Numbered from the stretch's first letter, positions 1-64,000 are shown. The stretch: 64,000 nt of DNA from an uncultured Candidatus Saccharibacteria bacterium (GCA_964357395.1 CAYHLC010000003.1:14080-78079); one strand, 5' to 3'. The notes: a model not told the origin generated them from the letters alone. Translations and numbers: made by a program.

Positions 1-243
1 ATCATACGGGGATAGCGCGAGGTCTGCTGACAAGAGCTTGTCCACTCGCTCCTGCATCTCGCGTGCAGCTTTGTTTGTAAAGGTGACCGCCAAGATCCTC
101 TCTGGCGCGACGCCACTCTTGATGAGCCGCGCGATCCGCTCGACAATGACCCTCGTCTTGCCTGCGCCCGCGCCTGCCAATATCAAAAGCGCACCCGTGT
201 GGTGCGCTGCTGCGCGTTCTTGCTCTGCATTTAATCCTGCCAC
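1..243 (-). CDS. UvrD/PcrA-family SF1 DNA helicase, N-terminal fragment (gene continues past window start)
   Basis: Minus-strand translation reads (GTG)[62 protein letters not shown]. This is Walker A GAGKT plus the TFTNKAA motif. An in-frame TAG lies immediately upstream, so GTG near 243 is the candidate start. Absent from ORF track because it is truncated. Confidence 0.7.
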
Positions 244-260
244 CTACGAACTATACCGTA

Positions 261-1547
261 TTAGACCTTAATATCGATGCTGCGGAAAAAGTCGCGCAAT
301 GACTCTTGGTTCTGGCTCTGATCCCCGATAGTGTTTTCGGATTGCTTAAAGAAGGTATACAGCCGCTCGGCATCCTCTCGCTCGGGTGATCCCATGGGCC
401 ATGACTCCACCGCTGATCGATCCATAATGCTCGCGACGCTCGGGTTATCAAGACCAGTGATTGCCCTGCCGAGCTCCTCAACTCCTGTACCAGCCAAAAT
501 GTGATCATTAATCTCAACACCAAAGGCTACGTCGATGCGGTCGACGAGTGTGGCGCGGCCCACGTCACTCAACTCAGGTGCGGGGACAACAGTCTCTGCC
601 GAGGGAGTCTCCCCGTCAGGGAACCAGCGTCCATTGAACCACTCTCCTCCAGCTTTAGTTTTTTCGGTTGAGGCTGCCTCTGCAGCTGGTGCGGTAGCGG
701 TCTCGCCAGGCTGCGCATCCTTATCGGCGAGGATCTCAGGGGCGACAGCAGTCTCGGGCGATGCAGCTGCTGCTCCAGGCACAACCGGAGAGCCCCTCTC
801 AGGAACGGTGTCTGAAAACTCGCGACTTGCAAGCACGTTAGACGTATCCCACCGTCCCTGTCCGTCAGAAAGAGTTTCGAAAGTGCCACTCGCGGTTTGG
901 ATAGAGAGGCTACCAGACTTGTCGAGACTAAGAGTGTCCCCCTTATGCATGATGACGCTGTCATTTACATTGTCTGGGTTATACAAATCGTGCTTCTCTG
1001 CCCACGCTGCAGCGTCTGCACCAGTATTAATATCCTTGAGCCACTGGGGCTCTAACTCGTCCGGCGTTGCCGCCTTCAGTTTCATAATGGCCTGCGTAAT
1101 TCCGTCGCCATCGTTCAGCTCATACTTTCCTACGATATCTGCTGACAATCCGCTCACTGCTTCTTGTGTCGCCGCCGCAGCAGCTGCCGCTACTTCGTCC
1201 GGCCGCGCAGGCTTCACCGTTGCAGGATCTATGACTTGTTCAAATGGTGTTGCAGGAGGTGGAGGTATCACATCACCGCCAGTACCAGCCGTAGACGCTT
1301 GCGCGATGTCATTTAAATCTATTCCATCTGCATCAAACCCCAAAGCCCTGCCTAGGTATATCAACCCCATTGTTGTAATGCTTAACCCACCTACTACGCC
1401 AAGCGCATTGAGTCCAACACGACCGAGCGAGCGCCGCTTCGTTTCAGAAATTGTTTTAGAATCACCCTTCGGATCCTTCTTCGGCTTCTCATCATCCGCG
1501 AAGCTTGCTTTGTCGTGCACTGGACCCATCCAATCATCTCCAGCCAT
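261..1547 (-). CDS. hypothetical N-terminally membrane-anchored protein (428 aa)
   Basis: ORF track. It has balanced amino-acid composition and one predicted TM helix (LGRVGLNALGVVGGLSITTMGLIYLG). The overlapping + strand ORF 535-1587 is Ser/Ala/Pro-rich low complexity, typical of antisense in GC-rich DNA. Confidence 0.55.
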   Translation of the reverse strand: MAGDDWMGPVHDKASFADDEKPKKDPKGDSKTISETKRRSLGRVGLNALGVVGGLSITTMGLIYLGRALGFDADGIDLNDIAQASTAGTGGDVIPPPPATPFEQVIDPATVKPARPDEVAAAAAAATQEAVSGLSADIVGKYELNDGDGITQAIMKLKAATPDELEPQWLKDINTGADAAAWAEKHDLYNPDNVNDSVIMHKGDTLSLDKSGSLSIQTASGTFETLSDGQGRWDTSNVLASREFSDTVPERGSPVVPGAAAASPETAVAPEILADKDAQPGETATAPAAEAASTEKTKAGGEWFNGRWFPDGETPSAETVVPAPELSDVGRATLVDRIDVAFGVEINDHILAGTGVEELGRAITGLDNPSVASIMDRSAVESWPMGSPEREDAERLYTFFKQSENTIGDQSQNQESLRDFFRSIDIKV

Positions 1548-1573
1548 ATTGCTATCACTTTATCATTTAATAA

Positions 1574-2989
1574 TTAAGGGAGCCTAGTGCTGAGGAATAC
1601 CGGGAGTCCGTCAGGGGTTGGGGCCGAGCGGCCAGGTACCCTCCATAGCTCGTACTGCCCACCGTCCTTGCCAATGAACTTGCCGTCGCGGAATATCTGC
1701 ATGGCCTCCTCATTAGTCACCACTACCCCCTTTCCGGCGAGGAACTCCTTCAAGGACGCCACCTCCGTGGGGGTTGCGGTGCCGCCCGCAGTCCTGTCTG
1801 CAATCCTCTCGAAGTTTAGTTCCGCCGTGCGGTAGTCCTCCTTCGACACGCCCTGTGCCACCATCTGCTTTTCAGGTGTTGTTGGTGCCTCAACAGGCGC
1901 CGGTGCCGTGCCCGCAGATGGCGTCTCTACCTTCGGCGCTGCAGGTGGAGTTATTGCAGACCTGCCCTCGCTGCCTGGATGCCACTTATTTTTTTCGTCC
2001 ACCCACGGAACGCCATCATTTTTCAACGACCCTTGATTTATATCGGGATACACTCGGTTGTCAGCCTCACGTAGAGTGAACTCGAAGACTTTGCCGTCTA
2101 TGATCCGCCGCCACTTACCTTCCGCAAATATTTGTCTCTGAATCTCTTCGTTCGGTCTCGGTATGTCTGAGTTATCAAAACCCTTCAGTATGTATTCGCG
2201 TGTCGCGTCGTTCCAGTCACTTGGGTCTAATCGTGTGAGGTCCTCTGTAAAGCCAAGTGGAGGTAGTATGCGGTTTATGCGGTTCACAAGATCCCCAACC
2301 CCCTTTATGTGCCCATCTTTCTCCAACCATTTGCCGATATCGTCTGCATGAGTGACGGCGGCAGCCACCCCGACCACTGCGCCGACAGCCAGCAGAATGC
2401 TTATCCCGATAAGAAAGCTATTGTCACGAAAGCGGTCACCGCGAGCGCGTATCTTATCGTTCCGTCGGTCGGCCTGATCTACTGATGGCTGGGGAGCAGG
2501 CGCAGGAGCAGGGACGGATGCAGGGGCAGGCGCGGGCGAAGGTTGTGGGGCTGTGGCGGGGACGCCGAGTTGTGGCAGCCATGCAGGCGCTGCGGGAGCA
2601 GCAAAGGTGGCACGGACCGCTGCTACGATTCCTGCTACGTCCGCAGCCTTCTCTGCCTCTGACCGCCCTCCGCTCGCACGACGAAGCTCTTTGTACGCCG
2701 ACTCTAGGTTGTGGAGTACTACACCATCCGGGACCTTCTTCCCTGGAGGGGTATATACCGCGAAGTGTCTGTGACGAATAGCATTATTCAGTTTCTGTGC
2801 ATCAAAGGCGAGGGTCGCATCCACCAGGAGCTTGGCATGCACCGTGTTTCCCTCGTCGATGAGCACTCTGTGTTCGGCAAGTATCGGCCCCTGGATAGCG
2901 TCTATGACCGCCCGGAGCGCCTCCGCGTGGCGCTCCTCCGGGGTCCTCCGGTCTTTGGCAAAATATGTGACGCGCTCGCTCTCAGACAT
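1574..2989 (-). CDS. hypothetical protein with Pro/Ala-rich linker and one TM helix (471 aa)
   Basis: ORF track. It has a PAPAP repeat linker, a TM segment FLIGISILLAVGAVVGVAAAV and a C-terminal globular part. No recognisable family. Confidence 0.55.
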   Translation of the reverse strand: MSESERVTYFAKDRRTPEERHAEALRAVIDAIQGPILAEHRVLIDEGNTVHAKLLVDATLAFDAQKLNNAIRHRHFAVYTPPGKKVPDGVVLHNLESAYKELRRASGGRSEAEKAADVAGIVAAVRATFAAPAAPAWLPQLGVPATAPQPSPAPAPASVPAPAPAPQPSVDQADRRNDKIRARGDRFRDNSFLIGISILLAVGAVVGVAAAVTHADDIGKWLEKDGHIKGVGDLVNRINRILPPLGFTEDLTRLDPSDWNDATREYILKGFDNSDIPRPNEEIQRQIFAEGKWRRIIDGKVFEFTLREADNRVYPDINQGSLKNDGVPWVDEKNKWHPGSEGRSAITPPAAPKVETPSAGTAPAPVEAPTTPEKQMVAQGVSKEDYRTAELNFERIADRTAGGTATPTEVASLKEFLAGKGVVVTNEEAMQIFRDGKFIGKDGGQYELWRVPGRSAPTPDGLPVFLSTRLP

Positions 2990-3065
2990 AGTAGTAGTAT
3001 TATTCTATAACAAAATATGGATAAGTCAATGATTTTGGCTATCCACCCTCATTATCTTTTCATGG

Positions 3066-4217
3066 TTGACCCGGCCCCCCGAGGGGGGTACAGTGAGCGT
3101 ACTCCCGAACTACTGTATTGCTGATTTGCGGCTTTACAAAGCCATACCGCGTTGTTGCCATAGCTCCCGAGGAGGAACCAAAATCGAAACAAAAGTACTA
3201 TTCAGGAGCGTTGGCATTGCTGTCCTCGCCCTCACCATAGCCATCGGCACGCCTAGCGTTGCTCAGGCTTTTTCTTTGGACTCATTCCTCAATGGCCTGC
3301 GACCTACGGCTAGGGCGGCGCAGACACTCCCCACACTTCACAGCTTTTCCACCCCAGTCCTATCGGCAGCTATGAACCTCGACCCAAACCCTAATAAGGG
3401 AGGGGGTGATATCTGTGTTGATGACGAAGTGGCCCTTTGTGCCGAGGTCGGCCCTGAGGGGACTATGGCCGACATCGAATCCGCCTCAGCGAAGAGCGGT
3501 GAGATTTCGATCTATGTGGTTAGGACCGGGGACACCCTTTCCGAGATTGCCCAGATGTTTGGAGTCACAACCAACACAGTCTTGTGGGCCAACGATCTCA
3601 AGAGCTCCAAAGACATCCATCCTGGCGACACGCTGGTCATCCTCCCTATTACCGGTGTTAAGCACGTAGTGAAGAAGGGCGAGACCATAGCGACACTCGC
3701 GAAGAAGTACAAGGCAGACGCGGGCGAGATCCTCTCCTATAACGGGCTTCCAACTGGCACCTCACTATCAGTAGGTTCGGAGCTCATCATTCCGCACGGA
3801 GTCGAGTCACCAGTAATCGTCGCCTCGTCTGCTCGCTCGACTACCGCTCTGAAGGGTGCGGGCGGACCATCAATCGCAGGTTACTACCTCTGCCCTATTG
3901 CAGGTTGCACCAGGACCCAAGGCCTCCACGGTTACAACGGCGTGGACCTCAAGGCTAACTACACGCAAGTCTTGGCAGCTGCCTCGGGAACCGTGGTTGT
4001 CGCACGCTTGTCGGGCTACAATGGAGGTTACGGTTCATACGTCGTTATCCAGCACTCGAACGGGACGCAGACGCTCTACGCCCACCTCTCACAGGTATAT
4101 GTCAGTGTCGGCCAGGTGGTAGTCCAGGGCCAGGTCCTCGGTATCTCAGGCAACTCGGGTCGCTCGACCGGCCCGCATCTCCACTTCGAGATCCGTGGCG
4201 CCAAAAATCCTTTTTAA
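3066..4217 (+). CDS. LysM-domain M23 family metallopeptidase (peptidoglycan hydrolase)
   Basis: Two LysM repeats (GDTLSEIAQMFGVTTNTVLWANDL; GETIATLAKKYKADAGEILSYNGL). A C-terminal M23 signature is present: HGYNGVDL...YGSYVVIQHSNGTQTLYAHLS...GNSGRSTGPHLHFEIR. A signal-anchor follows. True start may be internal to the listed ORF. Confidence 0.85.
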   Translation: MTRPPEGGTVSVLPNYCIADLRLYKAIPRCCHSSRGGTKIETKVLFRSVGIAVLALTIAIGTPSVAQAFSLDSFLNGLRPTARAAQTLPTLHSFSTPVLSAAMNLDPNPNKGGGDICVDDEVALCAEVGPEGTMADIESASAKSGEISIYVVRTGDTLSEIAQMFGVTTNTVLWANDLKSSKDIHPGDTLVILPITGVKHVVKKGETIATLAKKYKADAGEILSYNGLPTGTSLSVGSELIIPHGVESPVIVASSARSTTALKGAGGPSIAGYYLCPIAGCTRTQGLHGYNGVDLKANYTQVLAAASGTVVVARLSGYNGGYGSYVVIQHSNGTQTLYAHLSQVYVSVGQVVVQGQVLGISGNSGRSTGPHLHFEIRGAKNPF

Positions 4218-4239
4218 ACTAGGCACGAGCCACTAGTGG

Positions 4240-5745
4240 CTAAAGATTCAGCCTCGGCCGATACTGGAGCGCTTCTAACACATGCTCGGTGTTAACTAGG
4301 TTGGAGTCGGCGAGGTCGGCGATGGTGCGAGCGAGGCGCAGTACTCGGTGGTAGGAGCGCGGAGATAAGTTCAGCGACTTGGCAGCCTTGGTGAGCGCAT
4401 CGCGTGCACCGTCTGTGATACCAATCCTTTCATCAAGGTGTTTGGATGCGAGTTCGCTATTGGTCTTGGCCTTCGCCTTCAGCTCCTGCATACGCTTCCC
4501 TTGCCTGCTACGTGCACGTTCTATCCGCTCACGCACCACTGCGGACCCTTCTCCTGTTCCACGTGCGGCCAGTTTTTCGTGTGGGATATGTGGCACCTCG
4601 ATCCACACATCGATGCGGTCGATGATTGCGCCGGATAGCTTGCGGTTAAAGCGGGCTGCCTCCCTCGGGTCAGTAATATGTGTCGGCGGGTTCATTGCAG
4701 CGATCAGCATAATGTTGGCAGGAAAGGTGACGGTGCCCGCGGAGCGGCTGACGGTAATCATTCTGTTTTCGAGGGGCTCGCGCAGGGCCTCAATAGTCCG
4801 TCGGTCGAACTCAGGAAACTCGTCGAGGAATAGTACGCCGCGGTGCGCGAGCGTCACCTCGCCTGGCCGCGGGATGTTGCCGCCACCAACCAAGGCCGGA
4901 TAGCTCGATGTATGGTGGGGCGAGCGTATTGGTGGCTCGATCATGATCGTCTCCTTGAGTGTCCCCGCTACCGAGTGTATCGCCGTCACCTCCACCGCCT
5001 CCTCGAACGAGAGCTGCGGCAGTATGCCAGCCAAGGCGGTAGCGAGCATCGTCTTCCCAGTTCCTGGCGGGCCGACGAGCGCGACATTGTGCCTCCCTGC
5101 TGCAGCTATCTCCATACCGCGCTTCGCTGTCTCCTGCCCTTTGATGTCTGACATATCGACGGCGGGCACGCCGCGCACGAGTACCTCCTTCGTATTACTC
5201 TTCGCTCGCCGTAGACTCTTCTCTCCGGTTAGGTGTTGCACCACCTCCGTTAGCGATGCGGCGCCATACACCACAACTCCCTCGACGAGGGCTGCCTCCT
5301 CTGCGTTCTCCTCTGGGACGATGAGCGTATGCACCTTTTTGGACGCTGCCACTTTGAGCGCTGCAGCGAGCGCCCCCTTGATGGGGCGCAAGGTTCCGTC
5401 GAGTGCCAGCTCGCCCATGAGGACTATGCCCTTGGGGTCAAAAGAAATCTCCTCGTTAGCGAGGAGATATGCGAGTGCCATCGGGAGATCAAAGACGGTC
5501 CCCTCTTTCTTCAGATCAGCGGGCGCCAAGGAAATAACTATTTTGTGATTGTGCGACTTCGGACTCTGGAAGCCAGAAAACTTGATCGCCGAGGACATAC
5601 GGTCACGCGCCTCACCCACCGCCTTGCCGGCAAGCCCGACGACAGTAAACGCGTACAGCGTACCGTTCGTAATATCGGCCTCGATAGTGACCAACTCAGA
5701 ATCAGGAAACCCGGGCTGCAAGCTGGTGACCCGAGCGAATGCCAT
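4240..5745 (-). CDS. comM: YifB/ComM family Mg-chelatase-like AAA+ ATPase
   Basis: N-terminal Lon-like domain plus AAA+ core (VALVGPPGTGKTMLA...; sensor motifs) and a C-terminal ComM tail. 501 aa. Confidence 0.9.
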   Translation of the reverse strand: MAFARVTSLQPGFPDSELVTIEADITNGTLYAFTVVGLAGKAVGEARDRMSSAIKFSGFQSPKSHNHKIVISLAPADLKKEGTVFDLPMALAYLLANEEISFDPKGIVLMGELALDGTLRPIKGALAAALKVAASKKVHTLIVPEENAEEAALVEGVVVYGAASLTEVVQHLTGEKSLRRAKSNTKEVLVRGVPAVDMSDIKGQETAKRGMEIAAAGRHNVALVGPPGTGKTMLATALAGILPQLSFEEAVEVTAIHSVAGTLKETIMIEPPIRSPHHTSSYPALVGGGNIPRPGEVTLAHRGVLFLDEFPEFDRRTIEALREPLENRMITVSRSAGTVTFPANIMLIAAMNPPTHITDPREAARFNRKLSGAIIDRIDVWIEVPHIPHEKLAARGTGEGSAVVRERIERARSRQGKRMQELKAKAKTNSELASKHLDERIGITDGARDALTKAAKSLNLSPRSYHRVLRLARTIADLADSNLVNTEHVLEALQYRPRLNL

Positions 5746-5750
5746 TGTGG

Positions 5751-6143
5751 TTAGGAGAGGAAGGCCTCTTTATCCATATGCGCCATGGATGTGCGCGCAG
5801 CAGGGTTGGCCTCGAGTCGCTGGATCTCTATGTCCTCGCCGGATACCTCGCATGTGCCGAACGTGCCCGCCTCGATCTTCCCCTGCGCCTTTAGGACCAG
5901 GTTGAGTCGGCCCTCAAGCTCGTTCATGGTTGCATTGTTCTCCTGCTGGGCCTCAATGATGTCGGCGTTGTCGCTCTTGTCTGCACCAAAGATCTCGCCG
6001 TCTGGCTTGTTGGCTACCCAATCAGTTAGATTACTAGGGTTGCGAGTACCAAGCTTGCCTAATTCCTCCTCGAGGATGGCACGCTCCTTGCTGAGGCGTT
6101 CCTTAAACTGCGCTATTTGTTCAGTGGTCAACATGCCCTGCAT
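5751..6143 (-). CDS. DksA/TraR-family protein with degenerate (Cys-poor) zinc-finger
   Basis: Coiled-coil N-terminus. C-terminal GTFGTCEVSGEDIEIQRLEANPAARTSMAH matches the DksA/TraR C4 finger consensus (G.YG.CE.CG..I...RL.A.P.A..C..C) but only one Cys is retained. Confidence 0.55.
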   Translation of the reverse strand: MQGMLTTEQIAQFKERLSKERAILEEELGKLGTRNPSNLTDWVANKPDGEIFGADKSDNADIIEAQQENNATMNELEGRLNLVLKAQGKIEAGTFGTCEVSGEDIEIQRLEANPAARTSMAHMDKEAFLS

Positions 6144-6167
6144 GGTACCACCCGCATTCCGGGTACG

Positions 6168-6458
6168 CTAGCCCAAGCGATTATCCTCGTCGTCATCGCC
6201 AATGACCGGGGCTCGCTTTCGGCGAGGTGCCCGCGGTGGCTCCGGTGCTTCATAGCTCAGTATCCAGCCTAGGGCCCCACTGCCCAGCATTGTTGGGAAC
6301 AGTACTGCCATAGCTTGTAAAAAGAAGGCACCATTCACATCTCCAAAGTAGTGGGTAGCAGTAGTAAATGCAGCGTAGTCCGCGACAATAGTGGCAACGA
6401 CAGCACCTAGTACGAACCAGGTCCGGTTTTCGACAACAAGGTCTTTGCCCTCTGACAT
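6168..6458 (-). CDS. small two-TM membrane protein (96 aa)
   Basis: Only the C-terminal 96 codons of track ORF 6168-6959 look coding (MSEGKDLVVENRTWFVLGAVVATIVADYAAF...). The upstream part of that ORF is R/S-rich and overlaps the next gene out of frame. Confidence 0.4.
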   Translation of the reverse strand: MSEGKDLVVENRTWFVLGAVVATIVADYAAFTTATHYFGDVNGAFFLQAMAVLFPTMLGSGALGWILSYEAPEPPRAPRRKRAPVIGDDDEDNRLG

Positions 6459-6513
6459 AACGGTATCGTAATACGAAAAGACACTACTGTCAACTCGCCG
6501 CCGTAAGCCCGGC

Positions 6514-7431
6514 TCAGCGTTCGGTAGAGGTGGTGACTTCGGCAGCGAGGCGCGTGAGGATCTCCTGGAGGGTCTGCTCGTTCGTCGTGATGACGAGGAG
6601 GTCCCTGCGAGGGAAGGTATAGAGGATCGGCCACTCCTTTTGTGACTGCCGCGTGTCGATATTGCGATACACTTTGTCGACGAAGAGCGTGGTTGGTATT
6701 GGGGTGTCAGTGTACGGTTTGAAAAACGCACCAAACTCTCTACCGAGCTCCTCCTCCCATCCGAGCATGGCGCTGTACGCACGATCGAACTGCGTGACCT
6801 CGAGGATAAGGAATGGTTGTACGCGGTTGAACGAGTGTACACCCACCATAACGCTCCGCACTTCGCGAAGGAGTGACGATGGTGCATCGAACTCCGACAA
6901 AAGCGTGCTCGCCGTCGTAGTCGCACCATCGACGAGGATGTCGAAGCGCGCAATCTCACCGAGGGATAGTTTGGTGGCGTTGCGCTCTATGCCGAGCTGG
7001 TCAGCGAGTGGCCGGCGAGAGTCGGTTTCGACTGTAATAATCTTGTTTGGGAATATGATTGAAGGCGCCACTGGCTCTGGAGTCACCGCCTCACTTATGA
7101 GCCACACAGCAGTTCCCACAATGCCGATACCAACAACAATAAGTGCGCCTGCACCGAACAGAAGTACCTTGCGGCGCCATTGTGGTGCGGGCCTCTCACC
7201 CTCATCACCCTGCGCTAGCTCGCGCGCCGTGCGCTCGCGTTCCGCGCCGACGATCGAGGTCAGTGTGCTGCCCTTCTTCTTTATTTCTTCCGAAAGGTCA
7301 TCTGCGTACGTGCGGACACTCCTCAGAGTCGAGTCGATATGCCCCTCGTGCGCAGCGTCATGCGCTGGAACTGCAGGCGGAACGCCTAGCGGTTTACCAG
7401 TTGTCTCGCCTTGGCCCTCTGTTTCCACCAT
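6514..7431 (-). CDS. hypothetical single-pass membrane protein (305 aa)
   Basis: ORF track. One TM (VLLFGAGALIVVGIGIVGTAVWLI) followed by a globular extracytoplasmic domain. The start may be later, since the first codons overlap the pnp 3' end. Confidence 0.5.
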   Translation of the reverse strand: MVETEGQGETTGKPLGVPPAVPAHDAAHEGHIDSTLRSVRTYADDLSEEIKKKGSTLTSIVGAERERTARELAQGDEGERPAPQWRRKVLLFGAGALIVVGIGIVGTAVWLISEAVTPEPVAPSIIFPNKIITVETDSRRPLADQLGIERNATKLSLGEIARFDILVDGATTTASTLLSEFDAPSSLLREVRSVMVGVHSFNRVQPFLILEVTQFDRAYSAMLGWEEELGREFGAFFKPYTDTPIPTTLFVDKVYRNIDTRQSQKEWPILYTFPRRDLLVITTNEQTLQEILTRLAAEVTTSTER

Positions 7432-9628
7432 CTCTCCTATTATGCCCTATTCCGCCATGCCTCCCGCTGCCTGATTGGCCACCATCGGGGGACGCCGGAG
7501 CTGGCGCCAGGTTTTTTCGTACTGCAAACTCGGGGTCGATTTGTTTGATAGACAAGTTGACTCGCCCTTGGTCATCGATTTCCTTAATGACTGCGCGGAC
7601 TACCTCGCCTTCTGCAACTGCCTCGCGTACAGATGCGATGCGGAACGGTGCGAATTCCGAAATATGTACCAATCCTTCCTGCTTGCCTGCACCGAGTTTC
7701 ACAAACGCACCAAAGTCCATAATGCGTGTCACCTGTCCCTCAATCACATCGCCAGCCTGGTACACACGCGTCATATCGCGGATGATCTCGGCCGCCTTCT
7801 CTGGTGCGTCGCCGACTCCGGTAATAAAGATCGATCCGTCATCCTCAATCGAGATGCCAGACACCCCTGTGTCCTCTTGGATCTTCTTGATGTTCTTGCC
7901 GCCAGGACCAATAACGAGGCCGATAGCGTCGACTGGCACGCTTAAGGTCACGATCTTTGGTGCGCGTGGCGATAGGTTAGGCCGTGGTGCGGGGAGTGCG
8001 GTCGTAATAACGTCCAAAATCTTCATACGTGCAATGCGTGCGTGCTCCAATGCCTCGACCATAACTGTCGGCGGGATTCCGTCCAGCTTCACATCGAGCT
8101 GTATTGCTGTCACGCCACTTTTGGTTCCAGCAACCTTGAAGTCCATGTCACCATGATGGTCCTCAGCGCCCTGGATGTCGGTTAATATCGCATAGCGAGT
8201 TGGGCCGTCATACATAACGCCCATCGCGATACCTGCAACCGGTGCCTCGATAGGTACGCCGCCATCCATGAGTGCGAGTGTCGATGCGCAGACCGAGCCC
8301 ATAGAGGTCGATCCGTTAGAGGAGAACGCTTCTGACACGAGGCGGATGGTGTAGGGGAATACTTCCTTAGCGGGTATCACTGCGCTCAATGCCTTTTCGG
8401 CAAGGGCGCCGTGGCCGATCATACGTCGGTTCATGCCACCAAAGCGACCAGTCTCGCCTACCGAGTACGGTGGGAAGTTGTAATGGTGCATGAAGCGCTT
8501 CTTGACCTCTACCCCCGAGCCCTCTATAGAGTCGACAATTTGGGAATCGTCTGGTCCGCCGAGCGTGAGAGCAGAAAAGACGTGTGTCTCCCCGCGATAA
8601 AAGATACCCGAGCCGTGAAGTACGGGGGAGAAGTCGCCTGCCGTAGCAAATAGTGGTCGGATCTCGTCCATCGCGCGGCCGTCGACACGCTTCTTTTCAT
8701 CGATCGCTTTACTGCGCAAGATCTTCTCAGTTCGTTCATCGAGGTAGGTACGCGCGGCGTCCCTCTCCTCCGGTAGCTTTTCCGCTACCAATGCGCTCCA
8801 CTTGTCCGAGAATAGCTTTTGCGACTCCTTGCCGGGCTTGCCGGTAAAGACCGCTGCCTCGAACTCGCTTTCGAGCTCTGCAAAGAGAGCTGCAATAGCC
8901 GGGTTTGCCTCTTTGGCAACAATGGCGCGCTTCGCCTTGCCCATCTCAGCAATAACCTTTTTCTGGAAGTCCTGAATCTTGTTCAATTCCACCACCCCCG
9001 CATCGAACGCCTTCCCGATGACCGCCTCCTGTACCTGCTTGGCACCCACTTCGATCATAGTGATGACGCCGTCCTTGCCACAGACCAAGAGGTCGAGTTC
9101 CGCATCATCGGCGTTGCGATCCGCGTAGCTTGGGTTCACGATAAATGTGTCGCTCCCCTTCTTCTTACCAAGTCGCACGGCGGAAACTGGGCCGCCCCAC
9201 GGAATGTCGGATGTGCCGAGTGCGAGGGACGCAGCTATAACACCGAGTACGTCTGGGTCGTCCTCTGCGATTGAGAGTACAGTAACCACTACCTGCACGT
9301 CCTTGCGGAGCGCAGCGTTGAAGAGTGGGCGTATGGTGCGGTCGACGATGCGGCCCGAGAGAACTGCATCGTCAGACGGACGCCCCTCGCGACGGATGAA
9401 GCGCGATCCGAGGATCTGCCCTGCTGCATAGAAGCGCTCCTCGTACTCTACCGAGAGCGGGAAGTAGTCGATGTCGAGGCGCTCCTTGCTGCCCATAACT
9501 GCAGTAACAAGGACGATGGTGTCGCCCATACGGAGGAGGACCGAGCCGTTGGCCTGCCCCGCTAGGTCAGTAAACGTCGCCTCGACCTTGCGGCCGCCTA
9601 TCTCGGTCTCAAACTTTTTTTGTTGCAT
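7394..9628 (-). CDS. pnp: polynucleotide phosphorylase (PNPase)
   Basis: Two RNase PH domains, KH and S1 domains, and a C-terminal RGG-like tail (GGQSGSGRHGGIGHNRRDGGNRGPRR). 744 aa. Confidence 0.95.
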   Translation of the reverse strand: MQQKKFETEIGGRKVEATFTDLAGQANGSVLLRMGDTIVLVTAVMGSKERLDIDYFPLSVEYEERFYAAGQILGSRFIRREGRPSDDAVLSGRIVDRTIRPLFNAALRKDVQVVVTVLSIAEDDPDVLGVIAASLALGTSDIPWGGPVSAVRLGKKKGSDTFIVNPSYADRNADDAELDLLVCGKDGVITMIEVGAKQVQEAVIGKAFDAGVVELNKIQDFQKKVIAEMGKAKRAIVAKEANPAIAALFAELESEFEAAVFTGKPGKESQKLFSDKWSALVAEKLPEERDAARTYLDERTEKILRSKAIDEKKRVDGRAMDEIRPLFATAGDFSPVLHGSGIFYRGETHVFSALTLGGPDDSQIVDSIEGSGVEVKKRFMHHYNFPPYSVGETGRFGGMNRRMIGHGALAEKALSAVIPAKEVFPYTIRLVSEAFSSNGSTSMGSVCASTLALMDGGVPIEAPVAGIAMGVMYDGPTRYAILTDIQGAEDHHGDMDFKVAGTKSGVTAIQLDVKLDGIPPTVMVEALEHARIARMKILDVITTALPAPRPNLSPRAPKIVTLSVPVDAIGLVIGPGGKNIKKIQEDTGVSGISIEDDGSIFITGVGDAPEKAAEIIRDMTRVYQAGDVIEGQVTRIMDFGAFVKLGAGKQEGLVHISEFAPFRIASVREAVAEGEVVRAVIKEIDDQGRVNLSIKQIDPEFAVRKNLAPAPASPDGGQSGSGRHGGIGHNRRDGGNRGPRRDNW

Positions 9629-9766
9629 CTCATACTATATTAGCGAGATGTACAGATTCCAGGACTCTTGGCATAAGGGCCATGGCCTGCGTATCTATAC
9701 ACCTCTAATATGGTGATCCTACCACGCTCCGATCCCTGTGCACAGTGAGTTGGTACTTTTTATTTT

Positions 9767-10012
9767 TTGGAGCATACTAGGGCTTTCTCTATGCCGGGCG
9801 ACGAGAGTGTCCAGTTTCATAATGAGCCAACCTCAACTGGGCTTATCCTTGCTGCACTCGTTGTGCTTGGCGTGGCTGTGATCGGAGGGGCGGCTGCCGG
9901 TGCGGCAGGAACCTACACATTTGTTAGTGACAACCCACTCGCACTCATTGTTGGAGGTGCGGCAGGAGGCGGGCTTGGGCTCCTCGGTGCTCGCCGTCTG
10001 CTTCGGGGTTAG
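9767..10012 (+). CDS. small glycine-zipper membrane protein (81 aa)
   Basis: ORF track. Two hydrophobic G/A-rich helices. No family call. Confidence 0.35.
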   Translation: MEHTRAFSMPGDESVQFHNEPTSTGLILAALVVLGVAVIGGAAAGAAGTYTFVSDNPLALIVGGAAGGGLGLLGARRLLRG

Positions 10013-10245
10013 TCGTTCTCCACCTCGCGTCCGATGCGCGCTTCGCGAGCGAGTATATATGCAAGGAGGGCTAATGATGCACCACCGTATCCAATCCACT
10101 TTGCAATTGTAGGGTTCGGCCACTCCATCATGTCGGGCACAAACGGCATGAGCGCCAGTGCTACGAAGGTTGCAAAAGCAACTCGCTCTACCGTCAGGGC
10201 CCGTTTGTGATCCGCCTCAGCCCCGGATTCAACTTCTCGTCTCAT
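10009..10245 (-). CDS. small membrane protein (78 aa)
   Basis: ORF track. Two TM segments (FATFVALALMPFV; YGGASLALLAYILA). Confidence 0.35.
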   Translation of the reverse strand: MRREVESGAEADHKRALTVERVAFATFVALALMPFVPDMMEWPNPTIAKWIGYGGASLALLAYILAREARIGREVEND

Positions 10246-10282
10246 ACGGTTAGCCTACGCCCGCGCCCCCCGTCCTTGTCAA

Positions 10283-10320
10283 AACAAAAACCGCCCGCCT
10301 GCGCAGGCAGGCCCGAAGGG
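10283..10320 (-). terminator. rho-independent terminator (minus strand)
   Basis: Minus strand reads GCCUGCCUGCGCAGGCGGGC (10-bp stem with one G-U pair) followed by GGUUUUUGUUUUG. Confidence 0.6.
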
Positions 10321-10476
10321 GCTGTTGTGCAGCGCGACAGTCACTGTTTTAGAAACGGATTGCTGCGATGAACAATAACCCTAATCCCACCGAGCCAAAA
10401 ACCTCCAAAGCCCACTTTCGGGTGCGCCGTCGATCAACTGCCATTCTTCGTTCTTCTCCACTACTATTGAACTTCA
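10285..10476 (-). ncRNA. putative independently transcribed small RNA or mRNA for a 42-aa tail-anchored peptide (MKFNSSGEERRMAVDRRRTRKWALEVFGSVGLGLLFIAAIRF)
   Basis: On the minus strand it is bracketed by a near-consensus promoter (TTGACT-17-TATAAA) and a strong intrinsic terminator. No listed ORF occupies this region. Confidence 0.3.
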
Positions 10477-10483
10477 TGCACAG

Positions 10484-10512
10484 TTTATAGCACTCCGAAC
10501 TTGGTGAGTCAA
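10484..10512 (-). promoter_or_regulatory. sigma-70-like promoter: -35 TTGACT, 17-nt spacer, -10 TATAAA (minus strand)
   Basis: Read directly on the reverse complement: aatTTGACTcaccaagttcggagtgcTATAAActgtgcatg. Confidence 0.5.
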
Positions 10513-10600
10513 ATTATTTGCCGTCGGTGTCGCACCTCGGGATGCCTATTTATCCACGTGCATAAATTGGTATCCTCTGATTTTGAGATAGTGTAGGTAT

Positions 10601-11239
10601 ATGGCGGTGCTGTTGCGAGAGCTGCATTCGAAGTCGTGGGAGGAAAAGTTGTTTCCGCAAAAGCCGGTGGCTGAATATTCAGGCAAGGAACTGACCGTTG
10701 CTCTACTCGCACTTCTTGCAGGCGGCGTTGTTGTGGTGTCGATGATAGCTGCGCCAGGACTGACACACGTTTTTGCTCACTTCAGTGCCAAGAGTAAGCA
10801 TGAGCGGTACCGAATCTATAACCGCCTCACGAAGTTGGAGAAGTCAGGATATGTACATAAATCCGGGCACTACTTTGTGCCAGCGCCAAAAGGGGTGGTC
10901 CTGATTCGCAAATCAATGTTGCGTGCCCGTACCAAGACGGGTGTGAAGCGGTGGGATGGTCGATGGCACATTGTGCTCTTCGATCTCCCTCGTACGCATG
11001 CCCCATCGCGGCAGGACTTGCGGCACTTCCTCTTGGACATTGGCTATGTGCACTACCAACACTCCGTGTTTGTCCACAAGTTTGACTTTAAAAAGGAGGT
11101 CGAGGAATTCTGCGCGCTTTACGGGGTGCGCGCATTTGTTAACTTTATTACCGCAACCGCCTTCGATAACACTCCTTCCGTTGAGAAAGAATTTATGAGG
11201 ATACAAAAACGCGCACGTGCGCAAAAAGGTAGCCCGTAG
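10601..11239 (+). CDS. PaaX-like transcriptional regulator (winged helix + WDGxW middle domain), possibly membrane-anchored
   Basis: RIYNRLTKLEKSGYVHKSGHYF resembles the PaaX wHTH wing. KRWDGRWHIVLFDLPRTHAPSRQDLRHFLLDIGYVHYQHSVFV matches the PaaX AWDGKWLLLL...R..L...GFG motif. 212 aa. Confidence 0.55.
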   Translation: MAVLLRELHSKSWEEKLFPQKPVAEYSGKELTVALLALLAGGVVVVSMIAAPGLTHVFAHFSAKSKHERYRIYNRLTKLEKSGYVHKSGHYFVPAPKGVVLIRKSMLRARTKTGVKRWDGRWHIVLFDLPRTHAPSRQDLRHFLLDIGYVHYQHSVFVHKFDFKKEVEEFCALYGVRAFVNFITATAFDNTPSVEKEFMRIQKRARAQKGSP

Positions 11240-11284
11240 TCAGGTCGTGATGTTTAAACAAAAAAACCGCCCGAGTGGGACTGA

Positions 11285-11491
11285 TCAATTTTTATGTTCT
11301 TTACTGTCGCTCTCGGTAGAGAATACGAGCCACATCAATCCACCTACTCCAGCAAAAAGTCCGGAGCCTATTAGAGCCATTCCTACTCGCATGTCATCGT
11401 GCGGGACTGCTGAACCCAAAATAGCACCAATCACCCCGCCAGCTATGATCCACTGCCAGGCGTTACCCTTCCGTATACGTTCATTTGTCAT
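11285..11491 (-). CDS. small glycine-zipper membrane protein (68 aa)
   Basis: ORF track. Two G/A-rich TM helices. Confidence 0.3.
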   Translation of the reverse strand: MTNERIRKGNAWQWIIAGGVIGAILGSAVPHDDMRVGMALIGSGLFAGVGGLMWLVFSTESDSKEHKN

Positions 11492-11542
11492 GTGTACATT
11501 TTACACCTTGCTCAACAGCCAATTGTCCCTGCGGTAACAACA

Positions 11543-12184
11543 CTACTTGTCGTCAGTGTCGGAGCCGACAACAGTGGGGGTGGTGTCGTCGTCAGAGTCC
11601 TCCGCGTCGCCCTTCTCAGGCTGCTCGGGTTCCTCGGGGTTGGTGCCCGCAATGAAGGATGGTAGGTATGCTGATCGTGACGAACCAAGGAGATACGTCT
11701 TCGATGCCTCGCCCATGTCGATGAAGTCGTCTACCGCCTCACGTAGGCGGCCGGAAGCGGACTTGCCAAAGGCCATTGCCTCGACCTGGACGCCCTGGCT
11801 CTTGAGGTACTCAACTAGTGGTACGAAGTCGCCATCGCCCGAGGCGAGGACTATGGCGTCCAACTTAGAGGCGAACTTGACTGCGTCCATAGCGATACCG
11901 ACGTCCCAGTCTGCCTTCTTGGCGCCGCCATAAAAGACTTGCAGGTCCTTGGTCTTGGTCTCGATGCCGATCTTGGTAAGCGCTTCGAAGAAGGCCTTCT
12001 CATCTCCCGACTCGGTGGTGACGACGTATGCTGCTGCATGGATAAGAGTGCGTCCCGCCACCGCCTCCTTTAAGACCGCGCCGAAGTTGACCCTCGATCG
12101 GTACAGATTCTTGGCAGAGTGGTAGAGGTTTTGTGTGTCGATAAAGACGCCAACTCGCTGTGCTTTGTGTTTGATTGCTGTCAT
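11543..12184 (-). CDS. NYN/LabA-like (PIN-fold) domain protein with acidic C-terminal tail
   Basis: VGVFIDTQNLYHSAKNL...IVLASGDGDFVPLVEYLKSQG matches the NYN domain signature. Acidic low-complexity tail. 213 aa. Confidence 0.8.
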   Translation of the reverse strand: MTAIKHKAQRVGVFIDTQNLYHSAKNLYRSRVNFGAVLKEAVAGRTLIHAAAYVVTTESGDEKAFFEALTKIGIETKTKDLQVFYGGAKKADWDVGIAMDAVKFASKLDAIVLASGDGDFVPLVEYLKSQGVQVEAMAFGKSASGRLREAVDDFIDMGEASKTYLLGSSRSAYLPSFIAGTNPEEPEQPEKGDAEDSDDDTTPTVVGSDTDDK

Positions 12185-12230
12185 AGATATTAAAAAATTA
12201 AGAGGCTCTTATATATACGTACGAATACTA

Positions 12231-12280
12231 AAAAAGTTTCAGCCTCTACACGTAAGTGTAGCGCATCACTATGAAAGGCT
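12231..12280 (-). terminator. compound hairpin + U-tract terminator downstream of rpsO
   Basis: Minus strand: CAGCCU...CUACACUUACGUGUAG...AGGCUG then AAACUUUUUU. Confidence 0.55.
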
Positions 12281-12298
12281 GAAGAAGTTCGGAGAGGC

Positions 12299-12565
12299 TT
12301 ACTTCTTCAATCCGAGAGTCTTGATGATCTTGGTGTAGCCCTTCTTGTCTGACTTCTCAAGATACTTGAGGTGGGTGCGGCGATCGGCAACCATCTGGAG
12401 GAGGCCGCGGCGGCTGTGCTTGTCCTTCAGGTGCTTCTTGAGGTGACCGGTGAGCTCGTTGATCTTCTTCGTTAGGAGTGCAACCTGGACCGATGCCGAG
12501 CCAGTATCGTCTGAATGCTTCTGGACGGCCTTAACGACCCTCGCCTTCTGCGTCTTTGTCAGCAT
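12299..12565 (-). CDS. rpsO: 30S ribosomal protein S15
   Basis: 88 aa. SVQVALLTKKINELTGHLKKHLKDKHSRRGLLQMVADRRTHLKYL is the S15 signature. Confidence 0.95.
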   Translation of the reverse strand: MLTKTQKARVVKAVQKHSDDTGSASVQVALLTKKINELTGHLKKHLKDKHSRRGLLQMVADRRTHLKYLEKSDKKGYTKIIKTLGLKK

Positions 12566-12640
12566 TGTGGTACTCTAGCACGCTTTTTTGCCGATTGCAA
12601 CTACTTCTTCTTACCTCAGAAGGCAGGAAACCGAGCCCCG

Positions 12641-12865
12641 TTAGTACCAGTCGTCCGCAGTGCGCCTCAGCTCCCGGATGGATTGGCTAACACCCATAGA
12701 CGCAACAAGTGCAACAATAATGCCACCCGCGATGCCAAGTATCATTTCAGTGAGCTTTGCCTGGTCCATATCTGTAAAGACTTCAGGGAACCCGAACACG
12801 CCTGCCCAATACATTGCCGTTGCTCCGGAATATCCAGCATCGATCAGTCCTCCAAGGACGAGCAA
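12641..12865 (-). CDS. small membrane protein (74 aa, TTG start)
   Basis: ORF track. Hydrophobic helices. First codon is TTG. Confidence 0.3.
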   Translation of the reverse strand: MLVLGGLIDAGYSGATAMYWAGVFGFPEVFTDMDQAKLTEMILGIAGGIIVALVASMGVSQSIRELRRTADDWY

Positions 12866-13110
12866 GCTGCACCACCGAGGAGTGCGAGGCAGAATGCCCC
12901 ATAGAGTACGGTGAGTGCAGTTCGCTTTACGGTAAACTTTTCTCTATCAGGCACAAGAGATCGCGCAGTAATGTGCGGTGGAGACATCATCGCGTGACGT
13001 ACCTCGACCATATGTAATTTAGTTGTACTCCTATCAAATATGAAGGGAAAGTGAGCAAAGGGGATAAGCTTGGGGATTTATTGTGCGAAGTGTGGGGATA
13101 TACTACCTAT

Positions 13111-14028
13111 ATGATGCTCTCGGAGCTGAAACGCGAGTTCCTCGAGTACCTGGAGATCACCAAGGGCCGCTCTATCAAGACGGTGACGAACTATGACCAC
13201 TACCTCTCGCGTTTCCTCAAGTTTGCAAAGACCGAGTCCCCTTCTGGGATTACGGACGCAGTGATTCGAGAGTATCGGCTTTGGCTGAATAGGCAGCCAG
13301 GGCCGACAGGTACACTCAAGAGGAAGACCCAAAACTTCCACCTCATTGCCCTTCGCGCATTCCTCAAGTACCTCGCCAAGCGAGATGTGAAGAGTTTGCA
13401 GCCAGACAAGATCGAGCTCGCCAAGGTCCCCGAGCGCTCGCTCGACCTCATAACCCATGCGGAACTCGAGCGGCTTATGAACGCGCCCTCCGAAGCTTCA
13501 GCGAAGGAGGGGGCCCCAAAATTAAAGGCGTTACGGGACAAGGCGATATTGGAACTCCTCTTCTCTACCGGGCTCCGCGTCTCCGAGCTGTGCTCCTTGG
13601 ACTCCGACCTCGACCTGACTCGAGACGAGTTGTCGGTGCGCGGTAAGGGGGAGAAGATCCGAGTCGTGTTCCTCTCTGACCCTGCCAAGAAAGCAACCGC
13701 TGCGTATCTGAAGGCCAGGAAGGACATGGAAGAGGCACTATTCGTAAGCTACGGCAGAGGCAACCAGAAGCCAGGGCGACTCACGCCACGTGCGGTCGAG
13801 ATGTCGGTCAAATACTATGCGATCAAAGCGGGTATTACAAAAAAGGTGACGCCCCACGTCATCCGCCACTCGTTCGCGACCGACTTGCTGGAGAACGGCG
13901 CCGACCTCCGCTCAGTGCAGGCGCTCCTCGGCCACGCCAATATTCAGACTACGCAGGTCTACACCCACGTCACCGACAAGCACCTGCGTGACATCCACAA
14001 ACGCTTCCACGGCCAACGCCGCGGCTAG
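13111..14028 (+). CDS. tyrosine site-specific recombinase, XerC/XerD family
   Basis: The C-terminal catalytic region (RHSFATDLLENGADLRSVQALLGHANIQTTQVYTHV; R..H.R.Y tetrad) and the N-terminal core-binding domain align with XerC from MMLSELKREFLEYL. The track ORF starts 60 nt earlier at a GTG. Confidence 0.9.
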   Translation: MMLSELKREFLEYLEITKGRSIKTVTNYDHYLSRFLKFAKTESPSGITDAVIREYRLWLNRQPGPTGTLKRKTQNFHLIALRAFLKYLAKRDVKSLQPDKIELAKVPERSLDLITHAELERLMNAPSEASAKEGAPKLKALRDKAILELLFSTGLRVSELCSLDSDLDLTRDELSVRGKGEKIRVVFLSDPAKKATAAYLKARKDMEEALFVSYGRGNQKPGRLTPRAVEMSVKYYAIKAGITKKVTPHVIRHSFATDLLENGADLRSVQALLGHANIQTTQVYTHVTDKHLRDIHKRFHGQRRG

Positions 14029-14089
14029 CAGTTGCTACTAGTAGTAACCAGCGCCCCCCAACCAAGGTTAGATAGATGGCGCCAGAGAT

Positions 14090-14124
14090 TTGACACAAAG
14101 TCTATAAAGTGTTAGTATATATCT
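14090..14124 (+). promoter_or_regulatory. sigma-70-like promoter TTGACA-17-TAGTAT followed by 5' hairpin
   Basis: gatTTGACAcaaagtctataaagtgtTAGTATatatctaGCGCCaaagGGCGCattttgtATG. Confidence 0.5.
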
Positions 14125-14146
14125 AGCGCCAAAGGGCGCATTTTGT

Positions 14147-15166
14147 ATGGAACGCACATACGTATTGATCGGTGCACTCGTCAGCTTTGTCGCACTTGCG
14201 ACGGCGACGGAAGCAATTGCTGACGTCATTCCTGACCCTGAGCAGGTGGACACCTCGTTCGACTCGCTCGAGCGCCTACTTGCGCAGGTGCACTCGCCCT
14301 ACGTCACCGCAGACTCCCTCACACAACTGAAGAAGGTGTTGGAGTATCGCGTACACGACCTTGATGTGTTGATCGCAGCAATGAAGGAGGTAGCACCTGA
14401 TGACTCAAACGAGATGGTCAAGCTTATGCGCGCTCGGAACGAACTTGCAGTTATAGAGGATCGTATCGATCAACTACTTCCTCGTCTCGAGGAGCTGGAG
14501 CGCAGTGGCAAGAGTGCATACCGGATCAACATGGCTGCAGCGGAGGACGCAAAGCTTATCCCGAAGTTTGATGTCGACGAGGTAGAGGAGATACACAAGC
14601 GCACGGTCGGGCTCTACAACGGAGTGACGTACGGTGAGGTTTTGATCAAAGACAAAAACGCAAACTTGATCGAGGTTAAGCTCACTGACCTTATTAAGCT
14701 CGGCAATACGTCAGACAAGGTATCGCCCGCTCTCGCACACCGCTTCGTTGAGATTTTGCAAAACACGAACAGTGGAGCTAGTGGATGGCAGCTGAACTCC
14801 GGGGCATTCGAGCATCCAAAAGCACATGGTGGCGGCTCGGAACACATCCGTAGTCCGCAAATGCTTAACTGCATTGATATCAGGCCGACCCTTGATAAGG
14901 GTATGGACCCACGGCGCCTTGGCGAGTTCCTCCTTGCAGCGCAGAAGAGCGGGGATATCTCCTTCTTCCAGCTCGAGACGGGACCTGATTACACTGTCGA
15001 CCAGATGAAGGCCGCTCTTGTTAAGGAGTGGGGCGGCAAGGCAACTCCTGATGAGCTGAAGTATATGCTGAGCAAGGTCCACGCAGGCGGATCTGGTATC
15101 CACTTCCACACCGAGTTTAAAGGCCCCGCGTTCCACACAGCGTATCCCGATACGCGTGCTGCATAG
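14147..15166 (+). CDS. hypothetical secreted protein (339 aa)
   Basis: Signal peptide MERTYVLIGALVSFVALATATEA. No recognisable family. Confidence 0.55.
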   Translation: MERTYVLIGALVSFVALATATEAIADVIPDPEQVDTSFDSLERLLAQVHSPYVTADSLTQLKKVLEYRVHDLDVLIAAMKEVAPDDSNEMVKLMRARNELAVIEDRIDQLLPRLEELERSGKSAYRINMAAAEDAKLIPKFDVDEVEEIHKRTVGLYNGVTYGEVLIKDKNANLIEVKLTDLIKLGNTSDKVSPALAHRFVEILQNTNSGASGWQLNSGAFEHPKAHGGGSEHIRSPQMLNCIDIRPTLDKGMDPRRLGEFLLAAQKSGDISFFQLETGPDYTVDQMKAALVKEWGGKATPDELKYMLSKVHAGGSGIHFHTEFKGPAFHTAYPDTRAA

Positions 15167-15187
15167 AGCTAGTGTTATTCTGCCCTT

Positions 15188-15985
15188 ATGCGACTCGCCT
15201 CTTGGAACGTCAACGGCATACGGGCAGTCAACAATAAGGGCTTATTAGTGCCCTTTTTTAAGAAGTACGACCCAGACATCGTCTGCTTGCAGGAGACCAA
15301 GGCCATGGAAGGCCAGGCCGAGGTCGACCTCCCCGAGTATGAGGAGTATTGGAATAGCGCAGTTAAGAAGGGCTACTCCGGCACGGCCATCTTTACCAAA
15401 ACAAAGCCGCTTTCGGTGGTCAACGGGATCCCAGACAAGTTTTGCAAAAAGTTTGGTTTAGTTGCCGACAAGTATGGCGACCCTACGACCGAAGGGCGGG
15501 TCATCGCAGCCGAGTTCCCCAAGTTCTGGGTCATTGCTGTATACACGCCGAACGCCAAAGAGAGCCTCGACCGACTGAAGCTCCGCCATGAGCAATGGGA
15601 CCCTGCCTTCCTCGCGTACTGCGTGGAGTTGCAGAAAAAGAAGCCAGTCTTGTTCTGTGGTGACCTCAATGTCGCGCACGGGCCAGACGATCTGACACAT
15701 CCTAAGGCGAATGAGGGTGGGCACGGGTACACGGAAGAAGAGCGTTCGGGCATCGACAAGATTTTGGCCGCAGGATTCGTCGACACGTTCCGCCTCTTTA
15801 CGAAAGGCAATGGCCACTACAGCTGGTGGAGCAACTTTAGTAACGCCCGCGCAAGGAACGTTGGCTGGCGTATCGACTACTGGTTCGCCACGAAGTCGCT
15901 GGTCCCTAAGATCAAGGCCGCCACCATTGCGCCCGAGATCATGGGCTCCGACCACTGCCCTGTCATCCTAGATATTGCGATTTAG
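15188..15985 (+). CDS. xth: exodeoxyribonuclease III (AP endonuclease)
   Basis: MRLASWNVNGIRA...DIVCLQETK...GDLNVAH...WWS...RIDYWF...SDHCPV matches the Xth/APE1 family motifs. 265 aa. Confidence 0.95.
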   Translation: MRLASWNVNGIRAVNNKGLLVPFFKKYDPDIVCLQETKAMEGQAEVDLPEYEEYWNSAVKKGYSGTAIFTKTKPLSVVNGIPDKFCKKFGLVADKYGDPTTEGRVIAAEFPKFWVIAVYTPNAKESLDRLKLRHEQWDPAFLAYCVELQKKKPVLFCGDLNVAHGPDDLTHPKANEGGHGYTEEERSGIDKILAAGFVDTFRLFTKGNGHYSWWSNFSNARARNVGWRIDYWFATKSLVPKIKAATIAPEIMGSDHCPVILDIAI

Positions 15986-16278
15986 TCCTGCTCGGTCACT
16001 CGCTTAACCTCGCGGCCAAACAATACTCTAAATCCTGTGGTCTCGTGCTTCTCGTTGTAGATATACTCGTTGCCCACAATCTTGAAGCCATCAGGTATCC
16101 TCATTGATTCTGAACGCGACTTGCCACCGACTCCTGTAATCTCAAAGATTATTTCCTTTTCAAGGACCGTGATGTTTGTTATGTAGTCGTCCTTGGCGAG
16201 GTCAATATCCCTGTTGGTGATCTCGATGGTGACGGTCTCTATTTTGGCAAAAAGTTCCGGTCCTTGTGCGTACTCCAT
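15982..16278 (-). CDS. hypothetical acidic protein (98 aa), lower-GC cassette
   Basis: ORF track. Locally AT-richer. No family call. Confidence 0.4.
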   Translation of the reverse strand: MEYAQGPELFAKIETVTIEITNRDIDLAKDDYITNITVLEKEIIFEITGVGGKSRSESMRIPDGFKIVGNEYIYNEKHETTGFRVLFGREVKRVTEQD

Positions 16279-16287
16279 ACTGGTTAT

Positions 16288-16569
16288 TTATATCTCGTCC
16301 TTATAAAAGTCTACGATCACCGCTATGCCCGCTTCGTTGTAGCGACCAGCTGAACTGAAACTGTATCCTTTTGGTACCGGCACCTGCTTAACTCGTCGCA
16401 CGAAGCCTAGTTGATCAGAAATAAGCCTGAAATAGACAAATACAATGCCGTCCTTGCATATTCCCCATGCTATCTCGTTGGGATCCTCAAGCGGCACCTC
16501 TACACTTCGCGAGATTGGTTCCGCGCTGGCTAGCTTAACTGATTCTCCAAAGCCCATATTGTGTGTCAT
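16288..16569 (-). CDS. hypothetical protein (93 aa), lower-GC cassette
   Basis: ORF track. 10 nt downstream of the previous gene on the same strand. Confidence 0.4.
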   Translation of the reverse strand: MTHNMGFGESVKLASAEPISRSVEVPLEDPNEIAWGICKDGIVFVYFRLISDQLGFVRRVKQVPVPKGYSFSSAGRYNEAGIAVIVDFYKDEI

Positions 16570-16675
16570 ATCTAGGTAATACTTAGCCTACCATGTCAAG
16601 GTTACGCCGGATTGCGGGCCTAGCTGTGGCTAACTAGTATGGACTTCTGATGAAGGTGGGCGTACGCTGCACCTT

Positions 16676-17146
16676 ATGTCTCCAGAGCTCCGCATCGGAC
16701 TCCTGGCAGTTGGTGCATCGGCTCTCGCGGTGCTCCTAGTTTCTGAGTGGGAGAACGTCACATCAGTTTTTGATAGCGAGCAACCTAAGTTCGGTACCGG
16801 CCTCCGCCCGGCATTTAGCGACGTTCCACCTCGTATCGAAGCCCCTGTGGAGCAGCCGAACATCTTCCAGAACAACATGAAGAAAATTGATGACGGCCAA
16901 ACGATGTTCAGAAATGCTGCTGTTGGTAGGCGGGTGGATATGGCCTGCTTCAACGGGCTTATGAACGACATCGATAGTAACCAGGAACAACTAATCAGCA
17001 TCAGGCAGTTCCTCGAGAGTGGTCAGGGTACTCCTGAGGAGCGAGCAGATGCATTGGCTCTGGCAAATAAGCTAAGTCACGATATCTTTTCTAAGATGGG
17101 CAATGCGCAGCGCATGATAAGCGGACAGCCGGCCTTCTGCGCGTAA
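16676..17146 (+). CDS. hypothetical secreted protein (156 aa)
   Basis: Signal peptide MSPELRIGLLAVGASALAVLLVS. No family call. Confidence 0.45.
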   Translation: MSPELRIGLLAVGASALAVLLVSEWENVTSVFDSEQPKFGTGLRPAFSDVPPRIEAPVEQPNIFQNNMKKIDDGQTMFRNAAVGRRVDMACFNGLMNDIDSNQEQLISIRQFLESGQGTPEERADALALANKLSHDIFSKMGNAQRMISGQPAFCA

Positions 17147-17283
17147 TCCACAGGGTGTCCTTTACGACCTTTATAAAGGACATATACTTATATCAGATGT
17201 TCCTTGGTTAGTGTCTTATTGGCTGCTTACACATCCTCATCTCCGTTGAAATTTGCGATGAAGTAGAGCCAACATACAATAAC

Positions 17284-17318
17284 CGAAAAGCCTCCTACGG
17301 ACTCGTAGGAGGCTTTTC
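17284..17318. terminator. bidirectional intrinsic terminator
   Basis: aaaaGCCTCCTACggactcGTAGGAGGCtttt is a perfect 9-bp stem flanked by an A-run and a T-run. It lies between convergent genes 16676-17146(+) and cca(-). Confidence 0.7.
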
Positions 17319-17329
17319 ATATAGGGCAG

Positions 17330-18793
17330 TTAGTCTACCCAGAACTTCTTTTCTATGTCCTTTACAGCGTCAGCCTCGACTTCCTCCATTTTCCTCCGGC
17401 CGGAGGTGCCCATTTGGATCAACTGATTGTCCGATAGCTTAGACAGCTGCTTGGCCCTCTCGGACAGAGTCTCCCTAGTGTTTCTTGCAGGTTCCTCGAG
17501 CACTTCCTCAAGAAGGGCGTGGAGCATGTGCCCGACTCGGGGCCCCGGCTTCTCCCCTACCTGTTTCATAAGCTCGGCGCCGTCCAAGGCGAGCATCCCG
17601 ACGGTTACCGGATCGCGGAGTGCCTGCTCGACCATCGCCATGTACTTGCGGAGTCGGAACGGCTGCTCCTTCGGCCTCCCCGTACCTATCCGGTCACATA
17701 TACGGAGGTTCAGGAGATCGGCAACGTTCTCCCTACCCACATTCGCAATGATCCGGCGCACAGCGGACATAGTGATCTTATCAGGATCGGAAAAGAACAT
17801 GTGCCAGCGGACGAGCGCCACCACCTTGTCAGAGATGTCCTGTGGGAACTTGAGGTCACGCATAATCCTTTTCGTGACCTTGGCCCCCACTACCTCGTGG
17901 CCATGGAACGTCCAGTCCCGCTTCTCATCGGACCAACGTCTAGTCTCCGGCTTGGAGACGTCGTGGAACAGCGCTGCGACCCGCACGGCCGTGTTCCACT
18001 TCTTGTCCGCAGCGTGCTGCATAGCGCGCAGCAGGTGCTCGTACACGTCAAACGAGTGTGCCTGGTTCTGTGCAACGCCTATGCCTCGCTCGAGGTCGGG
18101 GGCAACGTGCTTGAGGAGGCCGAGTTTCTGCATCATCACCACTGCAGCCATAGGCTGGTCTGTCTTCACCGTCTTTAAGAGCTCGTCGCGGATACGCTCC
18201 TTAGAGATATTAGCCAGATTGTCGGCGTTCTTGTATATCGCCTCCGCAGTCCCCTGTTCGATAGCAAAGCCCAGCTCCGCCGCGAGGCGGACCGCGCGCA
18301 TCATCCGGAGTGCGTCCTCCTTAAAGCGCATCTCTGCGTCCCCCACGGCGCGCAGCAACTTCCCTTTCATATCCGTTTGTCCGCCGTGCTCGTCCACCAG
18401 CTTTCCAGACTTTGGACGGTACGCAAGTGCGTTGACGGTAAAGTCGCGTCGGGTGAGGTCCTCACTAAGGCTCACTCCGAATGTCACACTCTCTGGCCTC
18501 CTAGCATCCTTGTACTCCCCCTCCGCCCGATACGGGGTCACCTCAACCACCTGCAGCGTCTCGTCCTCGCTCTCCGTCTTGACCCCCACTGTGCCGAAGT
18601 CGTTTTCATAAAAGCTGTCTGGGAAGACATTCTGAATCTGATCTGGATGTGCGTTGGTCGTGATGTCCCAGTCCTTAGGCACCTTCCCCACCAAGAGGTC
18701 GCGCACGCAGCCACCCACGAGGTATGCCTCGTACCCCGCCTTTTCCAGCTCGTCTGCTACACCTTGTACGACCGGTGGGATAGTAAACTTCAC
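17330..18793 (-). CDS. cca: CCA-adding tRNA nucleotidyltransferase with HD domain
   Basis: GGCVRDLLVG...DWDITT pol-beta NTase head plus an HD phosphohydrolase region. 487 aa. The start codon is GTG (forward cac). Confidence 0.9.
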   Translation of the reverse strand: MKFTIPPVVQGVADELEKAGYEAYLVGGCVRDLLVGKVPKDWDITTNAHPDQIQNVFPDSFYENDFGTVGVKTESEDETLQVVEVTPYRAEGEYKDARRPESVTFGVSLSEDLTRRDFTVNALAYRPKSGKLVDEHGGQTDMKGKLLRAVGDAEMRFKEDALRMMRAVRLAAELGFAIEQGTAEAIYKNADNLANISKERIRDELLKTVKTDQPMAAVVMMQKLGLLKHVAPDLERGIGVAQNQAHSFDVYEHLLRAMQHAADKKWNTAVRVAALFHDVSKPETRRWSDEKRDWTFHGHEVVGAKVTKRIMRDLKFPQDISDKVVALVRWHMFFSDPDKITMSAVRRIIANVGRENVADLLNLRICDRIGTGRPKEQPFRLRKYMAMVEQALRDPVTVGMLALDGAELMKQVGEKPGPRVGHMLHALLEEVLEEPARNTRETLSERAKQLSKLSDNQLIQMGTSGRRKMEEVEADAVKDIEKKFWVD

Positions 18794-18818
18794 ATTGCTA
18801 TTGTACAGTTAATTCACT

Positions 18819-18893
18819 GCTCCCGTAGTGAAACGGATATCACTCCAGTCTTCGAAACTGGCATTTCAAGTTCGAGTCTTGACGGGAGCACCA
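18819..18893 (+). tRNA. tRNA-Arg (anticodon TCG), CCA encoded
   Basis: GCTCCCG TA GTGA AACGGATA TCAC T CCAGT CTTCGAA ACTGG CATT TCAAG TTCGAGT CTTGA CGGGAGC A CCA. Cloverleaf hand-folded. Confidence 0.8.
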
Positions 18894-18900
18894 ACTAATG

Positions 18901-18971
18901 TGCGGGCACGGGGAATCGGACCCCGATCTATTGATTGGCAACCAATTGTTCTACCATTGAACCATGCCCGC
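18901..18971 (-). tRNA. tRNA-Gly (anticodon GCC), no encoded CCA
   Basis: Reverse complement GCGGGCA TG GTTC AATGGTA GAAC A ATTGG TTGCCAA TCAAT AGAT CGGGG TCCGATT CCCCG TGCCCGC A. It is convergent with tRNA-Arg and 7 nt away. Confidence 0.8.
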
Positions 18972-18976
18972 GACCC

Positions 18977-19699
18977 TCATATACTCTCATAGTATGCCCG
19001 CATCATCAACTCTTTAGGTAGTAGATCTAACCACGCCAGCATTTTGACCTTGAAGTATGAACTGGACACATAGATCAAGCAGATTCCGTTTTTAAGTCGC
19101 CTCGTCTTGTGCTTACCCTGGATCACCGTGCTCCCTCTAAACTGGGTAGACTCAAGCTGTGTACTGTCAGCCCAGAACTTAAAACTCTCTGCCTTGTCAT
19201 TATCCGGGTATAGAAGTAGGGATGCCCTGACGTATTCTTTTGGGAGTCCACATGCTTCGCGTAGGAACATGCTGAATAGTCGAATCATCTGCGGGTCTGT
19301 ATTAGTCAGTTTTGTGACACTTTTGGTTAGTTTGTCTCCCTCTCCCCAGTACAGCATGATTCCTGTGATGAAAAGTGGGTTGTACTTCAAGGCGCCAAAC
19401 TCAGCTAGAGCCTCTTCCTTAGCCTGTTCGTAGAGTCTGGCTAACTCCCCTCCCCTCGCCTTGTTCAGCGACCGCATCCTGACGGTGCCCTGCTCGATAC
19501 TACTCCTCTGTAGCCGTTCCTTTATCAACTGAGACCACTTCTGATCCTGGAACCATCCCGATAAGGTGCTAACAGGAACCTTCATTCTCTTCGATATTTC
19601 CTTATAGCTCATACCCCTCATACGTAGCCGCTCTATTTCTTTCTTATCGTCTCTCATATGATACATTGTACAGTACGATACAGAGGTTCGCAGTTTCAC
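18977..19699 (-). CDS. HTH-domain protein of unknown family in low-GC islet (possible homing-endonuclease-like/mobile gene)
   Basis: N-terminal sigma-70 region-4/resolvase-like HTH (MSYKEISKRMKVPVSTLSGWF). The central FITGIMLYWGEGDK is reminiscent of, but not conclusively, a LAGLIDADG-type motif. Lower GC than its surroundings and abuts tRNA-Gly. Confidence 0.45.
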   Translation of the reverse strand: MKLRTSVSYCTMYHMRDDKKEIERLRMRGMSYKEISKRMKVPVSTLSGWFQDQKWSQLIKERLQRSSIEQGTVRMRSLNKARGGELARLYEQAKEEALAEFGALKYNPLFITGIMLYWGEGDKLTKSVTKLTNTDPQMIRLFSMFLREACGLPKEYVRASLLLYPDNDKAESFKFWADSTQLESTQFRGSTVIQGKHKTRRLKNGICLIYVSSSYFKVKMLAWLDLLPKELMMRAYYESI

Positions 19700-19892
19700 G
19701 TGGCAGGATGTCCTTTAGGTGGATAACTTGTGGGTTATGTGTATAAAGGACACGGAATAATAAGTCCTTAATCTGGTGCGCATACATCATACGGCTCTAA
19801 ATATAGCTATTTTCTAAAGGTCAAAGACAGTTTGTTCCACGTGGAACATTTTCACATGCAACAGGGTATGTGGGTATATCCTGAGCTATTCT

Positions 19893-20267
19893 GTGGGTAT
19901 GGCTAGGCATAACGACGTAGGATCGGATGGTGAGGATGTCGCCTGCGAGTACCTGGAAGGGAAGGGTTGGCAGATTATAGAGCGCAACTTCCGCCGCCCG
20001 TATGGGGAGATCGACATAGTTGCACGCGAAACGGGTGGGGGTCTGGTATTTGTGGAGGTCAAGTCCGTTTCATATGGAACCAAGTTCCGTCCAGAGGAGA
20101 ACATGCACCCCCAGAAGCTTCGTAGGCTAGGGAACACGATCATGACCTACCTGGCCTCTAAAGGACAGAAAGGGGACTGGCGGCTGGACCTCCTCGTTGT
20201 CCGATTGGACCCCTCCTCAGGCAGGGCCGAAGTTAAGCATTTGGTGAACATAGTTATAGGCACCTAG
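19893..20267 (+). CDS. yraN: YraN (UPF0102) family endonuclease
   Basis: GEDVACEYLEGKGWQIIERNFRRPYGEIDIVA...LVFVEVK matches the UPF0102/YraN signature. 124 aa. Confidence 0.85.
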   Translation: MGMARHNDVGSDGEDVACEYLEGKGWQIIERNFRRPYGEIDIVARETGGGLVFVEVKSVSYGTKFRPEENMHPQKLRRLGNTIMTYLASKGQKGDWRLDLLVVRLDPSSGRAEVKHLVNIVIGT

Positions 20268-20294
20268 GAAACGATAGTGTATAGTAGGGAAATT

Positions 20295-20365
20295 CGGGGC
20301 GTCGTATACCGGTAGTACGCCTGGTTTGGGACCAGGTAGATAGGGTTCGATTCCCTACGCCCCGA
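20295..20365 (+). tRNA. tRNA-Pro (anticodon TGG), no encoded CCA
   Basis: CGGGGCG TC GTAT ACCGGTA GTAC G CCTGG TTTGGGA CCAGG TAGA TAGGG TTCGATT CCCTA CGCCCCG A. Confidence 0.75.
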
Positions 20366-20453
20366 CCGAATGGAAAAGCGGCCACATCACGTGGTCGTTT
20401 TTTGCCATTGACACGGCTTCATTTGTAGTATAGACTATAAGTAAATAGAGAAT

Positions 20454-21857
20454 ATGAGTAAAGTTCTAAACAAAGAGCTCGGATCGCAGATTGTCCGCCT
20501 GAGAAAGGGGGCAAAGCTGACACAGGCGCAGCTAGCAAAGCAGGCCGGGGTGCATGTGACCTTCCTGTCAGGGGTGGAAAAGGGACAGCGGAACGTAACT
20601 GTGGACACTGCGCAGAAAATTGCGACTGCGCTCGGGGTTCAGCTCCCCGAGCTTTTTGCATCAGAGCTTAACAAGCTTGACGGCAGGCGTGTTGCAACCC
20701 CAGTTAACTTTGTAAAGCTCGGTGGCACCTGGGATATGCAAGTGACTGACGACGGGCTCATGGGGGAGGGGCAGTTGGACGATAAACGCTTTGCCAAACT
20801 CGAGGAGGAGGTTGGGTACGACGAGCGGGTCCTCGTGTCGAGGCTCGATGCGGCATTCAGGGGCACCAAGAGCATAGACACGAGCCTCTCCTCGCACCTA
20901 CCATGGGTACCGGACATCAATACGCTGGTGAGTGGCGACTTTTTCCCGATTTTCAGTGGTGACAGCTCGCACTATCGACCAGGTGTAATGTCCCCTGCAG
21001 TTGCATACCTCCTTAGCAAGGCAACGAGCGAGCCTGGAAAGCAGGTTATAGCTGGTATGGGCACTGATACGGTAGACATGCTCCTGCCGTACCTCGATAC
21101 ATTCCTCTTCGACCGCTCTGACATATATCCCATACTCGTTTCTGGCGCTAACCTCAGCTTCCGGGAGCCAAACTCTGACGCACCAAAGAACTTTCGAGAT
21201 CTGGCACAAGCAACACATCTCCCACTCCAGCCTGGCGCCTACTACATCTTCGACCACACCATCTTTAAAGGGGGCGATATCGTTAAGGTCGACCCGAATG
21301 AGAACCCAACCTCGATCGAGGGGATGACCACCTTCTTTGCACCACAGCGCACCCACGCGCGTGTCGGGATATTGAACACTGGCTCGATCCGTAGGGAGAG
21401 TCACGCAGGGATCCTCGGCCCAGTCATTGCTTACAGTGCGGAGCAGTTCTTTGATACGATGAACTCAGTTTTAACAGTGAACTTGGGCGACATGCCGGAC
21501 ACTGAGGCTGTAGTTAAGGCAATGAAAGATCCGAAAACAAAGGCGATAGTTGTGATCTCGCACGCGCTCGGCAACGCTCCATACCCAATCCGACGCGCTG
21601 CGATAGAGGCAGCCAAGGCAGGGAAGTTGGTTATCAACGTCAGTCGCGCACTCATGGGCAATACTAACGAGCGTTACTACGTATCGCTCGGCAGTATTAA
21701 CGAACGCGAGCTGAAGGGTACGGGGTACATGACCATTGAGGGTGGCAGGCTCTCAAATCGGACCGCCAAGGCACTCATAGTCCGAGCTCTGCTCGAAGGT
21801 CGGGACCAAAAGTCGGCCAGTGACCTGATAGAGCAATACAAGGCAAGGACCTTCTAG
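20454..21857 (+). CDS. fusion protein: XRE-family HTH DNA-binding domain + L-asparaginase/glutaminase-like domain
   Basis: N-terminus LRKGAKLTQAQLAKQAGVHVTFLSGVEKGQRNVTVDTAQKIATALGV is an HTH_XRE. The remainder carries the asparaginase motifs KLGGTWDM (TGGTIAG-like), AGMGTDTVDML (hGTDTm) and ISHALGNAPYP (GxGNGN-like). 467 aa. Confidence 0.7.
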   Translation: MSKVLNKELGSQIVRLRKGAKLTQAQLAKQAGVHVTFLSGVEKGQRNVTVDTAQKIATALGVQLPELFASELNKLDGRRVATPVNFVKLGGTWDMQVTDDGLMGEGQLDDKRFAKLEEEVGYDERVLVSRLDAAFRGTKSIDTSLSSHLPWVPDINTLVSGDFFPIFSGDSSHYRPGVMSPAVAYLLSKATSEPGKQVIAGMGTDTVDMLLPYLDTFLFDRSDIYPILVSGANLSFREPNSDAPKNFRDLAQATHLPLQPGAYYIFDHTIFKGGDIVKVDPNENPTSIEGMTTFFAPQRTHARVGILNTGSIRRESHAGILGPVIAYSAEQFFDTMNSVLTVNLGDMPDTEAVVKAMKDPKTKAIVVISHALGNAPYPIRRAAIEAAKAGKLVINVSRALMGNTNERYYVSLGSINERELKGTGYMTIEGGRLSNRTAKALIVRALLEGRDQKSASDLIEQYKARTF

Positions 21858-21908
21858 CCAATATCGGAATTTGGGGCGTAACGCCAGCTTCATCTATACG
21901 TCATTAGT

Positions 21909-22442
21909 ATGTCAGCTATGGGAGCAAAAGAAGACGCATTCTTGGACGCGTTCCAGACACACTCGCCGGCATTGTTTCGGCATGCCTTTTTTCGCATCGG
22001 CGATAGGGACCGGGCGCTCGAGCTTACCCAAGACGCCTTTATGAAGGCGTGGGACTATGTACGCGCTGGCGGCGAGGTCCGGACTCCCAAGAGCTTCCTC
22101 TACCGCGTCATAAACAATTTGATCGTCGATGAGTATCGCCGCACCAAGACACAGTCCTTGGATGCAATGGTGGAGGCCGAGGGCTCGGCAGCGGAGGCTT
22201 TGTTTGCGGAAGGGAGCTTGTGGGAGGTTGAGGAGACCGCCGATACAGCTGTTATGGTGGGGAAGGTGCGTGAGGCCGTTAAGGAACTCCCCGAGAGCTA
22301 CCGCACCGCTGTCACTATGCGCTTTATGGATGGTCTTAGCCCAAAGGAGATTGCCAAGATGCTCAATTGTACTGAAAATGTAGTGTCAGTTCGGATCCAC
22401 CGGGCCGTCATTAGACTGAGACAGATGTTGTCACATGCATAA
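21909..22442 (+). CDS. ECF-type RNA polymerase sigma-70 factor
   Basis: Region 2 (LTQDAFMKAWDY...FLYRVINNLIVDEYRR) and region 4 HTH (LSPKEIAKMLNCTENVVSVRIHRA). 177 aa. Confidence 0.9.
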   Translation: MSAMGAKEDAFLDAFQTHSPALFRHAFFRIGDRDRALELTQDAFMKAWDYVRAGGEVRTPKSFLYRVINNLIVDEYRRTKTQSLDAMVEAEGSAAEALFAEGSLWEVEETADTAVMVGKVREAVKELPESYRTAVTMRFMDGLSPKEIAKMLNCTENVVSVRIHRAVIRLRQMLSHA

Positions 22443-23454
22443 ATACGATCTGAGGGTATTGGTCAAACAAGTTGGCCAAGCATACGATATGAACGATGCG
22501 GAGCGAGAGAGGCTCCGAAGTGTAGTCGTTGGCTACATGGAGATGAAGCCGATACGCACACGTCCCACGCAGGCCTTTGTGCCAACCTGGGGTCACCTGT
22601 GGCGGGCACTGGTACTCGCACTTATTGCGCTCATCACACTTTCTGGCTCAGCGTCTTATGCCGCAGAGGGCGCACTGCCAGGCGACGCACTGTACGGAAT
22701 CAAGGTGGCTATCAACGAGGAGCTCCGCGCAGCATTTGTATGGAATCCGGAAGCACGCGCCACGCTCGCGTTCGAGCGTGCGGAGCGCAGACTCGAGGAG
22801 GCAGCAACACTTCTGAAGGCGGGCAAGCTGACCCCCGAGCTGTTGGTAACGATCGCCTCTAATTTTGAAATGCAGGCCGAGCAGGCGACCAAGGATGTAG
22901 ACGCGCTGAACAAAACTCATTCCGCATCTGCAATTACTATCGCATCCAAGTTCGAGACACGCGTCTCCGCACACAGCACCCTCCTTGGCACTATGGGTGC
23001 AAAGGATGATGGGACATTGGCAACGGTGCTCGAGAAAACGAAGGTGCAGGTCGCCGGGGTGCGCGCCGAAGCGGAGCAGGTCGCCAAAGTCGCTGTTCTT
23101 AGAGAGCCGTCGGCGCTCATGCTCGTCTCGACCTCTACGCTTCCAACGACGAACGATACTTCAGAGCAGAAGGCCGCCGCAAGCGCTGCGAGCGTCGCTC
23201 TGAAGGCGGCACTCGAGGGCCTACAGGCGCAGCTTGGGGACGTTGAGCAGGATGACACGGGCAGCGCGCGCCTCAGCGCCTATATTGCTGCAGCAACATC
23301 AGCAAACGCGGCTGGCGACGCACTCCTCGCCGGAGGGGACTACGCCGGCGCGTACCGCCGGTATCAAGCAGGCCTCATCGCAGCTGAACAACTTTCCGTA
23401 TTCCTCAAAGCCTCCATCGATCTCAAGATCCCCGTCCTCGAGCTTTCGTTCTAA
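22435..23454 (+). CDS. putative anti-sigma factor / DUF5667-like single-pass membrane protein
   Basis: Overlaps the sigma stop by 8 nt. One TM (LVLALIALITLSG) then LPGDALYGIK, the DUF5667-type motif, and a long Ala-rich helical extracytoplasmic region. Confidence 0.6.
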   Translation: MHKYDLRVLVKQVGQAYDMNDAERERLRSVVVGYMEMKPIRTRPTQAFVPTWGHLWRALVLALIALITLSGSASYAAEGALPGDALYGIKVAINEELRAAFVWNPEARATLAFERAERRLEEAATLLKAGKLTPELLVTIASNFEMQAEQATKDVDALNKTHSASAITIASKFETRVSAHSTLLGTMGAKDDGTLATVLEKTKVQVAGVRAEAEQVAKVAVLREPSALMLVSTSTLPTTNDTSEQKAAASAASVALKAALEGLQAQLGDVEQDDTGSARLSAYIAAATSANAAGDALLAGGDYAGAYRRYQAGLIAAEQLSVFLKASIDLKIPVLELSF

Positions 23455-23986
23455 GGCGGTTACCTTCGGTAAGTTCAATCGCGATGGCTACAGCCGCACT
23501 TGGAGTATCGGCAGATCGGATTAGGATCCGCTTTCGGTCGTCGAGGTACTGATTCGCAAGTTTGTTAGCCCAACCGCCAGTGCCAGCGAGTACGACGACA
23601 GGAATGTTGGCTTGATAAGCAATCGCGATTTCTGTTAGCGTACCGGAGCCACCGCTGAGGGCAATAATTGCGTCGCAGCTGAGAACGAGAGTAAACTCGC
23701 GTCCGCCACCACGCTCCATGCCCGAGGCGATTATGATATCCGCGTTGTCCTTTTCGTACACATCAAGTCCTTTGCAGTAGGTGACGCCCACCGTTAGGCC
23801 CCCGCCTCGTTTGGCTCCTCGGCAGGCAGCGGTCGAGAGCGAGTCATAATCTTTTTCTGCACCGAACATGAGTGTGGCGTCGCTCTCTGCAACACAATAC
23901 CCAACTTCCTCGGCCAACCGTTCGAGGTCGGCCGAGTAGTTGAGGTCAGCCGCAGATCCCATAACTCCTATTTGTAGTTTTCTCAT
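23423..23986 (-). CDS. TIGR00725/LOG-like (SLOG) Rossmann-fold protein
   Basis: IGVMGSA...IIALSGGSGTLTEIAIAYQANIPVVVLAGTGGWAN is the LOG/DprA-like nucleotide-binding motif. 187 aa. Confidence 0.7.
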   Translation of the reverse strand: MRKLQIGVMGSAADLNYSADLERLAEEVGYCVAESDATLMFGAEKDYDSLSTAACRGAKRGGGLTVGVTYCKGLDVYEKDNADIIIASGMERGGGREFTLVLSCDAIIALSGGSGTLTEIAIAYQANIPVVVLAGTGGWANKLANQYLDDRKRILIRSADTPSAAVAIAIELTEGNRLRTKARGRGS

Positions 23987-24162
23987 TAGCTTGCTCCGTA
24001 TGTTGCAGCGGCCACGATGGCGGCCATAACTAGTACGAATCCGGCGCGAGCCATAAGCTGGTCCTTATTCGGCATGTCGTCGCTCCCTCTCCTCGTGAAG
24101 AACCATGCAATTCTACGTAGCGATGTGCGTTTGTAATACCCATCTCCATATGGTCCTGACAT
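23986..24162 (-). CDS. small protein with C-terminal TM helix (58 aa)
   Basis: Its stop overlaps the LOG-like start as TAATG, which suggests translational coupling. Sequence MSGPYGDGYYKRTSLRRIAWFFTRRGSDDMPNKDQLMARAGFVLVMAAIVAAATYGAS. Confidence 0.4.
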   Translation of the reverse strand: MSGPYGDGYYKRTSLRRIAWFFTRRGSDDMPNKDQLMARAGFVLVMAAIVAAATYGAS

Positions 24163-24185
24163 AATTATTTTTAGGATTGTAATTA

Positions 24186-24311
24186 CTACTTTGGCCCGCA
24201 GAAATAGCAAGAGCCAGTCGCTGGATTGATTACACAGTTTCCACCACAGTGTGAAGTAAGCTCCGTTCGGGTACTGTCACGATCCTGCCAATTTCGATTC
24301 AAGTTTTCCAT
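24186..24311 (-). CDS. possible 41-aa four-Cys peptide (MENLNRNWQDRDSTRTELTSHCGGNCVINPATGSCYFCGPK)
   Basis: Short ORF immediately after a terminator. Carries a C-x3-C...C-x2-C zinc-ribbon-like pattern and has no SD. Its 3' half alternatively contains a plausible promoter (TTGCTA-16-TAGTAA) for the next gene. Confidence 0.25.
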   Translation of the reverse strand: MENLNRNWQDRDSTRTELTSHCGGNCVINPATGSCYFCGPK

Positions 24312-24321
24312 ACTTAGTGTA

Positions 24322-24365
24322 AGAATAAAAATAAAACCGCCCATTTGTTTGTCTTGGGCGGCGTA
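24322..24365 (-). terminator. rho-independent terminator downstream of yerC-like gene
   Basis: Minus strand GCCGCCCAagacaaacaaaUGGGCGG then UUUUAUUUUUAUU. Confidence 0.7.
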
Positions 24366-24381
24366 GCGTCGGTCTCGGTTG

Positions 24382-24687
24382 TTAGTTAGTACGTCTCGAG
24401 ATCGCCGTGCGGTAGCCGCCCTGTCCATGCTGCAGCCAATGGGCGACACGGGTCACGGTCGTAATTGATGCATTGAGATCTTCAGCAACATCGCGGTAGG
24501 AGGTCCCTTTGGATAGGGCACGAGCTATGGCGTACCGCTCGGCAAACGCGTCCAGCTCTGCTTGCGTGCAGAGGTCGCGCATAAACGCTGCTGCCTCGGC
24601 GCGCGACTTCAGCCCCAAGAGGGCGTCGTAGAGAGGGGCGAGGTCGTTCTTTTTGTTTGTTCGTTGCATACCCCTACGTATCGCCAC
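24382..24687 (-). CDS. YerC/YecD (TrpR-like) family protein
   Basis: LKSRAEAAAFMRDLCTQAELDAFAERYAIARALSKGTSYRDVAEDLNASITTVTRVAHWL matches the TrpR-like YerC family. 101 aa. Confidence 0.8.
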   Translation of the reverse strand: MAIRRGMQRTNKKNDLAPLYDALLGLKSRAEAAAFMRDLCTQAELDAFAERYAIARALSKGTSYRDVAEDLNASITTVTRVAHWLQHGQGGYRTAISRRTN

Positions 24688-24771
24688 ACTTCTTGTACCT
24701 ACACTGTAGCGCTACGATGGTACATAGTATATATGCACCGCGCCCCTCCGTCAAGTAGTAATCTTTGACTG

Positions 24772-25938
24772 CTACTTCTCCAATACATCCACGAGTTTTT
24801 GTTTGAGGGCGGGGGAGTAGAGCTGGTTGAAGGTGGCAGCTTCTTGTGCGAGGTCGGACGAGAGGACTGATTGCAGACTCTTGCTGCGCTCTGCCTGGAA
24901 GTCCTGGATGATATAGGAAGTAGCGAGTGCGCGGAGGTCGCGAGCACCGGTCTGCTCGGCCTGGGTCGAGGTGACGATGAGCCCCACCAGTGTGCCGTCG
25001 AGCAGCGTTACTGCTCCGCCCGATGCGCCCTGTTGCGCAACGACAGTGCCACCAGTAGAGAAGAGGTCTATCGTGTTGCCTCCGTAGGTGTACACCTCGC
25101 CGACGCGACTGAACGCGCTTGATGCGTACAAGTCCTTGATGACGCTAATCCCGCCGAGGAACCCTGCAGCGTAGCCGGCCACCAATATGTCTGCCTTTTC
25201 CGGTGGTGGCGAGATAGACGTGAGTACGAAGGGGAACGAGGTTGGCATCTCGACCGAGCCGCTTACGGTGCCGGTGATGCGCAAGAGGGCATAGTCGTGC
25301 TCGCCATTACCAGTCGGAGTGTCGTCGTCCAGCTTCTCTGCGTTCTTGGTAATCCACGATGGCGAGATGAAGAGGAGTTCTGCTATGTATTTGGGCGATG
25401 CCGGGCTGCCGGTACGGATGACGCACTGCACAAAGTTCTGCGACGGGTAGTCCTTGAGTAGATAGAACTGGGCTACGTGCGCGTTGGTCAGTATGACTCC
25501 GCGCGGATCGATGACGACGCCGGATGCGGATGTGGACTCGAAGGGGCCCGCGTTAGCGGTCGAGCAGAGGATGTTTACGAGTGCTGCACGCACGCGGTCA
25601 TTAACCGACGGGGCAGTGGTAGGGGCCAGGTTCGTTATGGTGGTTATGACGTCCGGAAGTGGGAGGTCTACTTTTGGAGCTGGCGGAGCAACAATTGGTT
25701 TTGTCTCCACCGGCTTTGCTGGGGCTGGCGCGGCAGGCTTCGGTGCTGGAGGAGTGGTCGTTGCTACTGCAAGAGTGGTAGTTGCTATCGGCGCAGTAGT
25801 AGTTGCAACGATCTGCTGCGGCACCCCCTCAGCAGGCGCGTGCGCGGCGGGCGCAGAGCCAAAAGTAATAGCAAGGACGATGAGTATTCCAGCAATGAGC
25901 GCGAGTATAGTCTGCAATATGGAGAGAAAGGCTGGCAC
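24772..25938 (-). CDS. membrane-anchored trypsin-like (S1) serine protease, no PDZ
   Basis: N-terminal TM and Pro/Thr-rich linker. Catalytic motifs are VILTNAHV (His) and GASGGAV (Ser). 388 aa. Confidence 0.8.
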   Translation of the reverse strand: MPAFLSILQTILALIAGILIVLAITFGSAPAAHAPAEGVPQQIVATTTAPIATTTLAVATTTPPAPKPAAPAPAKPVETKPIVAPPAPKVDLPLPDVITTITNLAPTTAPSVNDRVRAALVNILCSTANAGPFESTSASGVVIDPRGVILTNAHVAQFYLLKDYPSQNFVQCVIRTGSPASPKYIAELLFISPSWITKNAEKLDDDTPTGNGEHDYALLRITGTVSGSVEMPTSFPFVLTSISPPPEKADILVAGYAAGFLGGISVIKDLYASSAFSRVGEVYTYGGNTIDLFSTGGTVVAQQGASGGAVTLLDGTLVGLIVTSTQAEQTGARDLRALATSYIIQDFQAERSKSLQSVLSSDLAQEAATFNQLYSPALKQKLVDVLEK

Positions 25939-25984
25939 CCCACCATTATACTCCGTACCGAATTTCTGCTAAAGTACACCTGTC

Positions 25985-26055
25985 GCGGGATTAGTTTAAT
26001 GGTAGAACTGCAGTTTTCCAAACTGTAGGCAGCGGTTCGATTCCGCTATCCCGCA
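25985..26055 (+). tRNA. tRNA-Gly (anticodon TCC)
   Basis: GCGGGAT TA GTTT AATGGTA GAAC T GCAGT TTTCCAA ACTGT AGGC AGCGG TTCGATT CCGCT ATCCCGC A. Confidence 0.8.
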
Positions 26056-26141
26056 CTCGAGTGAGCGTCGCGCAAAAGCTTGCTTTTTGCATGGCCGAGC
26101 GAGAGTGAGGGACAAGCTCGGCTTATCCCGCACCGAATAGT

Positions 26142-26579
26142 TTAGAGACCACTGAGGAGTGCTGCAATTATCGACGCTGCACCCCTGCGCGCGAACCTCC
26201 CTTTAGGATAGCCATTGCCAGAAACCCAGTCTTTAACAGTACCTCTTCGGACGAACAGGGTGTCCTCGATCGCAGCGGTGCTGAGTCCTCCGTAGGTAAT
26301 AGCTCGCAGAACAACAGTCTTCCACCACTCGTCATCATCGTCAGGTGGCCCACCACCACCCGAGTAGTTATAAAGTTCCTCGATCAATGATTGCCGAATC
26401 TGCACATTTACAACCGGAAGGTTAACTACATTGTCTCCCCCCTCGCTCATGCCCAACACCTCGCCACCCATAGCGGCAACATCAACAACAAGCTGCGTAA
26501 CTCCGAGCGCGACCCAACCGAGGAAGAGTGCCTCCTTTAGCCCCAGTTGAGGTGCACGACGTTCAGCTACAGTACTCAT
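26142..26579 (-). CDS. hypothetical protein with N-terminal TM and C-terminal HTH-like segment (145 aa)
   Basis: ORF track. LSTAAIEDTLFVRRGTVKDWV resembles an HTH. Confidence 0.45.
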   Translation of the reverse strand: MSTVAERRAPQLGLKEALFLGWVALGVTQLVVDVAAMGGEVLGMSEGGDNVVNLPVVNVQIRQSLIEELYNYSGGGGPPDDDDEWWKTVVLRAITYGGLSTAAIEDTLFVRRGTVKDWVSGNGYPKGRFARRGAASIIAALLSGL

Positions 26580-26604
26580 GATCTACTTATGCCACAAAGC
26601 AGCC

Positions 26605-26650
26605 CAAAAAACAAAAAACCACCGGTTGTGCTCGGCGGTTTTTTGTTTTT
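26605..26650. terminator. bidirectional terminator (A-run, hairpin, T-run) downstream of the HU-family gene
   Basis: aaaaaacaaaaaaCCACCGGttgtgctCGGCGGttttttgtttttt. Confidence 0.6.
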
Positions 26651-26688
26651 TCTATCTAAACCCTAAACCCTAGCCACGAGTGGCTAGT

Positions 26689-26961
26689 TTATTTGACCGC
26701 GTCCTTGAGGGCCTTTGCCGCTCGGAACTTTGGCACGCGCATAGACGGGACCTTGATGGTCTCGCCGGTACGTGGGTTACGACCTGTTCGCGCCGGGCGC
26801 ATCTTGGTCGAGAAGATCCCAAGACCGGCAACCGATACCTCGTCACCGCCCTTCAGGGCCTTGGTGATGGTCTCGATTAGGGTCTCGACGACTTCCTCGG
26901 CCTGGACCTTGGTACCACCCAGGGTCTTCTGCACGACATCTGCAAGATCTGCTTTGTTCAT
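26689..26961 (-). CDS. hup: HU family DNA-binding protein
   Basis: MNKADLADVVQ...GLGIFSTKMRPARTGRNPRTGETIKVPSMRVPKFRAAKALKD is the HU/IHF signature. 90 aa. Confidence 0.95.
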   Translation of the reverse strand: MNKADLADVVQKTLGGTKVQAEEVVETLIETITKALKGGDEVSVAGLGIFSTKMRPARTGRNPRTGETIKVPSMRVPKFRAAKALKDAVK

Positions 26962-27168
26962 AGGCTTTTATTGATAATTACAATCAGTATAGGGTAAGCC
27001 GTATTATGCGCAAGGCCCCTTGCACATGAACGGTGGGTATTGTATAACATGTGCCATGGCAACTCCCGAGGCAACAACAAACGATCACTCGGACTATTAC
27101 GAGGACTTCCTCGTCTGCTCACTGCAGGATGACCCGATAGCCTGCATGGCCAAGCGTTACCCGGCACC

Positions 27169-28698
27169 CTAGCGGGCGAACTCGATTGCGCGTAGCTCGC
27201 GGATCACGTTAACCTTCACTTCTCCTGGGTACTTCATCTCATTTTCGACACGGAGTGCCACGTTCCGAGCTAAGTCGCGTGCGTCGAAGTCGGAGATCTG
27301 CTCTGGCTTAACAAAGATGCGTAGCTCGCGGCCTGCCTGGATGGCATAGGCCTTCTCTACGCCAGGGAACGAGGTGGCGATGGTCTCTAGCTCTTGCAAC
27401 CTCTTGATGTAGTTCTCTACTGAATCGCGGCGGGCGCCTGGGCGACCCCCCGAGATCGCGTCCGCTACCTGCACGATGTACGACTCGATAGTCTCGTATG
27501 GGTACTCCTCATGGTGGGCCTGCATTGCCTGGATGACGCGCTTGTCGACACCGAACTTCTCAAGGATGCGGCGGCCTATCTCGACGTGCGTACCCTGTAT
27601 GGCGTGGTCTACCGCCTTGCCGATGTCATGGAACAGCGCTCCGGCCTTAGCAACCCTTACATCCGCACCAAGCTCGGCTGCCATAACGCCAGCAATGTGT
27701 GCCATTTCGACTGAGTGGTAGAGGACGTTCTGCCCATACGAAGTGCGGAAGTGTAGGCGACCAAGGATGGCAATCAATTTAGGGTCGTAGCCGGTCAAGC
27801 CCACTTCGTACAGGGCCTCCTCGGCCTTCTGCTTCATTACTCTCGTTATTTCGTTCTTCGATTTCTCCACCACGTCCTCGATCTTTGCTGGTTGGATACG
27901 CTGGTCGATAATCAAGGTCTCGAGCGCGATACGCGCCACCTGTCTGCGGATAGGGTCGAAGCAGGAGATAACTATCATGCCTGGTTGCTCGTCGAGGAGT
28001 ACATCAACACCGGTCGCTCGCTCGAAGGTGCGGATGTTGCGGCCCTCCTTGCCAATGATCTTGCCCTTCACATCATCCGATGGCAAGGGGACGTTGGTCG
28101 TAAGAATGTCGGTCTGCACCGCGTTGCCGAGGCGGTGGATGGAGGTAGCGAGGATGTCCTTGGCCTTCTGGTCCAGCATCTCCTTGCCGTTGATCTCGAG
28201 CTTCTGAATACGGACCATCATGTCCTCCTCGTGCTTTTCCTCAACTGCGGCCATCAACTTCTTAACTGCTTCGTCCTCGCTCATCTTGGCGACATCCTCG
28301 ATAGCCTTCTGTCTATCTGCAATCAGCGCGTCCGCCTTGACCTTGATAGCGCGGACCTCCTCGATCTGTGCCTTGATGCGCTCCGCTTCTCTATCGATGT
28401 CTCCTTGGCGTTTGTCGAGGAACTGCTCCTTCTCACCGATACGCTTGTCCTTGTCGAGGAGTGCGGCCTCCTTGTCTGCCATGGCCTTCCTAGCGCCGTG
28501 GTCTACGGTCTCGGCCTTCTTCTCTGCTTCAGCAATGAGGACCTCGGCCTTCTCTCTCGCGTCGAGCATTATCTGCTTAATGGCGAGCTCGGCAGAGCCT
28601 TTCTGCGAGAGGCCTACTAACCAACGCAGGAGATATCCTGCGCCAAGCCCAATGAGGCCGGTCGCGGCGAGGAGGAGTAAAAGGGTAAATGTTGACAT
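27169..28698 (-). CDS. rny: ribonuclease Y
   Basis: N-terminal TM, coiled coil, KH domain (KGKIIGKEGRNIRTFE) and HD domain (ALFHDIGKAVDH). 509 aa. Confidence 0.95.
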   Translation of the reverse strand: MSTFTLLLLLAATGLIGLGAGYLLRWLVGLSQKGSAELAIKQIMLDAREKAEVLIAEAEKKAETVDHGARKAMADKEAALLDKDKRIGEKEQFLDKRQGDIDREAERIKAQIEEVRAIKVKADALIADRQKAIEDVAKMSEDEAVKKLMAAVEEKHEEDMMVRIQKLEINGKEMLDQKAKDILATSIHRLGNAVQTDILTTNVPLPSDDVKGKIIGKEGRNIRTFERATGVDVLLDEQPGMIVISCFDPIRRQVARIALETLIIDQRIQPAKIEDVVEKSKNEITRVMKQKAEEALYEVGLTGYDPKLIAILGRLHFRTSYGQNVLYHSVEMAHIAGVMAAELGADVRVAKAGALFHDIGKAVDHAIQGTHVEIGRRILEKFGVDKRVIQAMQAHHEEYPYETIESYIVQVADAISGGRPGARRDSVENYIKRLQELETIATSFPGVEKAYAIQAGRELRIFVKPEQISDFDARDLARNVALRVENEMKYPGEVKVNVIRELRAIEFAR

Positions 28699-28907
28699 AC
28701 GGGTAGGGCCCGCACTGGTACAACAAAACTACTGTGCTACAGCAGGCGAGGATCGTCGTCCAAAGAGTCGTCTGAAGGGCAGCGCCATAGTCCGAAGTGT
28801 CAGTACAAAGTCCAAATTAAAATTCATTAAAGGAACACATATAGTGTATCGCCGAACGCCCGAGTGCGCAATGTGCATGGAAATCCAGTCTGTGGTAGCC
28901 TTCCGGC

Positions 28908-29093
28908 ATGACTGACCCCGAGAATCTGGGTGGCCCCTTCAAAACGATTGGACCGGCCAAGCATGCACTAAAGATCGTGGGCCCACTAATGTGGCCCGAA
29001 CTCAATCTGACACCAAGACAGTGGAAGAAGCTCGCAGCCTCCCTCACCCTCCTCGGCGGCTTCCTCTACCTCACCTTCCGAAATATTTACTAG
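28908..29093 (+). CDS. small membrane protein (61 aa)
   Basis: ORF track. C-terminal TM (LAASLTLLGGFLYLTF). Confidence 0.3.
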   Translation: MTDPENLGGPFKTIGPAKHALKIVGPLMWPELNLTPRQWKKLAASLTLLGGFLYLTFRNIY

Positions 29094-29106
29094 GCAAGTG
29101 ATTAGT

Positions 29107-29134
29107 TGCTTTTTATGCAATTATGTGGTATTAT
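29107..29134 (+). promoter_or_regulatory. sigma-70-like promoter TTGCTT-17-TATTAT ending 7 nt before an ATG (leaderless arrangement)
   Basis: agTTGCTTtttatgcaattatgtggTATTATatactcaATGGCT. Confidence 0.45.
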
Positions 29135-29141
29135 ATACTCA

Positions 29142-29348
29142 ATGGCTTTCGAGGCATACGCAGCTGCAGGAGACGACTACGATCCACCACTAACTCCACG
29201 AGGTGCGGGCATTCGTGTGCAGCGCGGAAGGAAAGAGTTGAAGCTTAGTGTCCGCGAAGCGAACAAGGTTGGTCCAGTTGTGTGGTATCTGGGCTGGGGC
29301 CTTGGCATCGCAGGTGCGGCCGGAGTCTTTGGCGTTGCGTACATGTAA
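29142..29348 (+). CDS. small membrane protein (68 aa), likely leaderless
   Basis: Internal Met of track ORF 29106-29348. Sequence MAFEAYAAAGDDYDPP...VVWYLGWGLGIAGAAGVFGVAYM. The promoter -10 ends 7 nt upstream. Confidence 0.4.
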   Translation: MAFEAYAAAGDDYDPPLTPRGAGIRVQRGRKELKLSVREANKVGPVVWYLGWGLGIAGAAGVFGVAYM

Positions 29349-29358
29349 CAAACAGAGT

Positions 29359-29529
29359 ATGGGTATCGATCAGGGTGCAGCGCAAGAAGCAGGGAGGAAG
29401 CTCTTGGATAGCCCAATGCGCTATGTGACGGGGCTGAGGAAGTTCAGTGAGAAGAACAAGCTACGCTTCGGTGCATCACTCTTCATCATCTTCGCTTTCA
29501 TGCTCATCGCACTCGAGGCGGGCAGCTAG
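29359..29529 (+). CDS. small membrane protein (56 aa)
   Basis: Internal Met of track ORF 29248-29529. C-terminal TM LFIIFAFMLIALEA. Confidence 0.3.
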   Translation: MGIDQGAAQEAGRKLLDSPMRYVTGLRKFSEKNKLRFGASLFIIFAFMLIALEAGS

Positions 29530-29557
29530 CCAAACGGCTCTTGTAGGTTTCGTTGCT

Positions 29558-29788
29558 CTATCCAACCATAAAGAATGCGACGGTGCTCATCCCGAGCATT
29601 ACTATCGTGCCGCCTATTTTTATAGAGGCTCGTCGTACATTTGTGACCTCGCCAAATACAGTACGCATTGTGCCCTTCTCTATTGCGCTTGCAGTGTCAC
29701 CCTCTCTTAGGTCCTCACCGTTTACTGGCAACCAGTCGGGTTTTTCTGGTGACAATCTCTTCTCGTTGCGGAACAATTCATGACTCAT
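29558..29788 (-). CDS. small membrane protein (76 aa)
   Basis: ORF track. C-terminal TM GTIVMLGMSTVAFFMVG. Confidence 0.3.
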   Translation of the reverse strand: MSHELFRNEKRLSPEKPDWLPVNGEDLREGDTASAIEKGTMRTVFGEVTNVRRASIKIGGTIVMLGMSTVAFFMVG

Positions 29789-29802
29789 ATTTTTTGTTTT
29801 AG

Positions 29803-29841
29803 GACAGTACTAATTGACTGTCGGATAGAATCATATATAAT
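29803..29841 (+). promoter_or_regulatory. promoter TTGACT-16-TATAAT overlapped by dyad GACAGT-N8-ACTGTC (candidate autoregulatory operator) upstream of first TrmB-like gene
   Basis: agGACAGTactaaTTGACTGTCggatagaatcataTATAATttagag. The inverted repeat spans the -35. Confidence 0.5.
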
Positions 29842-29876
29842 TTAGAGTGAGTGGCAAATACCACCACTTCAGCCAT

Positions 29877-30629
29877 ATGTATAGGGAAGTACTTGAGGAA
29901 ATAGGCCTATCGCCGAACGAGGCCAAGATCTACGAGGCTCTGTTGGAGCGGGGCGTCTCGTCAGTGCCCGCCCTGGCACTCAAGACTGGAGTCGACAAGC
30001 GGAACATCTACGACATCATCCCTAAGATGCTAAAGAAGGGGATCATCTACCAGATAGTCGACCCCAAAGAGCGCCTCTACGCCGCGCTCGAGCCTGCGAA
30101 GTTGAAGGAGCTACTGAGGGAGAAGGAGTCTCGGCTCGACGACATACTGCCTGCGCTCAACAAAAAGTTCCGCAAGAGCACAACAGGGGAGTCGGTATCT
30201 ATATATAAGGGCAAGGAAGGGTTCAAGAACTATTTGCGCGATGTGCTGAAGGCAGGTAAGGACGTGTACTTTGTGGGCGCCAAGGGAGGCTGGTTCGATC
30301 CTGAGTTAGAGACGTTCATCAAGCACTTCCTCCGAGAGGCGAAGAAGAAAGGGATTAAGTACCACCACCTCTTTGACCACGAGATGGGCAGGCAGGCACC
30401 AGAGGTGGTAGCTAAGCTCGGCAAGCCGCACAAGTTCCTGCCCAAAGAGTACTCAACAACAGGGGCGATCGACATCTTTGGCGACCACGTAGTCACCTTT
30501 TCTGGCCTGACACTAAAAAGCGTTACGGAGGACGTGACGTTGGTGGTTATCAAGAACAAGGAGCTCGCCGACTGCTACCGCACTTGGTTCCAGTTCATGT
30601 GGGACCACTGCCCAGAGACAAAAGGTTAG
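29877..30629 (+). CDS. TrmB-family winged-helix transcriptional regulator (paralogue 1)
   Basis: LEEIGLSPNEAKIYEALLERGVSSVPALALKTGVDKRNIYDIIPKMLKKGI is the TrmB N-terminal wHTH. It has a 150-aa C-terminal effector-type domain. The track ORF begins at an upstream GTG. Confidence 0.7.
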   Translation: MYREVLEEIGLSPNEAKIYEALLERGVSSVPALALKTGVDKRNIYDIIPKMLKKGIIYQIVDPKERLYAALEPAKLKELLREKESRLDDILPALNKKFRKSTTGESVSIYKGKEGFKNYLRDVLKAGKDVYFVGAKGGWFDPELETFIKHFLREAKKKGIKYHHLFDHEMGRQAPEVVAKLGKPHKFLPKEYSTTGAIDIFGDHVVTFSGLTLKSVTEDVTLVVIKNKELADCYRTWFQFMWDHCPETKG

Positions 30630-30647
30630 CCCCAAGGGGCGGGATCA

Positions 30648-31253
30648 CTACTTAGACTTGTAGATCTCGTCGATGATGCCGTACTTCTTGGCTTCCTCTG
30701 ATGTCATCCAATAGTCGCGCTCAGCGTCGGAGGTGACTTGGGCCAGCGTCTTCCCAGTATTCTTGGACAGTATCTTGTTTAGTACCTCTTTAGTGCGGAG
30801 TATGTGCTTGGCGGCGATCTCGATATCCGTTGCCTGTCCCTCGACACCACCCATAACCTGGTGGATCATCACTTCGGAGTTTGGGAGTGCGAAGCGCTTG
30901 CCCTTCTTGCCCGCGCTGAGGATGACGGCTGCAGCCGAGGCTGCGATACCGACGGTTACCGTCGCGATGTCCGGCTTTACATAGTTCATGGTGTCGAGGA
31001 TCGCGAGTCCTGCACTCACGGACCCTCCCGGAGAGTTTATGTACAAGTAGATGTCCTTCTTTGGATCGTCAGACTCGAGGAAGAGGAGTTGGGCGATAAC
31101 TAGGTTCGCCACATCATCATGGATAGGCCCGCCAAGGAAGATAATGCGCTCCTTGAGGAGCCGTGAGTAAATGTCGTATGCGCGCTCGCCCATGTTCGAC
31201 TTCTCGATAACCATGGGGACGAGCATGTTGGATCGGTGTTGTTGTGCTGTCAT
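30648..31253 (-). CDS. clpP: ATP-dependent Clp protease proteolytic subunit
   Basis: [18 protein letters not shown] (Ser), MIHQ (His) and the family-wide fold. Start chosen at MTAQQ within track ORF 30648-31301. Confidence 0.9.
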
Positions 31254-31263
31254 GATAGGGGCA

Positions 31264-32085
31264 TTATACCTTTTTAACTTTTTCCGCCAAGCGAGCCCCA
31301 TCGCTCGGCAGCGTACTGTCGACGTAGCGGAAGATCGCCTTGATGGTCTCTGCTATCTTCTTGTCCTCGATGATCATGGCCCACGGGTTTTCCTCCGCAA
31401 AGGACATGATCGCAGTCTTGTTGTCGTAGGCAGCGAGCTCGATATCGAAGTTGAACGCGGGCGGGAGGAACTTGGTGACACGTAGCTGTTCCTTATCGTG
31501 CGTACTCAGCTCTCGTGACTCGGGACTGTCGACGGCGAGTGCCAGCCACTTGATGCCGTGCAGCGGGCGCTTCTCCAAGACATAGTCGATCCAATCCATG
31601 CCCATAAGGTTGTAGACCGCGTGGATGCCAGTAAATCCGTACACCACCTTCTCCTCGTTCTTACGTATCAGATCTTCGTACACCTGCTTGATGCCCTCCG
31701 GACCATCGAAGAACTGGAGGTTCGGCCGGTACCCTCCCTCCTGGCTCCGCATACTTACGAGCGCGGGCACATACTCCGCGACCTTCTTTACATTTTTGTC
31801 TTGTTGCTCCCGTGCTCGCTCGAGGTAGGTAACGAGCATATGCGGCTCAATGGATTGGAAATACAACACACCATTCTTTTCCGACGAGGAGACTAATCCC
31901 TTATCAACAAGTGATTTTAGGAGGCCATAGAGTGTAGTGCGGTTTATACGTAGACGCCGCGCCACCTCGGTCACCCGGAGTCCAGTCTCGTGCGCGAGGA
32001 GGAAGAGGAACGCCTTGGTCTCCCCACTACTAAGCCCCGCCCCAAGGAGGGCACTACTCAGGCCATCTACGATTTTCTTGTCCAT
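31264..32085 (-). CDS. TrmB-family transcriptional regulator (paralogue 2)
   Basis: [45 protein letters not shown] is a wHTH. Divergent from the SBP gene at 32180. Confidence 0.7.
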
Positions 32086-32125
32086 ATGCTTTTGTTGTCG
32101 GGTTACCTCAACAATATATATGCTA

Positions 32126-32155
32126 ATTGACTTTTGTCAATCAAAACATTAGTAT
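32126..32155. promoter_or_regulatory. dyad ATTGAC-tttt-GTCAAT overlapping -35 of TTGACT-17-TAGTAT promoter for SBP gene (shared divergent control region)
   Basis: gctaATTGACttttGTCAATcaaaacatTAGTATttctg. Confidence 0.45.
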
Positions 32156-32179
32156 TTCTGTTAATAATTTATTTTCAAT

Positions 32180-33289
32180 ATGAGTACTAAAACAATCGTA
32201 GGTCTCTTGCTCCTAGGCGTTGTGATTATTGGAGGCGTTTACGTCTTTTCAGCAGAACCAAAGCATGAGGGGCCAATCAAGGTGGGATTTATCGGCCCTC
32301 TCACTGGTGATGTGTCATCAATCGGTACAGTGGCGCGAGCGGCTGTCGAGGTGGCGGTGGACGAGATCAATGCGGCTGGCGGCATCGACGGCAACCAGCT
32401 CGAGATAATCTACGAGGATGGCAAGTGTGACGCTGCCGCGGCCAATAGTGCCGCTAACAAGCTCATTAACATCGACAAGGTGACCGCGATTATTGGAGGC
32501 GCATGTTCCGGCGAGACACTCTCATTCGTGCAGCAGGCGATGGAAAAGAAGGTCGTCACTATTTCCTACTGCTCGTCGGTACCGACGCTAAGCGGTGTGG
32601 GCAAGTACTTCTTCCGTGACTATCCATCTGATGCGTACCAGGGCGTGTTTATGGCGGACTACGCTTATAACAAGCTTGGCGCGCGCAATGTGTCTATCCT
32701 CTATCACATCAATGACGCGCACACTTCACTGAAGGACGTGTTCACAAAGCGATTTACTGAATTAGGAGGAAGGATAGATATCGTGGAGGGTACGCCACAG
32801 GAGGCGCGTGACTACCGCACCCAGCTCACCAAGATGGGCAAGGCAGCTTTCATCTACATGCCGACGTATGCTGATGGAGCGACCGTAGCGTTGACTCAGG
32901 CTCACGAGCTTGGCATCAAGGCAACTATATTTAGTAACGACGCGTGGGGCGACCCAAAGATGCAGGAGGCGGTCGCCGGGCTCGACCGCTACGCATACTC
33001 GGAGGCTAAGACTCCTGAGTTTCCGAATGAGTTTGTGACAAAGGTGCAAGAAAAAGCCGGTACCGACTCAGTCCCTGCGTGTGCGCCACAGGCCTATGAT
33101 GCTACTCATATCCTCGCCGGAGCACTTAGGAATGCTGGCACTAACCCAGACAAGGTCGCAGATGCACTACGTGTCACGAGATACGACGGCGTATCAGGCC
33201 ACATCGAGTTCGATGAAAATGGTGACCTCAAGGGTGCTGCATATGTAGTCAAAATGATACAAAACGGCACTGCGACTGAGGTTAAATAA
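32180..33289 (+). CDS. ABC transporter substrate-binding protein, LivJ/LivK (type I PBP, branched-chain amino acid/amide) family, signal-anchored (paralogue 1)
   Basis: N-terminal TM then PIKVGFIGPLTGDVSSIGTVARAAVEVAVDEINAAGGIDGNQLEIIYEDGKCD, the canonical Leu/Ile/Val-binding-protein N-lobe. No lipobox Cys. 369 aa. Confidence 0.85.
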   Translation: MSTKTIVGLLLLGVVIIGGVYVFSAEPKHEGPIKVGFIGPLTGDVSSIGTVARAAVEVAVDEINAAGGIDGNQLEIIYEDGKCDAAAANSAANKLINIDKVTAIIGGACSGETLSFVQQAMEKKVVTISYCSSVPTLSGVGKYFFRDYPSDAYQGVFMADYAYNKLGARNVSILYHINDAHTSLKDVFTKRFTELGGRIDIVEGTPQEARDYRTQLTKMGKAAFIYMPTYADGATVALTQAHELGIKATIFSNDAWGDPKMQEAVAGLDRYAYSEAKTPEFPNEFVTKVQEKAGTDSVPACAPQAYDATHILAGALRNAGTNPDKVADALRVTRYDGVSGHIEFDENGDLKGAAYVVKMIQNGTATEVK

Positions 33290-33290
33290 A

Positions 33291-34070
33291 CTATTTAGTC
33301 AGCACATCGAGGCGCTTGGCCTCCTCCCACGCGAGTGCGAAGATCTGTTTCATTGCCTGCGCAATCTCGGCGCTCTCGATAATGATGCCGAGCTTATCCT
33401 TCCACGAGGCGATCATCACTTTGTTGTCGTAGATCTCAATATCGGGTGTGATGTCGAACTTGTCTTGCGGCACGACCGCAGCGATGCGCGCCTCGTCCTT
33501 GTTGTGCGTCATACGCTCGCGGGTCATGGGCGTATCAGCCACGATGCCGCGTGCCACAATTCCTTTTTTAGCGCGACGTTCGTAGTAGGAGGGGAAGTAG
33601 CTGCCTAGCGCGGCGTGCATCTCTTCGTACCTAGCGTACGCAACTATCTCTTCAGTCGAAGTGAGTGTGTCCTCGTACACCTCCTTCAATCCCTCGATAC
33701 CCTCATAAAACTTTACAGTCGGGCGACTCTCCACTTTGTGTATAGACGTGAGCTGCGGAACAAAGGTCTTCGCTTTTTGCATACTCTCCTCCAGTGCTCG
33801 CATCTTGTTGCTTAGAAGTTGGTGTAGCCTCTCAGGTGACTCGGCTACGTACTCTTGCTTCGGCTCCTTGCCAGAGATACGGACCAGTCCGTCGCTCGAG
33901 AGGCGGTCCAGAATGTCGTACCCCGTAGTGCGATTGATGCCGGCGCGTCTCGAGATCTGCGCGACGGTGCCGCGCCCTATTTCTAGTATCGCCATATACA
34001 CTCCGGCCTCGTTCTTTGAGAGCCCAAAAGAGGTGAGGGTAGCGAGCGTGGCCTCGTCGTTCTTTGACAT
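33291..34070 (-). CDS. TrmB-family transcriptional regulator (paralogue 3)
   Basis: LSKNEAGVYMAILEIGRGTVAQISRRAGINRTTGYDILDRLSSDGLV. Divergent from the SBP gene at 34244. Confidence 0.7.
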   Translation of the reverse strand: MSKNDEATLATLTSFGLSKNEAGVYMAILEIGRGTVAQISRRAGINRTTGYDILDRLSSDGLVRISGKEPKQEYVAESPERLHQLLSNKMRALEESMQKAKTFVPQLTSIHKVESRPTVKFYEGIEGLKEVYEDTLTSTEEIVAYARYEEMHAALGSYFPSYYERRAKKGIVARGIVADTPMTRERMTHNKDEARIAAVVPQDKFDITPDIEIYDNKVMIASWKDKLGIIIESAEIAQAMKQIFALAWEEAKRLDVLTK

Positions 34071-34243
34071 ATCGACAGCTTAATCTATAGTCATAATTGT
34101 GTCAAGTCAATCCCACAAAATCTTTAAATCCTAAAAATAGGTCTTAAAATAAAGCTATAAACATAGCTATTCTGACAACACTACTTGACAATACTGTTAA
34201 TATCGGCTACACTGTCCGTATTGTTATCAAGTTTACATAGAGT

Positions 34244-35377
34244 ATGAACACACAAACAGTAGTTGGAGTAGTCGTAGTGCTCGTCGCCGTCGTCGGTGGG
34301 TATCTACTTTTCTCAAGGCCTGCTCTGCCTGAGGGGCCAGTTAAGATTGGCGTCATTGCCCCACTTACGGGAGACGCTGCCTCATACGGTGAGTCGCTAC
34401 GCGACGTGATGCTGCTCGCAGCAGAGGAGATCAACGCCGCAGGTGGCATCGAGGGCAGGCAGGTGCAGCTCGTCATTGAGGACGGCAAGTGCAACGGCAA
34501 GGATGCTGCAAGCGCCGCGCAGAAGTTGGTTAGTGTTGATAGTGTCGAGGTGGTCATTGGCGGCTTCTGCTCCAGCGAGTCGCTCGCGGCCGAGCCAGTT
34601 ACTACGGCATCCAAGGTGGCACTCTTCTCTGCCGCATCATCGAATCCGGGACTCACCAATGTCTCGCCGTACTTTGCTCGTAACTATCCATCGGACTCGT
34701 CGCAGGGCACCTTCCTTGCTGATATCGCGAGCGATCGTGGGTACAAGAAGGTGGCAGTTATCCAAGAGCAGACAGACTACGCTGCGGGCGTGTTTGGTGC
34801 ATTCAGCACCGAACTAACTGCAAAGGGTGGAGTAGTAGTCAAAGAGGAGTTCCCATCCAAGCACACAGACTTTAGATCACTCATAGCAAAGCTGAAGGCA
34901 GAGAAGCCTGACGCGCTCTTCATCATTGCGCAGACGCAGGCCGCAGAGAAGCTCTTGTTCGCGCAGCTGCAGCAGCAGGCATGGAATACCCCGCTCCTCA
35001 TCAATGACGTTATCGCCGGGGACAAGGAGATGCTCGCCGAGTACGCGCCGTTCCTCGAGGGTGCCCTGACCGCCGAGTTTACTGTCGACCCAACAAACAC
35101 CAAGTATCAGAAGTTCCTCGCAGCTTTTGTAGCGAAGTACAGCAAGGAGCCAACACTGCTTGCCTACGCACAGACCGAGTATGACGCAGTCTATCTAGTG
35201 GCGGACGCTATCCGCGAGGTTGGGTACGATGGCACCAAGATCGCTGCATGGCTCCGTACTGTTAAGGACTGGGATGGCGCGGTAGGCAAGGTGACGATAG
35301 GTGCTAACGGCGACCCGGTTGCCGGCCACCGACCGGAGGTGATTCGTGGTGGCGTTGCTGCCCCTTATAGCAGGTAG
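34244..35377 (+). CDS. LivJ-type substrate-binding protein, signal-anchored (paralogue 2)
   Basis: PVKIGVIAPLTGDAASYGESLRDVMLLAAEEINAAGGIEGRQVQLVIEDGKCNG. 377 aa. Confidence 0.85.
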   Translation: MNTQTVVGVVVVLVAVVGGYLLFSRPALPEGPVKIGVIAPLTGDAASYGESLRDVMLLAAEEINAAGGIEGRQVQLVIEDGKCNGKDAASAAQKLVSVDSVEVVIGGFCSSESLAAEPVTTASKVALFSAASSNPGLTNVSPYFARNYPSDSSQGTFLADIASDRGYKKVAVIQEQTDYAAGVFGAFSTELTAKGGVVVKEEFPSKHTDFRSLIAKLKAEKPDALFIIAQTQAAEKLLFAQLQQQAWNTPLLINDVIAGDKEMLAEYAPFLEGALTAEFTVDPTNTKYQKFLAAFVAKYSKEPTLLAYAQTEYDAVYLVADAIREVGYDGTKIAAWLRTVKDWDGAVGKVTIGANGDPVAGHRPEVIRGGVAAPYSR

Positions 35378-35399
35378 TCAGTGCCTGTATACTCAAGCC

Positions 35400-36572
35400 A
35401 TGAAGTGGGACTTGGGTAAGATATATGCATTCAAGTTTTTTGACGACCTGGTACTTGTATACCCGTTCTACATACTTCTCTTTGTTGAGAGTGGGCTTTC
35501 TGCAACTGAGGTTTCCTCTCTGCTCATTGCCTGGTCAGTAGTAACGTTCGTACTTGAGATCCCGTCGGGTGTGTTGGCCGATCGAGTCCCGCGCAAGTAT
35601 GTACTTATCGCTGGCCAACTTGCACGCGCCCTGAGCTTTGGTATCTGGATCTTTTGGCCGACATTTACCGGATTCCTGATCGGCGTTGTTCTTTGGGGGG
35701 TTAAGAGTGCCTGTACTTCAGGGACATTCCAGGCGCTCGTCTACGATCTCTTGAAGTCGGATAATGAGGAGGCATCATATGCGAAGGTGATTGGTCGTGC
35801 TCGTACTGCTTCCTACATCGGAGTGCTTGTTGCTGCTGGGCTTGCGTCGGTCGCCATCGCATACGGGTACACCTTTGTGCTGGTTGCAAGCGCAGCCGCA
35901 GTCGCACTCTCGGCACTCTCGATCGCTCTTGTGTCCGCAGCCCCTGCGTTTCAGTCAACACATGAAAAGGATTATGTATCAATCGCGACGGCGGGCTTCT
36001 GCTTTCTCTATACTCGCCAGGCGCTTCTGCTCCTCATACTTTTTATGGCTCTGTTTCATGCGCAGTATTTGGGGATCGAAGAGTTTTTCCCGATACTGAT
36101 GACGCTCGATGGTGCCACAAAGTCCACTATTGCACTCATGGGCATTGCGTTTGGTGTTGCACAGGCTCTGGCAAGTTTGCTGGCGCACCGGTTTGAGCGT
36201 TTCGCTACCTTCGGGATCGGACTGTTCATGGTGCTCGAGGGAGCGTTTTATGTGGGGGCGTACTATCTCGCTGGCATACCAAGCTTCGCTGCGCTGGTTA
36301 TTGCGTCTGCGATGCACACCATCTTCTTTACGCTCTACGATGCTCGCGTGCAGCACACGCTCGATTCCGGGACGAGAGCGACCGTCTCATCTGTACAGGG
36401 TCTCCTGACCGAAGGGTCAGCCGTACTCTTTTATATAGTGTTCGGGCTTGGAGCAGGGGCACTGGGGTACAGCGAGGCTTTCTTTTGGTTCAGCCTTTGG
36501 GTTTTTGGGTTAGGGTTCCTGTACCTGGCCTCGCAGATGTTCTGGCGGAAAGAAGTCTCGTATACTAAGTAG
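35400..36572 (+). CDS. major facilitator superfamily transporter
   Basis: About 12 predicted TM helices with an MFS-like loop (GVLADRVPRKYVL). Start at MKWDLGK inside track ORF 35346-36572. Confidence 0.7.
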   Translation: MKWDLGKIYAFKFFDDLVLVYPFYILLFVESGLSATEVSSLLIAWSVVTFVLEIPSGVLADRVPRKYVLIAGQLARALSFGIWIFWPTFTGFLIGVVLWGVKSACTSGTFQALVYDLLKSDNEEASYAKVIGRARTASYIGVLVAAGLASVAIAYGYTFVLVASAAAVALSALSIALVSAAPAFQSTHEKDYVSIATAGFCFLYTRQALLLLILFMALFHAQYLGIEEFFPILMTLDGATKSTIALMGIAFGVAQALASLLAHRFERFATFGIGLFMVLEGAFYVGAYYLAGIPSFAALVIASAMHTIFFTLYDARVQHTLDSGTRATVSSVQGLLTEGSAVLFYIVFGLGAGALGYSEAFFWFSLWVFGLGFLYLASQMFWRKEVSYTK

Positions 36573-37445
36573 GTGTTCGACATAGTTCCGCAGCTCATAG
36601 CAAACTCGGTGATCGCGGGGTCTATCTACGCCCTGGTGGCGATGAGCTTCTCCCTCATCTATGGCGCGACCAAGTTCTTCAACCTCGCGCACGGCGTACT
36701 CGCTGCTATCGGCGGCTACACCGTCTTCTATTTGGGGCGTAAGCTCGGCCTCCCGCTCGAGGTGGTGCTGCCTGCCGGTATCATCCTTGCCGCATTCGTC
36801 GGCTGGGCGCTCGAGTACTTCCTCTACCGGCCACTACGTGCGCGCAAGGCATCATCGATGGTGCTCCTTGTTGCGTCGCTCGGCGCCTTTACTGCTATCC
36901 AGGCGGTCATCGCTATACTCTTTACCTCACAATTCCAGACGCTCGGCGCGCTCATCCCGAACTCGGGCGTGGTGCACATCGGCGAGGCAGTAATGACCGA
37001 GGTGCAGGTAGTCATACTCGCGCTGTCGGTCGCGATACTCGTGGGGCTCATGCTCGCACTCAAGTTCACCAAGTTTGGCCGCGCGGTCCGCGCAGTCTCT
37101 GATGACGAGGAGGTAGCCAAGATCGTAGGCATCAACACCAGTCGGATAGTCGGGTGGGTATTCGTTGTCGGCTCGGCTATTGCTGGCGCTGCAGGCATCC
37201 TTGTTGGGTTCGATACCGGTCTCGAGCCAACCATGGGCCTCGCGCTACTCCTGAAGGGCGTTATCGCCGCTATCGTTGGCGGCGTCGGCTCTATCTCAGG
37301 CGCATTCCTCGGCGCATTCCTCCTCGGCTTTGCAGAGAACTTTGGTATCTGGCACATCAGCGGCGAGTGGAAGGACGCCATCGCCTTCGGCATACTCATC
37401 CTCTTCCTCCTCTTCCGCCCGCAAGGGATATTGGGCAGAAAGTAG
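36573..37445 (+). CDS. livH: branched-chain amino acid ABC transporter permease LivH-type
   Basis: IAGSIYALVAMSFSLIYGATKFFNLAHG matches the LivH N-terminal signature. 290 aa. Confidence 0.9.
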   Translation: MFDIVPQLIANSVIAGSIYALVAMSFSLIYGATKFFNLAHGVLAAIGGYTVFYLGRKLGLPLEVVLPAGIILAAFVGWALEYFLYRPLRARKASSMVLLVASLGAFTAIQAVIAILFTSQFQTLGALIPNSGVVHIGEAVMTEVQVVILALSVAILVGLMLALKFTKFGRAVRAVSDDEEVAKIVGINTSRIVGWVFVVGSAIAGAAGILVGFDTGLEPTMGLALLLKGVIAAIVGGVGSISGAFLGAFLLGFAENFGIWHISGEWKDAIAFGILILFLLFRPQGILGRK

Positions 37446-37490
37446 AAGTGGCTTGACGGCCGGAGGAGGGTCGATTATAATGGGATTAGT

Positions 37491-37718
37491 ATGGCACAAA
37501 AAATCATCAAGGTAGGCACTTCGGCCGCGGTTACTCTCTCTAAGAGTGCGCTCCAGAAGCTCGGCTACAAAATAGGCGATTATGTCGAGATTACCGTCGA
37601 TGCGGGGAAGCGCGCGTTTGTTGGTCGCGCAGCGAGCGTCGTCGAGAACGATACAGTCGACTGGGCCCGCGGGTTTATGAAAAAGTACGACAAGGCACTC
37701 AAGGCGCTCGCGAAGTAG
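37491..37718 (+). CDS. AbrB/MazE/SpoVT-family antitoxin
   Basis: KIIKVGTSAAVTLSKSALQKLGYKIGDYVEI is a swapped-hairpin beta-barrel motif. 75 aa. Its stop abuts the doc start. Confidence 0.65.
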   Translation: MAQKIIKVGTSAAVTLSKSALQKLGYKIGDYVEITVDAGKRAFVGRAASVVENDTVDWARGFMKKYDKALKALAK

Positions 37719-37719
37719 C

Positions 37720-38106
37720 ATGCGTTACCTGGCAGCAGAGGAAATACTAGTGCTCCACGCGCTCGTCATAGACGAGTACGGCGGGTCGCATGGTGTGCGT
37801 GAGACAGAGCTCTTGAAGTCTGCAGCTCACAAACCCCAAACAGCTTTTGGAGGGAAGGATCTGTACCCGGCTCTGTGGGACAAAGCGGCTGTTCTGTGCG
37901 AGGCGCTCGTAAACTATCACGTGTTTGTAGATGGCAACAAGCGTACCGCACTCATCGCAGCGGCCCGGTTCCTATTTTTGAATGGGTATGAGCTCACCGC
38001 AACTAATCTGCAGGCAGAGAGAGCTATCTACGACGTGGCAGAAAAAAAGGTAAACGCACCCAAGCTCGCTGCGTGGTTTAAGAAACATGCACGTAAGGTA
38101 AAATAG
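37720..38106 (+). CDS. doc: Doc (death-on-curing) Fic-family toxin
   Basis: HVFVDGNKRTA is the Fic/Doc HxFx(D/N)GNKR motif. 128 aa. Confidence 0.85.
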   Translation: MRYLAAEEILVLHALVIDEYGGSHGVRETELLKSAAHKPQTAFGGKDLYPALWDKAAVLCEALVNYHVFVDGNKRTALIAAARFLFLNGYELTATNLQAERAIYDVAEKKVNAPKLAAWFKKHARKVK

Positions 38107-38110
38107 GGCT

Positions 38111-38977
38111 GTGGAATACTTGGTTCACCTCGGCGTTCTGTTTTCGATCTTTGCGATACTCGCACTCTCGTTGCAGCTAGTGGTGGGGTATACGGGACTA
38201 CTATCCGTCACGCACGCCGCCTTCTACGGCATCGGTGCATATACTGCGGCGCTCCTGATCACCAACCACGGAGTCAATTTCTTCGTTGCTATTGTTGCTG
38301 CCGTACTGCTAACTGCCTTCTGCTCACTTCTTATAGGCCTGGTGCTTTCGAAGTTCCGTGGCGACTACTACGCCCTCGGCTCGCTCGGGTTTAACGTCAT
38401 CGTCTTCAGCATCTTCCTTAATTGGCAGTCGCTCACCCGCGGCCCACTCGGCATTCCGGGTATCGATAGGCCGGACATACTCGGCTTCCAGTTTTCAGAG
38501 AACATCGTGTTTCTCGCACTAGCACTCGTGTTCCTCGTACTCTGCTACGGACTATCCAAGTGGGTTACCGACTCATCGTTCGGCCGCGTACTGAAGGCGA
38601 TACGTGAGGACGAGGAGGCCGTCTCGGTGTTCGGATACCACACGCTCCTCTTTAAGCTCGCCATCTTCGTCTTCTCCGCCGGCATTGCCGCTATCGCGGG
38701 TGCGCTGTACGCCTCGTACATCACCTTTATCGACCCATCCTCGTTCACCATCAACGAGTCTATCTTTATGCTCGCCATCATTATCCTCGGGGGCCTGGGC
38801 TCCCTCCGCGGCGCAGTCATCGGCGCCTTGGTGCTCATCCTCCTCCCCGAGGCACTCCGCTTTGTTGGCTTCCCATCAGACATCGCAGCCCAGATGCGCC
38901 AAGTAATTTATGGTCTTATCCTCGTCGGCCTTATGCTGTACCGCCCGCAAGGCTTAGTAGGTGAGTACAAACTCTAA
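38111..38977 (+). CDS. livM: branched-chain amino acid ABC transporter permease LivM-type
   Basis: GYTGLLSVTHAAFYGIGAYTAALL matches the LivM signature. 288 aa. Confidence 0.9.
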   Translation: MEYLVHLGVLFSIFAILALSLQLVVGYTGLLSVTHAAFYGIGAYTAALLITNHGVNFFVAIVAAVLLTAFCSLLIGLVLSKFRGDYYALGSLGFNVIVFSIFLNWQSLTRGPLGIPGIDRPDILGFQFSENIVFLALALVFLVLCYGLSKWVTDSSFGRVLKAIREDEEAVSVFGYHTLLFKLAIFVFSAGIAAIAGALYASYITFIDPSSFTINESIFMLAIIILGGLGSLRGAVIGALVLILLPEALRFVGFPSDIAAQMRQVIYGLILVGLMLYRPQGLVGEYKL

Positions 38978-39753
38978 TCGTCTTTGACGATCAGGGTAGA
39001 GGACTTCCACACCATCTCGAACTGGGCACGGAGGAAGTCGGTGAAGTCGCGACTACGGATCACAAACCCATACGCCTCGCGCTTGGATGAGATGAACGCG
39101 GCAGTGTTACCTGCCAACCAGTAGCCCATGGGGAGTGTACCCAGCTCCTTTGGAGCCATACGCACCTCGCGTATCGAGTCTGGCCCATCGAGGCGATTAT
39201 ACTTCTTGTTCAACTCATCCAGCTTGTCAGTGTAGGCCCATATGCCTCGGGCCTGCACCTTGTTCCGCACGCGTTTCTCATTAATCTCGTTCATCTCCTC
39301 GCTCCCCAAGAGTCCAACGACATCCTCGATAGACCAAAAAACGATACTTTCGCTCTCTCCCGAGTACACAATCTGGTTCAGTGCCTGACGCACGCCCTCT
39401 TTGCCTGAGTAGAACTTGAACTTGGGGTCAATGGACTCGACGTTGGTCATGAGAGATGGCAGCGCTGCTGCAACCTTGGCACGTTCCTCCGCCAGTGCAG
39501 CAACCTTATCGTCCAAGAGGCGAGTTATCTGCTGTGGATCGTCCACTTGGTACAGGTTCTTCGCCTCATGGAACTGCTCTATTACTAGACCCTTGTTTAT
39601 CAGGGCCTTCAGGTAGTCATAGGTAGTAGGGCGGTTGATGCCCAGGCGCTCGGCCAACTGCTTGGCGGACGAGGCCCCATGCTCAAGAAGAGAGGTATAC
39701 ACCGCCAAGTGGTTGTCATTAAGGCCCAGTTCCGCGAAGGCTTTCTGAAGCAT
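38974..39753 (-). CDS. TrmB-family transcriptional regulator (paralogue 4)
   Basis: LGLNDNHLAVYTSLLEHGASSAKQLAERLGINRPTTYDYLKALINKGLV. Divergent from the SBP gene at 39834. Confidence 0.7.
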   Translation of the reverse strand: MLQKAFAELGLNDNHLAVYTSLLEHGASSAKQLAERLGINRPTTYDYLKALINKGLVIEQFHEAKNLYQVDDPQQITRLLDDKVAALAEERAKVAAALPSLMTNVESIDPKFKFYSGKEGVRQALNQIVYSGESESIVFWSIEDVVGLLGSEEMNEINEKRVRNKVQARGIWAYTDKLDELNKKYNRLDGPDSIREVRMAPKELGTLPMGYWLAGNTAAFISSKREAYGFVIRSRDFTDFLRAQFEMVWKSSTLIVKDD

Positions 39754-39777
39754 GGCTCTAAGTATAGCTCATAAGTT

Positions 39778-39791
39778 GTCGAAGTATCGAC
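39778..39791. promoter_or_regulatory. dyad GTCGA-agta-TCGAC in TrmB4/SBP3 divergent region
   Basis: Perfect 5-bp arms with a 4-nt spacer. A -10-like TACAAT lies about 16 nt downstream. Confidence 0.35.
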
Positions 39792-39833
39792 GATAGAATG
39801 ACAATACAATGATACAGGTGTAAAGTCAAGCAT

Positions 39834-40967
39834 ATGAAAAGCACATATGTACTTGGCGCCCTAGGCCTACTTCTGGTTGTAGGAGCCTTGCTTATAGGAG
39901 ATAAGGTGGGGACCGTAGCTGGAGTGGCTACAGGCGAGCCGATTAAGGTTGGAGTCTCGACCATCCTCACTGGCGACTTTGCCGCACTCGGCGAGAACAT
40001 AGTTAACACTGCAGAGCTTGCAGTCGATGAGGTGAACGCAAATGGTGGTATCAATGGCCGCCCGCTCGAGCTCTACGTGCAGGACGCGGGCCTCGATAGC
40101 AAGACAGGGCTCTCGGCCGCGCAGAAGTTGGTGAACGTGGACGGCGTCCACTACATCATTGGCGGCACGTCGAGCAACGGCACACTTGCAGCTGCACCAC
40201 TCGTCAACGAGAAGAAAGTGATCTACATGACCCCCGTTACTGGCGGCAAGAATGTTGATGAGGCAGGTGAGTATGTGTTCCGTGTAGCGAACGGCGACAT
40301 GCTCGCTGGTCGCGACCTAGCAAACGCAGCAATGGAACTAGGATTCAAGAAGGTGGCACTCGTGACTGAGGTAACTGAATACACGATCGATATACAAAAG
40401 AGCTTCGCGGCTACCTACAAGGGAGAGTTGGCAGTCAACGAGGAGTTCCAGCCTGGCACTACCGACTTCCGCGCACTCGTTGCAAAGACTAAGGCGGCCA
40501 CACCCGACGTTATTGTTGTTCTGTCGCAAACAGGAATCGCAGGCGCGCACTTTATCAAGCAGTCTCAGGATGCTGGTCTCGGCGTTCCAGTCTTTACCGA
40601 CTTTACCTTTGTTGCGAACACCGCAGCGCGCGACATTGTAGGCTCGTTTGAGGGAGTGTACTTTACTGACCCTGCGTTCGCTGCTGACGGCGCCGCAACC
40701 AAAGAAATGTTTGCGCGCTACGAGGAGCGCTTTGGTAGCCAGCCGTTTATTGGCTTCCACGCTGCATCGACCTATGACTCAGTCATGATGCTCGCGGATG
40801 CGCTCCGTGAGGTCGGCGACGATAGCGAGGCGGTACACGACTGGCTGCTAGGCGTGGAGGATCGCAAAGGGCTTATGGGCACCTTCTCTCTCGATGCGAA
40901 TGGAAACTCTGATCTCGGCTTTATCTTCAAGCAGGTCAGAGACGGAAAGTTTGTTACAGTGGAGTAG
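39834..40967 (+). CDS. LivJ-type substrate-binding protein, signal-anchored (paralogue 3)
   Basis: PIKVGVSTILTGDFAALGENIVNTAELAVDEVNANGGINGRPLELYVQD. 377 aa. Confidence 0.85.
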   Translation: MKSTYVLGALGLLLVVGALLIGDKVGTVAGVATGEPIKVGVSTILTGDFAALGENIVNTAELAVDEVNANGGINGRPLELYVQDAGLDSKTGLSAAQKLVNVDGVHYIIGGTSSNGTLAAAPLVNEKKVIYMTPVTGGKNVDEAGEYVFRVANGDMLAGRDLANAAMELGFKKVALVTEVTEYTIDIQKSFAATYKGELAVNEEFQPGTTDFRALVAKTKAATPDVIVVLSQTGIAGAHFIKQSQDAGLGVPVFTDFTFVANTAARDIVGSFEGVYFTDPAFAADGAATKEMFARYEERFGSQPFIGFHAASTYDSVMMLADALREVGDDSEAVHDWLLGVEDRKGLMGTFSLDANGNSDLGFIFKQVRDGKFVTVE

Positions 40968-41704
40968 TGAACAGCGCACTCGAGACCAAGGGATTAGTTA
41001 AGACGTTCGGTGGGGTGCACGCTGTCGACCATCTATCGATACAGATTAAGAAGGGAGACATCACCGGCATCATCGGACCGAACGGCAGCGGCAAGACGAC
41101 ACTGACCAACGTACTTACAGGCGTGTTGCAGACAGATGGCGGAGCAATAGTTGTTGGTGGCGAGGCGGAGCGTGGACGATTGCGGAGCTACCAAGTCCGC
41201 GATCTAGGAATCACTCGCACATTCCAAAACGTAAGGCTCTTCGAGCAGGTGCCAGTCATTGATAACGTCCTGGTCGCGCTCACCAAGCGCACCGTCCTAG
41301 GCTCCTTGTTCCAAACCCACACCAAGTTCCACGAGGAGCGTGCGAAGGAGGTGCTGGAGCGAGTCGGATTGTGGGACAAAAGAAATGCGTTAGCAAAGGA
41401 GTTGTCGTACGGGCAGCGGAAGTTGTTGGAGATCGCACGCGCGCTCGCAACGGATGCGGATATCATACTGTTCGACGAACCGTTCGCTGGGCTATTCCCA
41501 GAGATGGTTAAGACGGTGAGTGGGATACTCAAGGAATTACGCGCAGGCGATAAGACAGTGATACTCATCGAGCACGATATGGCGCTCATACGCGAGCTCT
41601 GCGATCGAGTCATTGTGCTGGAGGCCGGCAAGCTCCTTGCCGAGGGCAAGCCGGAAGAAGTGCTGAAAGATCCAAAGGTTATCGAAGCCTACCTCGGCGC
41701 CTAG
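40967..41704 (+). CDS. livG: branched-chain amino acid ABC transporter ATP-binding protein LivG-type
   Basis: LETKGLVKTFGGVHAVDHLSIQIKKGDITGIIGPNGSGKTT Walker A. LSYGQRKLLEIARAL signature. 245 aa. Confidence 0.9.
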   Translation: MNSALETKGLVKTFGGVHAVDHLSIQIKKGDITGIIGPNGSGKTTLTNVLTGVLQTDGGAIVVGGEAERGRLRSYQVRDLGITRTFQNVRLFEQVPVIDNVLVALTKRTVLGSLFQTHTKFHEERAKEVLERVGLWDKRNALAKELSYGQRKLLEIARALATDADIILFDEPFAGLFPEMVKTVSGILKELRAGDKTVILIEHDMALIRELCDRVIVLEAGKLLAEGKPEEVLKDPKVIEAYLGA

Positions 41705-41729
41705 ACACCGTCGACCCGCGTGGTACTTT

Positions 41730-42851
41730 GTGGGCATGAATAAACTCTGGTGGACAGTTGGTGCCGTCGTCGTTATCGGACTCGCGTGGTGGGGCTACTC
41801 GGCAACGCAAACAATACCAGCAGAGACTGGACCCATTAAGATTGGGCTGATCTCGCCGATGACTGGCGAGGCAGCAACATTTGGTGACGCGTGGGCGGGA
41901 GGCGCAGAGCTCGCGGTTAAGGAGATAAACGCAGCGGGTGGCATCGACGGACGCCAGCTCGAGCTGGTGACCGAAGACGACCGCTGTGTTGCGCAGACCG
42001 GGCCATCTATCTTTAGCAAACTTATTGATATCGATAAGGTGGTGGCGATTGTTGGTCCACTCTGTTCTACATCGGCTGGCGCAGGTCTTCCGATTGCTGA
42101 AGAGGGTAGGATTCCAACCATCATTGGAGCGTCTGCTCCATCCTTGACGCACGATCGAGCTTTTGTGTTCCGCAACTATCCATCAGACTCTTCGCAGGCA
42201 ATCTATGCTGCGCACTATCTCAATGAGACGCTAGGCAAGAAGTCCGTTGCAGTCGTGTACGTCAATAACGATTGGGGTATCGAACTCAATCGAGTGTTTG
42301 TTGATGAGTTTAAAAAGCTCGGTGGTGAGATTCTGGTTGATGAGGGGACTCCTCAAGATGTAACCGATATGCGAACAGTGATAGCCAAGGTTCGGGGCTC
42401 TGTGCCGGATGCGGTGTATCTCGCGCTCTACCCACAAGGCGGAGTTGTTGCACTGAAAGCCATACGCCAGGTTGATCTGAATGTCCCGCTCATCGGAACT
42501 GATCTCTTTAGCACTGGCGAGATCTTTGATGTTGCTGATGCGGAGGGAGTACTCTTTACCATCCCGAACACGAATGCACGTGACGAGTTTGTCGGTCGAG
42601 TTAAGAGCGAGACAGGTAGAGAGGGTAACGAGGTGTCGGGCTTTGCGTATGATGCGGTCAGGATCCTTGCTGCGGCATTTGCCGAGGTAGGTACTGAGGC
42701 AGAAGCAGTGAGGGCATACCTAGAGGACCTGAACTTTACTGACTCGGTAGCACTCCCATCTGTCACATTTGACGCTGAGGGCGACCTTGAGTCCGACGCT
42801 TCGTGGACAATGCGGGTAGTCAAGGACGGTGCTCCGGTTGACGTACAATAG
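41730..42851 (+). CDS. LivJ-type substrate-binding protein, signal-anchored (paralogue 4)
   Basis: PIKIGLISPMTGEAATFGDAWAGGAELAVKEINAAGGIDGRQLELVTEDDRC. 373 aa. Confidence 0.85.
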   Translation: MGMNKLWWTVGAVVVIGLAWWGYSATQTIPAETGPIKIGLISPMTGEAATFGDAWAGGAELAVKEINAAGGIDGRQLELVTEDDRCVAQTGPSIFSKLIDIDKVVAIVGPLCSTSAGAGLPIAEEGRIPTIIGASAPSLTHDRAFVFRNYPSDSSQAIYAAHYLNETLGKKSVAVVYVNNDWGIELNRVFVDEFKKLGGEILVDEGTPQDVTDMRTVIAKVRGSVPDAVYLALYPQGGVVALKAIRQVDLNVPLIGTDLFSTGEIFDVADAEGVLFTIPNTNARDEFVGRVKSETGREGNEVSGFAYDAVRILAAAFAEVGTEAEAVRAYLEDLNFTDSVALPSVTFDAEGDLESDASWTMRVVKDGAPVDVQ

Positions 42852-43587
42852 GTACGTGACTACTGAAACACTGCTGGAACTGAAGGACGTATGGGTGCAA
42901 TACGGTGGGGTGCACGCGCTCACCAGCGTTGATATCAAGCTCGACGAGGGCGAGGTGGTGGCGCTTATGGGACCGAACGGAGCGGGCAAGTCGACAGTAC
43001 TGAAGGCAATATTTGGATTGGCGCCCGTGCACTCGGGCACAACCTTGTGGCAAGGACAGGCATACACGCCGGTCAGCCACGAGGTGGTGGCGCGCGGAGT
43101 CAGCTTCGTCCCGCAAGGCCGACGCGTGTTTACAGATTTAACAGTGGAGGAGAACCTGGAGGTCGGCGGCTACACCAATACGAACGTAGCGCTCACCAAG
43201 GAGCGCATCAAAGATTTGTTCGACTTGTTCCCGGCGCTCAAAGCTAAGAGGCGAGCGAAGAGCGGTACGCTATCCGGCGGACAGCAGCAGATGCTCGCGA
43301 TCGCGCGCGGGATGATGACTGATCCAAAAGTACTACTCCTCGACGAGCCTTCCTTGGGTCTCGCACCAAAGGTGGTCAAGGAGGTGTTCGAGTTTATCAA
43401 GGAGATAAATGAGAAGCTGAAGATCGCCGTCATGGTGGTGGAGCACAACATCAAGTCCCTACTCGATATTGCAAGCAGAGGCTACATATTAGACAAAGGC
43501 AGGGTGGTCGTCAGTGGCTCCCCGCACGAGCTCATCTCCAAAGGCACGCTGGAAAAGGTATTCACCGGCCAGACACTCCATGGCTAA
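42829..43587 (+). CDS. livF: branched-chain amino acid ABC transporter ATP-binding protein LivF-type
   Basis: LELKDVWVQYGGVHALTSVDIKLDEGEVVALMGPNGAGKST. LSGGQQQMLAIARGMM. 252 aa. Confidence 0.9.
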   Translation: MLRLTYNRYVTTETLLELKDVWVQYGGVHALTSVDIKLDEGEVVALMGPNGAGKSTVLKAIFGLAPVHSGTTLWQGQAYTPVSHEVVARGVSFVPQGRRVFTDLTVEENLEVGGYTNTNVALTKERIKDLFDLFPALKAKRRAKSGTLSGGQQQMLAIARGMMTDPKVLLLDEPSLGLAPKVVKEVFEFIKEINEKLKIAVMVVEHNIKSLLDIASRGYILDKGRVVVSGSPHELISKGTLEKVFTGQTLHG

Positions 43588-44071
43588 CTATCATATCGGG
43601 GGACTGTCAGGAACGGGGAAGACGACTTTGTGCAAGGAGTTTGAGCGGCGTGGATACTGCGCTATCGAGGCTGATGAGCACTTGGCAGCGTTCATAGATC
43701 CAGCTACTGGAGAGGAAACAACTGATAAGTCGACACTTAACTGGATGTGGGTCAAAAGTAAGGTTGAAGAGCTACTTGGTGGCGCGTCAGACCAGCCTAC
43801 ATTTGTGTGTGGCGGGTCGATGAACCAGCTCGATTTCAAGCACCATTTCAAAAAGATGTTTACGCTGTACCTCGATGATGAGACACTGCGCCACAGGATC
43901 ATGACGCGTACCAACAATGATGCGGGCAAGGACCCAGCGGGACTTGCGCTACAACTCGAGTGGAACAAGGGCACGTTCGAGTACGCCAAGGAGAAGGGCA
44001 CCATCCTCATCGACGCGTCTCAGCCGATTGGAGCTGTAGCTGATGAAATCCTAAAGCACGCCGAGGAGTAG
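43580..44071 (+). CDS. small P-loop NTPase / predicted kinase
   Basis: Walker A GGLSGTGKTT near the N-terminus. Start at MANYH inside track ORF 43514-44071, which overlaps the livF stop by 8 nt. Confidence 0.5.
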   Translation: MANYHIGGLSGTGKTTLCKEFERRGYCAIEADEHLAAFIDPATGEETTDKSTLNWMWVKSKVEELLGGASDQPTFVCGGSMNQLDFKHHFKKMFTLYLDDETLRHRIMTRTNNDAGKDPAGLALQLEWNKGTFEYAKEKGTILIDASQPIGAVADEILKHAEE

Positions 44072-44082
44072 TCTTTCAGAAA

Positions 44083-45159
44083 CTATTTAGCATCCACGAA
44101 CTTGCCATCGACAAACTGGTGGAGCACGACCTGCGCGCTGCGCGTGCCAGCAGCGTTGAAGGATACATCGGCCGAGGCGCCTGCGATGGAGTAGTCATCA
44201 TTTAGCTCCGCCACCCACTCTGACTTATCGATACTCGCAAGGTCGGCAATGATAGCAACTGCATCATACGCATAGTCGGCAGTGAGGAATGGGTCAGCGT
44301 TGAACTTCGCCTTGAACCTACTCACGAAGTCGCCAGTCATGGTGTTTGGAAGCGTAGTCGAGATGCAGTCATCGAAGATCTCTGCGCCCACCTCGTCGAT
44401 GTACTGCTGGATAGAGAACTCGAGATTACCATCGCAAATCACTTGGACGCTTCCTGATGCGTCGAGGCGCTGCAGCTCCTTCAGATACTTAACCCCATCC
44501 TCCAAGGGGAGGAAGACGGTTGCAGCGTCGGGCTTTGCCGCCACAAGCTTCGCGACCTCGGTACGGAAGTCGGAGTCGGGTGCGAGCGCGACAGTGATAG
44601 TCTCCGCCTTGTCACCGACACCCTTCACAAAGTCATCGTGCCACTTCTGCCACAGCGACCCGCCGGCGCCATACACAACTGCTATCTTTTTGTATCGCTT
44701 CGCAGCCTCCTCGCCAAGCTTTGGTGCGATGAGGTCGCTCGCAGGCATGAGCTGGAACACGGTGTCGCTTTCGTGGAACAACGACTCGCCGAGCGTGAGC
44801 ATCAGCATCTGATCTTTAGCAACAACCGGGCGCAGTACCTCGATGACAGGTGCGCTAACGGTCACCACTGCGTCGACATTGTCTACACTCTTTAGCTTTT
44901 GATACGCGGTGAGTCCTGTCTTGGCCTCGTACTTGTCATCCTCGAATATCAGCCGCACCTCTTGCCCTTCGCCGAGCAAGTCCTCGGCAGCAAGCTGCAT
45001 GGCGTTCCTCTCTGACTCACCAAGGAAGGCGTACTGCCCCGAGAGTGGAGCGATAACGCCAATAGTAATAGGCCCAGCCGTAGCAGGGGAGTTAGTAAGT
45101 GCGTACACGCCGAGTGCGAGAGCCGCGAGGAGCGCCGCACCTATTGTTAGGTTCTTCAT
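44083..45159 (-). CDS. LivJ-type substrate-binding protein, signal-anchored (paralogue 5)
   Basis: MKNLTIGAALLAALALGVYAL...PITIGVIAPLSGQYAFLGESERNAMQLAAEDL. The 75 upstream codons of track ORF 44083-45384 are R/C-rich and are not taken as coding. Confidence 0.8.
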   Translation of the reverse strand: MKNLTIGAALLAALALGVYALTNSPATAGPITIGVIAPLSGQYAFLGESERNAMQLAAEDLLGEGQEVRLIFEDDKYEAKTGLTAYQKLKSVDNVDAVVTVSAPVIEVLRPVVAKDQMLMLTLGESLFHESDTVFQLMPASDLIAPKLGEEAAKRYKKIAVVYGAGGSLWQKWHDDFVKGVGDKAETITVALAPDSDFRTEVAKLVAAKPDAATVFLPLEDGVKYLKELQRLDASGSVQVICDGNLEFSIQQYIDEVGAEIFDDCISTTLPNTMTGDFVSRFKAKFNADPFLTADYAYDAVAIIADLASIDKSEWVAELNDDYSIAGASADVSFNAAGTRSAQVVLHQFVDGKFVDAK

Positions 45160-45241
45160 CTCACAACTGTACGCGCGCAGGCCACAACGAGCACCAAATT
45201 CCACCCATCGCCACCCCGCCGCTACACTGAGCCACACCCTC

Positions 45242-45276
45242 CGGATACAATGTCGCAAAACGCGACATTGTATCCG
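45242..45276. promoter_or_regulatory. perfect 15-bp inverted repeat CGGATACAATGTCGC-aaaac-GCGACATTGTATCCG in SBP5/regulator divergent region
   Basis: Read directly. This is the largest palindrome in the window. Confidence 0.5.
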
Positions 45277-45326
45277 CTCTAGCGTATTGTTAGGGGTATG
45301 GCGATAAGGGGCTGCCAGGCAGAGGT

Positions 45327-46139
45327 ATGAAAGATGTAACCAAGCGAGCGCGGGTATTGGGGCTCTCGGAGCTCGAGTCGGCACTCATCGACACACTGAC
45401 TACCGAGCCGGTGGGCATTGCGCGATTGGCACGCGCACTCGGCCGGACGCACACCTCGCTCTATCGACCCTTGCAGGCACTGAAGCGCCGAGGGCTTGCG
45501 GAGGACAAGCTCTACTCGAACGGCACAAGGTGGTGGAAGGTGCCACAGGAGTCACTCGTCGCATCGCTCGGCTCGGTACTATTCAGCGGCATCGCATCAA
45601 ACGCAGCAAATGCGGGAGGTAAGGCGCTGCACCCCGAGTTCTTCCTCCACAGCGGTCGCGACGCGCTCGTTAAGATCTATTTTGATATTGCAGAGCAGAA
45701 GAACATTCGATTTGCTGGAATCCAGCCTAACAAGTCGATCGCTGCGGTGCTGGATGCGGTAACCCCAGAGGAGATACTCCACGTAAACACCAAGATAAGA
45801 GAAAACGGGATTATTGTTGAGGCGATACTGCAGGAAGATGTTGTTGCGTTTTATGCAGCGGAATTAAAGCGCCGTCGCTGGCCCGCAGATAAGATACTCA
45901 GCTCGTTCGGTGGTCGAGCTGCAGACACAACGTATGTGCCGAAGGAGTACATCAACTTCAGTTCCGAGATCCTCTTCCTCCCCAAGGTCGCTTACATACT
46001 GGACTGGGCCAACCTAACAGGTATCGAAATGCGTAGCGTAGAGGCGGTGGGCCTTATCCGCGACCTCTTTGCCCTCGCAAAAACGTTTGGCGCTAAGGTC
46101 GACCAAAACAAACTCATTCGGGAACGCCTCGCTACTTAA
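45327..46139 (+). CDS. winged-helix (TrmB/MarR-like) transcriptional regulator (paralogue 5, divergent)
   Basis: LGLSELESALIDTLTTEPVGIARLARALGRTHTSLYRPLQALKRRGL is a wHTH, followed by a C-terminal domain about 170 aa long. Confidence 0.55.
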   Translation: MKDVTKRARVLGLSELESALIDTLTTEPVGIARLARALGRTHTSLYRPLQALKRRGLAEDKLYSNGTRWWKVPQESLVASLGSVLFSGIASNAANAGGKALHPEFFLHSGRDALVKIYFDIAEQKNIRFAGIQPNKSIAAVLDAVTPEEILHVNTKIRENGIIVEAILQEDVVAFYAAELKRRRWPADKILSSFGGRAADTTYVPKEYINFSSEILFLPKVAYILDWANLTGIEMRSVEAVGLIRDLFALAKTFGAKVDQNKLIRERLAT

Positions 46140-46899
46140 TCTCCTCCCACAGGTTCTTAAACAATTTGCGCATGTTGTCGGCATACACAGCGTCGTGAAG
46201 TTCAATGAGGTAGTGGGGCTTCTGCTTCGACATGATCATAATCGAGTAGTCGCCCACGATCCATTGTGTTTCGGTAAAGTCGAATCCCTTTTTCCAAAAC
46301 TTAATACTCCGGTTCGCGTACTGGTCTGCGGTCATCTTGGTCTCTATCTCCGAGTCGTTGGACAGCAGGTACAGCTTCGTTTCTGGATAGGACTTCCAAT
46401 ACCACTGTATCCATTTGCCAAACACTGCATGCTCAATGAGCGAGTGGTCCTGAAACCCATACCAGTCGGGATTGCCCCCCTTCTCTGACTCGCGCCATAC
46501 ATGCACACGCTCGTAGAGGAACTCCTCTACTTTGGCCTCATGCTCGACAAAGCGGATCTTAGGAATAGCATACGTCTTCGATTGCGGCAGTGACTCCAAG
46601 CCCTTAGCTATCTCCTGCAAGGCCAGCTCTTTGTTGATAAGTGCTTGCCGCTCCTTCCGTGCGACCTTAACTAACTCCTTGGGTGGGGTAGGGTAGTAGT
46701 AAGTCACGCCCTTAAGGGTGTCCTCTTGCACAAAGCCCTTGCTGAGGAGCTCTTTGCATACCGCGTATACGGTAGTCCTGTTCATGCCCGTTTCCGCACT
46801 AAGGCGGACGGGCGTTACCTTGCCGGCACTAATGACAGCGCTGTAGATGGTGCGTTGGTTGTCGCTGAGGCCAAGGACCAAGAGCTCATCGTCAAACAT
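46132..46899 (-). CDS. TrmB-family transcriptional regulator (paralogue 6)
   Basis: LGLSDNQRTIYSAVISAGKVTPVRLSAETGMNRTTVYAVCKELLSKGFV. Confidence 0.65.
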   Translation of the reverse strand: MFDDELLVLGLSDNQRTIYSAVISAGKVTPVRLSAETGMNRTTVYAVCKELLSKGFVQEDTLKGVTYYYPTPPKELVKVARKERQALINKELALQEIAKGLESLPQSKTYAIPKIRFVEHEAKVEEFLYERVHVWRESEKGGNPDWYGFQDHSLIEHAVFGKWIQWYWKSYPETKLYLLSNDSEIETKMTADQYANRSIKFWKKGFDFTETQWIVGDYSIMIMSKQKPHYLIELHDAVYADNMRKLFKNLWEEIK

Positions 46900-47084
46900 G
46901 CACCAAGTCTATCCGAGTTCACCCTATGTTGTCAAGCACAACACAACACAATAATACGTTGATGCATATGACTATTTTTGCAGAATTTGGCTTAAATTCG
47001 TGTCCAATATGACAATCATAACTAAAAATGTCAAACTATACTCATCACGGAAGCATGCACCGTGATTAGCAACTAAAAATAACT

Positions 47085-47195
47085 ATGGAAAAGAAAAAGA
47101 ATAGACCAGATATAAGCAACCTCTTCTACTTACTCCCGTTTGCTCCCATCGCACTAGTAAACCTAGTAGTGACTGGGAATCCATTCGGCAACTAA
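47085..47195 (+). CDS. possible 36-aa hydrophobic peptide (MEKKKNRPDISNLFYLLPFAPIALVNLVVTGNPFGN)
   Basis: Short ORF in an AT-rich island. No SD. Confidence 0.2.
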   Translation: MEKKKNRPDISNLFYLLPFAPIALVNLVVTGNPFGN

Positions 47196-47206
47196 TCAAA
47201 AAATAT

Positions 47207-47392
47207 ATGAGCGAAAAATTTGAAGTCGGTGGAGACCTCTACGATAATCCAATTGAAGATCAGATGGATGCGGATGAGATGAGGGAGCAGTATCGATATC
47301 CAGACAGAAATCCGAAGGCTTGGAAGCAACTTGCCGCAGCCCTCGTTGTTTGCTCCGTCGTTACCTCAATTACTTGGTCAATGACGCCATAG
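47207..47392 (+). CDS. small acidic protein with C-terminal TM (61 aa)
   Basis: ORF track. Followed by a terminator. Confidence 0.3.
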   Translation: MSEKFEVGGDLYDNPIEDQMDADEMREQYRYPDRNPKAWKQLAAALVVCSVVTSITWSMTP

Positions 47393-47399
47393 CAATTCT

Positions 47400-47445
47400 G
47401 CAATAAGTAAACAAAAACCACCCATTTAGGGCGGTTTTTGTTTAG
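47400..47445. terminator. bidirectional terminator between small ORF and trigger factor gene
   Basis: caaaaaCCACCCatttaGGGCGGtttttgtttag. Confidence 0.55.
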
Positions 47446-48563
47446 TGAGTGTGGTTGGGGTCGGAGTGGTCTCCCTCGACTTCGCTCGGGACAGGGTGCC
47501 CTTCGTGCGAATGTGCGGGCTTCTCCTCCGCAGCAGCTACTGCTGGCTTGGGGGCGGCGAGGCCGAAGAGCGACCAGATTTTCTCGCGTATGCTCACTTC
47601 GGCAGCATACTGGTGCGCACGATCGTCCGGTACTCCTTGGTGCATGAGCGCGTGCGCGACGCGGTGTGTCTCATCATTGTCCGGTGTCAGCTTTTCCTCT
47701 CCTGCGATCTTAGCAAACACAAGGTCCAAGGCCACACGCTTCTCTGCCTGAGGGCGGAGCTCGGCTAAGACCTCCTCCTCTGACATACCGCGTTTCGCTA
47801 GGTACTCGTTAAACGGCATTCCTTGCCCTGCAATATTCTTCTTGGTGCTCTCGAGCATTGCACGCGTTTCGTCCTCGAGCATAACAAGGGGGAAGTCGAT
47901 GGTTGCCTCCTTGACCAGTGCGTCTGCAACCGCGCCGCGCTTCCGCTGCCCGTCATAGTTCTCAACTGCGCGGTCCGACTCCATATCTAGGAAGTGCTCC
48001 AGGGCCTTCACATTTTCAAACCCAAGCTTCTTGGCGTCCTCCTCCGCCAAGGCTACGGAGGACACGTCACCATCCTTCTCTGGGACTTTGCCCACCATTG
48101 TAAGCACTTGCATCATCAATGACTTGCGTGCCTCACCCTTCTCCTTCGGCTCGTCGAGTTTCTCTAACTTTTTCAGTGCTGCCTCGCCGATCTTTTTGTA
48201 GTCCTTAATCTCCGCCTTCGGTGGGGTTGTGATATGCACTGTAAAGGGGACATCGGTCTGTTCGGCGGAAACCTCCAGTGATATAGACGGCGGCAAGATT
48301 GGTATGAGGCTGTGCTCCTTCAGTACATCACCGAGCCCATCGCGGAGTGCGTCCTCGGCCGCCTCGCGCCAGATCGACTTGGGGCCGAGCTCCTGCAACA
48401 CGCGCTCCACAGGCGCCTTACCCTTCCGAAAGCCGGGGAGCTCGACCTCGCGGACGACTCTGTCCAAGGCCTTTTTGAAGTGTGCGTCTATCTCAGCGAC
48501 CGCGAGTGTCCCAGTGATAACCGCTTCCGCGTGCGGCTTCTTGTCTACTTTTGATTGCATCAA
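47442..48563 (-). CDS. tig: trigger factor (short form) with His-rich C-terminal tail
   Basis: The N-terminal ribosome-binding signature ELPGFRKGKAP is present. The helical C-terminal arm domain is present. The tail is HSHEGHPVPSEVEGDHSDPNHTH. 373 aa. Confidence 0.8.
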   Translation of the reverse strand: MMQSKVDKKPHAEAVITGTLAVAEIDAHFKKALDRVVREVELPGFRKGKAPVERVLQELGPKSIWREAAEDALRDGLGDVLKEHSLIPILPPSISLEVSAEQTDVPFTVHITTPPKAEIKDYKKIGEAALKKLEKLDEPKEKGEARKSLMMQVLTMVGKVPEKDGDVSSVALAEEDAKKLGFENVKALEHFLDMESDRAVENYDGQRKRGAVADALVKEATIDFPLVMLEDETRAMLESTKKNIAGQGMPFNEYLAKRGMSEEEVLAELRPQAEKRVALDLVFAKIAGEEKLTPDNDETHRVAHALMHQGVPDDRAHQYAAEVSIREKIWSLFGLAAPKPAVAAAEEKPAHSHEGHPVPSEVEGDHSDPNHTH

Positions 48564-48569
48564 CCGATA

Positions 48570-48884
48570 TTACTCGGTTTCGACGCTTGCGTCCACTTCG
48601 GCGACGGCTTGGTCGACTGCGGTGAAGTCTGTTGCCTCGAGATCGGCCATGATAGCTGCAGCAGCATCATCAGAGCCCTGGTTCATCAGTGCTTCAATAG
48701 AGCGCTGGTCACCCTCGGCAGTATCATTGGTGCGTACGTCCTCGATGCTTTGTGTGAGGTAGTAGATACCGCCCAAGGCGAGGATGATGATAATGACGAT
48801 GATAGCAATGACTGGGCCGGTGCCGCCACCACCACCGCTACTCTTTGGCATCTGCGGCTCGTTGTTCATTTCAATCGGTTCCAT
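48570..48884 (-). CDS. small single-pass membrane protein (104 aa)
   Basis: Gly-run then TM VIAIIVIIIILALGGIYYL. Acidic C-terminus. Confidence 0.4.
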   Translation of the reverse strand: MEPIEMNNEPQMPKSSGGGGGTGPVIAIIVIIIILALGGIYYLTQSIEDVRTNDTAEGDQRSIEALMNQGSDDAAAAIMADLEATDFTAVDQAVAEVDASVETE

Positions 48885-48886
48885 AG

Positions 48887-49633
48887 TTACTTAGTGAGTG
48901 TTCGTAATGCTTCGCGGATCAGGTCCATTGCAGATTTGAGGTGCTCGTTATTAATGGTATGTATCGCGTCCTTTGCAGCTGCGAATGTCTCCTTGGTCGA
49001 CTCGCCCTGTACTGCATCGATACCCGCCTTCAGCTCATCAAGAAGGGCACGTGCGGCCTCCAGCTCCGCTTTTGCCTCAGCAATCAGCGCCTCGGCAGCC
49101 GAGGTGTCCTTATCTCCCATCTTGCTGAGTCTTGCCTCGACGCGGTCGATGAGTCTCTCTGCACGAGTGATACCAGCTTCGAGGAACACCAGTGAGCGCT
49201 TGATGGACGATCGTGCACGTTCGATTGTTGGATTCTTTCGCATTGCTCCGCCTAGATCCCTTGCCGTTGTGGTCGACCCGTCTCTGAGGAGGAAGATAGG
49301 TGTTCGCGGCTTGGTCGACGACGAGGTGTCGTTATGCAGCGGAACTACCTTACGCACAGGTGGCGTGGTGCTCGCGCCCTCCTTCGGAACTAGCGGCCCG
49401 TCCTCGCAGGTGCCTCGATGCTTAATTACTGCTCCCGCCGCTCGTGCCTCGCAGTCGCTGCTATACGTCTTGTCGCTCTCACTACACACTGGTGCGTAGT
49501 TAGCGGGACAGACGGTTACAAAATCTGGTCGTAGTATCGGCTTGATCATTCCTGGTGTCGCCGAGTCTACGGTTACCGCGTGCACCGTTCCTGCAGCAGC
49601 GAGGAGTATGAGTAGGATGAGGGCCTTGTACAT
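48887..49633 (-). CDS. secreted protein with Kazal-type inhibitor-like domain
   Basis: Signal peptide. CPANYAPVCSESDKTYSSDCEARAAGAVIKHRGTC matches the Kazal core (PVCG.DG.TY.N.C). A long helical C-terminal region follows. Confidence 0.55.
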   Translation of the reverse strand: MYKALILLILLAAAGTVHAVTVDSATPGMIKPILRPDFVTVCPANYAPVCSESDKTYSSDCEARAAGAVIKHRGTCEDGPLVPKEGASTTPPVRKVVPLHNDTSSSTKPRTPIFLLRDGSTTTARDLGGAMRKNPTIERARSSIKRSLVFLEAGITRAERLIDRVEARLSKMGDKDTSAAEALIAEAKAELEAARALLDELKAGIDAVQGESTKETFAAAKDAIHTINNEHLKSAMDLIREALRTLTK

Positions 49634-49687
49634 ATGAAAAGAGTCAGTTAGTTATAACTGACTCTAGTATATCGTGCCCAGGAGGCA

Positions 49688-50224
49688 CTATTTCTTGTCC
49701 TCCTGATAGCGAGCGATACAGTCCTTGATAACAGCGATAGCGTCCTCGGGGCCACCATAGCCGAGGACCTTGGTGGTACCTCGCTTTTTGAGGTCCTTGT
49801 AGGTGTTGAAGTGGTACTCTACCTTGTTCTTCCACTGCTCGCCGAGGTCGTCTAAGCTCTGAATACGGTTGCCACTGTCCCTATCGTCCGCGGGGACGCA
49901 GATGATCTTGTGGTCCTTTTCGCCATCATCCTCGAAGTTTAGGACGCCAATAACCTTGGCGCTGAGGACTACACCAGTTGGGATTGGCTCGGAGGTGATG
50001 ACCAGTGTGTCCAGCTCGTCACCATCCTCGTCCAGAGTCCCGGGGATGAAGCCGTAGTTAGACGGCTTCTGGAAGATCTCCGGCTCCACGCGGTCGAGCT
50101 CAAAGGTGCACTTTGTGCGGTTGTACTCGATCTTCAGTATCGAACCCTTGGGGATCTCGATCACCGTCGTCACTAGCAGCTCATCCAGATTGCCGGGCGT
50201 GTAGAGTGCGTTGTAGTCAGTCAT
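49688..50224 (-). CDS. ppa: inorganic pyrophosphatase (family I)
   Basis: EIPKGS..K.E..., NYGFIPGTLDEDGDELDTLV and related motifs are present. 178 aa. Confidence 0.9.
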   Translation of the reverse strand: MTDYNALYTPGNLDELLVTTVIEIPKGSILKIEYNRTKCTFELDRVEPEIFQKPSNYGFIPGTLDEDGDELDTLVITSEPIPTGVVLSAKVIGVLNFEDDGEKDHKIICVPADDRDSGNRIQSLDDLGEQWKNKVEYHFNTYKDLKKRGTTKVLGYGGPEDAIAVIKDCIARYQEDKK

Positions 50225-50226
50225 AG

Positions 50227-51402
50227 TTATTCTGCCTTAGGCTCCTCTACTGTACCAGATTCTGGTGCAGCTTCGGCAACTGTCTCGCCTTCAGGTGCAC
50301 CTGCAGCGTGGATATCGATAGCCCAGCCGGTCAGCTTTGCTGCAAGTCGGACATTCTGTCCGCCGCGGCCGATAGCGAGCGACTGTTGGTCGGTGGTTAC
50401 CTCTACCTGAGCGCGCTTGTCAGCCTCGTTCAGTGTGACAGAGATGACTGATGCGGGCGCGAGAGCGTCCTCGATGAGCTGTGCCGCGTTGTCGGTGTAC
50501 TCCATGATGTCGATACGCTCACCGCCGAGCTCGGACATAACCGTGTTAACACGGACGCCGCGCTGGCCAACCAGGGTTCCGACTGGGTCGATACGGGGGT
50601 CGGTCGATGTGACTGCGAGCTTGGTGCGGCCGCCTGCCTCACGGGCGAGCGTCTTGATAACCACAACACCGGAGGCGAGCTCCGGTACCTCGCGAGCGAA
50701 CAACTTTTCCAAAAACTTAGGGTGCGCGCGCGACAAGCGGAGGTACACGCCACGGGTACCCTCCTCTACGGAAAAGAGGTACGCCGAGATGCGCTCGCCT
50801 GGTCGGTAACGCTCGCCGGGGATCTGCTCGTGGTACGGCATGATGCCGGTCGTGCGACCAAGATCTATGTAGAGGTTGCCGCGCTCGGTGCGCTGCACAA
50901 CGCCGTTGACGATATCGCCCTCCTTGCCACCAAACTCTTGCACGACGGCTGCACGCTCGGCCTCACGGATCTTGTTGATGATCACTTGCTTAGCAGTTTG
51001 TGCGGCAATGCGGCCGAAGTCGGTACGCTTTTCGAGTGGAAAGACTATTTCGTCACCGAGTGTGGCACCGCGCTTGATACGCGCAGCGTCCTCAACAAGG
51101 ATGTGCTCTTCGTCGCTGTAGAGTGGATATGGCTTTTCGGTCGCTGGATCGGTGCGCTCCTCGTCGTTCTCGCTCATCCGGACTGTCGTAGGGTCTACCA
51201 CCGTCTTGACTTGGTAAAAGTCGACATCACCAGTCTCTGCGTTGAAGTGGGCCTTGATGACCTGCTCCTTCTTGCCGAACTCGCGCTTGTACGCGCTGCC
51301 TAAGGCGAGCTCGAGAGCCTCGAGCATGCGCTCGCGCGGAATACCGCGCTCGTCGGCGAGCTGCTGTATAACCAAGTTCATTGTTTTCAAATCGAATTCC
51401 AT
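50227..51402 (-). CDS. nusA: transcription termination/antitermination factor NusA
   Basis: N-terminal domain, S1 and two KH domains (VGTLVGQRGVRVNTVMSELGGERIDI; AIGRGGQNVRLAAKLTGWAIDI). 391 aa. Confidence 0.95.
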   Translation of the reverse strand: MEFDLKTMNLVIQQLADERGIPRERMLEALELALGSAYKREFGKKEQVIKAHFNAETGDVDFYQVKTVVDPTTVRMSENDEERTDPATEKPYPLYSDEEHILVEDAARIKRGATLGDEIVFPLEKRTDFGRIAAQTAKQVIINKIREAERAAVVQEFGGKEGDIVNGVVQRTERGNLYIDLGRTTGIMPYHEQIPGERYRPGERISAYLFSVEEGTRGVYLRLSRAHPKFLEKLFAREVPELASGVVVIKTLAREAGGRTKLAVTSTDPRIDPVGTLVGQRGVRVNTVMSELGGERIDIMEYTDNAAQLIEDALAPASVISVTLNEADKRAQVEVTTDQQSLAIGRGGQNVRLAAKLTGWAIDIHAAGAPEGETVAEAAPESGTVEEPKAE

Positions 51403-51585
51403 AGTAGTAGGTAGTTAATAGTTGATAGTGGGTAGTCAGTGGCCTTATAAAAAAGAGCCCGCGATGCGCGGACCCGTAGGAGGAAACTGACCTTGCAAGT
51501 GTATCGCGTATGGCACCAGTTGTCAATCCACAGTTTATAGGGGTGCTACAGTAGGGGGACATTACTAAAGTTCATTCGTACAACT

Positions 51586-51690
51586 ATGTCGGAAGAAACA
51601 GACGCACCTGCAGATGATGCAGCTGCAACACCACCTCCAATGCCTGAAGAGGAGGAGAAGGTGGAGCCAGAACCAGAAGAGGCCATGTAA
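51586..51690 (+). CDS. possible 34-aa highly acidic Pro-rich peptide (MSEETDAPADDAAATPPPMPEEEEKVEPEPEEAM)
   Basis: Short ORF followed immediately by a perfect terminator. No SD. Confidence 0.25.
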   Translation: MSEETDAPADDAAATPPPMPEEEEKVEPEPEEAM

Positions 51691-51692
51691 TC

Positions 51693-51721
51693 AAAAACCC
51701 GCCTTTCGGCGGGTTTTTGTA
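51693..51721 (+). terminator. rho-independent terminator
   Basis: aaaaaCCCGCCtttcGGCGGGtttttgtat. Confidence 0.75.
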
Positions 51722-51969
51722 TACTGGGCTAATCAAGTGGTAGTGGTAGCTGCTCCTCATCATCTGGCTCGAAACCCGGGAGCCACGGCTCCTCAACAGG
51801 ATCCGGTGCCCCTTCGGTAAGAGAGACAGAACTCCCTTCCGAGGAGAGGGATGAGATTTTTTCTAGGCCCATATAATTTGCTAGCTACTAATCTAGCCCA
51901 ATTGTCCCACCCAGAGCGCACAGCGCCAGAGCCGCACGGGGATAAGTTTTTTTCGTATACAATTACTGA

Positions 51970-53709
51970 ATGCAAGTAGTTGATGAGCAGCTGAAGAAGT
52001 TTGTGATCGACTCTGGCTTAGTCAGCCGGAAGGATGTAGATGCTGCAGAAAAGGAGGCCGAGGAGCACAAGATGTCGCTCTCAGACACACTCGTGTCACG
52101 CGGCTCGGTCGGCGAGGACGATATGCGCCGCATGCACGCCCACATGATGGGCATCCCGTTCGTGTCCCTCGCGGGGCTCAAGATCGACTTTAAGGTGCTC
52201 GCACTCATCCCGGAGCCTATTGCTCGCACGCACAATATTGTGGCGTACAAGAGGACTGACACGACGCTCGAGATCGCGATGCTCGACACCTCGGACCTTA
52301 CTGCTATCGACTTTATCAAGAAGAAGGTGGGCCTCAAGATCCAGCCACGCTTGACCGACGCTGCCTCGATGAAGGGTGCCCTCGTGCAGTACCAAAAGTC
52401 CCTCAAGGACGAGTTCGGTGATATCATCCGCACCGCCTCGCGCGCGCTCGGCATGGCAGCAGCAGAGACAGACGCCAAGGGTTTGGAGCGCATGGCCGAG
52501 GACGTGCCGGTGGTTAAGATCGTGGACACGCTCCTCCGCCACGCAATAACGCAAAACGCGTCCGATATTCATATTGAGCCGATGGAGGACAAGCTCTTGA
52601 TCCGCTACCGCATCGATGGACTGTTGCATGACGCGATGGAGCTGCCCCCTGCAACTACTCCTGCTATTACTGCACGCATCAAGGTCCTCAGCCGACTGAA
52701 ACTAGACGAAAAGCGCCTGCCGCAGGACGGGCGCTTCAAAATTGAGGCAGACAACGAGGCGGTATCGTTCCGCGTCTCCGTCTTGCCAACCTACTATGGC
52801 GAGAAGACCGTTATGCGCCTCCTCCGAGAGGGCGGCGGCGGGTACACACTGGAGTCACTCGGCTTTCATGGCGCGGGGCTCGAGCATATCTATGACGCGA
52901 CCAAGCAGTCGACGGGCATGATCCTCGTCACTGGCCCAACTGGATCGGGAAAGACGACCACGCTCTATACCATTCTGGATATCCTCAACCAGCCCGACGT
53001 CAACATCTCTACTATCGAAGACCCGATCGAATACCAGATGGCACGCGTCAACCAGACGCAGGTACGGCCCGACATCGGCTTCACCTTCGCAAACGGCCTC
53101 CGTGCTCTCGTGCGTCAGGACCCAGACATCATTATGGTGGGCGAGATCCGCGACACCGAGACGGCGGGCCTTGCGGTCAACGCGGCATTGACCGGCCACC
53201 TTGTGCTCTCAACCGTGCACACCAACTCCGCGTCCGCCACTATTCCGCGCCTTAACGACATGGGCGCCGAGTCGTTCCTCCTCGTCTCAACCCTTCGTGT
53301 CATCATCGGTCAGCGCCTCGTGAGGAAGCTCACGAGCGACCGCGAGCCGTACGAACTAACCAAAGACGAGCTCGTACTCTTGGAGAAGAAGGTGGACCTC
53401 GAGCGCATCCTGTCAGTCTTGAAGGAGGAAAAGCACCTGCCCGCAAAGGCGACGATCAAGGACATACCGTTTTTCAAACCGAAGGAGAACGGCGAGACTG
53501 CAGAGGGGTACAAGGCCCGTATCGGCATCCACGAAATCCTGCCCGTCTCGCACGAGATTCGGAACCTGATACTGAAGGGCGCGCCCGGCGACGACATCGA
53601 GGCGCAGGCCAAGCACGAGGGGATGCTGACCATGCTCGAGGACGGCATCTACAAGGCCGCGCTCGGTATCACCACTATCGAGGAAGTCCTCCGCGTCGTG
53701 TCGGAGTAA
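51970..53709 (+). CDS. pilB: type IV pilus assembly ATPase PilB (GspE family)
   Basis: N-terminal GSPII domain. Walker A GPTGSGKTT, Asp box, Walker B and His box are present. 579 aa. Confidence 0.9.
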   Translation: MQVVDEQLKKFVIDSGLVSRKDVDAAEKEAEEHKMSLSDTLVSRGSVGEDDMRRMHAHMMGIPFVSLAGLKIDFKVLALIPEPIARTHNIVAYKRTDTTLEIAMLDTSDLTAIDFIKKKVGLKIQPRLTDAASMKGALVQYQKSLKDEFGDIIRTASRALGMAAAETDAKGLERMAEDVPVVKIVDTLLRHAITQNASDIHIEPMEDKLLIRYRIDGLLHDAMELPPATTPAITARIKVLSRLKLDEKRLPQDGRFKIEADNEAVSFRVSVLPTYYGEKTVMRLLREGGGGYTLESLGFHGAGLEHIYDATKQSTGMILVTGPTGSGKTTTLYTILDILNQPDVNISTIEDPIEYQMARVNQTQVRPDIGFTFANGLRALVRQDPDIIMVGEIRDTETAGLAVNAALTGHLVLSTVHTNSASATIPRLNDMGAESFLLVSTLRVIIGQRLVRKLTSDREPYELTKDELVLLEKKVDLERILSVLKEEKHLPAKATIKDIPFFKPKENGETAEGYKARIGIHEILPVSHEIRNLILKGAPGDDIEAQAKHEGMLTMLEDGIYKAALGITTIEEVLRVVSE

Positions 53710-53934
53710 TTAGGCGTCGTTGCCAAACCAGCTAGAGAGCGGGCGCCTCTTTTTTGGTGTGATAAGCGAGTATGCCTCTCGGGACACGCTGCCAACAAAA
53801 ATCGCACCTTTCCTTGTCAGCCACCATACGAGCAAGATGCCAGGCGCTGCAAGGAGTGCAATAAGTCCGCCAGTTGCTAATACCTGCCCAACTACGTCAC
53901 TCTCAGTTGCCGACTGCAAAACTTCGTGTGCCAT
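53710..53934 (-). CDS. small membrane protein (74 aa)
   Basis: ORF track. TM LIALLAAPGILLVWWL. Confidence 0.3.
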   Translation of the reverse strand: MAHEVLQSATESDVVGQVLATGGLIALLAAPGILLVWWLTRKGAIFVGSVSREAYSLITPKKRRPLSSWFGNDA

Positions 53935-54003
53935 GGAGTGTTGTTAGGACTAATAGTCCCACTATACATAACCAGCGACCAGTGCACGGGGTACGATGTG
54001 TAT

Positions 54004-54306
54004 ATGACCAAGAACCCGATACTTAATGCGCTCGCGGCTCTCCTCTATATAGGAGTGTTGGTGGGGGCCCTGTCTACTTTCGTCGACTCGGAGCTCGAGA
54101 CAGCCGCGCCGCTCCTCATCCCCGCTGTAATGCTGTCCCTCTTTACACTCTCCGCGGCAGTCATGGGTATGATCTTCTTTTACCAGCCGTTCCGCATGTA
54201 CTTTGATGGGGAAAAGAGCCAGGCGTTCACCCTCGTCATTCAAACGATAGGATCGTTCGCCGTCGTCGCTGCAATCCTCGTCGCCATCGCCGCCTACCTC
54301 GCGTAA
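54004..54306 (+). CDS. small 3-TM membrane protein (about 100 aa)
   Basis: Internal Met (MTKNPILNALAALLYIGVLVGAL) of track ORF 53926-54306. Confidence 0.35.
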   Translation: MTKNPILNALAALLYIGVLVGALSTFVDSELETAAPLLIPAVMLSLFTLSAAVMGMIFFYQPFRMYFDGEKSQAFTLVIQTIGSFAVVAAILVAIAAYLA

Positions 54307-54336
54307 GAGCCACTTTTTGCACGGTATACTTTTGGT

Positions 54337-55551
54337 ATGCCGAAGTTTTCGGTCACCGCAGTGACCAAAGAGGATGAGCAATACCACGAGGTGGTGGAGG
54401 CTGCGACACGCTTTGATGTGTATCGCGACATCCGCGAGCGGGGCGACCGGATACTCGATGTTAAGGAGGAAGGAGGGGCATGGTGGAAGTCTGTGGGCGA
54501 CCTCTCCCTCTTCGGCTCCGTCGCGCTCGACGACAAGGTGATACTAACGCGTAACCTTGCCGCCATGCTCGAGGCGGGTCTTACTATTTCGCGCGCGCTC
54601 GGTGTTATGGAGCGCCAGTCCAAGAACAAGAAGTTGAAGTCGGTCTTAGGCTCCATGATCGGCGAGGTCAAAGGGGGCGCCACATTCTCGAGCGCACTTG
54701 CCAAATTCCCAAGCGTATTCCCCGCGCTCCTCGTCTCCATGGTCCGCGCGGGCGAGGAGTCGGGCAAGCTTGCGGAGGCCTTGCGTGTCGTATCGCTGCA
54801 GATGGAGCGCTCGAGTAACCTCACAAAGAAGATCCGAGGCGCACTCATATACCCCGCAATAGTGGTCATCGCCATGATCGGTATTGGGATACTGATGCTC
54901 ATCTATGTGGTGCCGACCTTGACCCAAACCTTCAACGAGGTGGGGGCCAAGCTGCCTCCAACCACGCAGGCCATCATTAGTGTTTCTGCGTTCCTCACCG
55001 AGCATACGCTCCTCGCGCTCGGCGGCTTTCTCCTCTTCATTATATTACTCGTGGGTCTCGCGCGTACCGCGCAGGGCAAGTATGCGCTCAACTGGCTCTT
55101 CCTCCGCATGCCAGTCATTAGCAACTTGGTCCAGGAGACATACTCGGCTCGCACGGCGCGCACCTTGGCGTCACTCCTTTCTGCAGGAGTCGACGTCGTG
55201 TACTCGATAACGATTACGCGCGACGTCGTTCAGAACATCTTTTACCAAAACGTACTGAAGGAGACAGAGGCCTCTGTGGTGAAAGGGGGCCAGATATCCG
55301 CAACGCTTGCCAAGTACCCAAATCTCTATCCGCCCATGGTGGCAGAGATGGTGGCCGTGGGCGAGGAGACTGGCCGCCTCTCCGACATGCTGAAAGAGAC
55401 CGCCACATTTTACGAAGAATCGGTCGAGCAGCAGACTAAGGACCTCTCGACTATTATCGAGCCCTTGCTGATGGTTATGATTGGCGGGTTCGTAGGATTC
55501 TTTGCGATATCGATGATCGCCCCTATTTACTCACTCTCTAGTGGTATCTAG
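54337..55551 (+). CDS. pilC: type IV pilus inner-membrane platform protein PilC (GspF family)
   Basis: Two GspF repeats. 404 aa. Confidence 0.9.
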   Translation: MPKFSVTAVTKEDEQYHEVVEAATRFDVYRDIRERGDRILDVKEEGGAWWKSVGDLSLFGSVALDDKVILTRNLAAMLEAGLTISRALGVMERQSKNKKLKSVLGSMIGEVKGGATFSSALAKFPSVFPALLVSMVRAGEESGKLAEALRVVSLQMERSSNLTKKIRGALIYPAIVVIAMIGIGILMLIYVVPTLTQTFNEVGAKLPPTTQAIISVSAFLTEHTLLALGGFLLFIILLVGLARTAQGKYALNWLFLRMPVISNLVQETYSARTARTLASLLSAGVDVVYSITITRDVVQNIFYQNVLKETEASVVKGGQISATLAKYPNLYPPMVAEMVAVGEETGRLSDMLKETATFYEESVEQQTKDLSTIIEPLLMVMIGGFVGFFAISMIAPIYSLSSGI

Positions 55552-57265
55552 TATGCCAGCGCGGGGAATGACATTTATAGACGTTGTTGTGGGCGTCTCG
55601 CTCATGCTCCTCGTCTTCCTTTCGATCTTTGCTGCGTACCAACTCGCTATCGAGCTGGTGTACTCTACCAAGGCGAAGGCGGGCGGGATGTCACTCGTGA
55701 CGCAGCAGCTCGAGTACGTACGCGGCCTACCGTACGAGGAGATCGGCACGGTGGGCGGTATTCCTGCCGGAACTATTCCGCAAGTCGCGACCACCTCGAT
55801 CAATAACATTCAGTACACGGTGCGCACACTGGTCCTCTATACCGATGCGCCCGAGGATGGGCTTGGTGGCGCTGACACCACTGGTATTACCGCAGACTAC
55901 AAGACAATAAAGGTAGAAGCCTCATGGGCAGTGCGGAGCTCGCCGCGCAGCACCTTTGCGCTCACCCGCGTCTCGCCGCACGGGGTCGAGTCCTTGACTT
56001 CGGGCGGGACACTGCGGATCGAGGTCTTTGATGCGCTCGCGGCTCCGCTGCAGGGCGCGAGTGTGCATATACAAAATGATGTGTTAGTACCAACAATCGA
56101 CGTCACCGTAGAGAGCGATGCATCAGGCACGGTGCTGGTCCCGGGCGCACCTGCAGCTGCGAACTATCAGATCGAGGTGACCCGCGGCGGGTACTCGTCC
56201 GCACGCACCTATGCGGCAACGACCGAGAATCCAAACCCAAATCCCGGCCACCTCGCTGTTGCCAACCAGCAAACGACGACCGCAAGCTTTTTTATCGATC
56301 GCACGGGCACACTCCGGTTCTACACATACACTCCGATCGCAGGAGGCTTCTTTAGTGATGACTTTGACGGCGAGGACAAGCTCGCTGCGACGACCTCTGT
56401 TGCTGCAATCTCCGGCGCGCTCAGTCTTGTTGCGGACGAGGCGGGGTACGTCGCGTCCGGCGAGGCGTATTCGATGAGTGTTGCGCCTCCGCTCCTTAGC
56501 GCATGGGACACGCTCAGCTGGGACGCAGAGGCGCCAAGCGGCACTACCCTCGCGGTGCAGCTCTACTATCTCTCGGGAGCGGAGTACGCGCTTGTGCCGG
56601 ACGCCCTTGTTTCGGGGAACAGCGCCGGCCTCACCTCGGAGTCGGTGTCGATCGCTACGCTCGCGACCTCCACGTTCCCCTCGCTCAGGATCAAGGCGCT
56701 CCTCACTGGAGACACCACTCTGACACCCACCTTGGATACCTGGCGCATTGACTACGAGGCTGGCCCATCACCGCTTCCCAATATCGGCATTGATATTCAT
56801 GGTGACAAGTCTATCGGGAATGCAGTTGGGGGCGAGCCGATATATGCGTACGATGATTCGTTCAGCACCAATCAGTATGGCGAGTGGGTCCTTGAGGATA
56901 TGGAGTGGGATGCGTACGCCGTTCAGTTATCAGATACTCTCTACGATATCGCGTCGCAGTGTCCGTACCCGCTCTCGCTCGCGCCTGGAAGTGATACCAG
57001 CGTCTCTCTTATGCTCAACTCTCATACGTCGCACTCACTCCGCGTTGTTGTGGCTGGCTCGGGGGTGGCACTCTCTGGCGCTACAGTAGCGATCGCAGGA
57101 CCAGCTGCGGAGGAGGGGACCACCGACTCGTGTGGACAGGTCTTCTTTAGTGGGCTCTCGGTGGGGACCTACACCCTTACCGTGACTGCGAGCGGGTTTC
57201 AGCCCTCAACGCAGGAGACGTCGGTTGCAGGACGCACCGTAACTCCGATCGCACTCTCCCCATAA
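55541..57265 (+). CDS. large pseudopilin-like protein with prepilin-type N-terminus
   Basis: MPARG/MTFIDVVVGVSLMLLVFLSIFAAYQ resembles a class III signal with a hydrophobic helix. 574 aa, Thr/Ser/Ala-rich, extracellular. Confidence 0.55.
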   Translation: MVSSMPARGMTFIDVVVGVSLMLLVFLSIFAAYQLAIELVYSTKAKAGGMSLVTQQLEYVRGLPYEEIGTVGGIPAGTIPQVATTSINNIQYTVRTLVLYTDAPEDGLGGADTTGITADYKTIKVEASWAVRSSPRSTFALTRVSPHGVESLTSGGTLRIEVFDALAAPLQGASVHIQNDVLVPTIDVTVESDASGTVLVPGAPAAANYQIEVTRGGYSSARTYAATTENPNPNPGHLAVANQQTTTASFFIDRTGTLRFYTYTPIAGGFFSDDFDGEDKLAATTSVAAISGALSLVADEAGYVASGEAYSMSVAPPLLSAWDTLSWDAEAPSGTTLAVQLYYLSGAEYALVPDALVSGNSAGLTSESVSIATLATSTFPSLRIKALLTGDTTLTPTLDTWRIDYEAGPSPLPNIGIDIHGDKSIGNAVGGEPIYAYDDSFSTNQYGEWVLEDMEWDAYAVQLSDTLYDIASQCPYPLSLAPGSDTSVSLMLNSHTSHSLRVVVAGSGVALSGATVAIAGPAAEEGTTDSCGQVFFSGLSVGTYTLTVTASGFQPSTQETSVAGRTVTPIALSP

Positions 57266-57266
57266 T

Positions 57267-57854
57267 ATGCACACACCACATGGCCTTACGTTTGTCGAAA
57301 TGCTGATCACGATCGCGATCATCTCGATCATTATGATCGCGATCGTCGACTCGATCATCTTCTTTTATCGCGCCAACACCTCATCGATCGAGCAGGAGTA
57401 CCAAGTCGAGCACGCCCGCAGGGGTGCCGAGCTTATGATCCGCGACTTGCGCGAGACGACGTACGCTGACTCGGGCGCGTATCCGCTCGCTACTATCGCG
57501 ACCTCGACCGTCACCTTTTACACCGATACTGACACCGACGGATCGATCGAGCGGATCCGCTACACATTGCTCGGCACGAACCTGTACCGGAACGTCACCG
57601 AGGCAGCCGGCGCCCCGCCCGCCTATACGGGGGGCGGGGCGACGAGTACAGTATCGCGCTATATCCGGAACAACGATGAGGCCGCCCCGCTCTTCCGCTA
57701 CTTTGATAACACAAACACCGAGGTGAGTAGTGAGGACATTGCTGATGTGGTCTCTGTCACGGTCAATCTGGTCGTGGATATCACACAGCAACATACGCCA
57801 GGCAAGTTTACGCTGAGGGATAGTGCTACACTTCGTAACCTACGCGCACAATGA
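57267..57854 (+). CDS. prepilin-type N-terminal cleavage/methylation domain pseudopilin
   Basis: MHTPHG/LTFVEMLITIAIISII is a canonical G/xTxxE prepilin peptidase site with Glu at +5. 195 aa. Confidence 0.7.
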   Translation: MHTPHGLTFVEMLITIAIISIIMIAIVDSIIFFYRANTSSIEQEYQVEHARRGAELMIRDLRETTYADSGAYPLATIATSTVTFYTDTDTDGSIERIRYTLLGTNLYRNVTEAAGAPPAYTGGGATSTVSRYIRNNDEAAPLFRYFDNTNTEVSSEDIADVVSVTVNLVVDITQQHTPGKFTLRDSATLRNLRAQ

Positions 57855-59275
57855 AACATACTCGCGGCTACTTTACGCTCCTCGTCCTCGTCTACTCCGC
57901 AGTCTTTTTGACACTCCTCTCTTCGCTCGCTGGTTACATTTTTATAGAAAAGCGGCTCGAGCTCGCCAAAGAGAACAAGGAAAAGGCATTCCAATTAGCG
58001 GAAGCAGGGCTCGAGTACTATCGCTGGCACCTCGCGCACTGGCCGAGCGACCTCAAGGACGGGACCGGGCAGCCCGGCCCATACGTGCATACGGTACCTG
58101 ACCCAGAGGGTGGGACGCTCGGCACCTTCTCACTCGATATTTCTGGCGGCGAAGTGTGTGGGCAGGTAAACTCGTTGGTCATCAGCGCTACCGGTGCTGC
58201 TGCTGCGGATCCGACATACACCCGCACCCTGACTGCGCGCTATACCAAGCCGACAGTCGCCGAGTTTAACACTATCGTCAACTCGAATGTCTGGGTGGGT
58301 GCCGACCGTATTATCACTGGCCCTTACCACTCGAATGGGGGTATCCGTATGGACGCAACGCATAATGCTGACGTCACGTCGGGGGTGGCATCGTGGCTTT
58401 GCACATCCTCCTTCGGCTGTACACCAAATCAGAATCAGAACGGCGTCTTCGGAGCGGGCTCGCAGCCGGAATTGTGGCGCTTCCCGGTGCCCTCGGTCGA
58501 TTTTGCGGGGATTAGTGTTGATCTCTCTGCACTCAAAAATTATGCGACCACCTCGGGTATTTATGTACCGCCGTCAAACGGGTATGGGTGGCGCGTGACA
58601 CTTCGCGCGGACGGGCAGATGGAGCTCCGCAAGGTGGTTGGGGCAATACAGGTGTGGAGCTACTCGATCGAGGGCGGGTGGCAGCAGGAGCGCACCGTGA
58701 TGTCGAGTGTGCAGGACGAAACAACAAGCATTGTCCTCCCCACCTGCCCCGTCATCTTTGTCGAGGACAATGTGTGGCTTGATGGTGTGGTCTCGGGGCA
58801 CGTCACACTCGCTGCAGCCGACGTAACGGGGGCATCGATCGATCGCTCGGTGATACTGAGCGATAACATCACCTACGCCGGTGGGACTAATGATGGACTT
58901 ACTGTGATTGGCGAGCAGGATGTGCTAATCGGATTGCAGGTGCCGGACGTGATGACAATCAACGGTGTGTTCATTGCACAGAAGGGGCACTTTGGTCGTA
59001 ACCACTATTGCCAGAGCGACTGCTCGACGCAGTCGGGTAACCAGGGCCTCCCCGGCACGCTGGACCCCTATGTCACACGCTCGACACTCAACACGAATGG
59101 CACCGTGGTCTCTAACGGCCGCGTCGGTACCAAGTGGATGAGTGGCAACACCTTCATCTCCGGCTTTGCGCTGCGCAACGACACCTTTGATCGCGACCTC
59201 GCCGCCAACCCGCCGCCCTTCACCCCCGCCATCTCCGACGATTTCCGCTTCATCGAGTGGCGCGACCAGCGGTAG
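57851..59275 (+). CDS. PilX-like minor pilin / pilus-associated protein
   Basis: MKHTRG/YFTLLVLVYSAVFLTLL pilin-like N-terminus. 474 aa. Overlaps the previous gene by 4 nt. Confidence 0.5.
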   Translation: MKHTRGYFTLLVLVYSAVFLTLLSSLAGYIFIEKRLELAKENKEKAFQLAEAGLEYYRWHLAHWPSDLKDGTGQPGPYVHTVPDPEGGTLGTFSLDISGGEVCGQVNSLVISATGAAAADPTYTRTLTARYTKPTVAEFNTIVNSNVWVGADRIITGPYHSNGGIRMDATHNADVTSGVASWLCTSSFGCTPNQNQNGVFGAGSQPELWRFPVPSVDFAGISVDLSALKNYATTSGIYVPPSNGYGWRVTLRADGQMELRKVVGAIQVWSYSIEGGWQQERTVMSSVQDETTSIVLPTCPVIFVEDNVWLDGVVSGHVTLAAADVTGASIDRSVILSDNITYAGGTNDGLTVIGEQDVLIGLQVPDVMTINGVFIAQKGHFGRNHYCQSDCSTQSGNQGLPGTLDPYVTRSTLNTNGTVVSNGRVGTKWMSGNTFISGFALRNDTFDRDLAANPPPFTPAISDDFRFIEWRDQR

Positions 59276-59434
59276 CTGCTGGGGTCGAGCTGGCGAGCAG
59301 CATTTCGTCGGACACACATATTTTTCTGCTGAAAAATTGCTCAGTCTCGGCTACCCGCCTGCGAAGCTCCTCCGAAATGCTCTCACCAGCTGCCCCTCAG
59401 CTGCTACAATCTGCAAAATGCTACAATACGAAGC

Positions 59435-60196
59435 GTGAGGAAACACTCGACACTACTCGTTGGTAATTGGAAAGCTTTCGTTTCCTCTCCCAAGGAGGCA
59501 CTTACCCTAATTAAGAAGATCGAGCGCGGATTGCCGCGCGGCATGAAGTCAGAAATAGTCGTCTGCCCGCCCGCACCCATACTTGCGTACCTACGCGATA
59601 GCTATGCGGGACGCCGGATTGCTTTTGGTGCGCAGCATATCTCTATCTCTGGGCTCGGAGCCAACACGGGCGAGGATGCGGGGGAGTTGGTACGCGCTGC
59701 TGGCGCTACCTATACGATAGTAGGTCACGCGGAACGACGTGCCGAGGGCGAGGATGACGAGCGAGTAGCCAAAGAGGCACGCGCAGCGCTCGACTCGGGC
59801 CTCACCCCCATCATTTGTGTGGGTGAGGAGGAGCGAGACAAGGACGGCCACTACTTTGCAAAGATCGAGAAGACGCTCGCGGGCTCAGTCTCGCGCATAC
59901 TGCCGCACGAGATAGGACGGGTGGTTATTGCCTACGAGCCAGTATGGGCTATCGGCGCCCCACTCGCGCCCGGCGCCCGCGTCGTTGCTGAGGCTACGCT
60001 CTATGTACGAAAGACGCTTGCATCGCTCTATGGCAGAGAGGCAGCACTGAAGACCAGGATCATCTACGGAGGGGCTGTCGATGAGACAACCGCAGGCGAG
60101 CTTAAGAAGGACGGACAGGTAAACGGCTTTCTGATCGGACGCGCCTCCGTCGACGCACTTAAGTTTCCTCTGATAGTGCGCGCATGCGAGTCCTAA
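59435..60196 (+). CDS. tpiA: triosephosphate isomerase
   Basis: GNWK, IVGHAERR, AYEPVWAIG and IIYGGAV motifs. 253 aa. Confidence 0.9.
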   Translation: MRKHSTLLVGNWKAFVSSPKEALTLIKKIERGLPRGMKSEIVVCPPAPILAYLRDSYAGRRIAFGAQHISISGLGANTGEDAGELVRAAGATYTIVGHAERRAEGEDDERVAKEARAALDSGLTPIICVGEEERDKDGHYFAKIEKTLAGSVSRILPHEIGRVVIAYEPVWAIGAPLAPGARVVAEATLYVRKTLASLYGREAALKTRIIYGGAVDETTAGELKKDGQVNGFLIGRASVDALKFPLIVRACES

Positions 60197-61317
60197 CGCT
60201 TAAGGATGCACCAGATTTGAAGGGCCACACTGTGTTGGTGCGGAGTGCGCTCAATGTACCGATCGCGGGCGGCAAAATTGCAGCACCATTCCGCCTCGAG
60301 GCAGCGCTCCATACACTGCAGTATTTGGTGCAGCATGGCGCTAAGGTGGTGATACTCTCTCATATCAATGGCGACGGCGTGCCGTCGCTCCGGCCGGTGT
60401 ATGAATACCTACGAACCAAGTTGCCACTCATGTTTGCGGACGATGTGGTGGGGGACCGGGCACTCGCTGCCGCACGCGGGTTGCAGAACGGTACCGCGCT
60501 TATGCTCGAGAATGTGCGCCGCGATAAGCGAGAGGAGGCGAACGATGACGAATTTGCGCGTAGGCTCGCGCTCCTCGGAGATATTTTTGTTAATGATGAC
60601 TTTACTGTTGCGCATCGCGTCCACGCCTCGGTCGTTGGTGTACCCAAGTACCTGCCCTCATATGCTGGGCTGCAGTTCGAGGCGGAGCTCTCGCACCTCA
60701 CTCGGGCGCTCGAGCCGCAGAGTCCATCAATAGCGATCATCGGTGGCGCCAAGTTTGTGACCAAGGAGGCGCTGATCAGGGCGCTCTTGCCGAAGTATGA
60801 CCACCTCTTCATTACAGGCGCTCTCTCGAACGACTTTTTCAAAGCAGAGGGCGTCGAGGTCGGCAAGTCCCTAGTCTCTCCAGAGTCACACGTTAAGGAT
60901 CTCCTGAAGAACGGCAAGATCATGCTGCCGGTCGACGTGACGGTGGACGGCCCATTGGGCAGGATGCATAAGGATGTAGACGATGTGCTAGAGACCGAAG
61001 CAATTTGGGATATTGGCCCTCGTACACTAGAGCTCGTCGCCTCGGTAGTGCGGAAGTCGAACACGATATTGTGGAATGGCCCGACCGGGAAGTATGAGGC
61101 AGGCTTTACCGAGATGACGTGTGCACTCGCGAAGGTGGTTGCCGAGTCCAAGGGTATGTCAATTGTGGGTGGGGGCGACACTATTGCCGCTATCGAGACC
61201 TTGGGCCGCCAGGCCGAATTCACCTTTATGTCGACCGCAGGTGGGGCGATGCTCGACTACCTCGCCCACGGTACCCTCCCTGGTATCGAGGCCCTGAAGA
61301 ATTCACGGAAAGTGTAG
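60184..61317 (+). CDS. pgk: phosphoglycerate kinase
   Basis: LENVRRDKREEANDDEFARRLALLGDIFVNDDFTVAHRVHASVVG plus a C-terminal ATP-binding domain. 377 aa. Overlaps the tpiA stop. Confidence 0.95.
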   Translation: MRVLTLKDAPDLKGHTVLVRSALNVPIAGGKIAAPFRLEAALHTLQYLVQHGAKVVILSHINGDGVPSLRPVYEYLRTKLPLMFADDVVGDRALAAARGLQNGTALMLENVRRDKREEANDDEFARRLALLGDIFVNDDFTVAHRVHASVVGVPKYLPSYAGLQFEAELSHLTRALEPQSPSIAIIGGAKFVTKEALIRALLPKYDHLFITGALSNDFFKAEGVEVGKSLVSPESHVKDLLKNGKIMLPVDVTVDGPLGRMHKDVDDVLETEAIWDIGPRTLELVASVVRKSNTILWNGPTGKYEAGFTEMTCALAKVVAESKGMSIVGGGDTIAAIETLGRQAEFTFMSTAGGAMLDYLAHGTLPGIEALKNSRKV

Positions 61318-61548
61318 TCCAGCTATTGACCATATAGTGGTATTGTGCTATAGTTAGCCGCGCAACTATGGCCGGGGAAAACGCACACGTAGCACGGTAC
61401 CGATTTTGGGAAGGACGCTTCTGGGCAGAGAGAGACCCCCATATGAAAATACGAATTTCAATGCTGCTCGCCGCATTTGCGACTGCTGCAGGAGCTGCGG
61501 GTGTCAGCGTTTTATAGCTAGCAGGAGCCACCGTGCTACGCTTTTGTA

Positions 61549-63219
61549 GTGAGTCCGCTGGTACTAAGGCTATTAGAGGAGAGGGGTATTACTGACACTG
61601 ATGCCTTTCTGAATCCCTCATACGAGGCGCGGCACGATCCGTTCTTGCTGAAAGATATGGATACAGCGGTGGACCGCATACTCGCCGCGATTGCAGGTGG
61701 CGAAAGGATAGCCGTCTGGCATGATTATGATTGCGACGGAATCCCGGGCGGGGCGCTGCTCTCGGACTTCTTCAATAAGATCGGACACCCCGTACGAATG
61801 ATAGTTGCAGAGCGGAATGAAGGGTACGGTCTCAATGAGGAGGGGATCAAGTTGCTTGTGTCGGAAGGTGTTAAGGTTTTGGTCACTGTAGATTGTGGCA
61901 TTACAGATAACAAAGAGGTAGCACTCGCGCAATCCCTAGGCATCGACGTTATTGTTACTGACCACCACCTCCCCTCGGTAGAGCTTCCACCTGCCTACGC
62001 AGTAATCAATGCGCACCGCGCAGACGACGAGTACCCGTTCAAGGATTTGTGCGGTACCGGAGTCGCATTCAAGCTTGTCGAAGCGATAGTGGCCCGCCTC
62101 CGCCAAGGCTATGGCGGGTTGTCCATAGCCTACGGCGAAGGACAACAGAAGTGGCTGTTGGATTTGGTCGCACTCGCAACTGTTGCAGACATGGTGCCGC
62201 TCACCGGGGAGAATCGTACATTAGTTAGATACGGCCTCCAGGTTATGCAGCGTGGACGACGGAAGGGACTTGCAGCGCTTTTCAGAAAAGAGCGGATCCC
62301 ACAGAATGAGGTGACAGAAACCGATATCGCTTTTTCGATAGCACCAAAGATTAATGCGTCGAGCCGTATGGAGAGCCCGAAGCTCGCCTTCGAGCTCCTC
62401 ACTACTACCGATGACGTGCGCGCAAATGAGCTTGCAAACAAGTTGGTGTCGCTCAATAAATCGCGGAAGCTGGAGGGCGCGCGCGTAGCAAAGGAGGTGA
62501 AGCGCCGTATCGCAGGTATGCCAGTCATTGGCGACATCATTGTGATGGGCTCATCCGAGTGGCGCCCCTCCTTATTAGGCATTGCTGGCAACAATGTTGT
62601 CGAGACATACCACAAGACGGTGTGCCTCTGGGGCCGCGATGGCGACCTAATCAAAGGCTCGATACGCAGCAATGGCCAAGTCAATGTGGTGGAACTGATG
62701 CGCGGCGCTGCACACGTGTTTGCGGACTACGGCGGGCATGAGTCCTCGGGCGGCTTTTCCATAACCGCGGAAGCGATACATCAGCTACCCATCGCGCTCG
62801 AGGAGTCATTGCGTAGCTTGGGACTCGCGGAGGTCTCTGCCGAGGCCGCGCCGCATGATGGGGTACTAACGCTGTCGGAAGCGAACAGTAAGACATACGC
62901 CGCGCTCACGCAGATGGCTCCGTTTGGGATGAGTAATCCGAAGCCCGTGTTCCGCTTTGCTGATGTTCGTGTCGAACGAGTCATGTTTTTTGGTGCAGGC
63001 AAGGACCATGTGCGTCTCTCCCTTTCCGACAGCACACTGAGTGAGATCGGATCTCACTCAGTTGAGGCGATAGCCTTTTTCATCAACCGCTCCAGCTTCG
63101 GCGACACACTGGAACTCCTCTCGCAGGGCGATCGAGTGACGCTCGACGCATCGCTTGATAAGTCCTTCTTCAACGGCCGCTCCTCCTTGCGCCTCCGCAT
63201 CGAAGATCTTAAGATGTAA
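61549..63219 (+). CDS. recJ: single-stranded-DNA-specific exonuclease RecJ
   Basis: DHH motifs (IAVWHDYDCDGIPG; VTVDCG; VTDHH) and a DHHA1 domain. 556 aa. Confidence 0.9.
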   Translation: MSPLVLRLLEERGITDTDAFLNPSYEARHDPFLLKDMDTAVDRILAAIAGGERIAVWHDYDCDGIPGGALLSDFFNKIGHPVRMIVAERNEGYGLNEEGIKLLVSEGVKVLVTVDCGITDNKEVALAQSLGIDVIVTDHHLPSVELPPAYAVINAHRADDEYPFKDLCGTGVAFKLVEAIVARLRQGYGGLSIAYGEGQQKWLLDLVALATVADMVPLTGENRTLVRYGLQVMQRGRRKGLAALFRKERIPQNEVTETDIAFSIAPKINASSRMESPKLAFELLTTTDDVRANELANKLVSLNKSRKLEGARVAKEVKRRIAGMPVIGDIIVMGSSEWRPSLLGIAGNNVVETYHKTVCLWGRDGDLIKGSIRSNGQVNVVELMRGAAHVFADYGGHESSGGFSITAEAIHQLPIALEESLRSLGLAEVSAEAAPHDGVLTLSEANSKTYAALTQMAPFGMSNPKPVFRFADVRVERVMFFGAGKDHVRLSLSDSTLSEIGSHSVEAIAFFINRSSFGDTLELLSQGDRVTLDASLDKSFFNGRSSLRLRIEDLKM

Positions 63220-63221
63220 CT

Positions 63222-63377
63222 ATGGGCTTTGAGCTTGGTAAGCAACCAAGACCCGCTGAGGCAGTAACTTGCCTTGATTGTGGTGGGACTGGCGAGGGTG
63301 ATCAGGGCGAGTTCGGCATTCTTGCATGTGAGAAGTGCGACGGACGCGGGTGGTATATACCTGAAAGCCCGTCGTAG
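63222..63377 (+). CDS. possible 51-aa zinc-ribbon mini-protein with two DnaJ-type CxxCxGxG repeats
   Basis: MGFELGKQPRPAEAVTCLDCGGTGEGDQGEFGILACEKCDGRGWYIPESPS. Starts 3 nt after the recJ stop. Confidence 0.3.
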   Translation: MGFELGKQPRPAEAVTCLDCGGTGEGDQGEFGILACEKCDGRGWYIPESPS

Positions 63378-63389
63378 TACACTGCGCGC

Positions 63390-63743
63390 ATGGATTCGGC
63401 TTCGCTCGCGCTTGCAAAGACTTTTTTGGGAAAGGAGGTGGAGGTGACTTTCGATCGGCCACTTGGCTCGCGACATCCGAAACACGACTATGTATACGAG
63501 GTTAACTACGGATATATCGAAGGGGTTATGGCTCCAGATGGTGAGGACTTGGACGTGTACTACCTGGGCGTAGCTGAGCCGTTGCAGAAGGCGACCGGTA
63601 CCGTTATTGCTATCGTGCACCGCGCCGACAATGACGACGATAAGCTGGTAGTCGTTCCAGCGGGCACGACCTTTTTGGACGAGGAGATATTGAAGCAAGT
63701 TCATTTCCAGGAACAGTGGTTTAAGAGTGAGATAATCCGCTAG
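63390..63743 (+). CDS. short inorganic-pyrophosphatase-like protein (117 aa)
   Basis: EVNYGYIEGVMAPDGEDLDVYYLG parallels the family I PPase NYGFIP.T..EDGDPLDVLV core. Confidence 0.5.
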   Translation: MDSASLALAKTFLGKEVEVTFDRPLGSRHPKHDYVYEVNYGYIEGVMAPDGEDLDVYYLGVAEPLQKATGTVIAIVHRADNDDDKLVVVPAGTTFLDEEILKQVHFQEQWFKSEIIR

Positions 63744-63745
63744 GT

Positions 63746-64000
63746 ATGCAGATTAGGCGATTGCCAGTGTGGACCAAGGTAGCGGACACAGTGCTTCGTC
63801 CGATAATGATTCTTATATCAGGCGCGCCGATGGAGCGGCCACAGGAGACGCACAACTGGCATATACAAAAGTTGAAGGAGGGGACAGCCCTGGATCAGAG
63901 CATGACGGTCAAGGTGGCAGGGAAGGGCGACTCACCATTTAAGAAAGCTGGTGGGCCGCTGTTCCATATGCCGATCATCGGTGGGTGGCGCGAGTACGTC
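63746..64000 (+). CDS. hypothetical protein, 5' fragment (runs off window end)
   Basis: Open frame from ATG (MQIRRLPVWTKVADTVLRPIMILISGAPMERPQETHNWHIQKLKEG...) with no stop before position 64000. Confidence 0.35.
   Translation, partial: MQIRRLPVWTKVADTVLRPIMILISGAPMERPQETHNWHIQKLKEGTALDQSMTVKVAGKGDSPFKKAGGPLFHMPIIGGWREYV

Follow-up and report, generated by a model that had tools for sequence, protein, structure and literature searches.

A controller-protein-like DNA-binding domain fused to a divergent asparaginase-like enzyme in Patescibacteria: a candidate autorepressing enzyme-regulator

The window, i.e. the whole stretch of DNA analyzed, comprises 64,000 nts from an uncultured Candidatus Saccharibacteria bacterium. 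The original prediction singled out a gene encoding a covalent fusion between an XRE helix-turn-helix (HTH) and an L-asparaginase-like protein, located immediately upstream of a sigma/anti-sigma pair. The three open reading frames indeed run in the same direction, with a gap of 51 nts after the fused gene and an overlap of 8 nts (ATGCATAA) between the other two. The neighbours of the fused gene in the window are genes for a CCA enzyme, YraN, tRNA-Pro, the sigma factor, the DUF5667 protein and a SLOG protein. The features of the locus, numbered from the first nucleotide of the window, are the following:

20295..20367, plus strand: tRNA-Pro (UGG), upstream of the fused gene (ARAGORN)
20454..21857, plus strand: fused gene, 467 aa, with HTH, linker and asparaginase-like N- and C-domains (ORF, Pfam, AlphaFold, Foldseek)
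20496..20654, plus strand: XRE/Cro-C1 HTH, controller-protein-like, residues 15-67 (Pfam HTH_3, PDB and PADLOC matches)
20664..20693, plus strand: flexible linker, residues 71-80 (pLDDT below 50 at residues 71-78)
20697..21353, plus strand: asparaginase-like N-domain, approximately residues 82-300 (Pfam, AlphaFold, Foldseek, profile alignment)
20727-20729, 20964-20966, 21063-21068 and 21285-21287, plus strand: N-domain codons of T92, S171, T204-D205 and K278, respectively
21438..21854, plus strand: asparaginase-like C-domain, approximately residues 329-467, with G373-N374 of a GxGN motif (Pfam Asparaginase_C, alignment with AnsB)
21909..22442, plus strand: ECF-type sigma factor, 177 aa, a neighbour in this genome only (Sigma70_r2, r4_2, TIGR02937)
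22435..23454, plus strand: single-pass membrane protein with DUF5667, 339 aa, candidate anti-sigma factor (Pfam, hydrophobic segment)

A Pfam scan of the 467-aa protein, one of the checks proposed with the original prediction, detected all three expected domains above their cut-offs: HTH_3 (PF01381) at residues 15-67 with ample support (E 3.9e-14; 52.8 bits for a gathering score of 23), and both asparaginase domains by small margins, Asparaginase (PF00710) at residues 147-282 with 29.4 bits for a cut-off of 22.5 and Asparaginase_C (PF17763) at residues 350-455 with 36.2 bits for a cut-off of 34.6. The protein was modelled with AlphaFold (pLDDT 85.6, pTM 0.78) and the model was compared to known structures using Foldseek; the top 50 matches were all asparaginases, with E values from 6e-13 to 5e-11 and target TM scores of 0.64-0.73. 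The C-terminal domain thus falls within the asparaginase family by both its Pfam score and the structural matches, and the model predicts a two-domain alpha/beta class-1 asparaginase fold that resembles type I L-asparaginases. An insertion of about 33 aa, specific to the family, follows the lid loop of the N-domain. A search for the same architecture in other genomes identified about 30 distinct full-length proteins in independent metagenomes and MAGs, so that the fusion, real and conserved, is no artefact of assembly or gene calling.

The motifs on which the original prediction was based are present at residues 88-95 (KLGGTWDM), 200-208 (AGMGTDTVD) and 370-378 (HALGNAPYP). Residues T204-D205, K278 and S171 were aligned by profile to the structure 3eca and to the asparaginase of W. 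succinogenes; they correspond to T89-D90, K162 and S58 of E. coli asparaginase II and are invariant or nearly so in the family. T92 was assigned as the nucleophile, the counterpart of T12 of E. coli AnsB, by its motif and by its position straight after the strand formed by residues 82-89, rather than by HMM alignment. It is kept in all complete fused members, with Ser at this position in P0038. The catalytic Thr, Asp and Lys are therefore all in place, together with the substrate-binding Ser. Conservative changes aside, every HTH-fused member has GGT(T92)WDM, DSSH, GTDT, K and GN. No fused member, and hardly any relative lacking the HTH, has lost the nucleophilic Thr, the Thr-Asp-Lys triad or the substrate-binding Ser. 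The family also has invariant motifs of its own, GGTWDM, FSGDSSHYR and SDAPxNF. The enzyme thus appears to be divergent with an intact catalytic core. Scores against models of type I asparaginase orthologues (AnsA) were very low (TIGR00519, 25.5 bits for a cut-off of 260.5; NF006998, 21.7 for 376). Orthology to GatD was considered and is ruled out by profile scores (TIGR02153, 23 bits for 324; NF003217, 14 for 310), the match to the GatD structure 1zq1 being weaker than that to E. coli asparaginase II.

One catalytic element was searched for and not found: no Tyr occurs at any position from 93 to 115 in the 31 aligned members, and an equivalent of the lid-loop Y25 of the E. coli enzyme, the residue that completes its Thr-Tyr-Glu triad, is missing from all of them. 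Turnover may consequently be slow, or the chemistry or the substrate may differ. The domain could even bind an amino acid or amide without turning it over, in which case the protein would be a plain one-component repressor whose ligand pocket derives from an enzyme; the insertion after the lid loop and the very low asparaginase profile scores fit this view, and a precedent is provided by BzdR with its shikimate-kinase-like domain (PMC3602430). However, degenerate sensor domains usually lose their catalytic residues, and here these residues are also kept in relatives without HTH, where no DNA-binding role can explain their conservation. We consider a pseudo-enzyme rather unlikely and a probably active enzyme the better reading of this site. 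The suggestion that the protein is an enzyme-sensor transcription factor or a moonlighting amidohydrolase is then a reasonable one, since the fusion is conserved, the fold is of class 1 and the Thr, Thr-Asp, Lys and Ser residues are intact.

The distribution of the enzyme is narrow. Among 1.84 billion representatives, 62 matches to the clade were recovered, and those with an annotation all belong to Patescibacteria. In a neighbour-joining tree, the Pfam-confirmed fused proteins form one clade, which points to a single origin of the HTH fusion in one subclade of Patescibacteria/CPR. The divergent asparaginase-like clade has recurrent neighbours, gatCAB, murT/gatD and guaA, and in 4 of 13 loci the relatives without HTH are immediate neighbours of gatC-gatA(-gatB), in three gene arrangements. 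No second copy of the enzyme and no gatCAB-like gene was detected by tblastn in the 64-kb window.

Upstream of the fused gene, candidate control elements were identified:

20370..20408, plus strand: terminator-like hairpin with A-tract, stem and T-tract (RNA fold)
20408..20436, plus strand: sigma-70-type promoter candidate, TTGACA at 20408-20413, spacer of 17 nts, TAGACT at 20431-20436
20433..20443, plus strand: operator candidate box 1, GACT-ATA-AGTA, inside the conserved 17-mer TATAGACTATAAGTAAA (20429-20445) and overlapping the -10 hexamer
20450..20460, plus strand: operator candidate box 2, GAAT-ATG-AGTA, inside the tandem imperfect 17-mer TAGAGAATATGAGTAAA (20446-20462) and spanning the start codon

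The hairpin is strong (-18.6 kcal/mol, z -4.54; none of 200 shuffles reached this stability) and was not called by the consensus terminator scan; as a terminator-like element it would insulate the tRNA from the promoter of the fused gene. The promoter candidate is the best site of the region (10 of 12 matches), and its -35 hexamer and a block downstream are conserved in four relatives (L018, L020, L001 and L002). The operator block hardly varies among five relatives, in contrast to the neighbouring spacer. It contains two inverted repeats 17 bp apart, GACT-ATA-AGTA-N6-GAAT-ATG-AGTA, that overlie the -10 hexamer and the start codon. They resemble the C-boxes bound by controller (C) proteins of restriction-modification systems, whose published consensus is GACT-N3-AGTC-N4-GACT-N3-AGTC (PMC2175313). 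The 17-mer TATAGACTATAAGTAAA with its tandem imperfect copy gives two matches in the window for 0.02 expected, and the same two-box arrangement is present in L020, L002, L021 and L024. The core ACT-N3/4-AGT was found nine times between -60 and +12 of 14 fused loci, for about 0.5 expected and with 0 of 2000 shuffles reaching nine, in a count where the motif was defined from these same sequences, several loci are kin and not independent, and the background of the expectation is mostly coding DNA. Perfect palindromes of this type occur in the distant lineages L022 and L021, and the regions upstream of 10 genes without HTH contained two matches, both in one locus. A search for inverted repeats with a 6-nt seed over the promoter and the 51-nt gap returned nothing; the arms of the boxes, only 4-5 nts long, came to light in an alignment.

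Box 2 coincides in part with the conserved coding start Met-Ser-Lys, where conservation could reflect translation, not binding. A terminator-like hairpin at 20630-20652, at the boundary between HTH and linker, was considered as an attenuator giving an HTH-only product and rejected because conservation of its DNA is lacking already in L001 and L002. An extra ACTNNNAGTAA site at 14037 lies after an integrase-family gene, without overlap with the promoter-like sequence at that place; this agrees with chance (two observed, 1.05 expected).

From the position and conservation of the two putative boxes, the fused protein is most likely a repressor of its own promoter. The gene appears to be autonomous: it has its own promoter candidate behind the strong terminator-like hairpin, it is mostly monocistronic in relatives, and a convergent gene lies directly downstream in several loci. 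No other operator-like site overlapping a promoter was detected in the 64-kb window, and a search of the window for TTACT-N4-AGTAA as second targets found no site; on the first of these results, any regulon beyond the fused gene is hypothetical. The HTH might do nothing but set a constant level of enzyme through the promoter of the gene, with no control by a ligand. That the only such site in the window lies at this promoter, and that the gene is mostly alone in its transcript, would agree with this, and C proteins do autoregulate by concentration without a ligand (PMC2175313). Against it, though not decisively, a tether of ten residues separates the HTH from the catalytic strand and the lid loop, an arrangement suited to coupling, and fusing an enzyme is an expensive route to simple autoregulation. 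We judge plain autoregulation to be quite improbable and favour autorepression that responds to a ligand.

The original prediction also laid emphasis on the downstream pair. The 177-aa protein carries Sigma70_r2 and r4_2 (Pfam) and matches the ECF superfamily model TIGR02937 with 80.8 for a cut-off of 42.9. The 339-aa protein has DUF5667 at residues 79-163 (E 3.6e-11), preceded by a single hydrophobic segment, residues 58-76; it is a candidate anti-sigma factor by its position only, and we found no paper on DUF5667. To assess linkage, the window neighbours were compared by tblastn to 17 genome loci, ORFs were inspected and the Pfam contexts of eight further fused homologues were analyzed. A link did not survive this comparison: neither a sigma factor nor a DUF5667 neighbour is present in any of the 13 other HTH-fused loci, and the linkage is rejected because the pair is not conserved there. 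Relatives at 67-78% identity share the flanking synteny (CCA enzyme/YraN and TrpR-like protein/trypsin/HU) and have other genes in the sigma slot; the tRNA-Pro gene is downstream of the fused gene in L001, and L002 has only a conserved leader there. In terms of this comparative context, the adjacency is best seen as a coincidence of this genome, i.e. a variable slot in a conserved backbone. A signalling module in which the HTH-asparaginase protein works with the ECF sigma factor and the candidate anti-sigma factor, as the common direction, the short gap and the overlap would suggest, is thus largely refuted and very improbable, all the more as no operator-like site precedes the sigma gene. The terminator scan reported no terminator-like site in the 51-nt gap, and in this genome the sigma gene may be co-transcribed with the fused gene; with this layout, repression of the first promoter could lower sigma expression too.

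The HTH gives its best PDB matches with C.AhdI (1y7y, E 2.7e-6) and C.BclI (2b5a) and its best PADLOC match with Control_protein (PDLC03665, E 3.8e-14); by these matches, its closest solved and profiled relatives are C proteins. Reading the locus as a defence system was rejected, the PADLOC matches coming from the HTH alone with no neighbour scoring. That a C protein gained an enzyme domain and regulates restriction-modification or defence, as these matches and the C-box-like layout of the putative operator might suggest, is hardly credible with no nuclease, methyltransferase or PADLOC defence protein nearby and a conserved housekeeping synteny across relatives (CCA enzyme, YraN, tRNA, trypsin-like protease, HU).

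The reading that we prefer, and to which we give about an even chance, is that the fused gene encodes an autorepressing enzyme-regulator in one polypeptide, a 'trigger enzyme' of a Patescibacteria subclade that responds to an amide substrate. In this model, a controller-like XRE HTH is joined through a flexible linker of about ten residues to a very divergent class-1 amidohydrolase of the asparaginase/glutaminase type. Class-1 asparaginases are dimers or tetramers, and the enzyme body would therefore hold HTH pairs together; these pairs would bind the two adjacent C-box-like repeats at their own gene, resulting in negative autoregulation. Binding or turnover of the amide substrate, Asn or Gln being the most likely, would alter the affinity for DNA, through an active site that starts ten residues past the linker and would be closed by the conserved lid loop. 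The level of enzyme, and that of any further genomic targets, would then track the supply of amide nitrogen.

A broader reading may also be proposed, tentatively and with a low expectation that it holds in full. The asparaginase-like clade would be an amide-nitrogen module of Patescibacteria tied to glutamine-dependent amidotransferases, and the fused subclade the first transcription factor with an asparaginase fold, a catalytic sensor of Asn or Gln, probably supplied by the host, that acts through C-box-like operators on its own level and perhaps on a wider regulon. Patescibacteria probably rely on partners for their amino acids and, to our knowledge, regulation in Patescibacteria (CPR) is almost unexplored. 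If the proposal is true, it ties gene expression to amide-nitrogen supply in a concrete and testable way, through an apparently active sensor of the asparaginase/glutaminase type, with a defined DNA site to test (the two boxes, 20433-20460), and the asparaginase fold joins the enzymes that have been recruited as modules of transcription factors. The stand-alone relatives beside gatCAB hint at an unrecognised accessory to bacterial tRNA-dependent amidation. If the HTH only ensures plain autoregulation of an ordinary asparaginase, the fusion is a minor curiosity of domain architecture.

Several known systems share part of these properties. BirA, NadR and PutA are trigger enzymes or enzyme-derived regulators. 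So are BzdR, an XRE HTH with a shikimate-kinase-like domain (PMC3602430), and RbkR, a riboflavin kinase with a DNA-binding domain (PMC5397151). Like all of these, the fused protein combines in one polypeptide a DNA-binding domain with a domain that is, or derives from, an enzyme, and occupancy by a metabolite could thereby be read as transcription; the enzyme module here differs in being an asparaginase fold, and our literature search found no description of that fold in such a role, of an XRE-asparaginase fusion or of CPR asparaginase-like proteins acting in this way. The locus resembles those of C proteins (C.AhdI, C.BclI, C.PvuII, C.Esp1396I) in that a pair of putative boxes, neighbouring inverted repeats of a GACT-N3-AGT-like type, is present at its own promoter, which would imply autoregulation by two dimers. 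However, a C protein stands alone, measures about 80 aa and has the gene of a restriction endonuclease downstream, and here the HTH belongs to a 467-aa fusion with no such gene after it; the spacer between boxes is 6 nts instead of 4 in C-boxes, the outer half-sites are AGTA and not AGTC, and the boxes extend over -10 hexamer and start codon, a geometry of repression, whereas C proteins activate at the -35 region.

With class-1 asparaginases (E. coli AnsA 2p2d, T. kodakarensis 5ot0 and P. horikoshii 1wls of the cytosolic/archaeal type I, E. coli AnsB 3eca of type II) the fused protein has in common the two-domain fold (Foldseek E about 6e-13, target TM 0.65-0.73), the GGT Thr, the GTDT Thr-Asp, the catalytic Lys, the substrate-binding Ser and GxGN. 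In contrast to them, it shows only 15-19% identity, barely passes the Pfam cut-offs and falls below the NCBIfam orthologue cut-offs; it lacks the lid Tyr and has the post-lid insertion of about 33 aa and an N-terminal DNA-binding domain. Archaeal GatD, the glutaminase subunit of GatDE, likewise ties an asparaginase fold to tRNA-dependent amidation, and the relatives without HTH lie beside gatCAB; but these bacteria carry GatA as glutaminase, no GatE was noticed, and scores against GatD models fall far short of the cut-off. Finally, AnsR and asparaginases are normally separate proteins, B. subtilis AnsR being an XRE-family repressor of ansAB. Compared by description only, AnsR resembles the fused protein as an XRE-type regulator linked to asparaginase expression, with the difference that AnsR is a separate protein controlling a separate asparaginase gene, whereas here the two are parts of one polypeptide.

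The three co-directional genes of the original prediction were all recovered in the window, with a gap of 51 nt between the fused gene and the sigma gene and an overlap of 8 nt (ATGCATAA) between the second and third ORFs:

20454-21857, + strand, fused gene, ORF of 467 aa
21909-22442, + strand, ECF-type sigma factor gene, ORF of 177 aa
22435-23454, + strand, DUF5667 gene, ORF of 339 aa

The proposed fusion of an XRE HTH to an asparaginase was confirmed with Pfam, the 467-aa protein scoring above cut-off for HTH_3 (residues 15-67, E 3.9e-14), Asparaginase (residues 147-282, 29.4 bits against a cut-off of 22.5) and Asparaginase_C (residues 350-455, 36.2 bits against 34.6). The 177-aa protein is classed as an ECF-type sigma factor because sigma regions 2 and 4 are present and its TIGR02937 score (80.8 bits) exceeds the cut-off (42.9). 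The 339-aa protein matches DUF5667 (E 3.6e-11), for which a literature search found no description, and contains a single hydrophobic segment (residues 58-76); from gene position only, it is a candidate anti-sigma factor.

The predicted asparaginase fold was supported by an AlphaFold model built from the family alignment (mean pLDDT 85.6, pTM 0.78), in which confidence was low only at the linker (71-78) and two loops. The top 50 Foldseek matches in the PDB were all class-1 L-asparaginases, the best being type I enzymes. The best structure was that of T. kodakarensis (5ot0, E 5.7e-13) and the other top matches were the guinea-pig, Y. pestis, P. horikoshii and E. coli AnsA asparaginases, with target-normalised TM of about 0.65-0.73 and 15-19% identity. 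The enzyme-part profile was aligned with E. coli asparaginase II (3eca, E 1e-9) and the W. succinogenes enzyme; relative to the former, T204-D205 correspond to T89-D90, K278 to K162 and S171 (in GDSSHY) to S58, and G373-N374 lie within the GxGN motif. T92, in KLGGTWDM right after strand 82-89, is the predicted nucleophile. All these residues are retained in every protein carrying the HTH, save for conservative exceptions (GGS in homologue P0038 and DGS in homologues P0018-20), and also in almost all HTH-less relatives. The catalytic Thr, Asp and Lys are thus intact, matched to canonical positions and conserved family-wide. The module has particularities: no lid-loop tyrosine occurs at any position 93-115 in 31 sequences, about 33 residues, forming two additional helices, are inserted after the lid relative to canonical enzymes, the invariant motifs GGTWDM, FSGDSSHYR and SDAPxNF are specific to the clade, and the window protein falls far below the cut-offs of the NCBIfam type I asparaginase and GatD models. 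With its fold and catalytic residues kept despite differences from canonical enzymes, the module has the look of a functional asparaginase-type amidohydrolase.

When 5.8 billion proteins were searched by a word index, only 37 relatives were identified, most of them full-length with the same HTH and asparaginase architecture; named sources are MAGs of Patescibacteria, Kaiserbacteria and Parcubacteria. Among NCBI entries, the partial P0008 shares 100% identity with the window protein across 287 aa, and its label reads only "helix-turn-helix domain-containing protein". The enzyme part by itself (residues 80-467) was also run with HMMER against all of 1.84 billion cluster representatives; 62 matches passed E <= 1e-3, and 51 of them reached E <= 1e-10. 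As there were only 62 matches, and asparaginase-sized proteins with canonical motifs (about 320-360 aa) appeared only above E 1e-6, the family is assigned to a tiny clade, sharply separated within its superfamily of asparaginases. Neighbour-joining on the enzyme region grouped every HTH-fused protein confirmed by Pfam into one clade, the three apparent exceptions inside it resembling truncated gene calls or fragments, and the parsimonious reading is that the fusion arose once. Among genome-resolved loci, the fused form is found in Parcubacteria-type lineages (Kaiserbacteria, Moranbacteria, Paceibacterota) and the HTH-less form is spread more broadly across Patescibacteria. Two clade members, P0046 (642 aa) and P0047 (563 aa), carry N-terminal extensions of ~216 and ~152 residues without a Pfam match, possibly other, unrecognised domains joined to the same enzyme module.

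The nearest relatives of the HTH are restriction-modification controller proteins (best PDB matches C.AhdI, 1y7y, and C.BclI, 2b5a; best PADLOC model Control_protein, E 3.8e-14). The published layout of their operator, the C-box, is GACT-N3-AGTC-N4-GACT-N3-AGTC (PMC2175313). Around the start of the fused gene, the following elements were identified:

20295-20367, tRNA-Pro, upstream of the fused gene
about 20370-20408, strong terminator-like hairpin (-18.6 kcal/mol, z -4.5)
20408-20436, promoter-like site TTGACA, 17 nt, TAGACT, the best in the region
20429-20445, 17-mer TATAGACTATAAGTAAA, overlapping the -10 hexamer
20446-20462, imperfect tandem copy TAGAGAATATGAGTAAA, directly after the 17-mer

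The 17-mer pattern has 2 matches in the window against 0.02 expected. Read as half-sites (GACT-ATA-AGTA-N6-GAAT-ATG-AGTA), the tandem block makes two inverted repeats 17 bp apart, box 1 overlapping the -10 hexamer and box 2 spanning the start codon. The block is nearly invariant in four loci carrying relatives (L018, L020, L001, L002); the spacer that separates it from the -35 hexamer lacks such conservation. In the -60..+12 region of 14 fused loci there are 9 occurrences of the core ACT-N3/4-AGT against about 0.35-0.58 expected, a count reached in 0 of 2000 shuffles. These occurrences include perfect palindromes from distant lineages: in L022 TACTTATAAGTA, and in L021, spanning the ATG, TTTACT-TATG-AGTAAA. 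The half-site hexamer TTTACT/AGTAAA has 10 occurrences ahead of fused genes, where 0.6 are expected, and a single one ahead of HTH-less genes, where 0.85 are expected. The motif was picked after inspection of these same sequences, several of them from closely related loci, and box 2 is partly formed by the conserved Met-Ser-Lys coding start.

Two further elements were noted. A perfect 8-bp GC-rich hairpin with a T-run (20630-20652) lies in the coding region, exactly where the HTH domain ends (about codons 59-67); this terminator-like hairpin is not conserved in L001 or L002. The palindrome TACTAGTAGTA (14037-14047), which fits the pattern ACT-N3-AGTAA, is 9 nt beyond the gene for a recombinase of the integrase family (13051-14028) and some 50 nt ahead of a TTGACA promoter-like hexamer at an unannotated 339-aa ORF (14147-15166); the operator-core match count including this site is consistent with chance.

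Architecture, fold, catalytic-residue conservation and single origin are established for the fusion, as are a conserved two-box element at its own promoter and the finding that no partner gene is conserved, and autorepression via the two candidate boxes is the best-supported mechanistic inference. Class-1 asparaginases are dimers or tetramers. The enzyme body would oligomerise likewise and offer HTH pairs to the two boxes, which once bound would obstruct RNA polymerase and ribosome. DNA affinity would change when substrate binds and the lid closes, at a distance of ten residues from the linker. Two rival readings are that the enzyme part acts as a catalytically silent sensor, or that autorepression is plain and ligand-independent.

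The functional link to the ECF sigma/DUF5667 pair did not hold: a sigma-linked module is largely refuted, as neither gene lies beside the fused gene at any of the 13 other fused loci, and this neighbourhood is incidental. A backbone common to the relatives (55-78% identity; L001, L002, L018, L019, L020, L021, L023 and L024) consists of CCA-adding enzyme, YraN, fused gene, variable slot, TrpR-like gene, trypsin-like protease and HU. In the window the slot is filled by the ECF sigma and DUF5667 genes together with a convergent gene of SLOG cluster 4; it contains a small hydrophobic ORF in L018 and L020 and a second asparaginase and guaA in L019, and is empty in L021, L023 and L024. The 51-nt gap yielded no terminator-like site in the scan, so the sigma gene may be co-transcribed with the fused gene in the window, which would be a lineage-specific consequence and not the function of the fusion. 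The tRNA-Pro with its conserved leader precedes the fused gene in the window and follows it in L001 (about 5600-5680), which indicates that the promoter-plus-gene cassette was locally rearranged relative to it; in L002 (about 7470-7530) the same leader is downstream and the tRNA sequence breaks off, not intact. With variable slot genes, no sigma or DUF5667 gene at the other loci and tRNA-Pro on differing sides, the cassette behaves as an autonomous unit. A role as defence controller found no support.

Other genes of the region were also recorded. The SLOG cluster-4 gene (23423-23986, - strand; LDcluster4, E 2.8e-30) overlaps the 3' end of the DUF5667 gene by 32 nt and, like the sigma pair, is absent from the slot of relatives. 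The hydrophobic slot ORFs (about 76-78 aa; L018:1664-1897 and L020:5440-5676, both immediately after the fused gene, and L019:5947-6177) have no obvious mutual similarity. A 240-aa ORF (18977-19699, - strand), just downstream of tRNA-Gly (18900-18971) with tRNA-Arg (18819-18893) beyond, has weak N-terminal HTH matches only, all below Pfam cut-offs, and no tblastn match in L001 or L002.

HTH-less clade members directly adjoin gatC-gatA in 4 of the 13 HTH-less loci, in three gene arrangements; the contexts of the remaining loci differ:

L010:3898-9991, murT, cobQ-type gatD, enzyme gene, gatC, gatA, gatB
L012:714-5057, murT, cobQ-type gatD, enzyme gene, gatC, gatA (locus ends within gatA)
L013:5932-8419, enzyme gene, gatC, gatA
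L016:4170-7236, gatC, gatA, enzyme gene

Extra, more canonical asparaginase-family paralogues are found near clade members (L019:3207-5907, L015:9082-11762, L026:7665-8996); in L019, the HTH-fused gene is followed, 31 nt on, by genes for a 358-aa asparaginase and for GMP synthase (guaA). The adjacency suggests a link of the enzyme to glutamine-dependent amidation and, with the paralogues, to amide-nitrogen handling, on circumstantial grounds.

Fold, Pfam score and catalytic residues place the enzyme part in the class-1 asparaginase superfamily; its assignment as an AnsA, AnsB or GatD orthologue was rejected, and the gatC-gatA adjacency of HTH-less clade members is reminiscent of archaeal GatD. 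The HTH and candidate operator resemble those of controller proteins, which are, however, small, stand-alone and found in a restriction-modification context; the window protein is none of these and was rejected as a member of that family. Databases give these proteins automatic names only, and the searchable literature yielded no account of a transcription regulator built on an asparaginase fold. BirA, NadR and PutA are trigger enzymes or enzyme-derived one-component regulators. RbkR is a further example (PMC5397151) and BzdR joins an XRE HTH to a shikimate-kinase-like domain (PMC3602430); by analogy, the window protein would be of like kind.

Follow-up and report, generated by a model that had tools for sequence, protein, structure and literature searches.

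Head-to-head TrmB-family regulators and Liv-type receptors around a single translocator in a Patescibacteria genome

TrmB is encoded beside the transporter under its control, the trehalose/maltose ABC importer of T. litoralis and P. furiosus, and its operators are of the TACT-N3-AGTA type. In E. coli, two binding proteins, LivJ and LivK, serve the LivHMGF translocator, and the Liv system is controlled by Lrp. Divergent pairs of LysR-, GntR-, or MarR-type regulators and transporters are arranged head-to-head about a short common control region, with the operator over the regulator's promoter. Members of the TrmB family act as repressors, activators, or both, and TrmBL2 (PF0496/TK0471), a chromatin protein of archaea that acts as a global repressor and lacks the sugar-binding part, coats DNA with little sequence preference (PMC4158304). 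The pneumococcal Ami-AliA/AliB system is a multi-receptor ABC importer (PMC11139975). No described regulators from Patescibacteria were found in the literature searched.

Here, we analyzed a 64 kb stretch of DNA (hereafter, the window) from a metagenome-assembled genome (MAG) of Patescibacteria (CPR), a tiny bacterium from Hainich groundwater. Like the TrmB system, its locus combines TrmB-family winged helix-turn-helix (wHTH) regulators with a binding-protein-dependent ABC importer, and the DNA-recognition tyrosine is kept. However, the host is bacterial rather than archaeal, the importer is of the HAAT/Liv type rather than a sugar importer, and there are several cassettes where the TrmB system has a single regulator; moreover, the regulators (255-273 aa) are without the C-terminal subdomain in which six of the seven sugar-contacting residues of TrmB reside, and the candidate operators are unlike the TACT-N3-AGTA type. 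The regulators share length, domain build, and the absence of the sugar-binding part with TrmBL2, whereas here six divergent paralogues each have a conserved specific element on their own promoter. As in E. coli Liv, several binding proteins of the same HAAT families serve one translocator, but there are five receptors, which carry an N-terminal hydrophobic anchor instead of the periplasmic/lipoprotein form; four of them each have their own divergent regulator, and the permease and ATPase genes lie in two units. The head-to-head geometry resembles that of the LysR-, GntR-, and MarR-type pairs, with a different regulator family and with the unit tandemly repeated around one translocator.

Gene content, receptors, and importer

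The chromosomal uptake locus is flanked by tig and clpP and contains single LivH, LivM, LivG, and LivF genes, five Peripla_BP_6 receptors (SBP1 to SBP5), and six TrmB-type regulators (reg1 to reg6) (Table 1). Pfam placed these families where the initial annotation had them, reg5 being assigned by hhalign to the reg3 family, and the four head-to-head pairs that it listed were all recovered. The annotated region also holds clpP, a toxin-antitoxin pair, and an AAA_18 gene; within the window, SBP4 lacks a regulator of its own, and neither reg1 nor reg6 is paired with a receptor. HMMs built from the region's genes detected no further regulator, receptor, or translocator copies elsewhere in the 64 kb window, which holds one copy of each translocator part and one MFS gene. 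Base composition gave no support for the term "island". A streamlined, monoderm-like host, as initially proposed, is consistent with a Patescibacteria MAG. The opposed reg4 gene separates the translocator genes into two units.

Table 1. Features of the uptake locus, in positions of the window.
Feature	Position	Strand	Description
reg1 promoter TTGACT-16-TATAAT	29814-29841	+	promoter scan
reg1	29847-30629	+	PF01978, 49 bits; alternative start ATG 29877 is the public contig's call
clpP	30648-31253	-	10 bp downstream of reg2, same strand; inside the annotated region
reg2	31264-32085	-	PF01978, 42 bits; head-to-head with SBP1
TTGTTG-N11-CAACAA	32092-32114	.	between reg2 -10 and ATG; candidate reg2 operator; region's best inverted repeat
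reg2 promoter TTGACA-16-TATATT	32140-32113	-	promoter scan
ATTGAC-tttt-GTCAAT	32126-32141	.	facing -35 hexamers of reg2 and SBP1 promoters
SBP1 promoter TTGACT-17-TAGTAT	32127-32155	+	promoter scan; 9-of-12 promoter
SBP1	32180-33289	+	PF13458, 163 bits; N-terminal hydrophobic anchor; first Cys is residue 83
reg3	33291-34070	-	PF01978 above cut-off; head-to-head with SBP2
TTGTG-N12-CACAA	34097-34118	-	overlaps -35 (TTGACA) of reg3 promoter; candidate autoregulatory operator
SBP2 promoter TTGACA-17-TACACT	34185-34213	+	promoter scan; within 34183-34232
Transcription unit 1	34244-38977	+	SBP2, MFS, LivH, antitoxin, Doc toxin, LivM; co-directional, short gaps (Pfam, ORFs)
SBP2	34244-35377	+	PF13458; first gene of unit 1
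MFS (unit 1)	about 35400-36572	+	Pfam/ORF
LivH (unit 1)	36573-37445	+	BPD_transp_2, 142 bits
Antitoxin/Doc toxin pair	37491-38106	+	inside the region, omitted from the initial annotation
Antitoxin (unit 1)	37491-37718	+	75-aa ORF
Doc toxin (unit 1)	37720-38106	+	PF02661, 58.5 bits
LivM (unit 1)	38111-38977	+	BPD_transp_2, 169 bits
reg4	38974-39753	-	PF01978, 53 bits; convergent with LivM, head-to-head with SBP3
TCGATACT/TCGACAAC repeat	39775-39795	-	on reg4 -35 and spacer; ends 3 bp from SBP3 -35
GTCGA-N4-TCGAC	39778-39791	.	initially annotated dyad, within the preceding repeat; chance-level by itself
Transcription unit 2	39834-44071	+	SBP3, LivG, SBP4, LivF, AAA_18 gene (Pfam)
SBP3	39834-40967	+	PF13458; first gene of unit 2
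LivG (unit 2)	40967-41704	+	ABC ATPase with BCA_ABC_TP_C (PF12399)
SBP4	41730-42851	+	PF13458; between LivG and LivF
LivF (unit 2)	42829-43587	+	ABC ATPase
AAA_18 kinase-like gene	43514-44071	+	inside the region, omitted from the initial annotation
SBP5	44083-45159	-	PF13458, 110 bits; most divergent receptor; 69% orthologue in L082
CGGATACAATGTCGC-aaaac-GCGACATTGTATCCG	45242-45276	.	perfect 15-bp palindrome, SBP5/reg5 intergenic; candidate reg5 operator
reg5	45327-46139	+	divergent TrmB-type; head-to-head with SBP5
reg6	46132-46899	-	PF01978, 43 bits; promoter TTGACA-18-TAGACT
TGTTG-N7-CAACA	46927-46943	.	covers reg6 -35

The HAAT-family (LivJHMGF-type) importer is made up of five Peripla_BP_6 proteins, a pair of BPD_transp_2 permeases, and a pair of ABC ATPases, of which one carries BCA_ABC_TP_C. 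All five receptors matched PF13458 (110-209 bits), and the NCBIfam LivJ-type model scored 100-146 bits on them against a cut-off of 477. The best solved relatives of SBP2 are the BCAA binders 3td9 and 4gnr (E 2e-33); those of SBP5 are 4ey3 and 4evq from R. palustris, which bind aromatic acids. The "amino-acid-type" of the initial annotation is a family label. In the receptor alignment, SBP3 and SBP5 deviate from the motifs common to SBP1, SBP2, and SBP4. As initially described, every receptor has a hydrophobic anchor (a stretch at residues 6-22) and no lipobox Cys, the first Cys never occurring before residue 83. A start of SBP5 at GTG 45384 was rejected in favor of ATG 45159, with which its N-terminus aligns with those of the other four receptors.

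Outside the main finding, the small antitoxin gene before a Fic/DOC toxin gene in unit 1 has the arrangement of a Phd/Doc-like type II toxin-antitoxin system. The pair has its own promoter in the promoter scan (TTGACG-17-TATAAT, 37453-37481), and the antitoxin ORF, separated by 1 bp from the start codon of the toxin gene, weakly matches MazE_antitoxin (18.8 bits, cut-off 24.7).

Family and predicted fold of the regulators

Five of the six regulators matched PF01978 (TrmB) at 42-55 bits, above the cut-off of 25.6. reg5 scored 20.8 bits, under the cut-off; its homologues carry PF01978, and its family aligned with the reg3 family over the full length (hhalign probability 98%, E 1e-13, 245 columns). 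One Tyr is invariant across all six paralogues and aligns with Y50 of P. furiosus TrmB, the DNA-recognition tyrosine (PMC4158304); the profile match to 3qph (query 7-157, chain 6-149) puts Y51 of reg3 at TrmB residue ~50.

The AlphaFold model of reg3 (pLDDT 92) showed full-length TrmBL2 as its top PDB fold match (263-272 columns, E 5e-14 to 8e-13), and its C-terminal domain also matched PLD3, F13, and PLD-type nucleases. The HxK(x)4D motif was absent from all six regulators. TrmB contacts sugar through N305, G320, M321, V324, I325, and E326 of the sugar-binding subdomain in its C-terminal effector-binding domain, six of the seven contact residues (PMC4158304). The PDB profile match of reg3 to TrmB ends at residue 149, and PF11495, which describes the sugar-binding subdomain, gave no match at E ≤ 0.01 in the six regulators. 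NCBIfam TrmB and TrmBL1 equivalogs scored 20-33 bits against cut-offs of 500-650, with N-terminal coverage only; with PF11495 missing, membership of sugar-sensing TrmB proper/TrmBL1 was rejected. From the fold of the reg3 model, to which the other five are linked by alignment, the six regulators are predicted to be of the TrmBL2 build, comprising a TrmB wHTH, a long helix, and a non-catalytic PLD-like domain without the sugar-binding subdomain. A ligand-sensing role is not supported, because the regulators lack this C-terminal subdomain of TrmB, the only part of the family known to bind a ligand. The "plug-in sensor/receptor architecture" proposed initially is retained as a pairing around one translocator, but its regulators are TrmBL2-type. 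With 1862 homologues, among which the best reach 55-70% identity, reg3 is a member of a highly conserved TrmBL2-like orthologue group across Patescibacteria.

Candidate operators in the control regions

The five dyads of the initial annotation are present as written, and the promoter scan contained both promoters that it named. Only the 45242-45276 palindrome beats chance alone: it was reached in 0/1000 shuffles of the intergenic region, whereas the best inverted repeat in each of the other four regions was equalled or exceeded in 35-77% of shuffles. This palindrome and GTCGA-N4-TCGAC recur in orthologous loci; the other three (the reg1 dyad, ATTGAC-N4-GTCAAT, and the SBP2 dyad) do not coincide with the conserved elements. 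The promoter scan returned 26 matches against 11 expected, weak hexamers being ordinary in such scans.

Between reg2 and SBP1, and likewise between reg4 and SBP3, the scan placed the -35 hexamers of the two promoters 2-7 bp apart. ATTGAC-tttt-GTCAAT consists of the two facing -35 boxes of reg2 and SBP1 and, as a dyad, is chance-level in shuffles. At the position equivalent to the candidate reg2 operator, TATTGTTGA-N7/8-CCGACAAC is kept in the loci of three reg2 orthologues (L005, L104, and L002; 48-67% identity). L168 and L171 contain reg4 orthologues (67-68% identity) that retain the layout convergent with LivM and divergent from a receptor; LivG directly follows the receptor in L171, and a second receptor cassette stands there instead in L168. 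Both loci keep GTCGTCGAyAnyyCGACAACT with unchanged spacing to the ATG, L171 having a perfect dyad. The SBP3 promoter is weak (ATGACA/TAAAGT, 9/12), and its -10 ends 7 nt 5' of the ATG.

For the reg3 element, the consensus AATTTTGTGGAA-N6-ATTGACACAAAT was derived from about 75/80 orthologue upstream regions. It occurs once in the 64 kb window, and in 1.24 Mb of related loci 79 such sites were found; the only two extra ones immediately precede another TrmB-like gene of their locus. The initially annotated SBP2 dyad, ACTTGACAATAC...GTATTGTTATCAAGT, is imperfect and flanks the SBP2 promoter; its perfect arms of 7 bp were reached in 35% of shuffles, and at the counterpart position L005 carries another inverted repeat, of 10 bp. 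The reg5 palindrome occurs once in the window; other loci retain its core, as AAACAATGTCGC-aaaat-GCGACATTGTTT in L082 and TTGTCGC-aaaac-GCGACAA in L086, with a related dyad in L084. The reg3 candidate operator lies on the regulator's own promoter, with ~70 bp between it and the SBP2 -35, and sites of its type occur at regulator promoters alone; this counts against control of the paired receptor.

With regard to the unpaired regulators, the reg1 dyad GACAGT-N8-ACTGTC (29803-29822) was chance-level in shuffles and is missing from the sole comparator, a 44% orthologue in L081, with which reg1 shares AGTGAGTGGC..CCAC 3' of the -10. Upstream of reg6 relatives of 39-45% identity (L014, L048, L062, and L041), TGTTG(AC)-N4-12-(GT)CAACA is also found, and in L082 a receptor of 375 aa lies opposite the 48% reg6 orthologue. 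The core promoters of the regulators themselves thus carry conserved elements, with candidates for reg2, reg3, reg4, reg5, and reg6, which argues for autoregulation.

Pairing in other genomes and proposed working

Among regulator-anchored loci of other genomes, 25/30 full-length receptors stand head-to-head with a TrmB-like gene, and 12 or more further contigs carry tandem cassettes (2-5 each). In a metagenome sample anchored on the receptors, only 20/118 receptors were paired, and long receptor arrays without a regulator occur. The divergent neighbor of reg3 orthologues is a radical SAM gene at 13 loci, a receptor at 12, a Cys-rich protein at 7, and other genes elsewhere; non-Liv genes are also faced by reg4 and reg5 orthologues. 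The pairs behave as units in the regulator-anchored loci, but most receptors of the unbiased, receptor-anchored sample are unpaired, and reg3 orthologues have other genes beside them as often as receptors. Bearing on co-diversification, which had been suggested as a check, similarity among regulators tracks similarity among receptors over 29 pairs (Mantel r 0.49, 0/2000 permutations; r 0.54, 1/2000 permutations without reg3 orthologues), a signal that is partly the shared ancestry of orthologous pairs, and their rank orders agree within the window. With 13-32% identity between paralogues against 65-67% between orthologues, the duplications are old.

Taking these data together, we lean towards a reading in which five old receptors share one translocator, the regulators limit themselves through elements on their own promoters and likely also set the paired receptor units, and the array arose by ancient duplication. 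Each regulator would bind its paralogue-specific dyad or repeat at the -35, the spacer, or the -10/+1 of its own core promoter, thereby limiting its own synthesis. According to the promoter matches, the receptor promoter lies back-to-back within the same 80-170 bp, and because of this geometry, above all the closeness of the -35 hexamers in two pairs, the same bound regulator would, most likely, also govern how the receptor unit paired with it is transcribed. One half of the translocator is encoded in each of two such units, SBP2-MFS-LivH-(toxin pair)-LivM beside reg3 and SBP3-LivG-SBP4-LivF beside reg4.

It is rather unlikely, in our view, that the regulators only autoregulate or act on distant targets, with receptor adjacency reflecting co-duplication or co-inheritance in compact genomes and the receptor promoters being constitutive or otherwise controlled. 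All conserved elements found do sit on the regulator's own core promoter, strong reg3-type sites are absent from the 1.24 Mb flanks beyond regulator promoters, and orthologous regulators face many unrelated genes; by inspection, SBP2-type promoters also seem to carry an element that differs from the reg3 operator, TTGAC-N9-TTGACAAT, which precedes receptors in L005, L046, L057, L066, and L070. However, a protein bound in the reg2/SBP1 or reg4/SBP3 region, with its closely spaced -35 hexamers, could hardly ignore the partner promoter, the orientation is nearly always head-to-head, and the co-variation of regulator and receptor similarities also counts against this reading.

By analogy with divergent LysR-type pairs, a regulator might instead repress itself and activate the receptor promoter from a site just 5' of its -35. 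The reg4 element, 3 bp 5' of the weak SBP3 -35, and the reg2 element, upstream of the SBP1 -35 in a similarly imperfect promoter, would suit such a dual function, as would the range of action of the TrmB family (PMC4158304); it appears improbable, nevertheless, given the 70-80 bp that separate the reg3 and reg5 elements from the start regions of their partners, and with weak hexamers commonplace in the scan. Far less plausible still are abundant, TrmBL2-like chromatin-type proteins, largely sequence-nonspecific, for which the dyads would be incidental: the top full-length structural match is TrmBL2, and the conservation of the reg3 group is unusual for a local regulator, but six divergent paralogues lie within 17 kb, their elements are paralogue-specific and at fixed promoter positions across genomes, and the reg5 palindrome is perfect over 15 bp.

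Under the preferred reading of self-limiting regulators that also set their paired receptor units, ancient duplication of regulator-receptor units would have been followed by cassette gain and loss. The locus consists of known parts, and its layout is recurrent and apparently undescribed.

Gene content and setting of the uptake locus

The gene order and families of the uptake locus, which lies between tig and clpP, were taken from Pfam scans (see the table of features). The families, coordinates and four head-to-head regulator/receptor pairs proposed in the initial annotation stood as written, apart from three corrections: the receptor gene SBP5 starts at the ATG at 45159, which aligns its N-terminus with those of the other four receptors; the regulator reg5 is a family member by profile–profile comparison, although its score falls under the Pfam cut-off; and clpP, a toxin–antitoxin pair and a kinase-like gene also lie inside the region. 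HMMs built from the six regulators (reg1–reg6) and the five Peripla_BP_6 receptors (SBP1–SBP5) found no further copies in the 64 kb window, and each translocator part is present once. The locus combines regulators and receptors of these families with a single translocator. An identical copy of one of its proteins was found on a contig from Hainich groundwater well H41 (0.1 µm filter fraction), labeled 'Patescibacteria group bacterium' at NCBI, and related loci were from Patescibacteria MAGs almost throughout.

Features of the uptake locus and its flanks (window positions)
Feature	Position	Strand	Basis or remark
RNase Y homologue	27169-28698	-	flank
reg1	29847-30629	+	Pfam scan
clpP	30648-31253	-	Pfam scan
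reg2	31264-32085	-	Pfam scan
SBP1	32180-33289	+	Pfam scan
reg3	33291-34070	-	Pfam scan
SBP2	34244-35377	+	Pfam scan
MFS transporter	35346-36572	+	Pfam scan
LivH	36573-37445	+	Pfam scan
Toxin-pair insertion	37453-38106		between livH and livM
Antitoxin	37491-37718	+	Pfam scan; AbrB/MazE-like, 75 aa
Doc toxin	37720-38106	+	Pfam scan; Fic/DOC, 128 aa
LivM	38111-38977	+	Pfam scan
reg4	38974-39753	-	Pfam scan
SBP3	39834-40967	+	Pfam scan
LivG	40967-41704	+	Pfam scan
SBP4	41730-42851	+	Pfam scan
LivF	42829-43587	+	Pfam scan
AAA_18 gene (kinase-like)	to 44071	+	Pfam scan
SBP5	44083-45159	-	Pfam scan
reg5	45327-46139	+	profile-profile comparison
reg6	46132-46899	-	Pfam scan
tig	47442-48563	-	Pfam scan
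248-aa protein	48887-49633	-	flank, between tig and a pyrophosphatase-like gene; Kazal-type protease-inhibitor match, 25 bits
reg2 element	32092-32114		TTGTTG-N11-CAACAA
reg3-type site	34097-34118		only copy in 64 kb
15-bp palindrome (reg5)	45242-45276		single copy in window
Terminator-like hairpin	47411-47441		in the reg6-tig stretch
Leaderless-looking stretches	29814-29847, 34071-34110, 39754-39834, 46900-46935, 31253-31290		promoter matches

The region had been described as an island. Its base composition does not bear this out: GC content is 0.51–0.57 both inside the region and on either side of it and does not jump at its borders, and in the relative L006 a Liv cluster already occupies the equivalent place between tig and clpP. 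A foreign island was therefore rejected on composition, and we regard the region as a local expansion rather than an obvious insertion. Recent amplification was rejected as well, since the paralogues are just 13–35% identical; receptor identity to SBP1 (21–35%) and regulator identity to reg1 (13–23%) indicate old duplications. Rfam searches at gathering thresholds gave no match in the region and four tRNAs elsewhere in the window, and RNA-based control was rejected on these grounds.

All five receptors carry a hydrophobic stretch at residues 6–22 and lack an early Cys, in agreement with the hydrophobic anchor without a lipobox Cys that had been noted. None of the five reached the NCBIfam LivJ-type cut-off. 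The nearest solved relatives of SBP2 are branched-chain amino-acid binders; those of SBP5 are what we take to be aromatic-acid-specific binders.

Several details of the layout were recorded. The toxin pair separates livH from livM, which are adjacent in related Liv clusters (e.g. L005 and L006), and is preceded by a separate near-consensus promoter, TTGACG-17-TATAAT, whose end is 9 nt from the antitoxin ATG. The MFS gene, inserted between SBP2 and livH, is missing there in the closest related clusters (L005, L006 and L002). Convergent 3' ends are tight: SBP1 and reg3 are separated by 1 nt (33289–33291), LivM and reg4 overlap by 4 nt (38974–38977), and reg5 and reg6 overlap by 8 nt (46132–46139), leaving little or no space for terminators between these opposed transcription units.

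Regulator family and conserved promoter elements

The AlphaFold model of reg3 (mean pLDDT 92) had as its best full-length match among solved structures TrmBL2, an archaeal TrmB-family protein without the sugar-binding subdomain; its C-terminal domain also matched proteins of the phospholipase-D-like (PLD) fold. TrmB itself aligned with reg3 by sequence only up to residue 149. TrmBL2 is without the 70 C-terminal residues bearing the sugar-binding site, and Y50 is the DNA-recognition residue of TrmB (PMC4158304). The six regulators are 255–273 aa long and gave no Pfam match to PF11495, the Tyr equivalent to Y50 is invariant in all six, and mean identity among them is 27% in the DNA-binding part vs 18% in the C-terminal domain. 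The HKD motif is absent from 6/6, so the PLD-like domain was rejected as an enzyme. From the fold match, the missing PF11495 and HKD signatures, the lengths, the Tyr and the domain identities, we assign the regulators, at the level of sequence and model, to the TrmB family with a TrmBL2 build. A representative-library search returned 5014 clusters of this family at E <= 1e-10, a count that carries no taxonomy. A dedicated role in regulating clpP was rejected, as a reg3-type gene lies directly upstream of clpP in just 3–4 of 80 loci; the clpP gene of the window has a separate promoter match within the end of reg2.

Inverted repeats had been named in the four regulator/receptor intergenic regions and upstream of reg1. 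Each region was shuffled 1000 times and the best inverted repeat was compared. The 15-bp palindrome upstream of reg5 was the sole dyad beyond chance (0/1000 shuffles), whereas in the other four regions the best repeat was equalled or exceeded in 35–77% of shuffles. The palindrome was rejected as a repeated or mobile element because it occurs once in the window. Comparison with orthologous loci divided the named dyads. The core of the reg5 palindrome is conserved in L082 and L086 and, more loosely, in L084. The reg4 dyad, GTCGA-N4-TCGAC, is also conserved and is perfect in L171, but it forms part of a larger TCGACAAC-type repeat, at 39775–39795 in the window, that holds the same position in L168 and L171. 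The remaining three do not coincide with conserved elements: the reg1 dyad is missing from the 44% identical orthologue in L081, which instead shares with reg1 another element, downstream of the -10; ATTGAC-tttt-GTCAAT proved to consist of the -35 hexamers of reg2 and SBP1, which face each other; and the imperfect reg3/SBP2 dyad lies around the SBP2 -10, is not the reg3 element, and is not preserved in that form in L005 or L007.

Other elements emerged from the same comparison. The consensus AATTTTGTGGAA-N6-ATTGACACAAAT was derived from 75 of 80 regions upstream of reg3 orthologues; it is a TTGTG-N12-CACAA dyad with the -35 hexamer as its right half, and is followed by the -10 and, 6–8 nt later, the ATG. 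Related loci totalling 1.24 Mb hold 79 such sites; no more than two of them are additional, each immediately before a second TrmB-like gene. A common site for receptors or other nearby genes was rejected, since PWM scans located the candidate operator at regulator promoters only. The reg2 element lies between the -10 and the ATG and is kept in L005, L104 and L002; at reg6, TGTTG-N7-CAACA (46927–46943) covers the -35 and has counterparts upstream of four relatives. By comparison of orthologous loci, every paralogue group carries a distinct conserved element at the core promoter of its regulator gene, a sequence signature of autoregulation.

Many starts look leaderless, with the -10 ending 5–9 nt before the start codon, among them those of reg1 (GTG 29847), reg3, reg4, SBP3, reg6, clpP and the antitoxin; in the window, this distance is seen for 5 of the 18 promoter-like matches that precede genes. 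At the ~75 reg3 orthologue promoters (L002–L081), TTGACA mostly starts 31–40 nt before the ATG.

Regulator–receptor pairs in related genomes

Two samples were compared: 80 loci anchored on reg3 orthologues, and 80 metagenome loci anchored on receptors, with 118 evaluable receptors. In the regulator-anchored sample, 25 of 30 full-length receptors stand head-to-head with a TrmB-like gene. As to co-diversification of the pairs, regulator and receptor similarity correlated across 29 pairs (Mantel r 0.49, 0/2000 permutations; r 0.54, 1/2000, minus reg3 orthologues), a correlation that does not separate co-duplication from conserved synteny. Tandem cassettes of two to five such pairs occur in 7/80 regulator-anchored and 5/80 receptor-anchored loci; in L022, five pairs are formed among the seven receptors and six regulators of the locus. 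The local arrangement of reg4, which converges on LivM and diverges from a receptor gene, is reproduced exactly by its orthologues in L168 and L171. LivG directly follows this receptor in L171, as in the window; in L168, the receptor and the ATPase genes are separated by a second receptor cassette.

The sister contig from the same well, L082, has LivF, SBP5, reg5, reg6, tig and NusA in common with the window, in the same order. Its reg6 orthologue faces a 375-aa Peripla_BP_6 receptor (L082 8976–10214) that is missing from the window, where reg6 has no receptor partner and the 542-bp stretch before tig (46900–47441) has short ORFs only; a terminator-like hairpin was seen in this stretch. The difference suggests, from sequence, that cassettes are gained and lost between close relatives.

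Pairs co-vary and recur as tandem cassettes, but the same regulator types also face unrelated genes. The reg3 orthologue is nearly always divergent from its upstream neighbor across a gap of ~150–200 bp (L002–L081), and this neighbor varies: a ~415-aa radical SAM gene (13 loci), a receptor (12 loci), a ~560-aa protein rich in Cys and unmatched in Pfam (7 loci), or assorted small genes, including small membrane-like proteins in several loci. For reg5 and reg4, too, some orthologues stand opposite other genes: a radical SAM gene, an NMT1-type ABC importer or an unassigned one. Two reg4 orthologues, 71–72% identical and both with GTTGT-N10-ACAAC upstream, lie opposite the genes for an NMT1-type binding protein and its ABC importer (L170 3877–5774) and for a 385-aa protein that matches no Pfam family (L169 3822–5774); this regulator type therefore serves other uptake genes too.

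Among receptor-anchored loci, a TrmB-like gene is present in 14/80, and 20/118 receptors are paired. Receptor arrays without a regulator contain up to eleven receptors. In seven metagenome contigs (L089, L098, L103, L105, L111, L139 and L149), long co-directional Peripla_BP_6 arrays surround a single Liv set with no TrmB-like gene nearby, L103 having up to 11 such genes. Several receptors per translocator are therefore common, and the regulator-paired form is a recurrent subset of multi-receptor translocators. The coupling of regulator to receptor claimed in the initial annotation recurs, but it is not found everywhere and is not exclusive: these regulators are paired divergently with a variety of genes, frequently ones for uptake, and are not a device specific to receptors.

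Proposed control of uptake and its significance

Back-to-back promoter matches were found in each shared intergenic region. We propose that the regulators bind their own conserved elements as dimers and repress themselves. The reg4/SBP3 and reg2/SBP1 regions are 80–94 bp long, and since their -35 hexamers are 2–7 bp apart, a bound regulator would have to affect the receptor promoter too, either by repression or by activation, the latter in view of its position immediately ahead of weak -35 boxes. At reg3/SBP2 and reg5/SBP5, 70–80 bp separate the elements from the start regions of the receptors, and weaker coupling would be expected. The opposed reg4 gene would divide the transporter into SBP2–MFS–LivH–toxin pair–LivM and SBP3–LivG–SBP4–LivF, and a working importer would require both transcription units.

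Taken singly, the parts are of familiar types: a HAAT importer, translocators that are shared, and TrmB-family local regulators that are divergently transcribed and autoregulated. The value of the locus therefore lies in combination and lineage, not in a new mechanism. What appears to be new is the tandem regulator–receptor cassette form, the TrmBL2-type regulators in this lineage, and a phylum-wide reg3 group with a fixed candidate operator. Full-text searches found no literature on TrmB in Patescibacteria, the candidate phyla radiation or Parcubacteria, and broader searches found none on CPR Liv systems. A more ambitious joint reading is conceivable, although we think it rather unlikely to hold as a whole: an expanded TrmBL2-like family would supply the main local transcription factors of Patescibacteria, its PLD-like C-terminal domain would be an unrecognised small-molecule sensor, the cassettes would be independently switched plug-in receptors for one translocator with its permease/ATPase halves under two different family members, and the reg3 group would be a master copy found throughout the phylum, leaderless and autoregulated, whose 22-bp operator stays fixed.

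Patescibacteria cannot make most building blocks and need to import them; to our knowledge, their gene regulation is essentially uncharted. This locus and its relatives supply concrete regulator–operator candidates, namely the 15-bp palindrome and the 22-bp element upstream of ~75/80 orthologous regulator genes, and the proteins are small, making in vitro study feasible without culture of the organism. The locus suggests a way in which a very small genome may widen and control uptake through one importer.
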